A stretch of DNA of 32,000 nucleotides from assembly GCF_018141105.1 (NCBI RefSeq), contig NZ_CP054839.1:5489411-5521410 (forward strand), given 5' to 3'. The position numbers were made by a program, and so were the translations under genes. Below the pieces are notes generated by a model that saw nothing but the letters and a program-made list of their open reading frames with translations, did no database searches and was not told the DNA's origin. Below, piece after piece: positions 1 through 32,000 of the stretch. The DNA is from Saccharopolyspora erythraea. GTDB lineage: Bacteria; Actinomycetota; Actinomycetes; Mycobacteriales; Pseudonocardiaceae. Numbering within the stretch: position 1 is the first letter of the stretch; every line of letters begins with the position of its first letter.

Positions 1-562
1 CGATGCCGCAGCCGGTGAGCTGCTCGACCTTGTCCGGGTTGTTGGACAGGATCCGGATCCGGTCGATGCCCAGCGCGCGCAGCATCGCCGCGGCGACCCG
101 GTAGTCGCGCTCGTCGTCGGAGAAGTTGAGCCTGCGGTTGGCCTCGAAGGTGTCGACGCCGAGCTCGTCCTGGAGGAAGTAGGCGTCGAGCTTGTTGTAG
201 AGCCCGATGCCGCGGCCTTCCTGGCGCAGGTACAGGATCACCCCGCCCTGCCGGCTGACGGTCTCGATCGCCTCGTCGAGCTGCGGCCCGCAGTCGCAGC
301 GGGCCGATCCGAACACGTCACCGGTCAGGCACTCCGAGTGCACCCGGACCAGCGGGACCTCGGTGCCGCCGCCGAACACGAGCGCGATGTGCTCCTGCCC
401 GTCGGAAGAGCCGGAGAAGGTAACGACCTCCGGTTTGAGCGTTGCGCCGTCGGCCTTGGACAGGAGTGGAATCGTGACGCGCCGTCGCACCGCGACGGGG
501 CCGTTCCCGTTGTCCTCGGCCGCAGCCGGTGGTCGTTGGTCGCCATCAAGAGGACTGGGCAT
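1..562 (-). CDS. ribA: GTP cyclohydrolase II (stand-alone RibA type), C-terminal part cut off by window edge
   Basis: Own translation of the minus strand from ATG 562-560; absent from the ORF track because there is no stop in the window. Sequence: [12 protein letters not shown]...[29 protein letters not shown]...[24 protein letters not shown]...[25 protein letters not shown] and QEGRGIG are the GCH II signature. Purine-rich GGTGGAG lies just upstream of the ATG. Confidence 0.85.
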
Positions 563-933
563 CTGCTCCACCCCCGGTAGGAACCTCGTAGCGCTGTCAT
601 GCCGCTGCGTCCGAACAGCGACCCGTCCATGACAGCCGAGGCCCGCCGGGGCGGGCATGACGGTACGTACCGATACGTTTGCCGGCCGGAGAGGCGGAGT
701 GTCCGCGCCCGCGTTCCGCTTTCCGGAAACGCAGTGACCAGAACGATCAAGGTCCGCGCGCTGTTGCGGGCTCCTCGCTCATGCGGCCCCGCATGCGTTC
801 CCGCCGCGAGACGCGCGGAATTCCCCGCAGCCGTGGGACTTCCGACGACGCGGAACCGAAGATCCGCCAGGATGCACGAAAGCGGCCCGGCCGGACGCGG
901 GTGCGCCGGCCGGGCCGCGGAGTGCGTCTGCGG

Positions 934-1830
934 CTACACGCGCCGCAGGATGGTGTCGGCCATCTCCAGGGTGTGGTCGATGCTCTTGGCCAGGAACATC
1001 AGGTCGACCAGCAGGTGCTCGACGCCGGCCTCTTCGACCGCGCGGCCGATCGCGGTGACGACCTGGTCGATGGTGGCGGTCTGGTCCGGGTAGACGCGCA
1101 GGATCATGTCGATCGCGCCCGGGTCGCGCCCCTCCTCCTCGGCCAGCTGCCGGATCTGGCTCATCGGCGCGGTGATCGCCATGCCGGGGTCGACGTCGCC
1201 GGGAACCGGCAGGATCGGCAGCCAGCCGTCGCCGCGCTGGGCGACCCGGCGCATGGAGGCGGGAGCGAACCCGCCGATGTAGATCGGCGGGTGCGGACGC
1301 TGCACTGGCTTGAGGTAGGCGTGGGTCGGCGGCACCTGCCAGTGCCGGCCGCCGTACTCGGCGACGTCGGCGGTCCAGAGCTGTTTGAGCGCATCCAGGC
1401 ACTCGTCCATGCGGGCGCCCCGCTCCTTGATCGGGATGCCCGCGGCCTGGAACTCCTCCGGCGACCATCCGACGCCGAACCCGGGCACCAGCCGGCCCCG
1501 GCTGACCACGTCGATGGTGGTGAGCGACCGGGCCAGCAGCGCGGGCGGATACCACGGCGCGTTGAGGACGTTGCTGCCCAGCAGGACGTTCTCGGTCGCG
1601 GTGGCCGCGACGGTGAGCATCGCGAAGGGGTCCAGGATCCGGTGGAACTCGTCCGGGATCGTGTCGGCTCCCGGCGGGTAGCCCACGGTCGGCTCGACCG
1701 GGGCGAGCAGCCGGTCACCGACCCAGAGGCTGCCCGCGCCCAGCGCCTCGGCCTCCCGCGCGAACGAGGCGATGTCGGCTGCCTGGTGCGCCAGCGTCCC
1801 CAGCTGCGGAAGGCTGAAACCGATGCGCAT
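934..1830 (-). CDS. Luciferase-like (LLM class) F420/flavin-dependent oxidoreductase
   Basis: 298-aa ORF. MRIGFSLPQ...LGAGSLWVGDRLL...NAPWYPPALLARSLTTIDVVSRGRLVPGFGVGWSPEEF is typical of LLM-class F420-dependent oxidoreductases. Strong SD (AGGAGGA) lies 3 nt before the ATG. Confidence 0.8.
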   Translation of the reverse strand: MRIGFSLPQLGTLAHQAADIASFAREAEALGAGSLWVGDRLLAPVEPTVGYPPGADTIPDEFHRILDPFAMLTVAATATENVLLGSNVLNAPWYPPALLARSLTTIDVVSRGRLVPGFGVGWSPEEFQAAGIPIKERGARMDECLDALKQLWTADVAEYGGRHWQVPPTHAYLKPVQRPHPPIYIGGFAPASMRRVAQRGDGWLPILPVPGDVDPGMAITAPMSQIRQLAEEEGRDPGAIDMILRVYPDQTATIDQVVTAIGRAVEEAGVEHLLVDLMFLAKSIDHTLEMADTILRRV

Positions 1831-2061
1831 CTGTCCTCCTAGCTAATCGTTTATAGGAGTTGCTTCTAAAAAAGAAGTGAACAGAGCGCAAGGTAGCAGC
1901 AGGACGTGGCGGCAACAACTGCCGGACGGGGACCGCGTGGTGTGACTTGGAAAACCCCGAGGCGGCAAGCAGAACAGCCGACCCGAGGTGGCCAGCGGGG
2001 ACACCGGACGCGGCAGGGCAGGCAGAAAGCGCCGGACACGGAGCGTCGCGGACGCGAGGCG

Positions 2062-2140
2062 ACGCGCGGAACGCGGAGGCGCGCGGAACGCGGAGGCGCG
2101 CGGAACGCGCCGAACGCGACATGGTGAGCGGAACGCGGAG
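2062..2140. repeat. 17-bp tandem repeat (GCGCGCGGAACGCGGAG, about 2.8 copies at 2062-2109) plus a 13-nt partial copy at 2128-2140
   Basis: Direct reading. Copy 2062-2078 differs at 1 nt, copy 2079-2095 is exact, and 2096-2109 matches the first 14 nt. GCGGAACGCGGAG recurs at 2128-2140. The repeat lies in the 340-bp gap between the hxlR stop and the LLM start. Confidence 0.8.
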
Positions 2141-2170
2141 CGTGCCGGCGACGGGGGTCAGGCGGGAGGG

Positions 2171-2512
2171 TCAGGCGGGGAGGTTCTCCATCGCCCAGGT
2201 AGCCAGCTCGCGCAACGCGGGCAGCAGCGCGAGACCCGCGGCGGTCAGTTCGTAGGTCACCGCGACCGGCGGCCCCTCGTCGACCCTGCGCTCGACGAGA
2301 CCGGCCCTGCGCAGTTCGCTCAGGCGCTCGGAGAGCATCGAGTCGCTGATCCCCGACAGCGCGCGCTTGAGCTCGGAGAAGCCGGCAGGTCCCGCGAGCA
2401 GGGTGCCCAGCAGCACACCGCTCCAGCGCTTGCCGAGAAAGTCGAACGCACGGGCCAAAGCCGCGTCGCAGACGCGCTCGTCGCTTTCGGCCGCCTCCCT
2501 CATCATGTCCAC
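2171..2512 (-). CDS. HxlR/DUF24-family (MarR-like) transcriptional regulator, YodB/QorR-like
   Basis: 113-aa ORF. FDFLGKRWSGVLLGTLL...FSELKRAL.GISDSMLSERLSEL...GLVER...PPVAVTYELT is the HxlR winged-helix signature. A single N-terminal Cys (codon 2470-2468) precedes the LGKRW helix. Start is uncertain: GTG 2512, ATG 2506 or ATG 2503. Confidence 0.85.
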   Translation of the reverse strand: MDMMREAAESDERVCDAALARAFDFLGKRWSGVLLGTLLAGPAGFSELKRALSGISDSMLSERLSELRRAGLVERRVDEGPPVAVTYELTAAGLALLPALRELATWAMENLPA

Positions 2513-2582
2513 ACTCTACCCATCGGGTGACGCCGGAAGGCCCCGAACGAACCGGACGACGCCGGGACAACACGGCCACAAC

Positions 2583-2631
2583 AATCGGAGAATCCTCCAC
2601 TAACCGATTGCATGCGGAGACTTCTCCGATT
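2583..2631. promoter_or_regulatory. Candidate operator array in the hxlR-wrbA divergent intergenic region
   Basis: AATCGGAGA (2583-2591) and its exact reverse complement TCTCCGATT (2623-2631). Nested palindrome CGGAGA-ct-TCTCCG at 2615-2628. CGGAGA half-sites occur three times. Confidence 0.35.
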
Positions 2632-2700
2632 AGGCTGTGCTGAGCTCCGCACGCGCGAAGTCAGCCACCCGAGCAAGCAGCAGAACAGGAAAGTAGCGCC

Positions 2701-3315
2701 ATGTCCGTGAAAGTCGCCGTCATCTACTACTCCTCCACCGGCAACGTCCACGCCCTCGCCCAGGCCGTCCGCGAAGGCGCCGAGAAGGCCGACGCGGAGG
2801 TGCGCTTCCGCCGCGTCGACGAGCTGGCTCCCGACTCGGCCATCGACGCCAACCCCGCGTGGCGGGCGCACGCCGAGGCCACCAAGGACATCGAGCCGGC
2901 CACCCACGAGGACCTGAAGTGGGCCGACGCCTACGCCTTCGGCACCCCCGTCCGCTTCGGCGACGTCGCCTCGCAGCTCAAGCAGTTCATCGACTCCACC
3001 GGCGGGCTCTGGTACGCCGGTGAGCTCTCCGGCAAGCCGTTCACCGGCTTCACCAGCGCCATCAACATGCACGGCGGCAACGAGGCCACGCTGCTCTCGC
3101 TGTACCACATCGCCTTCCACTGGGGTTCGGTCATCGTGCCGCCCGGCTACAACGACGCCAGCGTCCCGGCCGCCTACGGCAACCCCTACGGCGCTTCCTA
3201 CCCGTCGGGCATGGACGGCGAGCCGCCGAACGAGCGGGTGCTGGCCGCCGCGCGCTTCCAGGGCTACAACCTGGCCACCGTCACCGCGCGGCTGCTGAAC
3301 GGCGCGCAGGGCTGA
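2701..3315 (+). CDS. wrbA: NAD(P)H:quinone oxidoreductase, type IV (WrbA, flavodoxin-like)
   Basis: 204-aa ORF. VAVIYYSSTGNVHALAQAV..GA, ADAYAFGTPVRFG and FTS....HGGNEATLLSL......HWG.V.VPPGY match the WrbA family. AGGAAAG SD lies upstream. Confidence 0.9.
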   Translation: MSVKVAVIYYSSTGNVHALAQAVREGAEKADAEVRFRRVDELAPDSAIDANPAWRAHAEATKDIEPATHEDLKWADAYAFGTPVRFGDVASQLKQFIDSTGGLWYAGELSGKPFTGFTSAINMHGGNEATLLSLYHIAFHWGSVIVPPGYNDASVPAAYGNPYGASYPSGMDGEPPNERVLAAARFQGYNLATVTARLLNGAQG

Positions 3316-3328
3316 TCCGGACGCCGGC

Positions 3329-3712
3329 ATGACCGCGACGACGGACCTGATCGGACACTGGCGACTGGGCTCCTTCGTGGAGTTCGACGAACAGGGGAAC
3401 CCGAAGGAGAGCCCGCTCGGCGGTTCACCGCGCGGATCGCTCTACTACGGAGCGGACGGCTACGTGTCGGTGCACATCATGCGCACCGACTCCGCGCCGC
3501 CGCCCGCCGCGAGCTACATCGGTTACACCGGAAGGTGGCGGCTGGCCGGTGACCAGGTCGTGCACGAGGTCCGGATCGCGACCGACCCCACCTGGCCCGG
3601 CTCGGAGCAGGTGCGGGACTTCTCGCTCGACGGCGACGAGCTCGTCCTCGGCCGCACCGACACCGTGGACGGCGAGCCGTTGCGGGCCCGGCTGGTGTGG
3701 CACCGCGCCTGA
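3329..3712 (+). CDS. Lipocalin-like domain protein (PF13924-like), function unknown
   Basis: 127-aa ORF. The pattern LIGHWRL.S......G.......PRGSLYY.ADGYVSVHIM.......YIGYTGRWRL.GDQVVHEV....DP.W.G..Q.R.F.LDGDELVL resembles the bacterial lipocalin-like domain family. It lies 13 nt after wrbA and is probably co-transcribed. Confidence 0.6.
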   Translation: MTATTDLIGHWRLGSFVEFDEQGNPKESPLGGSPRGSLYYGADGYVSVHIMRTDSAPPPAASYIGYTGRWRLAGDQVVHEVRIATDPTWPGSEQVRDFSLDGDELVLGRTDTVDGEPLRARLVWHRA

Positions 3713-3728
3713 GGCGCCCGAACAGAAC

Positions 3729-3776
3729 CGGAAGTGATCACTCGTGCGGCCATCCGGCCACGAGTGATCACTTCCG
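3729..3776. promoter_or_regulatory. Perfect 18-bp inverted repeat (12-nt spacer) containing two copies of the palindrome AGTGATCACT; TetR operator pair or stem-loop terminator
   Basis: 3729-3746 CGGAAGTGATCACTCGTG is the exact reverse complement of 3759-3776. AGTGATCACT sits at 3733-3742 and 3763-3772, centres 30 bp apart. The repeat is 17 nt after the lipocalin stop and 86 nt before the TetR GTG. Confidence 0.5.
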
Positions 3777-3861
3777 CGCGTCCTACGATGACTCCCGCAG
3801 GTGGCAGCTGCTTCCCGGGAGGCAGCAGCGAGGCCGCCCGAGGTCAAGCGAAGGGAGCACC

Positions 3862-4497
3862 GTGGCAGAGCGATCTCGCGGCGGCATGTTGCCGATCGTC
3901 GGTCAGCGCCCGGCCGAGCGGGCTGACGCAGCGCGCAACCGCCGCAAGATCCTGCTGGCCGCGTCCCGGCTCATCGCCGAGAACGGCGCCGAACACCTGT
4001 CGCTGGACGAGGTGGCCGACGCCGCCCAGGTCGGGGTGGGGACGGTGTACCGCCGCTTCGGCGACCGGGCGGGACTCGTGCAGTCCCTGCTCGACGAGCG
4101 GGAACGCCAGTTCCAGGAGGCGTTCATGCAGGGGCCGCCGCCCCTGGGCCCGGGAGCTCCGCCACAGGAACGCGTCCGCGCCTTCCTGCACGCCCTGGTC
4201 GACCGGGTCGAGGAGCAGTCCGACCTGCTGCTGGTCGCCGAGGCCACCACGCCGGCGGTCCGCTACAACGACGGCCCCTACCCCGTGCGCCACCTGCACC
4301 TGGTGACCCTGCTGGCGCAGCTCAGGCCGGACGCCAACGCCCACTACCTCGCACACGCGCTGCTCGCCCCGCTCTCGGCGAGCCTGGTCATCCACCAGCG
4401 CACCAACGAGGGCCTCGGCGTCGAGCGGATCAAGTCCGGCATCGACGACCTGCTGGCCCTCGTCGGCGTGCGGGCGGAACCGGACCCGGCTACTTGA
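3862..4497 (+). CDS. TetR/AcrR-family transcriptional regulator
   Basis: N-terminal HTH: RNRRKILLAASRLIAENGAEHLSLDEVADAAQVGVGTVYRRFGDRAGL. Start set at GTG 3862 (AAGGGAG 4 nt upstream); alternative ATG 3886. The track's 3697 start is a non-homologous extension. Confidence 0.85.
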   Translation: MAERSRGGMLPIVGQRPAERADAARNRRKILLAASRLIAENGAEHLSLDEVADAAQVGVGTVYRRFGDRAGLVQSLLDERERQFQEAFMQGPPPLGPGAPPQERVRAFLHALVDRVEEQSDLLLVAEATTPAVRYNDGPYPVRHLHLVTLLAQLRPDANAHYLAHALLAPLSASLVIHQRTNEGLGVERIKSGIDDLLALVGVRAEPDPAT

Positions 4498-5497
4498 CCG
4501 CGGTGATGAGCTGGTCGGCACCGGACAGCGGCCGCACCCGGCACTGCCGGAACCCGGCATCGGCCAGCCAGCCGAAGCACTCGGCCGCCGTGTAGCTGAC
4601 GCCCCCGCCCTGGTCGACCAGCATGTGCAGGCTGATCAGCAGCCCGGGAGCGCTCTCCCGCTGGTCTTCCTCCACCAGCATGTCGTAGATCAGGATCGTG
4701 CCGCCCTCGGGCAGCGCGTCGTAGGCCTTGGCCAGCAGCATGCGTCGGGTCGCGAGGTCCCAGTCGATGAGCAGGTGACCGAACACGACCGCGTCCGCGG
4801 CGGGGAACGACGCCGTGCGGAAATCGCCCGGGGTGAAGCGCATCCGGTCGGCCAGCCCGTGCCGGGCGCTGGTCTTGTCGAAGCCGTGCTCGACCATGGG
4901 CAGGTCGAAGCCGACGCCGGTCAGGTGCGGGTGGGCGAGCAGCAGGCGGGAGAGCACCGAACCGTCCGAGCACCCGATGTCGGCGACCGTGGCGACGTCC
5001 TGCCACGGGAAGCTCCCGGCGAGCGCGGTGCTGGCGGCGACGGACCCGCCCGACATCGCCCGCTGGAACTCTTCGGAGAGCCCCGGGTCGGAGTGGATCG
5101 CCTCGTAGGGGACCTGGCCCCCGTACGACTGGGAACGGCCCGTGCGCAGCGCGTCGGCGAGCCTGCCCCAGGACCAGTACCAGTGGCTTCCCATGTACTC
5201 CAGCATTCCGCCGACGTAGGTGCCCGCGCCGGGGTCGCCGAGGTACCTCGAGGTGGCCGCCGTGGCGGCGTAGCGCTCGTCGGCGTACTCGAGCAGCCCC
5301 AGCGCCACGAGGCAGTTGAAGAAGTCCCTGGCACCGCGTCCGTGCAGCCCGAGCTGCTCGCGCAGCTCCTCGGCCGTCAGCGGGCCTTGCGCCAGCAACG
5401 GGAAAACGCCGAGTTCGACCGCCGTGTGCACCGCACGCGCGCTCATGAAACCCAGGGCGAGCTCCTGGATGTGGTTGAGTTCCGCGTTCGCCGTCAT
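4490..5497 (-). CDS. Class I SAM-dependent O-methyltransferase (COMT/family-2 type with N-terminal dimerisation domain)
   Basis: 335-aa ORF. It has a winged-helix dimerisation region (FMSARAVHTAVELGVFPLL..GPLTAEEL), a SAM motif I variant (VADIGCSDGSV), and the LLIDWD region where family members usually show LHDW. Its ATG overlaps the upstream hydroxylase stop (ATGA at 5494-5497). Confidence 0.8.
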   Translation of the reverse strand: MTANAELNHIQELALGFMSARAVHTAVELGVFPLLAQGPLTAEELREQLGLHGRGARDFFNCLVALGLLEYADERYAATAATSRYLGDPGAGTYVGGMLEYMGSHWYWSWGRLADALRTGRSQSYGGQVPYEAIHSDPGLSEEFQRAMSGGSVAASTALAGSFPWQDVATVADIGCSDGSVLSRLLLAHPHLTGVGFDLPMVEHGFDKTSARHGLADRMRFTPGDFRTASFPAADAVVFGHLLIDWDLATRRMLLAKAYDALPEGGTILIYDMLVEEDQRESAPGLLISLHMLVDQGGGVSYTAAECFGWLADAGFRQCRVRPLSGADQLITAVK

Positions 5498-7083
5498 CGG
5501 CCGGCTCCTCCTGGGGATAGTTGGGTGCGCAGATCGTCGATGAGCGCGGCGGCACCGTCCTGGTCGCGGGCCGCGCCGAAGAGGTAGAAGTCCGGGCGCA
5601 CCAGGATCGCCACCGCACCCAACCCGGTGAGGTAGGGCACGTAGACGTCGCCGGTGTCCACCACCGTCCGCACCGCGCCGTCCTCCGCCTCGGGCAAAGC
5701 CGATCCGGCCGGCAGGACGTGGACGACGTTGGCGCGCAACGACTTCAGGTATGCCAGCCGCGCGTCGTCGACGAGCCGCGGCTCGAGCGCGATCAGCGCG
5801 AAGCCGCGCCCGACGACCTCGTCGAACAGCCCGGAAGCGTCGGCGGTCGAGACGGTTCCCTGCGGGGTCAGCTCGCCCGCGGGCGAGTCCTCACCCGGGG
5901 CGTGCAGCAGTCCGCTGCGCAGCGGCGTGATGTCGAGGACCACCCCGTCGGACTCGCCCGCCTGCTCCCGGGCCGCCAGCATCTTCTCGTCCCGGGCGCG
6001 CGCCGCCTCGGGGTCCGGTTCGCAGATGACCCGGCCGAGCTCCACCGACTTCGTGATGGCGTACTGGACGTGCTCACGGCGTTCGGCCGGGTAGGTGTCG
6101 ACGACGTGCTCGCCGACCGAGCCGGAGAGCACCAGGTCCAGTTTCCAGGCGAGGTTCGCCGCGTCGCGGAACCCCGAGGACATGCCCTGCCCGGCGAACG
6201 GCGGCATCAGGTGCGCGGCGTCACCTGCCAGCAGCATGCGGCCCGACCGCCACCGCTCGGCGTGCCCGGCCTTGAAGGTGTAGACGGCGTGGCGATCCAG
6301 CGTCGCGTTCTCGGAGGTGATCCCCTCGATGGCCAGCAGCTCCCACGCCTTGCGCGGGCTGTCGAGCTCCTCGAGGGTCTCGCCCGGCACCCGCATGAAC
6401 TCCCACCTGCGGTGGCCCGGCCCGGCCGACACCGCCGTCCTGGGCCGCGCCGGGTCGCAGACCTGCAGGTTGTCCGGGCTGTACTCGCGCACCGGCCGCA
6501 GCGTGACGTCGCAGATCAGCCAGTCGTGGCTGAACCCCAGCTCGGTGAACCCGGAGCCGATCCGGTCCCGGACGAAGCTGTTGGCGCCATCGCAGCCCAC
6601 GACCCAGTCCGCGACGACCTCCAGGGACTCGTCGCCGCTTTCGGCGACCACTCGCACACCCCGGTCCGAGTCCTCCACGCGCACCGCCTCGTAGCCCCGG
6701 AAGACCTCGAGGCCCGGGAGCTGCCCGCCTCGTTCGATGAGGGCGGCCTCCAGTCCGGGCTGGTACATCGAGGTCGTGATGGGCCAGCCCTGCGGTCCCC
6801 GGTCGCCGATTCCGGTGAAGTGCAGCAGGTCCTGCCCCTCGCCGTTGCGCCAGACGTAGTCGCCGGTGGGTTTGCCGAACTCGCCCAGCGACGGGTCGAT
6901 CCCGGCGGAGGCCAGGATGCGCGCCGACTCGCCGTCGAATACCACCGCGCGCGGCATGGTGTAGGGCTGCGGCCAGCGCTCCACCACGACAACGTCCCAG
7001 CCGCGCTGGGCGAGCAACGCCGCCATGACCTGGCCGACCGGCCCGTAGCCGATCACCGCCACGTTCGTCCGCTTGCCGGTCAT
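5494..7083 (-). CDS. Class A FAD-dependent aromatic hydroxylase (MhpA / Rif-Orf19 / GdmM-like)
   Basis: 529-aa ORF. Motifs: GxGxxG (VAVIGYGPVGQVMAALLA), DG (VVGCDGANSFVR), GD (LLAGDAAHLMPPFAGQGMSSGFRDAANLAWKL). The C-terminal extension is as in MhpA/phenol-hydroxylase types. Its ATG overlaps the amide synthase stop (ATGA at 7081-7085). Confidence 0.85.
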   Translation of the reverse strand: MTGKRTNVAVIGYGPVGQVMAALLAQRGWDVVVVERWPQPYTMPRAVVFDGESARILASAGIDPSLGEFGKPTGDYVWRNGEGQDLLHFTGIGDRGPQGWPITTSMYQPGLEAALIERGGQLPGLEVFRGYEAVRVEDSDRGVRVVAESGDESLEVVADWVVGCDGANSFVRDRIGSGFTELGFSHDWLICDVTLRPVREYSPDNLQVCDPARPRTAVSAGPGHRRWEFMRVPGETLEELDSPRKAWELLAIEGITSENATLDRHAVYTFKAGHAERWRSGRMLLAGDAAHLMPPFAGQGMSSGFRDAANLAWKLDLVLSGSVGEHVVDTYPAERREHVQYAITKSVELGRVICEPDPEAARARDEKMLAAREQAGESDGVVLDITPLRSGLLHAPGEDSPAGELTPQGTVSTADASGLFDEVVGRGFALIALEPRLVDDARLAYLKSLRANVVHVLPAGSALPEAEDGAVRTVVDTGDVYVPYLTGLGAVAILVRPDFYLFGAARDQDGAAALIDDLRTQLSPGGAGR

Positions 7084-7850
7084 CAGGCCGCTCCTCCCGT
7101 GATCTCGCGCACGACCTCGTCGTGGTCGGCTGCCTTCACCAGCACCCTGATCCGCTCCTCACCGTTGTCCACAGTGGTCAGACGCCTGCCGAGCAGGACC
7201 CACTGCCCGTTCTCCGTGGCGCGGGAGCGGATGACCGTGCCGATGCCGAACTGCTCGGCGTCGTCGGCGTCGTCCCCGCCGGGGTTCCACTCGGCCAGCT
7301 CGCGCGGCCGCGGGTCGAACCGGTAGAGGCCGTGCCAGTCACCTCCGCGCGCCCTGCGCTCCAGCACCTGGTAGCCGCCCTGGGGTACGACGCGGTACTG
7401 GCAGCCGTACTGCTCCTGCACCTCCGGCGACACGCGCACCGGCTCCAGGAAGCCCGGCCCGGCGAACCCGACGTCGGCCAGCCACAGCTCGCCGTCGATG
7501 CGGACGCCGAGGAAGACGTGCGCCAGGTCCGGGCCGAAGGTGCCACCCGGGCCGCACAGCCCGCCCATCAGGAACGAGACGTCGAAGCCCAGCTCGCCCA
7601 GCAGCCGGTGGAACAGCCCCGCGAGCTCCCCGCAGTGGCCTCCCCGGCGCGCCACGACGGCCTCGTCGAACGCGGCGTCGAGGTCGATGTTCCCGCCGTT
7701 CATCCCGGCGGCGACCTGCTCGGAGAGCCGGGAGTTGTCGTAGGGCAGCGACATCACGTGCTTCTTGTGCAGTTCTCGCAACGCCTCCCGCCCGGGCGCC
7801 GCGGATCCGGAGCATCCGATGCCCGACAGGTAGGTTTCCACGCTGAACAA
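7083..7850 (-). CDS. rifF: Amide synthase of the arylamine N-acetyltransferase fold (RifF-like chain-release enzyme)
   Basis: 255-aa ORF. NAT catalytic triad context: RRGGHCGELAG (Cys), DLAHVFLGV (His), WLADVGFAGPGF (Asp). The N-terminus ETYLSGIG resembles the NAT xAYLxRIG motif. The only upstream in-frame start is TTG 7850, 6 nt after the PKS stop, with AGGAGG 11 nt upstream; GTG 7841 is the alternative. Confidence 0.85.
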   Translation of the reverse strand: MFSVETYLSGIGCSGSAAPGREALRELHKKHVMSLPYDNSRLSEQVAAGMNGGNIDLDAAFDEAVVARRGGHCGELAGLFHRLLGELGFDVSFLMGGLCGPGGTFGPDLAHVFLGVRIDGELWLADVGFAGPGFLEPVRVSPEVQEQYGCQYRVVPQGGYQVLERRARGGDWHGLYRFDPRPRELAEWNPGGDDADDAEQFGIGTVIRSRATENGQWVLLGRRLTTVDNGEERIRVLVKAADHDEVVREITGGAA

Positions 7851-7856
7851 TTCCGG

Positions 7857-10800
7857 TCATGCCTCCTGGTCCGCGGCCATCCGTTCTTGCAGGTGCTCGG
7901 CGAGCATCTGCGGGGTGGGGTACTCGAAGAGCAGCGCGGTCGGCAGCCGCAGCCCGGTGTGCCCGGACAGCCGGTTGCGCAGCTCGACGGCGTTGAGCGA
8001 GGTGAAACCGACCTCGAAGAACGCGTCTTCGTCGGCCAGGCCGCTCTCCAGGTTGCCCAGCGTCGTGGCGGCTTCGGACCGGACCAGCTCCAGTAGCGCC
8101 GCGAAGCGCTCCGGTTCGGCCAGGGCGTACCAGCGTTCGCGGAACGACGGTTCGCCGTCCTGCTCTCCTTCCGCCGCCGGGACGGCGATCCGCTCGCGGA
8201 CCTCGGACTCGGCGGTGCTCGACACCTCGGGCCAGTAGCGCCGGTGCTGGAACGCGTAGGTGGGCAGATCGACCCGGCGCGCACCGGTTCCGGCGAACAC
8301 CTCCGGCCAGTCGACGCTCGCGCCTCGCGCGTACATGGTGGACAGGGCCGTGAGCACCGTCGGCACCGCGGGGCGGTCCCGGCGCATGGTGGCCACGCAC
8401 TCGGCGTCCTGGCCCAGCTCGGCCAGCGACTCGGCGGCCATCGGCGTCAACGCGGCGTCCGGGCCCAGCTCGACGAAGGTCCGCACGCCCTGGTTCCACA
8501 ACGTGCGCACGGCGTCGTGGAACCGCACCGGCCTGCGCACGTGCTGCACCCAGTACTCCGGCGACGCCAGCTCCTCGGCGGACAGGACCTTGCCGCTGAC
8601 GTTGGACAGCACCGCGATGCGCGGCCGGTGGTAGGTCAGGCTCGCCGCCACCGCGCCGAACTCGTCGAGCATCGCGTCCATCCGCGGGGAGTGGAACGCG
8701 TGCCCCACCCGCAGCCGCCGGGTCTTCCACCCGCGGCTCGCGCACTCCTCGGCGACCGCTGCCACCACGTCCTCGTCGCCGGAGACGACGACCGAGGTGG
8801 GGCTGTTCACCGCCGCGATGTCGACCTGTCGCTCCCGGCCGGCCAGCAGCTCGGCGACGTCCTCCTCGCCGGCCTGGACCGCGGTCATCGCACCGCCTTC
8901 GGGCAGCGCCTGGATCAACCGGCCGCGACCGGCGACCAGCCGGGCGGCGTCCTCCAGCGACAGGACGCCGGCCACGTGCGCCGCGACGATCTCCCCGAGC
9001 GAGTGCCCGGCGACGAAGTCCGGTCGCACGCCCCACGACTCCACCAGCCGGTACAGCGCGGTCTCGACCGCGAAGAGGGCCGGCTGGGTGTAGGCCGTCA
9101 GGTCGAGCAGGCCGGGGTCGGTGGCGCCCGCGACGACTTCCCGCAACGGCCGCTCCAGGTGCGGGTCCAGCGCGGCGCAGACCTCGTCGAAGGCCTTCGC
9201 GTAGGCCGGGAAGCGGGCGTGCAGCTCCTCGCCCATCCCGATCCGCTGACTTCCCTGGCCGGTGAACAGCAACGCCAGACCGCCGCCGGCCACTCCCCGC
9301 ACCAGCTCGCCACCGGGCTCACCGTCGCGCAGCGCGGCCAGCCCGTCCAGCAGCTCACCGCGGTCACTCGCCAGGACCACCGCGCGGCGTTCCAGCCCCG
9401 CCCTGGAGGTGGCCTGCGAGAAGGCCAGGTCGACCAGGTCCGCGTCCGGCTCGTCGGCCAGGTGCCGGGCGAGCTTGTCGGCCTGACCGCGCAGGCCGGC
9501 CGCCGACCTGGCCGACAGCGGCACCGGGACAGGCGTGCTCACCTCGGTGCGCTCACCGCCTCGGACCTGTGCGCCGGCGGGGGCTTCCTCCAGGACGACG
9601 TGGGCGTTGGTACCGCTGATGCCGAAGGAGGAGACCCCTGCGCGACGCGGCCGGTCACCGGCCTCCCAGGGCCGGGGCTCGGTCAGCAGCGACATCCCGC
9701 CGGAGGACCAGTCGACGTGCGGTGACGGCTCGTCCACGTGCAGCGTCCTGGGCAGCAGGCCGTGGCGCATCGCCTGCACCACCTTGATCACACCCGCCAC
9801 CCCCGCGGCCGCCTGGGAATGGCCGATGTTGGACTTGACCGACCCCAGCCACACCGGCCGGTCGTCGTCCCGGTCGCGGCCGTAGGTGGCCAGCAGCGCG
9901 TCGGCCTCGATCGGATCGCCCAGTCGCGTACCGGTCCCGTGCGCCTCCACCACGTCGACGTCCGAAGTGGACAGACCGGCGTCGGACAGCGCCTGCCGGA
10001 TCACGTCCTGCTGCGCGGGTCCGTTGGGTGCGGTGAGGCCGTTGGACGCGCCGTCGTGGTTGACCGCCGAGCCGCGCAGCACGGCCAGCACCTCGTGGCC
10101 GTTGCGCCGCGCGTCCGACAGCCGCTCCAACAGGAGCAGGCCCGCGCCCTCCGACCACGCCGTTCCGTCGGCGCCCGCCGCGAAGGCCTTGCACTTGCCG
10201 TCGGGCGCCAGGCCCCGATGCCGGGAGAACTCGACGTAGTTGTCGAGGGTGGCCATCAGGGTCGCGCCGCCCGCGACCGCCAGCTCGCACTCCCCGCGCC
10301 GCAGCGAGTGCATCGCCAGGTGCAGCGCCACCAGCGAGGACGAGCACGCGGTGTCCACCGTGAGGGCGGGGCCCCGCAGGCCGAGGGTGTAGGCGATCCG
10401 GCCGGAGGCGACGCTGCCCGCCGTCCCGGTCATCAGGTGTCCTTCGAGCTCGGCGGGCGGATGCACGAACAGCTTGGTGTAGTCGTGGTTGATCACGCCG
10501 GTGAACACCCCGACCCCGGCACCGCGCAGCGCGGTCGGGTCGATGCCCGCGCGCTCGAAGGTCTCCCACGCGACCTCCAGCAGCAGCCGCTGCTGCGGGT
10601 CCATCGCCACCGCTTCCCTCGGCGAGATGCCGAAGAACTCGGCGTCGAACGCCGCGGCGTCCAGGAACGCGCCCCGCCGGACGTAGAAGCTCCCCGGGGT
10701 GTCCGGGTCCGGGTCGAAGGCGTCCTGGTTCCACCCCCTGTCCTCCGGCAGGTCGGTCATGACGTCCACTTCGTCGCGCAGCAGCCGCCAGAACTCCTCG

Positions 10801-13800
10801 GGCCCGCCTGCCGCGCCGGGGAACCGGCAGCCGATGGACACGATCGCGATCGGGTCGTCGGAGATCGCGCCGCCGGTCACCGCCGTGGCGACCGGTGCCT
10901 TCTCCACCTCGATGTCCTCGCCGACGACCTGGACGCGAATGTGCTCGGCGAGCACCGCCGGGGTCGGGTAGTCGAAGACCACGGTGGTCGACAGGCGCAG
11001 CTTCGTGGCGTCGTTGAGGCGGTTGCGGACCTCGACCGCGGTGAGCGAGTCGAACCCGGCCTCCTTGAACGGGCGGTTCGGGTCGATCGCGTCGGAGGTG
11101 GCGTGCCCGAGCACCGCCGCGGCCTCCTTGCAGACCAGCTCCAGCAGCATCCTGGTCTGCTCGGCCCCGGGGGCGTTCGCCAGCCGTCCGGCCAGGTCCG
11201 ACCCGGTCGCGGCCCGGCCGGCGACGCGCCGCCCCGGGCGGACCAGGCCCCGCAGCAACGGCGGCACCGGCTCCGACGACGCCCGCGCGCGCAGTGCCGG
11301 GAGGTCGAGCGAGACGGGCACGAGCGCGGCGTGGCCGGCATCCAGCCCGGCGTCGAGCAGGTCCATCCCGGTCTCGGTGGGCATCGGCTGGAGCCCGTTG
11401 CGCCGGTGCCGCGCGGCGGCGGTGTCGTCGAGCGCCGCCGTCAGGGCGCTCGTCTGCGCCCACCAACCCCACGCCAGCGACACCGCGGGCAGTCCGGCCG
11501 CCCTGCGCCGCTGCGCGAGGCCGTCCATGAAGGCGTTGGCCGCGGCGTAGTTGCCCTGCCCCGGGTTGCCGAACACCCCGGCCGCCGACGAGAACAGCAC
11601 GAACCAGGCCAGGTCCAGGTCAGCGGTGAGCTCGTGCAGGTTCAGCGCGGCGTCGACCTTCGGGCGGAAGACCGTGGCGATCCGCCCCTCGTCGAGCGCG
11701 GAGATCACCCCGTCGTCGAGCGCGCCCGCCGTGTGGACCACACCGGTGAGCGGGTGGTCCGGCGGCACCGCCGCCAGCAGCCGGGCCAGCGACTCGCGGT
11801 CGGCGACGTCGCAGGACTCGACCGAGACCCGGGCGCCGAGCCGGGTGAGCTCCTCCGCCAGCTCGGGGGCGCCGGGAGCGTCCATCCCCTGCCTGCCACA
11901 GAGGATGAGGCTCCGCACGCCGTGCTCGGTGACCAGGTGCCGCGCGGTTTCGGCGCCCAGCGTGCCGGTGCCGCCGGTGACCAGGACGGTGCCGCCTGGC
12001 TGCGGCGCGCGGGGCACGGTCAGCACGACCTTGCCGACGTGGCGGGCCTGGCTGATGTGGCGGAACGCCTCCGGTGCCCGCCGGACGTCCCAGACGCTCA
12101 GCGGCGACGGCGTGATCGCACCCGACTCGAACAGCTCCACGAGGTCGGCCAGCATCTGACCGGTCCGGTCCGGTCCCGCCTCGTAGAGCGCGTAGGCCTG
12201 ATACCGGACACCCGGGTGGGCTTCGGCGACCTGCCCGGCGTCGCGGGTCTCGGTCCTGCCGAGCTCCAGGAAGTGCCCGCCGCGGGGCAGCAGCGACAGC
12301 GACGTTTCGGCGAGCTCGCCGGTCAGCGAGTTCAGCACCACGTCCACCCCGCGACCACCGGTGCGTTCCCGGAACAGCTCGCCGAACTCCGCGGTGCGGG
12401 AGGAGGCGATGTGGTCGTCGGTCAGGCCGAGGGACCGCAGCGCGTCCCACTTGCCGGGGCTGGCGGTGCCGAACACCTCGGCGCCCCAGTGGCGCGCGAG
12501 CTGGGTGGCGGCCATGCCCACGCCGCCGGCGGCCGCGTGCACCAGCACGGACTGGCCCGCGCTCAGCCCGGCGAGGTCGCGCAGGCCGTAGTAAGCGGTG
12601 AGGAACACGACGGGCACCGAAGCCGCCTGCTCGAACGACCAGCCCCACGGGATGCGGGCCAGCAGGCGGCGGTCGGTCACCGCCTCGGTCGCGAAGGCGC
12701 CGTAGTCGCCGACCACACCCATGACCCGGTCGCCGGGAGCCAGGTCGGTCACGGCGTCGCCGACCTCCAGCACGACACCGGCGGCCTCACCGCCCAGGCC
12801 GTGCCGTACCCCGAGCATGTCCAGCGTGATCAGCACGTCCTTGAAGTTGACGCCCGCCGCGCGCACGGCGAGGCGGACCTCGCCGGGTGCCAGCGGCGCC
12901 GGGTCCTCCGGCAGTGCGACGAGCGCGAGGTCGGCCAGCGAGTCGCCGCCGTCGGCGACCTCCAGCCGCCAGGAGCGGCCGGGCGCCGCCAGTTCATCGG
13001 AGTGGCCGGCCAGCCTCGGCGCGTGGAAGTTCCCGTCGCGCAGCGCGAGCTGGGGCTCGTCGGCGGGCAGCGGCGGCAAGTGGCCGTCGAGGCGGTCGGC
13101 GTCGACGATCGTGATGCGCCCGGGGTTCTCCGACTGCGCCGAGCGCACCAGACCCCACACGGCCGCCGCGGCCAGGTCGCGGACCTCGTCGGCGTGGTGG
13201 ACCGGCACCGCGCCCCGGGTCAGCAGGACCAGGTGGCCGGACTCCAGCACCGGTTCGGCGAGCCACCGCTGGACCAGTTCCAGCACGCCGGCCGCGACCG
13301 CCCGCACCCGTGCGGGGTCGGTGTCGTCGGCTTCGGGCTCCACCCTCGCCAGCACCACCCCGGGTACCGGGCTTCCGGCGTCCAGTGCCCGGACGAGCGC
13401 GTCCACGCTCTCGTGCTCCGGCAGCTCCGCGGGCCCCCAACCCGTGCCCAGCACTGCCGAAGGGGTGGCCGCGTCCCCGTCTGCCTGCGGGACCGGTGTC
13501 CACGCCGTCCGGTACATCGGAGCGCGTTGCGCGCTCCTGCCGGCGGCGAGCTTCTCGTCCGGAGCCGGGCGCAGGACCAACGACTCGATGGACGCCACGG
13601 GATGTCCCAGCGGATCGGCAAGGCTGACCGAGATCTCGTCCGGACCCGAGGCCACCGCGCGCACCCGCAGCTGCGAGGCGCCCGAGGCGTGCAGCCGGAC
13701 ACCGCGGAAAGCGAACGGCAACCGCAGCTCGCCCGCCGCGTCGTGGCGCAGCTTCACCGAGTGCAGCGCGGCGTCCAGCAGTGCCGGGTGCAGACCGAAC

Positions 13801-16800
13801 CGCTGCGCCTCGGCCGCGTGGGCGTCCGCGAGCGACACTTCGGCGAAGAACTCCTCGCCGCGCGCCCACGCCGCGCGCACGCCCTGGAACGCCGGGCCGT
13901 ACCCGTAGCCCGCGGCCGCCTGGTTCTCGTAGAAGCCGGTCACGTCCACGGGTTCGGCGCCCTGCGGAGGCCACTGCTCGAAGTTCGCGTGCGGGGCCTC
14001 GCCGGTGGCCGCGAGGAACCCGGTGGCGTGGCGGGTCCACGCCTCGGACGGGCCGTCGTCGGCCCGGGAGTGGATCGCAACCTGCCTGCGTCCCCCGTCA
14101 TCGACCCCGGAGACGCTCACCTGCAACCGCACGCCGCCGGTGGCGGGCAGGAGCAGCGGCTGCTCGATGACCAGTTCTTCGACGACGCCGTGGCCGACCT
14201 GGTCGCCGGCGCGGACGGCCAGCTCCACCAGCGCGGCACCGGGCACGATCGGCGTGCCCGAGACCGCGTGGTCGGCCAGCCACGGATGTGTTCGCAGCGA
14301 GAGCCGTCCGGTGCACAGCACGCCGCCGGACTCCGGCAGCGCCACGACTGCACCGACGAGGGGGTGGTCGGCTTCCTCCAGACCGGCCGTGCTCACGTCA
14401 CCGGTCTGTTCGGAGGCTTCCAGCCAGTAGCGGCGGTGCTGGAACGCCTGGGTCGGCAGCTCCACGCGACGGGCGCCGGTGCCCTCGAACACGGCGGTCC
14501 AGTCGATCGGCACACCCGCGACCCACAGCCGGGTCAGCGAGGCCAGGAAGCGGTCGAGTCCGCCGTCGTCGCGGCGCAGCGACCCGGTGACCACGGTGGT
14601 CACCGGCTGCTCCCGCCGGTCCAGGCCATCCTGCACGCTGGTGGTCAGCACCGGGTGCGAGCTGGACTCGACGAACGCCCGGTAGCCCTGTTCGGCCAGG
14701 GCGTCGACCGCCGCCCCGAAACCCACCGTCCGGCGCAGGTTGCGGTACCAGTACTCGCCGTCGAGCGCCGCGGTGTCCAGCCACTGCCCGTCGACCGTGG
14801 AGAAGAAGGGCACCTCCGCGGTGTGCGGCCGCACGTCGGCCAGCACCTCCAGCAGCTCCTCGCGGATGCGCTCCACGTGCGAGCTGTGGGAGGCGTAGTC
14901 CACCGGAATCCGCCTGGCGCGGACGTCCTCGGCCTCGCACTCGGCGAGCAGCTCCTCCAGCGCGCCGGGCTCGCCCGCCACCACGACCGAGGTGGGCCCG
15001 TTGACCGCGGCCACCTCCAGACCGGGGCGCAGCCGGTCGGTGACCCGGTCCAGCGGCAACGACACCGACATCATGCCGCCGTGGCCCGCGAGGCCTCGCC
15101 GGATCGCCTGGCTGCGCAGGGCGACGACCTTCGCGGCGTCCTCAATGGACAGCGCCCCGGCCACGCACGCCGCGGCGATCTCGCCCTGCGAGTGACCCAC
15201 GACGGCATCCGGCGTGATCCCGTACGAGCGCCACAGCTCGGCGAGCGAGACCATCACGGCGAACGAGACCGGCTGCACGACGTCCACCCGTTCCAGCGAG
15301 GGAGCCCCTTCCCGCTGCCGCAGCACGTCCCGCAGGGACCAGTCGACGTGGGGTTGCAGCGCCCGCTCGCACTCGGCGATCCGCGCCGCGAAAACCGGGG
15401 ACGAGTCCAGCAGCGCGGCCCCCATGCCCGCCCACTGCGCTCCCTGTCCCGGGAAGACCATGGCCAGCTTGCCCTCGACGCCCGCGGAGTCCGCCACGAC
15501 CTCCTGCGGCCGCTCACCGGCGGCGAACGCGTTCAGCGCCGCGACCGCGTCGGCCGGGTCGCCTGCCACGACCGCCGCCCGGTGCTCCAGCGCCGCGCGC
15601 GTGGTGACCGAGGAGAACCCGACGTCCGCGGGCCGGTGGCCGGGACGATCCGCCAGGAACGAAGCCCACCGGCCGGCCTGCGCCCGCAGCCCGTCGGCCG
15701 ACCGCGCCGACAGCACCCACGGCACCGGGGCGGTGCTCCCGGCCTCCTCGGGGGCCGCGTCCGGCTCGCCGGCGTGCTCCAGGATCACGTGCGCGTTCGT
15801 CCCGCTCACGCCGAACGAGGACACGGCCGCACGACGGGGGCGGTCCAGCTCCGGCCACGGCCGGGCCTCCCGCAGCAGCTTGACCGACCCGGACGACCAG
15901 TCGATCCGGGAGGACGGCTCGTCCACGTGCAGGGTCCTGGGCAGCACGCCGTGCCGCATCGCCTGAACCGCCTTGATCACACCGGCGACGCCCGCGGCGG
16001 CCTGGGCGTGACCGATGTTGGATTTCAGGGAGCCCAGCCACAACGGCTGGCCGGCGGGACGGCCCTGGCCGTAGGTGGCCAGCAGCGCCTGCGCCTCGAT
16101 CGGGTCACCCAGCCTGGTGCCCGTTCCGTGCGCCTCGACCGCGTCGACCTCCGCGGCCGACAGCCCGGCGCTCGCCAGCGCGCGCCGGATCACCCGTTCC
16201 TGCGCGGGACCGCTCGGCGCGGTCAGGCCGTTCGACGCTCCGTCCTGGTTGACCGCCGAGCCGCGCACCACTGCGAGCACCTGGTGTCCGTTGCGCCGGG
16301 CCTGCGACAGCCGCTCCAGCACCAGCACGCCAACGCCCTCGGCCCAAGCCGTGCCGTCGGCCGCCTCGGCGAAGGCCTTGCACCTGCCGTCCGGGGCCAG
16401 GGCGCGCTGCCGGGAGAACTCCACGAACGACGTGGGCTTCGCCATGACCGCGACGCCGCCGGCCAGCGCCAGCTCGCACTCGCCGTCGCGCAGCGCCTGC
16501 GCGGCCACGTGCAGCGCCACCAGCGAGGACGAGCACGCGGTGTCCACCGTCACCGCGGGGCCTTCCAGACCGAGCGTGTAGGAGACGCGGCCGGAGGCGA
16601 CGCTGCCGGAGTTCCCGGTGCCCAGGTAGCCTTCCAGGCCCTCCGGGACGCGGCCGAGATCGCTGGCGTAGTCGTGGTACATGACGCCGGAGAAGACCCC
16701 GACATCGGCGCCGCGCAACGAGTCCGGGGCGATCGCGGCGCGTTCGAGGACCTCCCACGAGACCTCCAGCAGCAGCCGCTGCTGGGGGTCCATCGCCTCC

Positions 16801-19800
16801 GCCTCGCGGGGCGAGATGCCGAAGAACTCGGGGTCGAAACCGGCCACGTCGTCGAGGAACCCGCCGTGGCGCACGTAGGACTTGCCCGCCCGGCCCGGAT
16901 CGGGGTCGAACAGCTCCTCCAGGTTCCAGCCCCGGTCGCCGGGGAAGTCGCCGACCGCGTCGCCCTCACCGGCCACGAGGTCCCAGAGCTCCTCGGGAGA
17001 GGACACCCCGCCCGGCAGGCGGCAGCCCATGGCGACGATGGCGATCGGTTCGTCGGAGTGCGACACCACCCGCGCATCCGCGGCTGCATTCGAAGGTTCC
17101 CCGCCGAACAGCAGCGAACGCAGGTGCCGGCCCACCCTGGCCGGCGTGGGGTGGTCGAACGCCAGCGTCAGCGGCAGGTCGAGACCGGTGCTCGCGGTCA
17201 GCCGGTTGCGCAGCTGCACGGCGGTGGCCGAGTCGAGGCCGAGGTCGCGGAAGGCGCGGTCGGAGGGGACGGTCGCGCCGTCGGGCATGGCGTAGAGCCG
17301 GGCGACCTCGCCGCGCACGAGCTCCACCAGCGTCCGGCCCTGCTCCTCGCGCGACAACGGCGCGAGCCGCTCGCGCAGTTCGGACGCCGTGCCGTCGTCG
17401 GGCGCATCGACCTGGACCGGCACGTCGATCAGGTCCCGCAGCGCCGGAGGGAGGGACCCGGACCCGACCGCGGTCGAGTCCAGCCGCAACGCGAGCACCG
17501 ACGTGCGGTCGGCGAGGTGCGCGGCGTCGAACATCGCCGCGTGCTCCCGGCCGGTGAGCCTGCCCAGGCCGGCGGGCACGGACCAGTCCTCGTGCTCGCC
17601 CGGTCCGAGGACCACCGAGAGCGCGGGCAGTCCGCGTGCCGCGCGATGCCGCGCGACGGCGTCGAGGAAGACGCCGGCAGCCGCGTCGTCGGCGCTGCCG
17701 GCTCCGCCGAGCGTCCCGGCGGCCGAGGAAAGCAGCACGAACGCCTTGAGACCGGTTTCCAGGGCCAGCTCGTGGAGGTTGAGCGCACCGTCCATGGTGG
17801 ACAGCGCTTCCCGTCCGGCACCCGCGGCGAACACCACCGCGGCCGGCCGGTGCCCGGCCAGCAGTCCCGCCAGCGCATCCCGGTCGGCCACGTCGCAGGC
17901 GGCCAGCGCGACCGACGCACCGGCGGCGGTCAGCTCCGCGTGCAGCTCCCGGGCCGCGAGGTCGGCGTCCCCGCCGCGGCTCACCAGGAGGAACCGGCGA
18001 ACGCCGTGCACGGCGGCCAGGTGCCGCGCCACCGTCGCGGCCACCGCGCCGTCGGCACCGGCGACCAGCGCGGTGTCCCGCGAGGTGAGCTGCAACGGGC
18101 GTCGTGCGCCTCCGGTCGCGGCCACCCGGTTGGCGCGGGGCCGCAGCGCCACCCCGGATCGCAGCAGGAGCTCGGGTTCGCCCGAGGAGACGGCATCGGC
18201 CAGTGCCGCCGCCGAACCGGCGGCGGGTTCGAGGTCCACCAGGACGACACGTCCCGGGTGGGCTGCCCGCAGGGCGCGGACCGCGCCCCACACCGGCGCC
18301 GCGACCAGGTCGGGCACCTCGTCGTCCGGCCCGGCGGCCACCGCCGCCCGGGTCACCACGACCAGGGTGCCCGCCGAGAAGCGCTCGTCGCCGAGCCAGG
18401 ACTCCGCCTGCTCGGTGACCACCCGGACGCGGTCGCGCGCCTCCTCAGCCGGCGACGCGGCTCCGCCGGCGGCCGTGCCCGCCACCTGGAGCACGGTGAC
18501 CTCCGGGGCGGACTCCGCCGAGTCCACCGACTCGGCGAGCTCGTCGGTGTCCGAGTACCGGTCGACGGATCTCCCCTGCGAAGCGAGGGAGTCGGCCACC
18601 CCGAAGACGTCCGGGCCGACGACGGCCCACTGCTGGGCCGCGGCCCTTGCCTGCGGGACGGTCGGCAGCGGGAGCCAGTCGAGCTGGAAGAGCAGTTCGT
18701 GCCGCGCGCCGCCTGCGGCCCTGAGCCTGGCGGGCCGGTCGAGCAGCACGTGGCGGGTGATCTTGCCCGACGCCGTCCGCGGGATCCGGTCGATCTCGTA
18801 GAGCTCCTCGGGCACCTTGATGTAGGAGAGCTGCTCCCTGCACACCGCCAGCAGGTGCTCGGGGTCCAGCCCCTCGGGCCCCGGGACCAGGAACGCCACC
18901 GGGACCTCGCCCAGCACCTCGTGCGGCTTGCCGACCACGGCCGCGTCGGCCACGCCCGGTACCGACCGCAGCACGGCTTCGACGTCACCGGGGTGGATGT
19001 TCTCCCCGCCGCGGATGATCAGTTCCTTGATTCGGCCGCTGATCGTGAAGTAGCCGCTCTCGTCGCGCCGCGCGAGGTCGCCGGTGCGGTACCAGCCGTC
19101 GTGGAAGACCGCGGCGGTGGCCTCGGGCTGGTCGTGGTACCCGGCCATGACGCTCGGGCCCTGGACCCAGACCTCGCCTTCCTCGCCGGTGGCGACGTCG
19201 ACCAGGGTCTCCGGATCCACCAGCCGGACGCCGAGACCCGGAACCGGCAGTCCGCACGAGCCCTCGACCCGCGCACCGGTCGGCCAGTTGATGGTGATCG
19301 ACCCGCAGGTCTCGGTGCTGCCGTAGGCATCCAGCAGCGGGGCGCCGAATGCCTGCTCGAACGAGCGCCGCAGCGCCGCGGTGGTGATCGCCCCGCCCAC
19401 CAGGCACATCCGCAGGTCCGGCAGCGAGAGCCGCTGCTCGCCCGCCGCGCGCACCAGGTGGTGGTACATCGTCGGCACCCCGGCCAGGAACGTGGTGGAG
19501 TCCTCGCGCAGCGCGTTGAGGACCTCGTCGGCCGAGAAGCCGTCGAGCACCCGCGCGGTGGCCCCCACCGCGGTCACGCCCAGCACGCACGCGATGTGGG
19601 AAAGGCTGTGGAACAGCGGCAGCGGCCAGAGCACACTGTCCTCTTCGGACAGTCCGGGGATCGGCACGTAGCAGGCCGCGACCGACCACAGGCAGTTGCG
19701 CTGCGAGGACAGCACGCCCTTGGGCCTGCCGGTGGTCCCCGACGTGTAGAGCATCCAGGCCGGAGCGTCGAGGGGCAGGTCGTCCCGGGCGGGAGTCGCC

Positions 19801-20255
19801 GGGTCGGTGACGGCCAGGTGGGCGTAGGAGACCGTGCCGCTGGGTACTGGCGCGTCGCCGACGACCACGATCCGCCGCACCCCGCCGCCCGCGGCGCGGA
19901 CCTGCTCGACGTGCGCCTCGTCGGTGATCACCACCCGCGCCCCGCTGTCCTCCAGCAGGTAGGAGAGCTCGGCCTCGGTGACCCGCGGGTTGAGCGGCAC
20001 CCCGATCGCGCCCGCCCGCAGGATCGCCAGGTAGCTCTCGACCACCTCCACCCGGTTCCCGAGCAGGATCGCCGCGCGGTCGCCGGGCTGCAGACGCAGG
20101 TCGGCCAGGTGCCCGGCGAGCCGCCGGGTGCGCAGCTCCAGGTCGGCGTAGCTCACACTCAGCCGGGAGTCGCGGAACGCGATCTTGTGCTCGAGGCGGG
20201 AGGCGTGCGACCGCAGAAGCTCGGGCAGCGGCCGAATGAGCTCCGTACGCAGCAT
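7857..20255 (-). CDS. Modular type I polyketide synthase: loading module (CAL-KR0-ACP) + module 1 (KS-AT-DH-ER-KR-ACP) + module 2 (KS-AT-ACP); no thioesterase
   Basis: 4132 aa from ATG 20255 (AAGGA about 10 nt upstream). The track's extra 134 codons run into the divergent promoter and are non-homologous. Motifs in order: LYTSGTTGRPKGV/SGKITR; LGLDSA; DTACSSS-EAHGTGT-NIGHAQAAAG; GHSQGE...YASH; HAVSGTPIVPG-GYGPAF-LLDAALH; HAAAGGVGMAA; TGGTGTLG-LDD-GNYAAANAF; GFDSLT; DTACSSS-EAHGTGT-NIGHSQAAAG; GHSLGE...HAFH; GFTSLN. It ends 15-20 aa after the last ACP. Confidence 0.95.
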   Translation of the reverse strand: MLRTELIRPLPELLRSHASRLEHKIAFRDSRLSVSYADLELRTRRLAGHLADLRLQPGDRAAILLGNRVEVVESYLAILRAGAIGVPLNPRVTEAELSYLLEDSGARVVITDEAHVEQVRAAGGGVRRIVVVGDAPVPSGTVSYAHLAVTDPATPARDDLPLDAPAWMLYTSGTTGRPKGVLSSQRNCLWSVAACYVPIPGLSEEDSVLWPLPLFHSLSHIACVLGVTAVGATARVLDGFSADEVLNALREDSTTFLAGVPTMYHHLVRAAGEQRLSLPDLRMCLVGGAITTAALRRSFEQAFGAPLLDAYGSTETCGSITINWPTGARVEGSCGLPVPGLGVRLVDPETLVDVATGEEGEVWVQGPSVMAGYHDQPEATAAVFHDGWYRTGDLARRDESGYFTISGRIKELIIRGGENIHPGDVEAVLRSVPGVADAAVVGKPHEVLGEVPVAFLVPGPEGLDPEHLLAVCREQLSYIKVPEELYEIDRIPRTASGKITRHVLLDRPARLRAAGGARHELLFQLDWLPLPTVPQARAAAQQWAVVGPDVFGVADSLASQGRSVDRYSDTDELAESVDSAESAPEVTVLQVAGTAAGGAASPAEEARDRVRVVTEQAESWLGDERFSAGTLVVVTRAAVAAGPDDEVPDLVAAPVWGAVRALRAAHPGRVVLVDLEPAAGSAAALADAVSSGEPELLLRSGVALRPRANRVAATGGARRPLQLTSRDTALVAGADGAVAATVARHLAAVHGVRRFLLVSRGGDADLAARELHAELTAAGASVALAACDVADRDALAGLLAGHRPAAVVFAAGAGREALSTMDGALNLHELALETGLKAFVLLSSAAGTLGGAGSADDAAAGVFLDAVARHRAARGLPALSVVLGPGEHEDWSVPAGLGRLTGREHAAMFDAAHLADRTSVLALRLDSTAVGSGSLPPALRDLIDVPVQVDAPDDGTASELRERLAPLSREEQGRTLVELVRGEVARLYAMPDGATVPSDRAFRDLGLDSATAVQLRNRLTASTGLDLPLTLAFDHPTPARVGRHLRSLLFGGEPSNAAADARVVSHSDEPIAIVAMGCRLPGGVSSPEELWDLVAGEGDAVGDFPGDRGWNLEELFDPDPGRAGKSYVRHGGFLDDVAGFDPEFFGISPREAEAMDPQQRLLLEVSWEVLERAAIAPDSLRGADVGVFSGVMYHDYASDLGRVPEGLEGYLGTGNSGSVASGRVSYTLGLEGPAVTVDTACSSSLVALHVAAQALRDGECELALAGGVAVMAKPTSFVEFSRQRALAPDGRCKAFAEAADGTAWAEGVGVLVLERLSQARRNGHQVLAVVRGSAVNQDGASNGLTAPSGPAQERVIRRALASAGLSAAEVDAVEAHGTGTRLGDPIEAQALLATYGQGRPAGQPLWLGSLKSNIGHAQAAAGVAGVIKAVQAMRHGVLPRTLHVDEPSSRIDWSSGSVKLLREARPWPELDRPRRAAVSSFGVSGTNAHVILEHAGEPDAAPEEAGSTAPVPWVLSARSADGLRAQAGRWASFLADRPGHRPADVGFSSVTTRAALEHRAAVVAGDPADAVAALNAFAAGERPQEVVADSAGVEGKLAMVFPGQGAQWAGMGAALLDSSPVFAARIAECERALQPHVDWSLRDVLRQREGAPSLERVDVVQPVSFAVMVSLAELWRSYGITPDAVVGHSQGEIAAACVAGALSIEDAAKVVALRSQAIRRGLAGHGGMMSVSLPLDRVTDRLRPGLEVAAVNGPTSVVVAGEPGALEELLAECEAEDVRARRIPVDYASHSSHVERIREELLEVLADVRPHTAEVPFFSTVDGQWLDTAALDGEYWYRNLRRTVGFGAAVDALAEQGYRAFVESSSHPVLTTSVQDGLDRREQPVTTVVTGSLRRDDGGLDRFLASLTRLWVAGVPIDWTAVFEGTGARRVELPTQAFQHRRYWLEASEQTGDVSTAGLEEADHPLVGAVVALPESGGVLCTGRLSLRTHPWLADHAVSGTPIVPGAALVELAVRAGDQVGHGVVEELVIEQPLLLPATGGVRLQVSVSGVDDGGRRQVAIHSRADDGPSEAWTRHATGFLAATGEAPHANFEQWPPQGAEPVDVTGFYENQAAAGYGYGPAFQGVRAAWARGEEFFAEVSLADAHAAEAQRFGLHPALLDAALHSVKLRHDAAGELRLPFAFRGVRLHASGASQLRVRAVASGPDEISVSLADPLGHPVASIESLVLRPAPDEKLAAGRSAQRAPMYRTAWTPVPQADGDAATPSAVLGTGWGPAELPEHESVDALVRALDAGSPVPGVVLARVEPEADDTDPARVRAVAAGVLELVQRWLAEPVLESGHLVLLTRGAVPVHHADEVRDLAAAAVWGLVRSAQSENPGRITIVDADRLDGHLPPLPADEPQLALRDGNFHAPRLAGHSDELAAPGRSWRLEVADGGDSLADLALVALPEDPAPLAPGEVRLAVRAAGVNFKDVLITLDMLGVRHGLGGEAAGVVLEVGDAVTDLAPGDRVMGVVGDYGAFATEAVTDRRLLARIPWGWSFEQAASVPVVFLTAYYGLRDLAGLSAGQSVLVHAAAGGVGMAATQLARHWGAEVFGTASPGKWDALRSLGLTDDHIASSRTAEFGELFRERTGGRGVDVVLNSLTGELAETSLSLLPRGGHFLELGRTETRDAGQVAEAHPGVRYQAYALYEAGPDRTGQMLADLVELFESGAITPSPLSVWDVRRAPEAFRHISQARHVGKVVLTVPRAPQPGGTVLVTGGTGTLGAETARHLVTEHGVRSLILCGRQGMDAPGAPELAEELTRLGARVSVESCDVADRESLARLLAAVPPDHPLTGVVHTAGALDDGVISALDEGRIATVFRPKVDAALNLHELTADLDLAWFVLFSSAAGVFGNPGQGNYAAANAFMDGLAQRRRAAGLPAVSLAWGWWAQTSALTAALDDTAAARHRRNGLQPMPTETGMDLLDAGLDAGHAALVPVSLDLPALRARASSEPVPPLLRGLVRPGRRVAGRAATGSDLAGRLANAPGAEQTRMLLELVCKEAAAVLGHATSDAIDPNRPFKEAGFDSLTAVEVRNRLNDATKLRLSTTVVFDYPTPAVLAEHIRVQVVGEDIEVEKAPVATAVTGGAISDDPIAIVSIGCRFPGAAGGPEEFWRLLRDEVDVMTDLPEDRGWNQDAFDPDPDTPGSFYVRRGAFLDAAAFDAEFFGISPREAVAMDPQQRLLLEVAWETFERAGIDPTALRGAGVGVFTGVINHDYTKLFVHPPAELEGHLMTGTAGSVASGRIAYTLGLRGPALTVDTACSSSLVALHLAMHSLRRGECELAVAGGATLMATLDNYVEFSRHRGLAPDGKCKAFAAGADGTAWSEGAGLLLLERLSDARRNGHEVLAVLRGSAVNHDGASNGLTAPNGPAQQDVIRQALSDAGLSTSDVDVVEAHGTGTRLGDPIEADALLATYGRDRDDDRPVWLGSVKSNIGHSQAAAGVAGVIKVVQAMRHGLLPRTLHVDEPSPHVDWSSGGMSLLTEPRPWEAGDRPRRAGVSSFGISGTNAHVVLEEAPAGAQVRGGERTEVSTPVPVPLSARSAAGLRGQADKLARHLADEPDADLVDLAFSQATSRAGLERRAVVLASDRGELLDGLAALRDGEPGGELVRGVAGGGLALLFTGQGSQRIGMGEELHARFPAYAKAFDEVCAALDPHLERPLREVVAGATDPGLLDLTAYTQPALFAVETALYRLVESWGVRPDFVAGHSLGEIVAAHVAGVLSLEDAARLVAGRGRLIQALPEGGAMTAVQAGEEDVAELLAGRERQVDIAAVNSPTSVVVSGDEDVVAAVAEECASRGWKTRRLRVGHAFHSPRMDAMLDEFGAVAASLTYHRPRIAVLSNVSGKVLSAEELASPEYWVQHVRRPVRFHDAVRTLWNQGVRTFVELGPDAALTPMAAESLAELGQDAECVATMRRDRPAVPTVLTALSTMYARGASVDWPEVFAGTGARRVDLPTYAFQHRRYWPEVSSTAESEVRERIAVPAAEGEQDGEPSFRERWYALAEPERFAALLELVRSEAATTLGNLESGLADEDAFFEVGFTSLNAVELRNRLSGHTGLRLPTALLFEYPTPQMLAEHLQERMAADQEA
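7890..8115 (-). other. PKS module 2 (terminal) ACP
   Basis: FFEVGFTSLNAVELRNRL; Ser codon 8000-7998, in TSL rather than DSL. The protein stops shortly after ...PTPQMLAEHLQERMAADQEA. Confidence 0.8.
8420..9280 (-). other. PKS module 2 acyltransferase, malonyl-CoA-type motifs
   Basis: FTGQGSQ; TAYTQPALFA; GHSLGE (Ser codon 9002-9000); HAFH (8702-8691). Confidence 0.8.
9588..10856 (-). other. PKS module 2 ketosynthase
   Basis: DPIAIVSIGCRFPG to GTNAHVVLEE. Cys codon 10346-10344. EAHGTGT and NIGHSQAAAG are present. Confidence 0.9.
10925..11155 (-). other. PKS module 1 ACP
   Basis: FKEAGFDSLTAVEVRNRL; Ser codon 11048-11046. Confidence 0.85.
11440..11995 (-). other. PKS module 1 ketoreductase (B-type, LDD motif)
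   Basis: VLVTGGTGTLG, HTAGALDDG, SSAAGVFGNPGQGNYAAANAF (Tyr codon 11549-11547). Confidence 0.85.
12013..12975 (-). other. PKS module 1 enoylreductase
   Basis: GEVRLAVRAAGVNFKDV...; NADPH motif LVHAAAGGVGMAATQLA (about 12510-12542); ...HVGKVVLTVP. Confidence 0.8.
13565..14375 (-). other. PKS module 1 dehydratase
   Basis: HPWLADHAVSGTPIVPGAA (His codon 14270-14268), GYGPAFQG, LHPALLDAALH. Confidence 0.8.
14560..15475 (-). other. PKS module 1 acyltransferase, methylmalonyl-CoA-type motifs
   Basis: FPGQGAQW; RVDVVQP; GHSQGE (Ser codon 15191-15189); YASH (14897-14886). Confidence 0.8.
15777..17051 (-). other. PKS module 1 ketosynthase
   Basis: EPIAIVAMGCRLPGG to GTNAHVILE. Active Cys codon 16535-16533 (DTACSSS). 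Both His motifs are present. Confidence 0.9.
17105..17345 (-). other. PKS loading module ACP
   Basis: FRDLGLDSATAVQLRNRL; phosphopantetheine Ser codon 17231-17229 (in frame, residue 1009). Confidence 0.85.
17480..18695 (-). other. PKS loading module: degenerate ketoreductase-like region (KR0)
   Basis: Aligns to KR1 of the same protein. The NADPH loop is LVAGADGAVAATVARHLA versus LVTGGTGTLGAETARHLV. The catalytic stretch is SSAAGTLGGAGSADDAAAGVFLDAV versus SSAAGVFGNPGQGNYAAANAFMDGL. The Tyr-equivalent is Asp (codon 17687-17685) and the Asn-equivalent is Gly. Confidence 0.65.
18740..20255 (-). other. PKS loading module: aryl-acid CoA-ligase/adenylation (CAL) domain
   Basis: AMP-binding core LYTSGTTGRPKGV (about 19716-19752), YGSTETCG, YRTGDL, and the A10 Lys in SGKITR (codon 18764-18762). 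The position at the N-terminus of an AHBA-cluster PKS implies AHBA activation (inference). Confidence 0.8.
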
Positions 20256-20409
20256 GTGGTCACAATCCTTTGCAGCGGGGGCCGGGAGATCTCGCCGGAC
20301 AGTCTCGCCGAGGACGGCGCTCACCAGTCCCCAGACGACTCCCCTACACCCCCCTTGTTCCGCTCCGCGCCGGACTCCGGCGGACCCCCGGACGCATACT
20401 CTCGACGGC
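20256..20409. promoter_or_regulatory. Divergent promoter/5'-UTR region between the PKS and the aminoDAHP synthase
   Basis: 154-bp gap between divergent starts. It contains the palindrome GAGATCTC within CCGGGAGATCTCGCCGG (20282-20298), the direct repeat TCTCGCCG (20290-20297, 20303-20310), CCCCTAC (20341-20347), and CGGAC x3 (20371, 20381, 20389). No -10/-35 assignment was attempted. Confidence 0.4.
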
Positions 20410-21741
20410 GTGCGCAACCTCGATGCCTGGCGCGGCCTTCCCGCCGCGCAGCAACCGGAATGGCACGACTCCGCCGAGCTCTCCGAAGTCCTCGACGAGC
20501 TCTCCCAGCTGCCCCCGCTGGTGTTCGCCGGCGAATGCGACCAGCTCAAGGACCGGCTCGCCGCCGCCCAGCGCGGCGAGTCCTTCGTGCTGCAGGGCGG
20601 CGACTGCGCGGAGACCTTCGCCGGGGCGACCGCGTCCGCCGTGCAGAACAAGCTCAAGACGCTGCTGCAGATGGCGGTGGTGCTGACCTACGCCGCGCAG
20701 GTCCCGGTCGTCAAGATCGGCCGGATGGCCGGGCAGTTCGCCAAACCCCGTTCCAGCTCCGACGAGACCAGCGACGGGGTGACGCTGCCCGCCTACCGGG
20801 GCGACGCGGTCAACGGCTTCGAGTTCACCGCCGAGAGCCGCAGGCCCGACCCGCGACGGCTGATCCGCGCCTACCACTCCAGCGCGACCATCCTCAACCT
20901 GTGCCGGGCCTTCGCCAACGGCGGGTACGCCGACCTGCGCCAGGTCCACGCCTGGAACCAGGACTTCGTGGCCACCAGTCCGGCGGGCAAGGACTACGAG
21001 CACCTGGCCTCCGAGATCGACCGGGCGCTGGCGTTCATGCGCGCCTGCAAGGCCGAGCCCGCCGAGGTGCACACCGTCGAGTTCTGGTCCAGCCACGAAG
21101 CACTGCTGCTGGACTACGAGAGCGCGCTGACCAGGGTCGACCCGCGGACGTCGTGGCCCTACGCGGTGTCGGCGCACATGGTGTGGATCGGTGAGCGCAC
21201 CCGCCAGCTCGACCACGCCCACCTGGAGTGGGCCTCGCGGATCCGCAACCCCCTGGGCGTGAAGCTGGGGCCGTCGACCACGCCGGACGACGCGCTGGCC
21301 ATCATCGAGCGCCTGAACCCGTCGGCCGAACCCGGCAGGCTCACCTTCGTCACCAGGATGGGCGCGGACCGCATCCGCGACGCCCTGCCCCTGCTGGTGG
21401 AGAAGGTCACCGCCAGCGGCGCACCGGTCACGTGGGTCTGCGATCCCATGCACGGCAACACGTTCCGGTCGCCGAGCGGGTACAAGACCCGGCGGGTGGA
21501 CGACATCTTCGACGAGGTGACCGGGTTCTTCGAGGTGCACCGGGCGCTGCGGACCCATCCCGGCGGCATCCACATCGAGTTCACCGGCGACGAGGTGACC
21601 GAGTGCGTGGGCGGCGGCCACGGGCTGCTGGAAGCCGACCTGCACCACCGCTACGAGACCGTCTGCGACCCCAGGCTGAACCGCAGGCAGTCCCTGGACC
21701 TGGCCTTCAAGGTCGCCGAGCTCTACCGCCTCTCCACCTGA
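20410..21741 (+). CDS. rifH: Class II DAHP synthase family, aminoDAHP synthase (RifH-like)
   Basis: QGGDCAETF, KIGRMAGQFAKPRS and CDPMHGN are class II (AroAII) motifs. Start set at in-frame GTG 20410, giving 443 aa (VRNLDAWRGLPAAQQPEW...). The track's 20185 start would overlap the PKS start and is non-homologous. Confidence 0.85.
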   Translation: MRNLDAWRGLPAAQQPEWHDSAELSEVLDELSQLPPLVFAGECDQLKDRLAAAQRGESFVLQGGDCAETFAGATASAVQNKLKTLLQMAVVLTYAAQVPVVKIGRMAGQFAKPRSSSDETSDGVTLPAYRGDAVNGFEFTAESRRPDPRRLIRAYHSSATILNLCRAFANGGYADLRQVHAWNQDFVATSPAGKDYEHLASEIDRALAFMRACKAEPAEVHTVEFWSSHEALLLDYESALTRVDPRTSWPYAVSAHMVWIGERTRQLDHAHLEWASRIRNPLGVKLGPSTTPDDALAIIERLNPSAEPGRLTFVTRMGADRIRDALPLLVEKVTASGAPVTWVCDPMHGNTFRSPSGYKTRRVDDIFDEVTGFFEVHRALRTHPGGIHIEFTGDEVTECVGGGHGLLEADLHHRYETVCDPRLNRRQSLDLAFKVAELYRLST

Positions 21742-21758
21742 GCACAGGCGCGAGGAAC

Positions 21759-21800
21759 GCCGTGAGCACGCTGTCGCGTGGTCACGGCTTTCTTGCGTTC
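21759..21800 (+). terminator. Candidate intrinsic terminator after the aminoDAHP synthase gene
   Basis: Hairpin 21759-21788: 7 bp, one G-G mismatch, 5 bp, loop TGTC. It is followed by TTTCTTGCGTT and starts 18 nt after the TGA. Confidence 0.45.
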
Positions 21801-21837
21801 GGGTGATGCGGGAGGAGGTGAGCTGGAAAGCCGCCTC

Positions 21838-22827
21838 TCACGACTCCGACAGGCGCTCCCGGCCGTGCGGCTGCTCCCAGTCGGCGTGCACGGGTGCCAC
21901 CTCGAGCCGGTCGATGCCGGCGTTGACGAACGCCGGCCTGCCGACGTCGAAGGTGTCGAAGTCGGTGCTGTCGCGGAAACCGGGCCGCTGGTACAGGTCG
22001 CGGGCGTAGGCCCACAGGTTCGCGAAGTCCGGCAGCGACCGCTCGCTCATCCCGCTCATCGGGTTGTACAGGCGGTCGAACCGGACCAGCGTCGGCCACA
22101 GCCGCACGTCGGCTTCGGAGATCGAGTCACCGACGAGGTAGCGCCGGCCCGCCAGCCGCTCGTCCAGCCGCCGCAGCGCGCCGGACATCCGCTCGCGCCA
22201 CTGGTCGTACTCCTCCTGGGTCGTCGCGGCAGCGGCCTTGTACGGGGCGTTGTTGACGTTGTCGTAGACGTACTGGTTGATCTCGTCGATCTCGGCGCGG
22301 TGCTCCGGCGGGTAGAGCCGCACGCCGGGGTCCGCCCACTCGTCGAACTCGGTGCCGAGGTCGATCGTGATGTCGGGAAAGTTGTTGCTGACGATGCGGC
22401 CCGTGCTGCGGTCCCACAGCACCGGCACCGAGAGGTGGCCGGGAAATCCCGGCTCGGTGGCGTCGTACGCCTGTTGCAGCAACGTGAAGCCGTTCACCGG
22501 GTCCGGGCCGCGCCGCCCTCGGAAGGCCCAGCCGCGTCCGTCGCGGTCGTCGTCGACGTAGGACAGCGAGACGACGTCCCGCAGTCCCTTGAGAGCGCGC
22601 ACGATCGCGGTGCGCTGCGCCCACGGGCACACCCACGCGATGTAGAGGTGGTAGCGGCCGGGCTCGGCCCGGTAACCGCTCGACCCGTCGGCGGTCACCC
22701 GGTCCTGGAAGGCGTACAGCGGACGTTGCCACCCGGAGGAGGTGTCCAGCCGTCCCGGCCCGTAGTGCCCGTAGGTCTCCAGGTCGACGGGGCTCGCGTA
22801 GGCGGGATCCGCCGTGGGTGAGGGCAT
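21838..22827 (-). CDS. Xi-class glutathione transferase / glutathionyl-hydroquinone reductase (YqjG/ECM4/PcpF type)
   Basis: 329 aa from ATG 22827 (AGGAGGAG SD upstream). CPWA active-site motif: YIAWVCPWAQRTAIV (Cys codon 22629-22627, residue 67). Also VPVLWD, ...NNFPDI..., C-terminal GST fold LVGDSISEADVRLWPTLVRFD.LY. The track's 461-aa version is a 5' extension. Confidence 0.85.
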   Translation of the reverse strand: MPSPTADPAYASPVDLETYGHYGPGRLDTSSGWQRPLYAFQDRVTADGSSGYRAEPGRYHLYIAWVCPWAQRTAIVRALKGLRDVVSLSYVDDDRDGRGWAFRGRRGPDPVNGFTLLQQAYDATEPGFPGHLSVPVLWDRSTGRIVSNNFPDITIDLGTEFDEWADPGVRLYPPEHRAEIDEINQYVYDNVNNAPYKAAAATTQEEYDQWRERMSGALRRLDERLAGRRYLVGDSISEADVRLWPTLVRFDRLYNPMSGMSERSLPDFANLWAYARDLYQRPGFRDSTDFDTFDVGRPAFVNAGIDRLEVAPVHADWEQPHGRERLSES

Positions 22828-22952
22828 GCGCTCTCCTCCTGCGTGGCCGGCGCGCCGCGGCCGCGCCGATTCTGGTCCTGTGCCGGGAAGTCTACTTGCG
22901 CTCGGGAAGCGGCGAGGTGCTTTCCACGTCGTGGTCGCACCCCGCCGGAACG

Positions 22953-22997
22953 CGTCGTCGGCCGCCGCCACCGGTGGGGTGGCCGCGGCCGACGGCG
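22953..22997 (-). terminator. Long GC-rich stem-loop 9 nt downstream of the phosphatase stop (possible terminator/attenuator, no U-tract)
   Basis: Pairing 22959-22972 with 22978-22991 (13 bp with one C-C mismatch, loop GGTGG), extendable to 22953/22997 with one further mismatch. Confidence 0.3.
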
Positions 22998-23005
22998 GTA
23001 CCGCA

Positions 23006-23707
23006 CTACCTCGGGCCGGCCCTTTCGGAGCCGGAACCGCTGCGCTGCAGCGCCGGCTCCGAGGCCCGCACCGGCGGGCACAGCGCGAGGAGCTCGTGCG
23101 GTGCCCGCAGCGCGACGTCCGGCCCGGCGGCCAGCAGCACCGCCTCGTCGATGTCGGCCCACAGCGCCGCCACCGCGGCGACGCCGGCTCCGCGAGCGCT
23201 CGCCAGGTCCGTGACCGCGTCACCGATCATCATCGCCCGCTCGGCCGGTTCGCCGAGCAGCTCCAGCGCGCGCAGCACGATGTCCGGGGCGGGCTTGGGC
23301 CTGGCAACCTCGTCGGACCCGATCACGTGGTCGAAATGGCCGAGGATGCCCAGCCGGTCCAGCAGCGACCGCGCGCGGGACCCGGCCTTGCCGGTGGCCA
23401 CCGCGAGCCGGATCCCCCGCCGGTTCAGCTCCGCCAGCAGCTCCTCGACACCGTCGAACACGGTGACCTGGTCGGCCAGCCGGTAGCTCTCGCGGACGAA
23501 GGGCTCCTCCATCTCCAGCGGCAGCCCCATGATCCGCATGATGTCCGGGAAGTAGCGACCGAGGTGGCGGGTGTACTCCTCGAACGGCGCGGGTTCGTCG
23601 CCGACGACCTCGGCGTAGGCGATCCGGAACGCCTCGCGCATGACGCCGAAGCTGTCCACGACCACTCCGTCGAGGTCGAACACGACCGTGTCGAACTCGT
23701 CAGGCAC
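23006..23707 (-). CDS. rifM: HAD-superfamily phosphatase of the AHBA pathway (RifM-like)
   Basis: 233 aa. HAD motifs: VVFDLDGVVVDS, AVATGK, GDAVTD. GTG start overlaps the upstream oxidoreductase stop by 8 nt. Position is downstream of the rifK/rifL homologues. Confidence 0.8.
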   Translation of the reverse strand: MPDEFDTVVFDLDGVVVDSFGVMREAFRIAYAEVVGDEPAPFEEYTRHLGRYFPDIMRIMGLPLEMEEPFVRESYRLADQVTVFDGVEELLAELNRRGIRLAVATGKAGSRARSLLDRLGILGHFDHVIGSDEVARPKPAPDIVLRALELLGEPAERAMMIGDAVTDLASARGAGVAAVAALWADIDEAVLLAAGPDVALRAPHELLALCPPVRASEPALQRSGSGSERAGPR

Positions 23708-24794
23708 CGCGGACCTCCAGAAGATCGGCCGAGGGCCTGGCCTGCCGTGCCGAGGCGTAGGCCCGCTCGATCACCTCGATCGTCGCGCGCGCCTGCGCGA
23801 TCGCCACGCCCCTGCTCGCCGGATCGGCCAGCAGCGCGGGCAGCTCGTCGAGCTGCCGGGTGTACTCGGCGCCGATCTGCTCGCCGGCGACCGGCACCGG
23901 CGCGGTGACACCGTTGTGGGTGCGGGTCAGCACCGAGTCCGGCAACCGGTTGGTGCTGAACCCGAACGTGCAGCTCAACGACACGGCCCCGGCGGCGCCT
24001 TCGACGGTGATCCGGGTGGTGTCGCGGGCCTCGTGCGACGCCCAGCTCGCGCGCAGCGACACCGAGACACCGCTGTCGGTGACGACGAACGCCCGGACCG
24101 TGTCCTCGACGTCGCCCGCCGGCTGGTCGCCGCGCTCCTCCTCGCGCCAGGCCGCCCGCAGGGACGGGTTGTTGACGAAGTCGGCCGACGTCGTCGCGAC
24201 CACCTGCTCGAAGACCGCGGGGCCCACCAACGGCCCGGCGATGTCGAGCAGGTGCCACCCGAGGTCGACCAGCGCGCCACCGCCCGCCAGCTCGCGGTTG
24301 GTGAACCAGCCGCCCGCGCCGGGCACGCCGCGCGCGCGGACCCAGGACAGGTCCACGTGCCGGACGGGGCGCAGCTCGGCCGCGAGCTCGTGCAGCGCCC
24401 TGACGTCGGCGCGGTAGTTCGCGGCGCTGCCGGCCAGCAGCACCGCGCCGCCCTCGCGCTCTGCGATGGCCAACCGGTCCGCCTCGGCCACGTCCAGGCA
24501 CACCGGCTTCTCCAGGAACACCGGGATGCCGCGCTCCAGCAGCCGGCAGGCGACCGGGCTGTGCAGGTGGTTCGGCACGGTCACCACGGCGATGTCCACA
24601 TCGGACTTTTCGAGGCGGTCGAGGTCGTCCAGGACCGCGAGGCCCTCGCGCTCGGCAGCCACCTCCCGCGACCGCGGGTCGGGGTCGACGACCGTGACGA
24701 CCCGGTACGCGGGGTGCGCGGTCAACCGGGGCAGCCAGATCGACTGCCCCGCCCAGCCGAACCCGACCAGGGCGACGCGGACCGGCCCGCTCAC
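23700..24794 (-). CDS. rifL: Gfo/Idh/MocA-family NAD(P)-dependent oxidoreductase of the AHBA pathway (RifL-like)
   Basis: 364 aa. VALVGFGWAGQ Rossmann start and the FLEKPV motif. GTG start overlaps the AHBA synthase stop (GTGA at 24791-24794). Confidence 0.8.
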   Translation of the reverse strand: MSGPVRVALVGFGWAGQSIWLPRLTAHPAYRVVTVVDPDPRSREVAAEREGLAVLDDLDRLEKSDVDIAVVTVPNHLHSPVACRLLERGIPVFLEKPVCLDVAEADRLAIAEREGGAVLLAGSAANYRADVRALHELAAELRPVRHVDLSWVRARGVPGAGGWFTNRELAGGGALVDLGWHLLDIAGPLVGPAVFEQVVATTSADFVNNPSLRAAWREEERGDQPAGDVEDTVRAFVVTDSGVSVSLRASWASHEARDTTRITVEGAAGAVSLSCTFGFSTNRLPDSVLTRTHNGVTAPVPVAGEQIGAEYTRQLDELPALLADPASRGVAIAQARATIEVIERAYASARQARPSADLLEVRGA

Positions 24795-25957
24795 TTCGCC
24801 CCCAGCACGTCGGCGATGATCTCGGCGACGTCGTGCATCTGCTGCTCGGTGCCGAGCAGGGTGCGGTGGTGCAGCCAGATCCCCTCCGAGGCGATGGCCT
24901 CGGAGTTCGGGCAGCGCTCGGCGAGCGCCTCCACGCCCTCCTCCGGAGCACCGGTCTCCCAGAACCCGTCGGTCCGGTAAACCGTGCGGAAGACGACGAA
25001 GGCGGGCAGGCCCCTGGCCACCAGCTCGTCTACCAGCTCGTTGCGGCCCTGCTCACCGAGGCCGGGCACGCGGAACATCGCCATGTAGTGCGGGACCCGG
25101 TCGGCTCGCTCGTCGCGCCCCTGCGGGACCACGCCGGGGATCTCGGCGAGCAGCCGCCGCAGCACCGGCGCCCGCTGCTCGCGGGTGTCGATCTGCTCGT
25201 CCAGGCGGCTGAGCTGTCCGCGCAGGACGCTGGCGGAGAACTCGTTCATCCGGAAGTTCGAGCCCGAGGTCTGGTGGAAGTACTTGCGGTCGGTCGGCGG
25301 GCGCCCGCAGCTGTGCCGCAGGAACGCCGCGTCGCGGGAGGCCTGGTCGGGGAAGAGCACCAGCCCGCCCTCGCCTGCGGTCATCAGCTTGCCGTTCTGG
25401 AAGCTGAAGGCGGAGATGGAGCCGGTCTCGCCCACCCTGCTGCCGCGCCACCGCGACCCGTGCGCGTGCGCGGCGTCCTGCAGCAGCGGGACTCCGTGGT
25501 CGGCGGAGAGCTTGCCGAGGCCATCCATGTCGCTGAAGTGACCGGCCATGTGCACGGGCATGATGGCGCGGGTACGCGGGGTGATCGCCGCTTCCGTGGC
25601 GGCGACGTCGATGCAGTAGGTCTCCAGGTCGACGTCGACCGGGACCGCCACCGCGCCGAGACGCTGCGCGGCCTGCGACGACGAGATGAAGGTGAACGCC
25701 GGCACGATCACCTCGTCACCCGGGCCGACGCCGAGCACCTGCAGGCCGAGCTCCAGCGCGTGCGTGCCGTTGGTGACCGCGAGCGCGTGCTCCGCCCCGT
25801 GGTAGGCGGCGAACTCCCGCTCGAACGAGTCGACCTCGCTGCCGCCCATGCGCCACCACTGGCCCTGTTCCAGCGCGCGGATCAGACCGGTTCGTTCCTC
25901 GTCGCCGTACTGAGGCCATTCCGGGAATACCGGAGCAGTGCGTCGAGAAGCGTTCAT
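24791..25957 (-). CDS. rifK: AHBA synthase (3-amino-5-hydroxybenzoate synthase; PLP, DegT/DnrJ/EryC1 family; RifK-like)
   Basis: 388 aa from ATG 25957. Near-colinear with my recollection of RifK: FPEWPQYGDEERTGLIRALEQGQWWRMGGSEVDSFEREFAAYHGAEHALAVTNGTHALEL...VIVPAFTFISSSQAAQRLGAV.VPVDVD...LLQDAAHAHG.RW.G.RVGE...SFQNGKLMTAGEGG. The PLP Lys sits in SFQNGK. The track's earlier ATG adds 17 non-homologous residues. Confidence 0.95.
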   Translation of the reverse strand: MNASRRTAPVFPEWPQYGDEERTGLIRALEQGQWWRMGGSEVDSFEREFAAYHGAEHALAVTNGTHALELGLQVLGVGPGDEVIVPAFTFISSSQAAQRLGAVAVPVDVDLETYCIDVAATEAAITPRTRAIMPVHMAGHFSDMDGLGKLSADHGVPLLQDAAHAHGSRWRGSRVGETGSISAFSFQNGKLMTAGEGGLVLFPDQASRDAAFLRHSCGRPPTDRKYFHQTSGSNFRMNEFSASVLRGQLSRLDEQIDTREQRAPVLRRLLAEIPGVVPQGRDERADRVPHYMAMFRVPGLGEQGRNELVDELVARGLPAFVVFRTVYRTDGFWETGAPEEGVEALAERCPNSEAIASEGIWLHHRTLLGTEQQMHDVAEIIADVLGAK

Positions 25958-26280
25958 ATCCCGTTTCCTTTGCATGCCTGGATTTGCGCGGGTCACAACG
26001 TTTTCCACGAAAAGATCGCGGGCCGAACCTAACCAGGGCGGGAATGCGGCACCACCCCCTAGCGACCCCCTACGGTTCCCCAGATCCCGGTTGCTCTACC
26101 TGCGTCTTTCACGTCGCCAAGCACGCTGCTACCGTCTGGCTCGACAAGCGGCGGACCTACCCCGGCAAGCAATTCCCGCGAACCGGAGGACATATTCCGC
26201 CCGAATCCCCGGTCAACGGTCGGGGTGGACCGTGCCGGCAACTCGTCTCCACCTAGGACACTGGAGTCGTCATCAACTAC
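25958..26280. promoter_or_regulatory. Divergent promoter region between the AHBA synthase operon and the kinase operon
   Basis: About 320 bp, visibly less GC-rich than the flanks. It contains ACCCCCTA twice (26054-26061, 26065-26072) and a small TTTTC-cac-GAAAA inverted repeat. No promoter elements were assigned. Confidence 0.4.
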
Positions 26281-27165
26281 CTGGGAATCGACATCGGCGG
26301 CACCAAAGTGGCCATGCGCGCCGAAGGCGAGGACGCCGAACCGCACGAAACCTCCTTCCGCTGGCCCGTTCCGGCGGAGGTCCGCGCCGACCTCGCGGCG
26401 TTGGAGTCGCACGTCGCGACGTTGCGCCACCGATGGCCGGAACCGTTCGACGCCGTCGGCGTGGCGGTGCCCGCGACACTGGATGCGGCGGGGCGCGTGC
26501 TGACCTGGCCGGGGCGGCCGGTGTGGGAAGGCGCGGACCTGGTTTCCCGGCTGCGCGCGCTGTTCCCCGGTTCGGCGGTGCGGTGCGCCGACGACGGTGA
26601 TCTCGCCGCGCTCGCCGAGGCCGACCGGGCGGGCTGCCGCGACGTGGTCTACATCGGTGTCGGAACCGGCATCGGCGGCGGAGTCGTGGTCAACGGCGAG
26701 TCGGTTCCGGGCCCTGCCCGCGGTTCCTGCGAGATCGGCCACCTGGTCGTCGACCCCTCAGGGGACAAGTGCGACTGCGGGCGGCTCGGCTGCGTCCAGG
26801 CCGCGGCTTCGGGCCCGGCCGTCCTTCGCCGAGCGGGCGAACTCAGGGGTTGCCCGGTCACCTTCGACGAGCTGCGCGCGGCTTGGGCGGACGGGCAACC
26901 GTGGGCCCGGAGCGCGCTGGACACCGGAGCCGCGGCGCTCGCGACGGCCGTGACCGGCCTGTGCGAGCTGGTCCACCCGGACCTGGTGCTCATCGGCGGC
27001 GGATTCGCCGCCGCCCTACCGGATTTCGTGCCCGCCGTCGCCGAACGCACGCGGCTGCTCGCGCGGCCGGGCTCGCCGGCGCCGCCGGTCGAAGCGGCCG
27101 CCCTCGGCGGGCTTTCTTCCCTGCACGGTGCCCTGTTGCTGGCCAGACGAGAGGAATCGGCATGA
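26281..27165 (+). CDS. rifN: ROK-family sugar kinase of the AHBA pathway (RifN-like, kanosamine kinase type)
   Basis: ROK motifs: VVYIGVGTGIGGGVVVNG and CDCGRLGCVQA. The N-terminal ATP-binding motif LGIDIGGTK is encoded at 26281-26307, upstream of the first ATG/GTG/TTG (GTG 26308). An in-frame TAG lies at 26254-26256. The start is therefore placed provisionally at CTG 26281 (ATC 26272 also possible); a conventional caller would give 26308 or 26314. Confidence 0.75.
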   Translation: MGIDIGGTKVAMRAEGEDAEPHETSFRWPVPAEVRADLAALESHVATLRHRWPEPFDAVGVAVPATLDAAGRVLTWPGRPVWEGADLVSRLRALFPGSAVRCADDGDLAALAEADRAGCRDVVYIGVGTGIGGGVVVNGESVPGPARGSCEIGHLVVDPSGDKCDCGRLGCVQAAASGPAVLRRAGELRGCPVTFDELRAAWADGQPWARSALDTGAAALATAVTGLCELVHPDLVLIGGGFAAALPDFVPAVAERTRLLARPGSPAPPVEAAALGGLSSLHGALLLARREESA

Positions 27166-28196
27166 CGACCGCGCAGTCCCGCAGGATCGAGGTCGCGCTG
27201 GGCGAGCGCTCCTACCAGGTGCACGTCGGCGCGGGCGTCCGGCACGAGCTTTGCGAGGTCATCGCCGGGATCGGTGCGCGCCGGGTCGCGCTCGTCACCG
27301 CCCGACCACCGGAGTGGACGCCGGAGACCGGGGTGGAGACGCTGGTCATCCAGGCCCGCGACGGTGAGCGGGACAAGACGCTGTCCTGGGTCGAGGAGAT
27401 GTGCCGCAGGTTCGCCGACTTCGGGCTGACCCGCTCGGACGCGGTCGTCTCCTGCGGCGGCGGCACCACCACCGACGCCGTGGGGCTGGCCGCCGCGCTC
27501 TACCACCGGGGCGTGCCCGTGGTGCATCTGCCCACCTCGCTGCTGGCCCAGGTCGACGCCAGCGTCGGCGGCAAGACCGCCGTGAACCTGCCGCAGGGCA
27601 AGAACCTCGTGGGCGCGTACTGGCAGCCCAGGGCCGTGCTCTGCGACGTCGAGCACCTCCAGACGCTGCCCCCGCGGGAATGGACCAACGGCTACGGCGA
27701 GATCGCGCGCTGCCACTTCATCGGCGCGGGCGACCTGCGCGGACTGCCGCTGGTCGAACAGATCGCGTCGAGCATCGCGTTGAAGTCCTCGGTCGTGGCC
27801 GCCGACGAACGCGACAGCGGTATGCGCCACGTGCTCAACTACGGCCACACCCTCGGCCACGCGCTGGAGCGGGCCACCGACTTCCGGATGCGGCACGGGG
27901 AAGGCGTCGCGATCGGCACGGTGTTCGCCGGGCGGCTGGCGGGCGCGCTGGGCAGGATCGACGCGCGACGGGTCGACGAGCACCTTGAGGTCGTCTCAGG
28001 CTACGACCTGCCGACCCGGCTGCCGGAAGAGGTCGGTACCGGCGAGCTGATCGAGCTGATGCGGCTGGACAAGAAGCGAACCGAGGGCGACGGGCTCACC
28101 TTCGTGCTCGACGGCCCGAACGGGGCGGAGCTGGTGGAGGACGTGCCGGTGCCGGTCGTCGCCGAGACCATCGACGCGATGCCGAGGATGTCCTGA
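27162..28196 (+). CDS. rifG: 3-dehydroquinate synthase family, aminoDHQ synthase (RifG-like)
   Basis: 344 aa from ATG 27162, which overlaps the kinase TGA (ATGA); GAGAGGAA lies upstream. Motifs: CGGGTTTDAVGLAAA, DASVGGKTAVN, LNYGHTLGHALE. The track's 26769 start is an out-of-frame overlap with the kinase gene. Confidence 0.85.
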   Translation: MTTAQSRRIEVALGERSYQVHVGAGVRHELCEVIAGIGARRVALVTARPPEWTPETGVETLVIQARDGERDKTLSWVEEMCRRFADFGLTRSDAVVSCGGGTTTDAVGLAAALYHRGVPVVHLPTSLLAQVDASVGGKTAVNLPQGKNLVGAYWQPRAVLCDVEHLQTLPPREWTNGYGEIARCHFIGAGDLRGLPLVEQIASSIALKSSVVAADERDSGMRHVLNYGHTLGHALERATDFRMRHGEGVAIGTVFAGRLAGALGRIDARRVDEHLEVVSGYDLPTRLPEEVGTGELIELMRLDKKRTEGDGLTFVLDGPNGAELVEDVPVPVVAETIDAMPRMS

Positions 28197-28197
28197 G

Positions 28198-29013
28198 ATG
28201 CCCGGCATCAGCGGCACGACCCGGCTGTTCGCCGTTCTCGGCGACCCCGTGGACCAGGTGCGGGCACCGGAGCTGCTCAACCCGCTGTTCGAGCGGCTGG
28301 GCCGGGACGCCGTCCTGTTCCCCGTGCACGCCACCCGGCCGCACCTGGCCGAGATCGTCCGCGGACTGTGCCGCGTCGGCAACCTCGATGGCCTGCTCGT
28401 CACCGTGCCGCACAAGATCGAGATCTGCCGGTTCGCCGACGAGCTGAGCCACGCCGCCCGGATCTCCGGTTGTGCCAACGCACTCCGGCGCGAGCCCGGC
28501 GGTGGGTGGTTCGCCGACAACTTCGACGGCGCCGGATTCGTCCGGGGCCTGCGCGGCAGGGGCCACGAGGTGACCGGGAAGCGGGTCGCCCTGGTCGGCG
28601 CGGGCGGGGCGGGCGCGGCGATCGCGGCGGCACTGCTCGACGCCGGGGTCGAGCACCTCACGATCTGCGACCTGGACCGCGCGCGGCTCGACCACGTCCA
28701 CGCCCGGCTGGACCGGCTCTGGCCCGGCCGGGTGGGGTGCGAGGCGGCGCCGCGGCTCGACGGCGTCCACCTCGCGGTCAACGCCACCCCGCTCGGGCTG
28801 CGCCCCGAGGACCCGCTGCCCTTCGAACCGTCGGCGCTCGCACCGGACTGCGCGGTGGCCGACATCATCATGAAACCGCGCGAGACCCGGTTGTTGCGCA
28901 CCGCCGCCGGGCTCGGACACCAGATCCACCACGGGAACCACATGCTGGACGAGCAACTCGACCTGTACCGCGCGTTCTTCCACCTCGACGAGGCGACGAC
29001 CGCCACCCCGTAG
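28198..29013 (+). CDS. rifI: Shikimate/quinate dehydrogenase family, aminoquinate/aminoshikimate dehydrogenase (RifI-like)
   Basis: 271 aa. Motifs: LLVTVPHK and ALVGAGGAGAAIAAALL. The ATG follows 1 nt after the upstream TGA. Confidence 0.8.
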   Translation: MPGISGTTRLFAVLGDPVDQVRAPELLNPLFERLGRDAVLFPVHATRPHLAEIVRGLCRVGNLDGLLVTVPHKIEICRFADELSHAARISGCANALRREPGGGWFADNFDGAGFVRGLRGRGHEVTGKRVALVGAGGAGAAIAAALLDAGVEHLTICDLDRARLDHVHARLDRLWPGRVGCEAAPRLDGVHLAVNATPLGLRPEDPLPFEPSALAPDCAVADIIMKPRETRLLRTAAGLGHQIHHGNHMLDEQLDLYRAFFHLDEATTATP

Positions 29014-29039
29014 CCGCCGCGGGTCGGCGCGCGGAGCGC

Positions 29040-31976
29040 TCACGCCGAGCGCGCGGTGGCCGACCATAGCTCGACCGGGAGCTCGGCGCGGCGTTTCACC
29101 TGCAGCTTCCGGAAAACGCGGGTGAGATGCTGTTCGACGGTGCTCGCGGTGACGAAGAGCTTCTCGGCGATCTCGCGGTTCGTGTATCCCATGACGGCCA
29201 GCGAGGCCACCCTGCGTTCGGAGTCGGTCAGCGACGAGATCCTGCCCTCGCCCGCGACCAAGTGCCCGCGCGTGGCGTCCCCGCTGACCGCCAGCAGCCG
29301 CTCCTGCAATGAAGCCGCGCCGCACAGCCCGGCCAGGTGCCACGCGCGGCGGAAGATCGGCCGGGCCCGCCGGTTGTCGTTGAGCTCGTGGTGGGCCTCG
29401 CTCAGGTCGGTCAGCACGCGCGCCTGCTCGTAGCGGTCACCGCACTTCTCCAGCAGCTCCAGCGCCTCGTTGAGCAGCTGCGGCCGCCTTCGCGGCGCGT
29501 TGGTCGCGGCCAGCAGGCGCAACGCGGCTCCCCTGCTGCGGGCCTGTTCCGGACCCGGCTGGGCGAGCTCGTCGTAGGCCAGCCGCCGCGCCTCGTCGGT
29601 GTTGCCGAGCTGCAACCACGCCTCGGCCGCGCCGGTGCGCCACGGCACCAGACCCGCCCGGGACAGCCCCCAGTCGTTGGTCAGGTCGCGGCAGGCGGTG
29701 AAATCGGCCAGCGCCGCGTAGGGGTGTGCGGTGGCGAGGTGGTGGTGGCCGCGCGCATACAGGTAGTGCAGGCCGTAGCGGCTGTGGAACATCGCGTCGT
29801 CGACCTGGTGGACCAGGTGGCGTGCCGCCTCGTCGTGCTCGCCCAGCCGGGTGTGGGCCAGCACGAGCGCGCTCAACGGCAGCCCGACGGCCACGCCCCA
29901 CGCCTGCGGCGTCAGGTGCCGCAGCGCCACGCCGGCCTGCTCGATCGAAGCCCTGAACTCCCCGCCGCGCAGCAGGAGCTCGGAGCGGACCGAGGCGATG
30001 ATCGCCCGCAGGGCCGGGGTCTGGTGGCTCGAGGTCGCCGCGGCCAGCTTCCGGCACCAGTCGCAGGCCAGCGCGATCCTGCCCCCCTGCACGAGCACCA
30101 CCAGCGCGAGCATCGTGGCTTCCTCACACCACATCGTGCCGCGGGTGCGGTACACGTCGCGCAGCGCCCGCTCGGCCTGCTCGACCGCCTTCGCGCTCTG
30201 GCCGCGCACCAGGACATCGGCCAGGTTCGCGGTCGTGTGCAGCCACGGGTCGCCCGACGACGTCGCGAAGCCGCCGGGCCGCGACCAGCGGGCCGAGCGC
30301 TGCGCACCGGCGGCCAGCGGCGGATGCGCGTAGCCCAGCCAGAGTTCGACGTCGCGCGACTCGACGGCCGGATCGTCCGGCTTCTGCCGTCGCGCCCGGC
30401 GCAGGTTGTCCAACACCTGCCGCGCCTCGTCGACGCGACCGTGCCAGAGCAGCCGCCGGACCAGCGCGGCCCGGTCCGAGCCGTCCAGCCTGCCCGCGTC
30501 GGCCGCCGCGGCCAGCGGGCCGAGGTGCGGCAGCACCGAGCCGGGACTCGTGCGCCACTCGGCCTCGGCCAACCGCGCGCGGATCGCGGCCCGCTCACTC
30601 TCCTGCCCGCACGATCCGTGCGCGAGTTCCAGGCACTCGATGGCGAGGCGCGGTTCCCCCTCCAGCAGCGCGACTTCCGCCGCTTCGCGCAGCACGTTGC
30701 GCGCCCAGCTCTCGGAGGCACCTTCGGCCTGGACGAGGTGGCGGGCCACCGCGGACACCGGCGATCCGCCTTCGTGCAGCAGCCGTGCGGCGCGGTGGTG
30801 CATCAGCGCCCGGTTCTGCGCGGTGGCCAGCACGGCCGCGACCGCCTGCGGGCTGCGGAACGCACCGTCCCGCAGCAGACCTGCCGCGGTCAGCGCCTGA
30901 AGCACGTGGCCGACGCGGTCCGCGTCGGACTCCGTCAGCGCGGCGACCGTCCCGGTCGTGGCGTCCTGGCCCAGCACGGCGACCGCACGCGCGACCTCGG
31001 ACATGAACGGCCCGCCCCGTTGCAGGCAGCTCAGCAGCGCCAGGTCGTGATGCTGCGCGGTCCGGCCCGCCAGGTGGTCGTCGATCAGCGCGTGCAGCAG
31101 CAGCGGGTTTCCGCCGCTGGCGGCGGTGAAATCGGCGGTCAGCCGTTGCGCGGCGAGGTCGCCGGCCCGCTGCGAGACCACCTCGCCGACACCCGCCGCC
31201 GACAGCGGCGCGAGCTCGATCCGCCGGAAGTGCGGCTGCCGCACCAGTTCGGAGTGCAACGGCCAGGGCACGGCGGGCAGCCGGGTGTCGGCGGTGAGCA
31301 CCACGAGCACCCTGGACGACTGCGAGCGGCGCAGCAGTTGCAGCAACCAGGTCGCCGATCCCTGGTCCATGTGGTGGGCGTCGTCGACGGCCAGCAGCAA
31401 CGGCGTGTCCCGCGCGCGGTCGAGCACGGCCGAGCACAGCTCGCGGAACACGCGCAGCAGCTCGGAGGCGATCTCGTCGTGTTCGACCAGTGCGATGGCC
31501 GAGTCGAGCAGCCCGGCGTCCAGCAACCTGGTGTAGCGGTTGTCGATGCCGCGCACCAGCTGGCTGAGCACACCCCCGGGCAGCGTCCGCTCGGTCCGCG
31601 AGCAGTGCGCGGTCAGCGCGAGGAAGCCCGCACGCTGCGCCCGTTCGACGACGTTGCGCAGGAACTCGCTCTTGCCGCAGGCCATCGGCCCGTCCACGAG
31701 AGCGACCCGCCCCGCCGAGCCTGCGCTTTCCCGTTGCAACGAACCGACCACACGATTCTGCTCCTCGCGCTCGGCAAGAATCACCCGTTCCCCCTGTACG
31801 AGCTCCGGTTTCTCCGGTAGCGGCCATGCCGGAGGAGGTGCGCGCGATTTGCGCACGCGGCGCAGCGCACGACTCATCCCCAGCACAAAACTGGACGCAC
31901 CCGCTCGAGAGTTCACGCATCGCCGATTCTGCGTCAACGTGATCCTGGTAACTTTCGCCCGTTTGGCGGCACGCAT
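29040..31976 (-). CDS. LAL-family regulator (large ATP-binding LuxR-type transcriptional activator)
   Basis: N-terminal AAA/NTPase: Walker A VDGPMACGKSEF and Walker B LLLAVDDAHHMD. It has a long helical/TPR-like middle and a C-terminal LuxR HTH (LTDSERRVASLAVMGYTNREIAEKLFVTASTVEQHLTRVFRKL). Start is uncertain: ATG 31976 is the longest, ATG 31877 the alternative. The first ~70 codons have atypically low third-position GC. Confidence 0.85.
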   Translation of the reverse strand: MRAAKRAKVTRITLTQNRRCVNSRAGASSFVLGMSRALRRVRKSRAPPPAWPLPEKPELVQGERVILAEREEQNRVVGSLQRESAGSAGRVALVDGPMACGKSEFLRNVVERAQRAGFLALTAHCSRTERTLPGGVLSQLVRGIDNRYTRLLDAGLLDSAIALVEHDEIASELLRVFRELCSAVLDRARDTPLLLAVDDAHHMDQGSATWLLQLLRRSQSSRVLVVLTADTRLPAVPWPLHSELVRQPHFRRIELAPLSAAGVGEVVSQRAGDLAAQRLTADFTAASGGNPLLLHALIDDHLAGRTAQHHDLALLSCLQRGGPFMSEVARAVAVLGQDATTGTVAALTESDADRVGHVLQALTAAGLLRDGAFRSPQAVAAVLATAQNRALMHHRAARLLHEGGSPVSAVARHLVQAEGASESWARNVLREAAEVALLEGEPRLAIECLELAHGSCGQESERAAIRARLAEAEWRTSPGSVLPHLGPLAAAADAGRLDGSDRAALVRRLLWHGRVDEARQVLDNLRRARRQKPDDPAVESRDVELWLGYAHPPLAAGAQRSARWSRPGGFATSSGDPWLHTTANLADVLVRGQSAKAVEQAERALRDVYRTRGTMWCEEATMLALVVLVQGGRIALACDWCRKLAAATSSHQTPALRAIIASVRSELLLRGGEFRASIEQAGVALRHLTPQAWGVAVGLPLSALVLAHTRLGEHDEAARHLVHQVDDAMFHSRYGLHYLYARGHHHLATAHPYAALADFTACRDLTNDWGLSRAGLVPWRTGAAEAWLQLGNTDEARRLAYDELAQPGPEQARSRGAALRLLAATNAPRRRPQLLNEALELLEKCGDRYEQARVLTDLSEAHHELNDNRRARPIFRRAWHLAGLCGAASLQERLLAVSGDATRGHLVAGEGRISSLTDSERRVASLAVMGYTNREIAEKLFVTASTVEQHLTRVFRKLQVKRRAELPVELWSATARSA

Positions 31977-32000
31977 TTGCGCCCTGCCGCCGTCACGAAA

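Follow-up and report, generated by a model that had tools for sequence, protein, structure and literature searches.

Described ansamycin assembly lines and the orphan cluster pks3

In the literature searched, the smallest characterised ansamycins are pentaketides (PMC13000494), in agreement with the lower limit given in the initial annotation of the 32,000-nucleotide stretch of the Saccharopolyspora erythraea genome analysed here, referred to as the window. The pentaketide clusters (cebulactam/Q-1047, microansamycin and tropansamycin types) share with the locus in the window, identified below as pks3, the AHBA genes, a CAL-ACP loading module, a terminal KS-AT-ACP module leading to a beta-keto amide, a GdmF-type amide synthase encoded just downstream, followed by a Rif-Orf19/Nam7-type FAD hydroxylase, and often a LAL regulator. 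However, their four extension modules are distributed over two or three PKS proteins, whereas pks3 has two in a single protein, and the pentaketide loci mapped are without the OMT/WrbA/lipocalin/TetR/Xi-GST set that is conserved in the family of two-module clusters. Such a pentaketide-type locus (L035), with an amide synthase 48% identical to that of pks3, is present in S. cebuensis, which produces cebulactam.

The geldanamycin cluster (GdmA1-A3, GdmF, GdmM) follows the same benzenic logic with an AHBA starter and NAT-type release, and its first module is fully reducing, as is module 1 of pks3. A ring hydroxylase and an O-methyltransferase lead to the methoxy-benzoquinone of geldanamycin, and both gene types are present in pks3. 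The differences are that geldanamycin is assembled by seven extension modules into a 19-membered lactam and that the window is without carbamoyltransferase or methoxymalonate genes. The rifamycin cluster (RifA-E, RifF, Rif-Orf19) also combines CAL-ACP loading, release by an amide synthase and an MhpA-like hydroxylase, which acts on a short PKS-bound intermediate, but it differs in its ten modules and in the formation of a naphthalene ring. The AHBA carbonyl is kept in rifamycin, whereas module 1 of pks3 is predicted to remove it. The amide synthases of rifamycin-type loci are 36-41% identical to the pks3 enzyme and belong to a distant clade.

The initial annotation could not assign the locus to a described family. 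It is not a new locus, however, but has been catalogued as orphan cluster pks3 in the erythromycin producer. A glutathione S-transferase (GST) encoded in the window is 100% identical to a protein of S. erythraea, and pks3 (SACE_2864-2879 in strain NRRL 2338) was already in the literature catalogue by 2007 (PMC2206050). Its published boundaries enclose 16 genes with a single PKS gene named (PMC3359211, PMC2206050). This gene, SACE_2875, was published in 2012 as encoding a PKS of 4132 aa, with loading module, module 1 and module 2 composed of the same domains as found here (PMC3359211; PMC2206050), and SACE_2876 is listed as gdmF with 252 aa (PMC3359211). The pks3 genes group as a transcriptional unit with raised expression in strain E3 (PMC3733707). 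Although catalogued, pks3 is uncharacterised, and it does not belong to a longer characterised ansamycin cluster; in the literature searched, no metabolite or product linked to pks3 is named.

A single-protein PKS with two extension modules

The PKS gene (7857-20255, minus strand) encodes 4132 aa from the ATG of 'MLRTELIRP'. Pfam matches comprise an AMP-binding domain (307 bits), two KS (619 bits in total) and two AT domains (525 bits), DH, ER and KR domains and three PP-binding domains, which are read from the sequence in the order CAL-ACP / KS-AT(methylmalonyl)-DH-ER-KR-ACP / KS-AT(malonyl)-ACP. Domain search and motif reading agree with the initial annotation that a single polypeptide carries the loading module together with both extension modules. 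The loading module (17106..20255, minus strand) consists of the CAL (AMP-binding) domain, a degenerate KR-like Rossmann region with 'AGADGAVA' in place of the GxGxxG motif, and ACP0 with the motif 'GLDSA'. Module 1 (10926..17033, minus strand; KS1-AT1-DH-ER-KR-ACP1) has every active-site motif intact, with AT1 motifs indicating methylmalonyl (GHSQGE...YASH) and a B-type KR (LDD). Module 2 (7857..10859, minus strand; KS2-AT2-ACP2) carries AT2 motifs indicating malonyl (GHSLGE...HAFH); neither KR nor TE was found in it by domain search and sequence reading, and the PKS carries no TE at all.

The layout of a loading module and two extension modules recurs in Streptomyces sp. NPDC055025, an ENA metagenome, T. 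umbrina, A. macrotermitis and A. flavalba, with the shared gene order PKS followed by NAT, hydroxylase, OMT, WrbA, lipocalin and TetR or HxlR. Besides S. erythraea, the taxa with this layout are Streptomyces, Thermomonospora, three Actinomadura species and one metagenome, although A. rubrisoli is represented by the downstream half of the cluster only. The comparison of flanks beyond the window rests on the genomes of these relatives, S. erythraea itself having been read within the window. In A. macrotermitis, the entire PKS of 3134 aa lies between the GST and NAT genes, and no second PKS gene was found within ~10 kb on either side in this species or in T. umbrina. A C-terminal docking tail is absent from ACP2, whose serine lies 50 residues before the C-terminus. 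The tail behind the terminal ACP measures 50-67 aa in the six PKSs of the clade that were checked, as opposed to 126 aa on the first PKS of a relative that passes the chain to a second protein. The assembly line is therefore probably complete with two extension modules, as the initial annotation had supposed, judging from the single PKS with non-PKS flanks in the relatives and from the last ACP without docking tail. The S. erythraea genome has further PKS genes, such as SACE_2595 and pks2 (PMC3359211), whose modules might extend the ACP2 product before it reaches the amide synthase. Such a split line is very improbable in view of the tail length, the PKS-free flanks in T. umbrina and A. macrotermitis, the single PKS gene named among the 16 published genes, and the gap of only 6 nt between the PKS stop and the TTG start of the amide synthase gene, a tight coupling already pointed out in the initial annotation.

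An evolutionary relic was also considered, i.e. a pentaketide or longer ansamycin cluster left without some of its internal modules and without a defined product. The closest amide synthases outside the clade do come from longer, pentaketide-type lines, and inactivating pks3 mutations occur in erythromycin overproducers with no obvious harm (PMC3359211). However, all catalytic motifs are intact, GC3 is 0.93 with a codon usage typical of expressed genes, four genera have kept the architecture and the specific set of tailoring genes, the amide synthases fall into one clade, and the genes form the transcriptional unit mentioned above, so that we give this explanation hardly any weight. Nor is the two-module design a truncation artefact, because the layout recurs, the amide synthases form one clade, the docking tail is missing and the flanks in the relatives are without PKS genes.

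A different two-module variant is found in Streptomyces sp. NPDC087897 and NPDC093109 (L005, L030), which resemble pks3 in the AHBA-type CAL loading, the two extension modules and the last module KS-AT-ACP followed by NAT and FAD hydroxylase genes. However, their PKS is split into proteins of 2830 aa and 1025 aa, the first with a docking tail, and the OMT/WrbA/lipocalin set is absent. Their amide synthase falls into another clade among those of longer lines; therefore, judged by sequence, this variant may be an independent contraction.

Within the clade, the reductive loop of module 1 varies between KR only, DH-KR (relatives L001, L002 and L004) and DH-ER-KR. This is odd for a module that processes several chain lengths and speaks against an iteration ('stuttering') of module 1 or 2, by which the compact PKS would make a longer chain, e.g. 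a pentaketide, and an ordinary-sized ansamycin. Modular PKSs with programmed iteration exist in other systems, and the ring-size problem discussed below would vanish; the nearest amide synthases outside the clade, moreover, come from loci with pentaketide-type lines. However, the sequence gives no sign of iteration, a repeated KS-AT-ACP module would yield an unreduced poly-beta-keto chain, and a precedent among ansamycins was not found in the literature searched, which makes this possibility quite unlikely.

AHBA supply, tailoring and regulatory genes

All genes listed in the initial annotation were recovered at their positions with strong scores. Divergent from the PKS gene is that of a RifH-like class II DAHP synthase (aminoDAHP synthase; 20410..21741, plus strand; PF01474, 673 bits; TIGR01358, 703 bits). 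On the minus strand follow the RifM-like HAD phosphatase (23006..23707; TIGR01454 'AHBA synthesis associated protein', 353 bits, cut-off 247), the RifL-like GFO/IDH/MocA oxidoreductase (23700..24794; PF01408, PF22725, PF02894; 53-63% identity to rifL-position genes) and the RifK-like AHBA synthase of the DegT family (24791..25975; PF01041, 385 bits), which starts at ATG 25975 or ATG 25957 and is 70-78% identical to rifK-position genes of ansamycin loci. The plus strand carries the RifN-like ROK kinase (26272..27165; PF00480, 130 bits), whose start is uncertain as no ATG, GTG or TTG lies upstream of the DIGGT motif, the RifG-like aminoDHQ synthase (27162..28196; 68-73% identity to rifG-position genes), whose TIGR01357 aroB score of 275 bits is below the equivalog cut-off of 305, and the RifI-like aminoquinate/shikimate dehydrogenase (28198..29013; PF08501; 60-65% identity to rifI-position genes). 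The set shows 54-79% identity to the rifG-N positions of rifamycin-type loci (L062-L085). A type II dehydroquinase (RifJ), present in relatives, was not found within the window, a gap not mentioned in the initial annotation; therefore, the AHBA supply relies on a gene outside the window.

The start of the FAD-dependent aromatic hydroxylase gene of the Rif-Orf19/GdmM/MhpA type (5494..7083, minus strand; PF01494, 190 bits; MhpA-like NF004829 of NCBIfam, 644 bits, cut-off 390) overlaps the amide synthase stop by 1 nt, and the order NAT gene followed by FAD hydroxylase gene is found in most mapped benzenic ansamycin-type loci with the downstream flank covered. It is followed, with an overlap of 4 nt, by the SAM-dependent O-methyltransferase gene (4490..5497, minus strand; PF00891 and PF08100), with orthologues of 62-66% identity in six loci (L001, L002, L004, L016, L034, L056). 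The conserved set extends further left than the initial annotation, which ended at 4490, to three genes on the plus strand (2701-4497). The TetR-family regulator (3886..4497; PF00440; ORF open from 3697) probably starts at the ATG of 'MLPIVGQ' and has orthologues of 63-70% identity in four of the six loci (L004, L016, L034, L056). The lipocalin-like protein (3299..3712; PF13924, 72 bits) has orthologues of 50-70% identity in all six and zero matches among PDB sequences; its AF2 single-sequence model is too low in confidence to use (pLDDT 47), and it is a candidate cyclase, or binding or immunity protein. In the family, its gene has as a conserved neighbour that of the WrbA-type NAD(P)H:quinone oxidoreductase (FMN_red; 2701..3315; PF03358; NCBIfam NF002999, 160 bits, cut-off 141), with orthologues ~70% identical in the same four loci as the regulator.

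Another gene beyond the original list, lying inside the AHBA region, encodes the Xi-class GST of the glutathionyl-hydroquinone reductase type (YqjG/PcpF-like; 21838-22827, minus strand; GST_C_2/GST_N_2), which matches the PDB entries 4pts (3e-71), YqjG 3r3e and GS-HQR 4uss. Its best homologues are in the genomes of relatives with two-module clusters; in two of these, T. umbrina and A. macrotermitis, the GST gene immediately precedes that of the PKS. It is a hallmark gene of this family. The LAL-family regulator (29040..31976, minus strand; AAA_16 ATPase, TPR, LuxR/GerE HTH) is 42-48% identical to LAL proteins of other ansamycin-type loci.

Chain release and the proposed product

The amide synthase of the GdmF/RifF type (NAT fold; 7083..7850, minus strand; PF00797, 139 bits) comprises 255 aa from TTG 7850, a start supported by homologues that likewise open with 'MFSV'; the published 252-aa model implies GTG 7841, 15 nt from the PKS stop. 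Its top PDB match is GdmF (8btm, E = 1.7e-65), and the Cys-His-Asp triad columns are invariant in the alignment, the catalytic cysteine lying within GGHCGE. From the gene content, it is the only evident release enzyme for the PKS chain. In a neighbour-joining tree, the seven amide synthases of pks3 and the relatives with its layout form one clade, and the nearest enzymes outside it, with 52-55% identity, are from pentaketide-type loci (L003, L007, L009, L026) whose last module is also KS-AT-ACP. The cysteine is flanked as H-C-G or N-C-L within the clade, as opposed to V/I/T-C-F/Y/H elsewhere; pentaketide-type enzymes have V-C-F/Y, and pks3 has H-C-G, with His and Gly in place of GdmF Val72 and Tyr74. 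According to the structure paper, GdmF positions 72 and 74, to which the altered residues correspond, shape the cleft (PMC11903869).

The aminoshikimate genes of the window could provide AHBA, which the CAL domain would put onto ACP0. Module 1 would add methylmalonate and fully reduce the former AHBA carbonyl to CH2, and module 2 would add malonate and keep the beta-keto group, so that the predicted chain is 5-(3-amino-5-hydroxyphenyl)-4-methyl-3-oxopentanoyl-S-ACP2. The acyl chain would move to the catalytic cysteine of the amide synthase and then to an arylamine. Direct closure of this triketide into a lactam, followed by hydroxylation and O-methylation, would give a true 'mini-ansamycin' by the head-to-tail route that is the default in all characterised ansamycin lines. 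Consistent with it are the position of the NAT gene immediately behind the last module, the intact triad of this GdmF homologue and the H-C-G motif, which may have evolved for a very short substrate. However, the product would be a 9-membered meta-bridged ring in which the nitrogen and five carbons of the chain span three carbons of the arene. Large strain is expected for this ring, which includes two sp2 carbonyls; by our own chemical reasoning, with the strain not computed, this lactam is sterically doubtful. In the DH-KR relatives the ring would also contain a double bond, if the DH is active, and an E double bond would make closure even harder. Strained rings are made by enzymes; in the literature searched, though, nothing smaller than pentaketide ansamycins was found. 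We therefore consider direct closure unlikely, and the 'mini-ansamycin' as an ansa macrolactam is hypothetical.

Owing to this strain, the amide bond more likely forms in one of two other ways. The chain may be transferred intermolecularly, with either a second chain or free AHBA providing the amine, and dimers or oligomers would result. Free 3-aminophenols are coupled by purified GdmF with SNAC and pantetheine thioesters (PMC11903869), an intermolecular precedent, and chain release onto a second AHBA has been proposed for TpmD (PMC13000494). Alternatively, the Rif-Orf19/GdmM-type hydroxylase may first oxidise the ring, after which hemiketal or C-C closure on the C3 ketone would put the thioester beside the amine, and transfer after this pre-cyclisation would yield a small fused lactam. 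O-methylation would follow amide formation, the WrbA quinone reductase and the Xi-class GST may act on an aminoquinone/hydroquinone product, and the LAL and TetR proteins presumably regulate the cluster. On balance, we favour with modest confidence the overall reading that the window contains a functional, self-contained two-module AHBA line, with the amide bond formed intermolecularly or after pre-cyclisation and with tailoring and regulation as proposed. As an ansamycin-type assembly line, the orphan cluster pks3 is real and conserved, and it has just two extension steps.

Gene content of the window and its correspondence to pks3

The window consists of high-GC actinomycete DNA (70-75% GC); its genes were chosen by third-position GC and the chosen ORFs were then scanned against Pfam and NCBIfam. 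Two genes at the left edge, the 3' part of the gene for GTP cyclohydrolase II (RibA; 2-571, -) and that for an F420-dependent LLM oxidoreductase (934-1830, -), are probably outside the cluster. The approximately 360 nt upstream of RibA gave no match in an Rfam riboswitch scan, and the ORF at 1866-2600 (-), which has an Arg/Ala-rich translation and no family match, is probably not a gene. These are followed by the genes for a WrbA-type NAD(P)H:quinone oxidoreductase (2701-3315, +), a lipocalin-like protein (3299-3712, +), a TetR regulator (about 3886-4497, +), an O-methyltransferase (OMT; 4490-5497, -), a MhpA/Rif-Orf19-like FAD hydroxylase (5494-7083, -), a NAT-fold amide synthase (7083-7850, -) and a polyketide synthase of 4132 aa (PKS; 7857-20255, -).

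The right half contains the genes for supply of the AHBA starter unit, i.e., the AHBA/aminoshikimate genes that mark an ansamycin-type cluster. They comprise a class II DAHP synthase (RifH; 20410-21741, +) and homologues of RifM (23006-23707, -; TIGR01454, 353 bits), RifL (23700-24794, -), RifK (24791-25975, -), the ROK kinase RifN (about 26272-27165, +), RifG (27162-28196, +) and RifI (28198-29013, +), and are followed by a LAL regulator (29040-31976, -). The RifK-like protein (PF01041, 385 bits) is 70-78% identical to the products of the rifK-position genes of ansamycin loci. Start and stop codons overlap or nearly touch in the series PKS-NAT-hydroxylase-OMT and in RifK-L-M, and both series therefore resemble translationally coupled operons. 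Every gene named in the initial annotation was recovered with a strong score; what that inventory lacked is a Xi-class GST encoded inside the AHBA region (21838-22827, -), and the conserved gene set extends further to the left than its boundary at 4490.

A type II dehydroquinase (RifJ), which is required for AHBA synthesis, was not found anywhere in the window. In the upstream regions of the Actinomadura and Thermomonospora relatives, RifJ is located between the RifK and RifN genes (L086, 6313-6756; L087, 1384-1818; L088, 2789-3223). In S. erythraea it would have to be encoded outside the window, perhaps by SACE_2864 or SACE_2865, unless primary metabolism supplies the dehydroquinase. The start of the RifN-like kinase gene is unusual: from the in-frame stop TAG 26254 to the N-terminal motif GIDIGGTK there is no ATG, GTG or TTG (26254-26310, +), and the first canonical start, GTG 26308, comes after this essential motif. 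The gene would have either a non-canonical start (ATC 26272 or CTG 26281) or an N-terminal truncation. Two matches to the Rfam family ASpks (RF01782, gathering score 52) were observed at 9834-9908 (+) and 16023-16097 (+), with 66 and 89 bits, respectively. They lie on the strand opposite to the conserved coding regions of KS2 and KS1 and most likely reflect KS sequence conservation, not genuine antisense sRNA.

The GST of the window is 100% identical over 325 aa to an S. erythraea protein (P0201). Peano et al. described SACE_2875 as the 4132-aa modular PKS of the "pks3 gene cluster", with the domain string [quoted passage not shown] (Peano et al., 2012; PMC3359211), and the string of the window PKS is identical to it. 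The same table lists SACE_2876 as gdmF with 252 aa, and mislabels it as "AHBA synthase" (PMC3359211). On the combined evidence of sequence identity, published gene sizes and domain string, we identify the window as the S. erythraea pks3 cluster, which comprises the 16 genes SACE_2864-2879 (Peano et al., 2007; PMC2206050). The locus and its two-module layout have been on record since at least 2007, and it is not a new locus. The initial annotation had been unable to assign the cluster to a described family, which is half right: it is a catalogued orphan, but no product was found for pks3 in the literature searched, nor for its relatives. Two erythromycin overproducers carry inactivating pks3 mutations (PMC3359211 among the sources), strain Px with a frameshift in the PKS (SACE_2875) and G17W in gdmF (SACE_2876), and strain HOE107 with a nonsense mutation. 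In strain E3, pks3 is up-regulated as a coherent unit (PMC3733707). With a tractable industrial host and natural knock-outs in overproducer strains at hand, pks3 would be cheap to test.

The two-module assembly line and its relatives

The domains of the PKS were assigned by reading the 4132-aa sequence together with a motif scan. The loading module consists of a CAL domain (AMP-binding, 307 bits, at the N-terminus), a degenerate KR-like region in which AGADGAVA replaces the NADPH motif, and ACP0, and is fused to the modular type I PKS, with KS1 next in the order. A search with the first 1000 aa, whose matches are mostly partial PKS fragments from draft assemblies, showed the loading region to be 47-64% identical over at least 95% of its length to many ansamycin-type loading modules. 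Module 1 contains KS1 with an intact Cys-His-His triad, a methylmalonyl-type AT1 (GHSQGE...YASH), DH (HxxxGxxxxP), ER (HAAAGGVG), a B-type KR (LDD) and ACP1; module 2 contains KS2, a malonyl-type AT2 (GHSLGE...HAFH) and ACP2, and has no reductive domain. There are exactly two KS domains, and the protein that carries the loading module also carries the terminal ACP, whose serine is 50 residues from the C-terminus. The domain reading thus bears out the earlier statement that the loading and both extension modules are joined in a single polypeptide. It also led us to reject the view of a longer, characterised ansamycin cluster truncated at the edge of the window, since loading module and terminal ACP are in one protein. 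On this reading of the sequence, the CAL domain loads AHBA, which is extended with one methylmalonate under full reduction and then with one malonate whose keto group is kept. The predicted ACP2-bound chain is 5-(3-amino-5-hydroxyphenyl)-4-methyl-3-oxopentanoyl. Iteration of a module, by which the two KS domains would account for more than two extensions, we regard as quite unlikely.

Completeness of the line was judged from the relatives of the S. erythraea cluster. The genomic context of amide synthase homologues revealed a single PKS with an AMP-binding start that ends directly before the NAT gene in Streptomyces sp. NPDC055025 (L001; 3942 aa), an ENA metagenome (L002; 3812 aa) and Thermomonospora umbrina (3705 aa). 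A genome scan with the amide synthase alignment yielded 80 loci, which were mapped with the domains of the window by tblastn. Among these, the same arrangement was seen in Actinomadura macrotermitis, with a whole 3134-aa PKS between the Xi-class GST and NAT genes, and in A. flavalba, and its downstream half in A. rubrisoli. In all six relatives NAT is followed by the hydroxylase, OMT and lipocalin-like genes, and a WrbA/FMN reductase and a TetR or HxlR regulator are each found in at least five. Over 10 kb upstream, T. umbrina and A. macrotermitis have AHBA genes, RifJ, a SBP_bac_5-type ABC importer and the Xi-class GST, with no second PKS, and no further PKS was found within 10 kb downstream in the relatives mapped.

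In the six PKSs of this clade that were checked, the serine of the terminal ACP is 50-67 aa from the end. Streptomyces sp. NPDC087897, in which the line is split into proteins of 2830 and 1025 aa, serves as an internal control for the look of a hand-over tail, since its first protein ends in a tail of 126 aa. Together with the layout in the relatives and the published 16-gene boundary of pks3, these tails make additional co-linear modules unlikely, and further modules acting in trans on the ACP2 product before release are, in our estimation, highly improbable. We consider the two-module architecture to be real and conserved. That the cluster is a dead relic deserves hardly any credence, as its motifs are intact and four genera share the conserved layout.

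Within the clade, module 1 differs in its reductive loop: the Actinomadura PKSs have a KR alone, those of T. umbrina, L001 and L002 have DH-KR, and DH-ER-KR is confined to the window, whose ER (12006-12998, -) has no counterpart in the other clade PKSs compared. Because of this variation, the family products are expected to differ between organisms at the benzylic carbon, which would be CH2, CH= or CHOH. The AT2 of the window and of L001 is of the malonyl type, and that of T. umbrina and Actinomadura of the methylmalonyl type. In Streptomyces sp. NPDC087897 and NPDC093109 (L005 and L030), another sort of two-module AHBA line was observed, in which the PKS is split, the first of its proteins has a docking tail and the OMT/WrbA/lipocalin set is absent. 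As their amide synthases fall into a different clade, among those of longer lines, an independent contraction is suggested.

The amide synthase and the accessory proteins

The best solved relative of the amide synthase is GdmF (E = 1.7e-65). When it is aligned with 18 homologues, the columns of the Cys-His-Asp triad do not vary, and C70, H108 and D123 of the window enzyme correspond to the catalytic triad Cys73-His111-Asp126 of GdmF. Since the homologues begin with MFSV, a start at TTG 7850 is supported, and with it the gap of 6 nt to the PKS stop that had been described from the sequence. No thioesterase family matched the 4132-aa PKS, and the position of NAT directly after the last module, with no TE, is that of ansamycin-type release. 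In L025, L017 and L024 (Kitasatospora/Streptomyces spp.), the amide synthase gene is not downstream of the PKS end and is located just past the end of an opposite-strand rifG-like gene, in L025 about 6 kb upstream of the CAL-loading PKS.

No amide synthase in the protein collection comes closer to that of the window than 65-66% identity. Neighbour-joining of 87 amide synthases placed the window together with L001 and L002, with four Thermomonospora/Actinomadura members as the sister group of this trio. The resulting seven-member clade contains exactly the two-module clusters with the OMT/lipocalin/WrbA-type tailoring set. The nearest enzymes outside the clade by identity (52-55%) belong to pentaketide-type loci, whose last module is likewise KS-AT-ACP. 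A locus of this type is present in the genome of the cebulactam producer S. cebuensis; rifamycin-type amide synthases are 36-41% identical. The catalytic cysteine of the window lies in the motif GGHCGE (7636-7650, -). It is flanked as His-Cys-Gly in the window, L001 and L002, as Asn-Cys-Leu in the Thermomonospora/Actinomadura members, as V/I/T-C-F/Y/H in most other loci and as G-C-I in three. According to the GdmF structure, positions 72 and 74 (Val72, Tyr74) shape an enlarged cleft (PMC11903869); the window enzyme lacks such hydrophobic or aromatic residues beside its cysteine.

The hydroxylase, whose start overlaps the NAT stop, belongs to the MhpA-like flavoprotein monooxygenases of class A (NF004829, with 644 bits where the cut-off is 390), and the hydroxylase encoded next to rifN in rifamycin-type loci is 49-55% identical to it. 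It falls into the Rif-Orf19/GdmM group, whose rifamycin member acts on a PKS-bound intermediate. For the lipocalin-like protein, a sequence search of the PDB gave no match, and an AF2 single-sequence model reached a pLDDT of 47. The named top matches to the Xi-class GST include proteins of T. umbrina, A. rubrisoli, A. macrotermitis and A. flavalba, an ENA protein (P0202) is 76% identical, and we regard this GST as a hallmark of the two-module family. In T. umbrina and A. macrotermitis (L087, 4935-10972; L088, 6519-10969), genes for the SBP_bac_5-type importer (Dpp/Gsi-like) lie between RifM and the GST and share an operon with them immediately upstream of the PKS; at the T. umbrina locus the ABC ATPase is encoded as well. 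It is odd to find a thiol-peptide importer beside a glutathionyl-hydroquinone-reductase-type GST in actinomycetes that use mycothiol. Of the two, only the GST is present in the window.

Release of the chain and relation to the ansamycins

With no TE, the GdmF-type enzyme is the only evident release catalyst. The acyl chain would be transferred to its catalytic Cys and from there to an arylamine. Direct head-to-tail closure would give a 9-membered meta-bridged ring made up of the N, five carbons of the chain and three of the aromatic ring, which in our own judgement would be strained; a true 9-membered lactam is accordingly doubtful as the product. On balance, we lean towards a two-module AHBA line with release by intermolecular acylation or by lactam closure on a pre-cyclised chain.

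In the first case, intermolecular N-acylation would lead to dimers or AHBA adducts. This is biochemically plausible because GdmF couples thioesters to free 3-aminophenols in vitro (PMC11903869) and TpmD is proposed to release its chain onto a second AHBA (PMC13000494). In the second case, the hydroxylase would add a ring hydroxyl adjoining both chain and amine. Its closure onto the C3 ketone could place the thioester near the amine, so that a small fused lactam results. An aminoquinone/hydroquinone end product fits the presence of the WrbA quinone reductase and of the glutathionyl-hydroquinone-reductase-type GST. More tentatively, we propose that the clade from Saccharopolyspora, Streptomyces, Thermomonospora and Actinomadura may make an undescribed class of mC7N scaffolds. 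Its remodelled GdmF-type enzyme would not macrolactamise, but would either join two AHBA-triketides head to tail, possibly to an 18-membered dilactam, or form a small fused lactam on a hydroxylase-pre-cyclised intermediate, perhaps with the help of the lipocalin-like protein.

The cluster is like the benzenic ansamycin lines in its AHBA genes, CAL loading, NAT release and ring hydroxylase. With the pentaketide ansamycin clusters it shares the KS-AT-ACP last module, whereas these have four extension modules and the window has two. A mitomycin-type cluster was considered and rejected, since mitomycin-type clusters use AHBA without a modular PKS or amide synthase, both of which are encoded here. 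All ansamycin scaffolds in a 2026 overview are pentaketide or longer (PMC13000494), and full-text literature searches found no ansamycins below pentaketide. Nothing relevant came from literature searches on triketide or tetraketide ansamycins, on small polyketides primed by AHBA or on medium-ring lactams derived from AHBA. Every described ansamycin found has at least four extension modules, and the cluster is therefore filed apart from the ansamycins proper.

As an orphan PKS cluster it is one of many, and since such clusters are common the surprise to a specialist is moderate; real questions are nevertheless posed by the ring-size paradox and the remodelled amide synthase. Discovery of a product would lower the known size limit of AHBA polyketides that are released by an amide synthase and would show what a GdmF-type enzyme does when the ansa ring is geometrically out of reach, a question that bears on amide synthases as biocatalysts for aniline acylation.

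Follow-up and report, generated by a model that had tools for sequence, protein, structure and literature searches.

The 32,000-nt stretch of DNA analysed here (the window) encodes a polyketide synthase (PKS) with two extension modules and, directly behind it, an amide synthase related to the enzymes that close ansamycin macrolactams, and it raises the question of how so short a chain is released. The window corresponds to pks3, a long-known orphan cluster of Saccharopolyspora erythraea (16 genes, SACE_2864-2879; PMC2206050), with SACE_2875 as the PKS and SACE_2876 as the amide synthase. Our literature search, which took in AHBA triketides, dimers, the SACE gene numbers and A. macrotermitis but neither Oliynyk et al. 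2007 nor Wang et al. 2013, found no product assignment. The cluster is a miniature relative of the rifamycin and geldanamycin assembly lines, a variant so far unexplored of a known kind of system. The PKS domain calls are already in print; what is new is a conserved multi-genus cluster family, a distinct amide synthase clade and a varying module-1 reductive loop.

The assembly line and its neighbouring genes

The coordinates given to the PKS by the initial annotation match a 4132-aa ORF exactly (ATG at 20255, stop codon 7857-7859; Table 1), and both the architecture and the acyltransferase (AT) calls read from the window are those published for SACE_2875 (4132 aa; load CL-ACP; KS-AT(P)-DH-ER-KR-ACP; KS-AT(A)-ACP; PMC3359211). 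Pfam profiles place AMP-binding/AMP-binding_C, SpnB_Rossmann/KR-like, PP-binding, KS and AT domains in the first part of the protein, followed by DH (PKS_DH_N and PS-DH), ER (ADH_N, ADH_zinc_N), KR, PP-binding, KS, AT and PP-binding, and because the E-values run from 1e-187 to 1e-10 chance is no issue for these assignments. The layout, in one protein on the minus strand, is thus A-KR0(dead)-ACP / KS-AT-DH-ER-KR(LDD)-ACP / KS-AT-ACP. No thioesterase was detected in the PKS by the Pfam domain search and the protein carries no C-terminal docking domain; it ends 46 residues past the Ser of the last ACP, as terminal subunits do, the corresponding tail being 96 residues in a non-terminal subunit.

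Table 1. Features of the pks3 window (positions in the window; strand relative to the sequence as analysed)
Feature	Position	Strand	Basis
HxlR-family regulator	2171-2515	-	PF01638; divergent from quinone reductase gene
WrbA-type NAD(P)H:quinone oxidoreductase	2701-3315	+	NF002999, 160 bits (cutoff 141)
Lipocalin_5 protein	3329-3712	+	PF13924
TetR-family regulator	3862-4497	+	PF00440; start uncertain (3697, 3862 or 3886)
O-methyltransferase	4490-5497	-	PF00891, PF08100
FAD monooxygenase, MhpA/Rif-Orf19/GdmM type (ring hydroxylase)	5494-7083	-	PF01494; NF004829
NAT-family amide synthase SACE_2876 ('gdmF')	7083-7850	-	PF00797, E 2.5e-40
Type I PKS SACE_2875, 4132 aa	7857-20255	-	Pfam domains, motifs, published annotation (PMC3359211)
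Terminal ACP	7881-8123	-	Motif; 46 residues from Ser to protein end
Module 2 KS-AT, malonyl type, without reductive domains	8331-10853	-	AT2 GHSLGE/HAFH
Module 1 ACP	10926-11168	-	PF00550; GFDSL motif
Module 1 reductive loop DH-ER-KR, KR B-type (LDD)	11451-14366	-	Every catalytic motif present
Module 1 KS-AT, methylmalonyl type	14511-17054	-	AT1 GHSQGE/YASH
Loading ACP	17121-17363	-	PF00550; LGLDSA motif
KR-like spacer KR0 of loading module, inactive	17556-18548	-	PF22953
Loading adenylation domain (aryl acid:ACP ligase), PKS residues 15-498	18762-20213	-	PF00501, PF13193
Class II (amino)DAHP synthase, RifH-like	20410-21741	+	PF01474, E 1.6e-202; TIGR01358; start uncertain
Xi-class GST / glutathionyl-hydroquinone-reductase-like protein	21838-22827	-	GST_N_2, GST_C_2, CPWA motif
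rifM-like	23006-23707	-	PF00702, PF01408, PF01041 found across 23006-26008 (rifM-, rifL-, rifK-like)
rifL-like	23700-24794	-	
rifK-like AHBA synthase	24791-26008	-	
rifN-like ROK kinase	26257-27165	+	PF00480
rifG-like aminoDHQ synthase	~27102-28196	+	PF01761/PF24621
rifI-like dehydrogenase	28198-29013	+	PF08501
LAL-type (AAA plus LuxR) regulator	29040-31976	-	PF13191, PF00196

The loading module shares 50-66% identity with its counterparts in ansamycin PKSs, some of which are annotated as rifamycin PKS modules 1/2/3, the matches being fragments of at most 1800 aa among which orthologues are not selectable by length. KR0 is inactive since it lacks the NADPH motif GGTGxLG and carries GSADDAAAG in place of GQGNYAAAN, with the catalytic Tyr replaced; the same inactive KR0 is reported in the loading modules of pentaketide ansamycin PKSs (PMC13000494). 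KS1 matches the first KSs of other PKSs that are primed with AHBA at 79-83% identity, and seven of the eight AHBA-pathway genes (rifG, H, I, J, K, L, M, N) flank the PKS gene, with rifJ not found in the 32,000-nt window and present in relatives. Together with the closeness of the loading module and KS1 to ansamycin PKSs, these genes support the AHBA starter proposed in the initial annotation.

The motif-based reading of the two extension modules is likewise confirmed. AT1 carries GHSQGE at PKS residue 1687 and YASH at 1787, and its module holds intact DH (HAVSGTPIVP, fitting HxxxGxxxxP; GYGP; LHPALLDAALH), ER (HAAAGGVG) and B-type KR (GGTGTLG; LDD in HTAGALDDG; GQGNYAAAN) domains. AT2 carries GHSLGE at residue 3750 and HAFH at 3852, and as only about 70 residues separate the post-AT linker from the ACP, module 2 has no reductive domain. 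DTACSS, EAHGTGT and NIGH are present in both KS1 and KS2, and the Ser is conserved in all three ACPs. AHBA made by the cluster's own genes would be loaded by the A-ACP loading module, module 1 would add methylmalonate with full reduction and module 2 would add malonate and leave the ketone, so that the intact motifs predict the triketide thioester already proposed, 5-(3-amino-5-hydroxyphenyl)-4-methyl-3-oxopentanoyl-S-ACP.

The genes downstream of the amide synthase gene and beyond suggest what would become of the aromatic ring. The FAD monooxygenase scores 643.7 bits against NF004829 (curated cutoff 390), and in 63 of 75 loci its gene comes after that of the amide synthase. Counterparts in loci L001, L002, L039 and L064 are 62-66% identical for the O-methyltransferase and 50-70% for the Lipocalin_5 protein, for which a sequence search of the PDB found no relative and a single-sequence AlphaFold (AF2) model was unusable (pLDDT 47.5). 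The WrbA-type reductase is 69-70% identical to counterparts in L039 and L064, and L001 and L002 also hold an FMN_red gene. Of the regulators, HxlR is conserved in L001, L002 and L003, and TetR is 62-68% identical in the Actinomadura clusters. Both GST domains and the CPWA catalytic motif place the GST in the Xi class, from which its activity is predicted; JGI gives many of its homologues the name GS-hydroquinone reductase, and in relatives the gene lies immediately upstream of the PKS gene. The GST sequence is 100% identical to S. erythraea protein P0175. The GST was rejected as a family marker, a 68%-identical Nonomuraea homologue lying in an unrelated neighbourhood. In the proposed pathway the MhpA-type flavoenzyme would hydroxylate the ring to a hydroquinone or quinone, the O-methyltransferase would decorate the hydroxylated ring, and the quinone reductase and the GST would deal with the reactive quinone. 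The conservation of these four enzymes points to a small amino(hydro)quinone product. We infer starter identity, tailoring order and quinone product in this way; the intermolecular release considered below is the least certain step.

A single-PKS cluster family in four genera

At least six genomes, belonging to four genera, carry a cluster of the pks3 type, and in each a single PKS gene encodes a loading module and two extension modules. Besides S. erythraea, the members are Streptomyces sp. NPDC055025, an ENA metagenome contig, Thermomonospora umbrina, Actinomadura macrotermitis and A. flavalba, the two Actinomadura clusters having been uncovered by a domain survey of the 70 scanned loci. A scan of the genome collection with the amide synthase profile returned no relative more than 55% identical. 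Neither fetched flank of the related clusters (five or six, in four genera) holds a further PKS gene.

Within this constant frame the module-1 loop varies, consisting of KR only, dead DH plus KR, DH-KR or DH-ER-KR. The last form is confined to S. erythraea, ER being missing from all relatives; T. umbrina has, by its motifs, a dead DH and an active KR, and L001 and the ENA contig combine a B-type KR with a DH. AT2 is of the methylmalonyl type in the Actinomadura clusters. The predicted chain consequently differs across the family, with OH, ene or CH2 at the benzylic carbon and, because AT2 differs among members, H or methyl at C2. KS2 forms a family-specific clade (bootstrap 100; best match outside the family 71%). 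Locus L005 may be a one-module variant that retains the amide synthase, the gene of which adjoins one similar to the LAL regulator gene. L005 is a metagenome contig, however, and an assembly that collapsed at the conserved N-terminus of the KS could account for its one-module state.

These comparisons bear on the origin of the architecture, which the initial annotation had read as a hybrid logic that arose when a longer ansamycin PKS was truncated or recombined. That reading is unsupported: a DH-ER-KR loop peculiar to S. erythraea and a KS2 in its own clade indicate an old and conserved architecture and not a recent truncation. Among the nearest known systems are the pentaketide ansamycin clusters (tropansamycin tpm, microansamycin, cebulactam/Q-1047 type), represented here by L003/L025 of Streptomyces sp. 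NBC_01506 and L004/L006 of Micromonospora sp. They share with pks3 the AHBA genes, the A-KR0(dead)-ACP loading module, a terminal KS-AT-ACP module ending 46 residues beyond the ACP Ser, the succession of amide synthase and MhpA-type FAD monooxygenase, and the HxlR regulator. However, they have four extension modules spread over two or three proteins with docking domains, whereas pks3 has two modules in one protein, and their amide synthases, 50-55% identical to SACE_2876, fall outside its clade. Recent truncation of such a PKS by internal module deletion was rejected, KS2 of pks3 being unrelated to the terminal KSs of the pentaketide clusters.

In module logic, the parallel is the start of the rifamycin line. 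Rifamycin biosynthesis has in common with pks3 the AHBA starter, methylmalonate in module 1, an Orf19-type hydroxylase, malonate with a retained ketone in module 2, and an NAT-type amide synthase in place of a thioesterase; its module 1 has an active KR and a dead DH exactly as in T. umbrina. The ancestral logic of the family resembles modules 1 and 2 of rifamycin with the loading module in front of them; to module 1, unlike rifamycin, S. erythraea has added a DH and an ER predicted to be active. Eight more modules follow in rifamycin, whereas pks3 stops after two.

SACE_2875 is very probably a self-contained triketide line. The alternative of a longer chain, made by an iterating bimodule or by modules encoded elsewhere and then closed to a conventional ansa macrolactam, is improbable. 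Iterative use of modules has precedent in other type I PKSs and leaves no sequence signature, a point that also counts against intermolecular release. The described relatives of the amide synthase all form macrolactams, and S. erythraea has other modular PKS genes such as pks2 SACE_2630 (PMC3359211). Against a longer chain stand the translational adjacency of the PKS and amide synthase genes, which is typical of last PKS genes, a KS1 of the aryl-starter 'first KS' type, and an amide synthase clade distinct from the macrolactam formers. The additional modules that the initial annotation had allowed for are disfavoured by the 46-residue tail, which has no docking domain, and by the single-PKS clusters kept in four genera with no PKS neighbour. 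The conserved single-PKS family, the separate amide synthase clade and the varying loop together argue against both modules elsewhere and recent truncation.

It is very unlikely that pks3 is a decaying remnant without a product. To our knowledge no product has been assigned since the 2007 genome paper, rifJ is missing from the window, and two industrial strains, Px and HOE107, carry inactivating pks3 mutations; these mutations, however, occur in mutagenised overproducers and not in the wild type. The ORF, 12.4 kb long, is intact and retains all catalytic motifs, the family is conserved across four genera, and the cluster is inducible, its genes being co-expressed and up-regulated in strain E3 (PMC3733707).

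The amide synthase and the release step

The amide synthase gene begins 6 nt beyond the PKS gene if read from TTG 7850, GTG 7841 being the start that fits the published 252 aa, and its product would be the sole release enzyme. SACE_2876 shares the fold of GdmF (E 4e-109 to the profile; GdmF structures 8OOM and 8BTM, of which 8OOM is the nearest solved structure), and its triad Cys73/His111/Asp126 is intact and invariant across the compared sequences. However, the enzyme does not group with the RifF/GdmF macrolactam formers, nor does it match their active-site neighbourhood. Seven amide synthases of the pks3 family form a clade of their own against 66 others (bootstrap 94/100), with H/N at position 72 (V/I/T in other amide synthases), G/L at position 74 (H/F/Y in the others) and A/G at position 110, where 91% of the others carry Glu. 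These positions flank the catalytic Cys73 and His111, so that the surroundings read V-C-Y and E-H in GdmF, which closes a 19-membered ring on an octaketide, and H-C-G and A-H in SACE_2876. At the level of sequence such substitutions show divergence, not direction.

With two extension modules and no docking domain, pks3 falls short of the chain length of an ansa macrolactam. The predicted chain is too short for the usual ring, so the amide synthase probably acts differently. We agree with the initial annotation that, given this length, a head-to-tail lactam of the open chain would be a 9-membered, meta-bridged ring ([6]metacyclophane-type), whose strain is argued from ring size alone. Direct closure to this lactam is the simplest reading of an amide synthase behind a last module, and 9-membered lactams with cis amides exist. 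We nevertheless consider it highly improbable: the ring would have to hold a meta-phenylene, an anilide and a ketone, the E-enone variants of the relatives could not close, and every ansamycin listed in a 2026 survey is at least a pentaketide, the smallest having 13-membered rings (PMC13000494).

Because the chain's own meta-amino group reaches the thioester only through this 9-membered ring, we propose an intermolecular NAT ping-pong mechanism in which the acyl group would pass from ACP2 to Cys73 and on to the arylamine of a second AHBA-derived molecule, either free AHBA or another triketide, giving a β-keto anilide or a head-to-tail (cyclo)dimer. NybK of the nybomycin pathway transfers a β-ketoacyl (acetoacetyl) group. 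Like AsuC2 (asukamycin) and PtmC/PtnC (platensimycin), it couples an acyl thioester to a separate aromatic amine and so provides precedent for intermolecular amide formation (PMC11213898); SACE_2876 clearly belongs to the RifF/GdmF lineage, would receive its acyl chain from the ACP of a type I PKS and is likened to these enzymes in proposed chemistry only. Among ansamycin-type amide synthases there is also precedent for a second AHBA as acceptor (PMC13000494). The variation at the benzylic carbon and C2 argues against a release that depends on exact chain geometry, and the one-module candidate L005 with its amide synthase was counted as further support. Intermolecular N-acylation, one of the options in the initial annotation, gains indirect support from the separate clade and the changes beside the catalytic Cys and His, and we tentatively regard it as the most likely release step, at a confidence short of probable.

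A different amide synthase would equally fit the formation of a 5- or 6-membered lactam, which counts against intermolecular release. After ring hydroxylation and oxidation of the rifamycin kind, the chain could bond to the aromatic ring through its activated methylene C2 or the C3 ketone; a bond at the ring carbon between chain and amine would bring the thioester beside the nitrogen, and the amide synthase, remaining intramolecular, would close a 5-membered (benz[cd]indolone/oxindole-type) or 6-membered (2-quinolone-type) lactam. The family logic, which equals that of the rifamycin start (loading module, then a module 1 with KR alone or KR behind a dead DH, then a keto-retaining KS-AT-ACP), suits this route, as does the Rif-Orf19/MhpA-type hydroxylase conserved beside the amide synthase, the rifamycin enzyme acting on a PKS-bound early intermediate and setting up ring closure (PMC12236473; PMC4551226). 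Yet the rifamycin regiochemistry (closure para to nitrogen) would leave the thioester far from the amine and lead back to an intermolecular amide, the E-enone predicted for L001 and the ENA contig would keep the chain off the ring, and with the methylmalonyl-type AT2 of Actinomadura C2 would become quaternary. The same hydroxylase occurs in benzenic pentaketide clusters, so its presence is no sign of ring closure, and a 5- or 6-membered lactam would probably close without an enzyme. Naphthalene ring closure occurs in rifamycin, whereas the pks3 sequence data give no sign of it. Prior carbocyclisation therefore seems unlikely, though to be taken seriously. The idea that all reductive-loop variants lead to one aromatic naphthalene product was rejected, being weakened by the methylmalonyl-type AT2 of Actinomadura.

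The main route might also yield no amide. Either water or the NAT-fold enzyme would hydrolyse the thioester, and the β-keto acid would then decarboxylate to an aryl methyl ketone, comparable to the 3-aminoacetophenone unit of pactamycin, or the enzyme would N-acylate a shunt or final product only. Terminal β-keto thioesters are prone to hydrolysis and decarboxylation, and the conserved gene set contains no other release enzyme. A NAT-fold enzyme is, however, unnecessary for hydrolysis alone, and an arylamine-specific fold with an intact triad, conserved and placed exactly as in macrolactam clusters, speaks against this route, which we consider improbable.

Implications for the family

Geldanamycin, a benzoquinone ansamycin, shares with pks3 a quinone-making hydroxylase (GdmM) and a first module with full reduction. 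A stronger form of the proposal, that the amide synthases of the family have exchanged ring closure for intermolecular coupling and that the products are head-to-tail anilide dimers or cyclodimeric bis-lactams, a class of small AHBA-derived amino(hydro)quinones not described before, is a possibility that we hold to be doubtful. Were it correct, the rifamycin-like 'first three modules' would serve as a stand-alone pathway. Release that is intermolecular or follows carbocyclisation would give the RifF/GdmF enzymes a function new to their family and, if true, would add a new class of small molecules from a cluster of one of the best-studied industrial actinomycetes. Erythromycin overproducers carry a knocked-out pks3, so that the product of the cluster, or its drain on precursors, may matter for strain engineering. 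With one protein and two modules, the pks3 family is a natural minimal model for AHBA priming, Orf19-type on-line hydroxylation and thioesterase-free release, and the module-1 loop series (KR, dead DH plus KR, DH-KR, DH-ER-KR) offers a ready test of how far release tolerates changes in the chain.

Architecture of the PKS and its neighbourhood

The window DNA is of the high-GC, actinomycete type, and its largest ORF encodes a PKS in which the Pfam domains run A, KR-like, ACP, KS, AT, DH, ER, KR, ACP, KS, AT, ACP (best E-value 1e-187). AT1 carries the GHSQGE and YASH motifs and AT2 carries GHSLGE and HAFH. Within module 1 the DH retains HxxxGxxxxP, YGP and DxxxH, the ER retains HAAAGGVG, and the KR retains GGTGTLG, LDD and the Ser/Tyr/Asn set. 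Cys-His-His residues are present in both KS domains and the Ser in all three ACPs, while the space in module 2 is too small for any reductive domain. The loading-module "KR" has neither a nucleotide motif nor a catalytic Tyr and is therefore a dead spacer; a dead loading-module KR has also been reported for pentaketide ansamycin PKSs (PMC13000494). The coordinates and all motifs quoted in the initial annotation were found where expected. The observation is correct but was known beforehand as published annotation, the domain and AT calls for SACE_2875 in the literature matching the window ORF exactly (PMC3359211).

Past the amide synthase lie, in order, an FAD monooxygenase, an O-methyltransferase, a TetR regulator, a lipocalin_5 protein, a WrbA-type quinone reductase and an HxlR regulator. 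The monooxygenase exceeds the cutoff of the NCBIfam model for MhpA enzymes, the family to which Rif-Orf19 and GdmM are usually assigned in annotations. The divergent HxlR/WrbA layout resembles quinone-responsive regulator/reductase pairs of the YodB type; the Actinomadura clusters differ in gene order, the TetR regulator instead adjoining the reductase and lipocalin genes. No PDB entry is related in sequence to the lipocalin_5 protein and no NCBIfam model matches it; its single-sequence AlphaFold model is all-beta and of low confidence (pLDDT 47.5), and it could be a cyclase, carrier or resistance protein. The other flank of the PKS holds a class II DAHP synthase, the GST, homologues of rifM, rifL, rifK, rifN, rifG and rifI, and then a LAL regulator. 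A tblastn search of the whole window returned no rifJ (type II dehydroquinase), which in S. erythraea may lie beyond the window or have its function supplied by primary metabolism. Two pentaketide ansamycin clusters (Streptomyces sp. NBC_01506 and Micromonospora sp.) also carry a luciferase-like gene, distantly similar (32%) to the one at the window edge.

Features of the window and of related clusters
Locus	Coordinates	Strand	Feature	Remark
Window	20255 to stop at 7857-7859	-	PKS (SACE_2875)	ATG start; 4132 residues
Window	6 nt after PKS stop	-	NAT-family amide synthase (PF00797; SACE_2876)	Shine-Dalgarno-like CAGGAGG ahead; Cys-His-Asp triad intact
Window	21838-22827	-	Xi-class GST	CPWA motif; inside AHBA/PKS operon
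Window	3329-3712	+	lipocalin_5 protein (PF13924)	kept in 5/5 fully seen clusters
Window	2171-3315		HxlR regulator and WrbA quinone reductase	divergent transcription
Window	2-1830	-	F420-dependent luciferase-like oxidoreductase (TIGR03619) and start of GTP cyclohydrolase II gene	left edge
L076 (A. macrotermitis)	2789-3223		rifJ	between rifN and rifK
L077 (ENA contig)	1109-1546		rifJ	between rifN and rifK
L078 (T. umbrina)	1384-1818		rifJ	between rifN and rifK
L076	6519-10969		Gsi/Dpp-like ABC importer and GST	directly upstream of PKS
L077	4944-10990		Gsi/Dpp-like ABC importer and GST	directly upstream of PKS
L078	4935-10972		Gsi/Dpp-like ABC importer and GST	directly upstream of PKS
L039 (A. 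macrotermitis)	15567-17174		double-ABC ATPase of importer	elsewhere in cluster
L005 (JGI metagenome 3300082309)	3-6716		PKS of loading module and single KS-AT-ACP, then amide synthase
L041 (Streptomyces rugosispiralis)	1101-10768		AHBA loading module fused to geldanamycin-type last module KS-AT-DH-KR-ACP, then GdmF-like amide synthase

A family of two-module clusters

Only three proteins among 5.8 billion are close relatives of the window amide synthase (61-66%), and two of them, in Streptomyces sp. NPDC055025 and an ENA contig, lie in clusters with the window gene order of single PKS (3942 and 3812 aa, respectively), amide synthase, FAD monooxygenase, OMT, HxlR, FMN reductase and lipocalin_5. 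When the PKS ORFs preceding 70 amide synthase homologues in species-representative genomes were surveyed, two further two-module PKSs emerged, from Actinomadura macrotermitis and A. flavalba, which share the family's tailoring set together with a GST; A. rubrisoli probably has such a cluster too. Walking from the GST reached the upstream sides of the A. macrotermitis, ENA contig and Thermomonospora umbrina clusters, where rifI-G-N-J occupy one strand and rifK-L-M, a Gsi/Dpp-like ABC importer, the GST and a single PKS (3134 aa in A. macrotermitis, 3705 aa in T. umbrina) the opposite one, followed by the amide synthase where the fetched DNA extends. No second PKS gene occurs on the fetched flanks of any of these clusters, those of A. 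macrotermitis and the ENA contig being covered on both sides.

The module 1 reductive loop differs by lineage, being DH-ER-KR in S. erythraea, DH-KR in Streptomyces sp. NPDC055025 and the ENA contig, and KR only in both Actinomadura species; judged by its motifs, T. umbrina has an active KR and a DH remnant without the His and YGP motifs. AT2 is of the malonyl type (HAFH) in the window, Streptomyces sp. NPDC055025 and the metagenome contig L005, and of the methylmalonyl type (GHSQGE/YASH) in Actinomadura. Several catalytic PKS motifs of the ENA contig (ERZ27254885 k141_276159) are degenerate (AT2 GHSAQE and HALH, AT1 FASH, KS1 EGHGTGT; DH with HGT for YGP and Glu for Asp), which may reflect decay, sequencing error or altered specificity. 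Module 1 is fully reducing in S. erythraea, as the geldanamycin-like half of the proposed hybrid module logic had it. However, this state is peculiar to that species, and by domain content the commoner family state is the rifamycin LM-M1-M2 logic.

A recent origin from a longer ansamycin PKS, whether by truncation or by recombination, is unsupported. The KS2 domains of S. erythraea, L005, T. umbrina and both Actinomadura species form a clade with a bootstrap of 100, the closest outside match being 71% identical; KS1, at 79-83%, groups with weak support (60/100) with first KSs from other AHBA-primed PKSs. Recombination inside the family is nonetheless evident: an ER was gained, DHs were lost or decayed, AT2 was swapped, and Streptomyces sp. 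NPDC055025 and the ENA contig have a KS2 of another lineage. The L005 amide synthase is 66% identical to that of the window, and after it come genes for a LAL regulator and an ISL3 transposase. The KS of the L005 PKS shares 83% identity with window KS2, and the junction lies at the conserved KS N-terminus. This PKS looks like the window PKS with module 1 excised at the N-terminal KS motif; either a genuine loss of the module or a collapse during metagenome assembly could account for it. Separately, the C-terminal part of the L041 fusion shares 91% identity with the terminal module in L042, and the fusion reflects either natural loss of the internal modules or repeated PKS modules collapsed in assembly.

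Chain length and release

The chemical argument for a chain too short to close an ordinary ansa ring is sound, resting on ring size rather than computed strain. Further modules encoded elsewhere are disfavoured by the single-PKS layout in four genera and by the PKS C-terminus, which lies 46 residues past the ACP2 Ser; in a pentaketide cluster the terminal subunit likewise ends 46 residues past its Ser, whereas the non-terminal subunit extends for 96, including a docking helix. Extension by iterative module use, which leaves no sequence signature, is given a low probability.

Carbocyclisation before lactam formation is taken seriously: a C-C bond to the ring carbon between chain and amine would put the thioester next to the nitrogen, and a 5- or 6-membered lactam could close. 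AHBA, C3 and C2 with a kept ketone correspond exactly to the rifamycin chain segment from which the second naphthalene ring is made, and the family conserves an Orf19-type hydroxylase, an enzyme whose substrate in rifamycin is an early intermediate still bound to the PKS (PMC12236473; PMC4551226). However, the rifamycin regiochemistry separates amine and thioester, so that the amide must again be intermolecular, and the same hydroxylase is carried by benzenic pentaketide clusters. A carbocyclisation shared by the family is further opposed by the predicted E-enone of two relatives and by the C2 methyl branch of Actinomadura.

Intermolecular action of the window amide synthase, the first option of the initial annotation and here a proposed release mechanism, gains indirect support. 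The seven amide synthases adjoining short PKSs form one clade (bootstrap 94/100) apart from 66 others behind longer assembly lines. Clade-specific residues flank the catalytic Cys73 (H/N-C-G/L versus V/I/T-C-H/F/Y elsewhere), and A/G stands beside His111, where 91% of the remaining amide synthases have Glu; GdmF, with a solved structure, has the canonical V-C-Y and E-H, unlike the window clade. The donor chain differs at several positions across the family, which fits a release step attending mainly to the beta-ketoacyl-ACP2 end and the arylamine acceptor. As precedents, the pentaketide amide synthase TpmD has been proposed to off-load onto a second AHBA (PMC13000494), and the NAT-family enzymes AsuC2, PtmC and NybK form intermolecular amides (PMC11213898).

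The pks3 locus and the nature of its product

The window cluster is pks3 of Saccharopolyspora erythraea, which comprises 16 genes, SACE_2864-2879, with this single PKS gene (PMC2206050); across all 329 of its residues the window GST is 100% identical to an S. erythraea protein. The pks3 genes are co-expressed, with up-regulation in strain E3 (PMC3733707), and the cluster was independently inactivated in two industrial erythromycin overproducers: Px has a frameshift in SACE_2875, HOE107 a nonsense mutation (PMC3359211). SACE_2876 is listed as gdmF in the same study, where Peano et al. also call this amide synthase "AHBA synthase", a mislabel (PMC3359211). Full-text literature searches found no product assignment for pks3.

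The GST may indicate self-protection or a step that depends on a thiol (glutathione), and its homologues bear the name glutathionyl-hydroquinone reductase. In the three walked relatives it is translationally coupled to the Gsi-like importer, overlapping its stop. In all three, the importer has two permeases and an SBP_bac_5 binding protein; the double-ABC ATPase gene lies next to these in the ENA contig and in T. umbrina. The window contains the GST yet no transporter. A Nonomuraea GST homologue (68% identical) lies outside any BGC. Together, the conserved WrbA reductase, the Xi-class GST, the HxlR/TetR regulators and the GST-coupled importer of the relatives suggest, from gene content, that the product is a thiol-reactive quinone or hydroquinone. 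New in this analysis are the assignment of the window to S. erythraea pks3, the family conserved across genera, its separate clade of amide synthases changed next to the active site, and grounds against reading these clusters as missing modules or as recently truncated.
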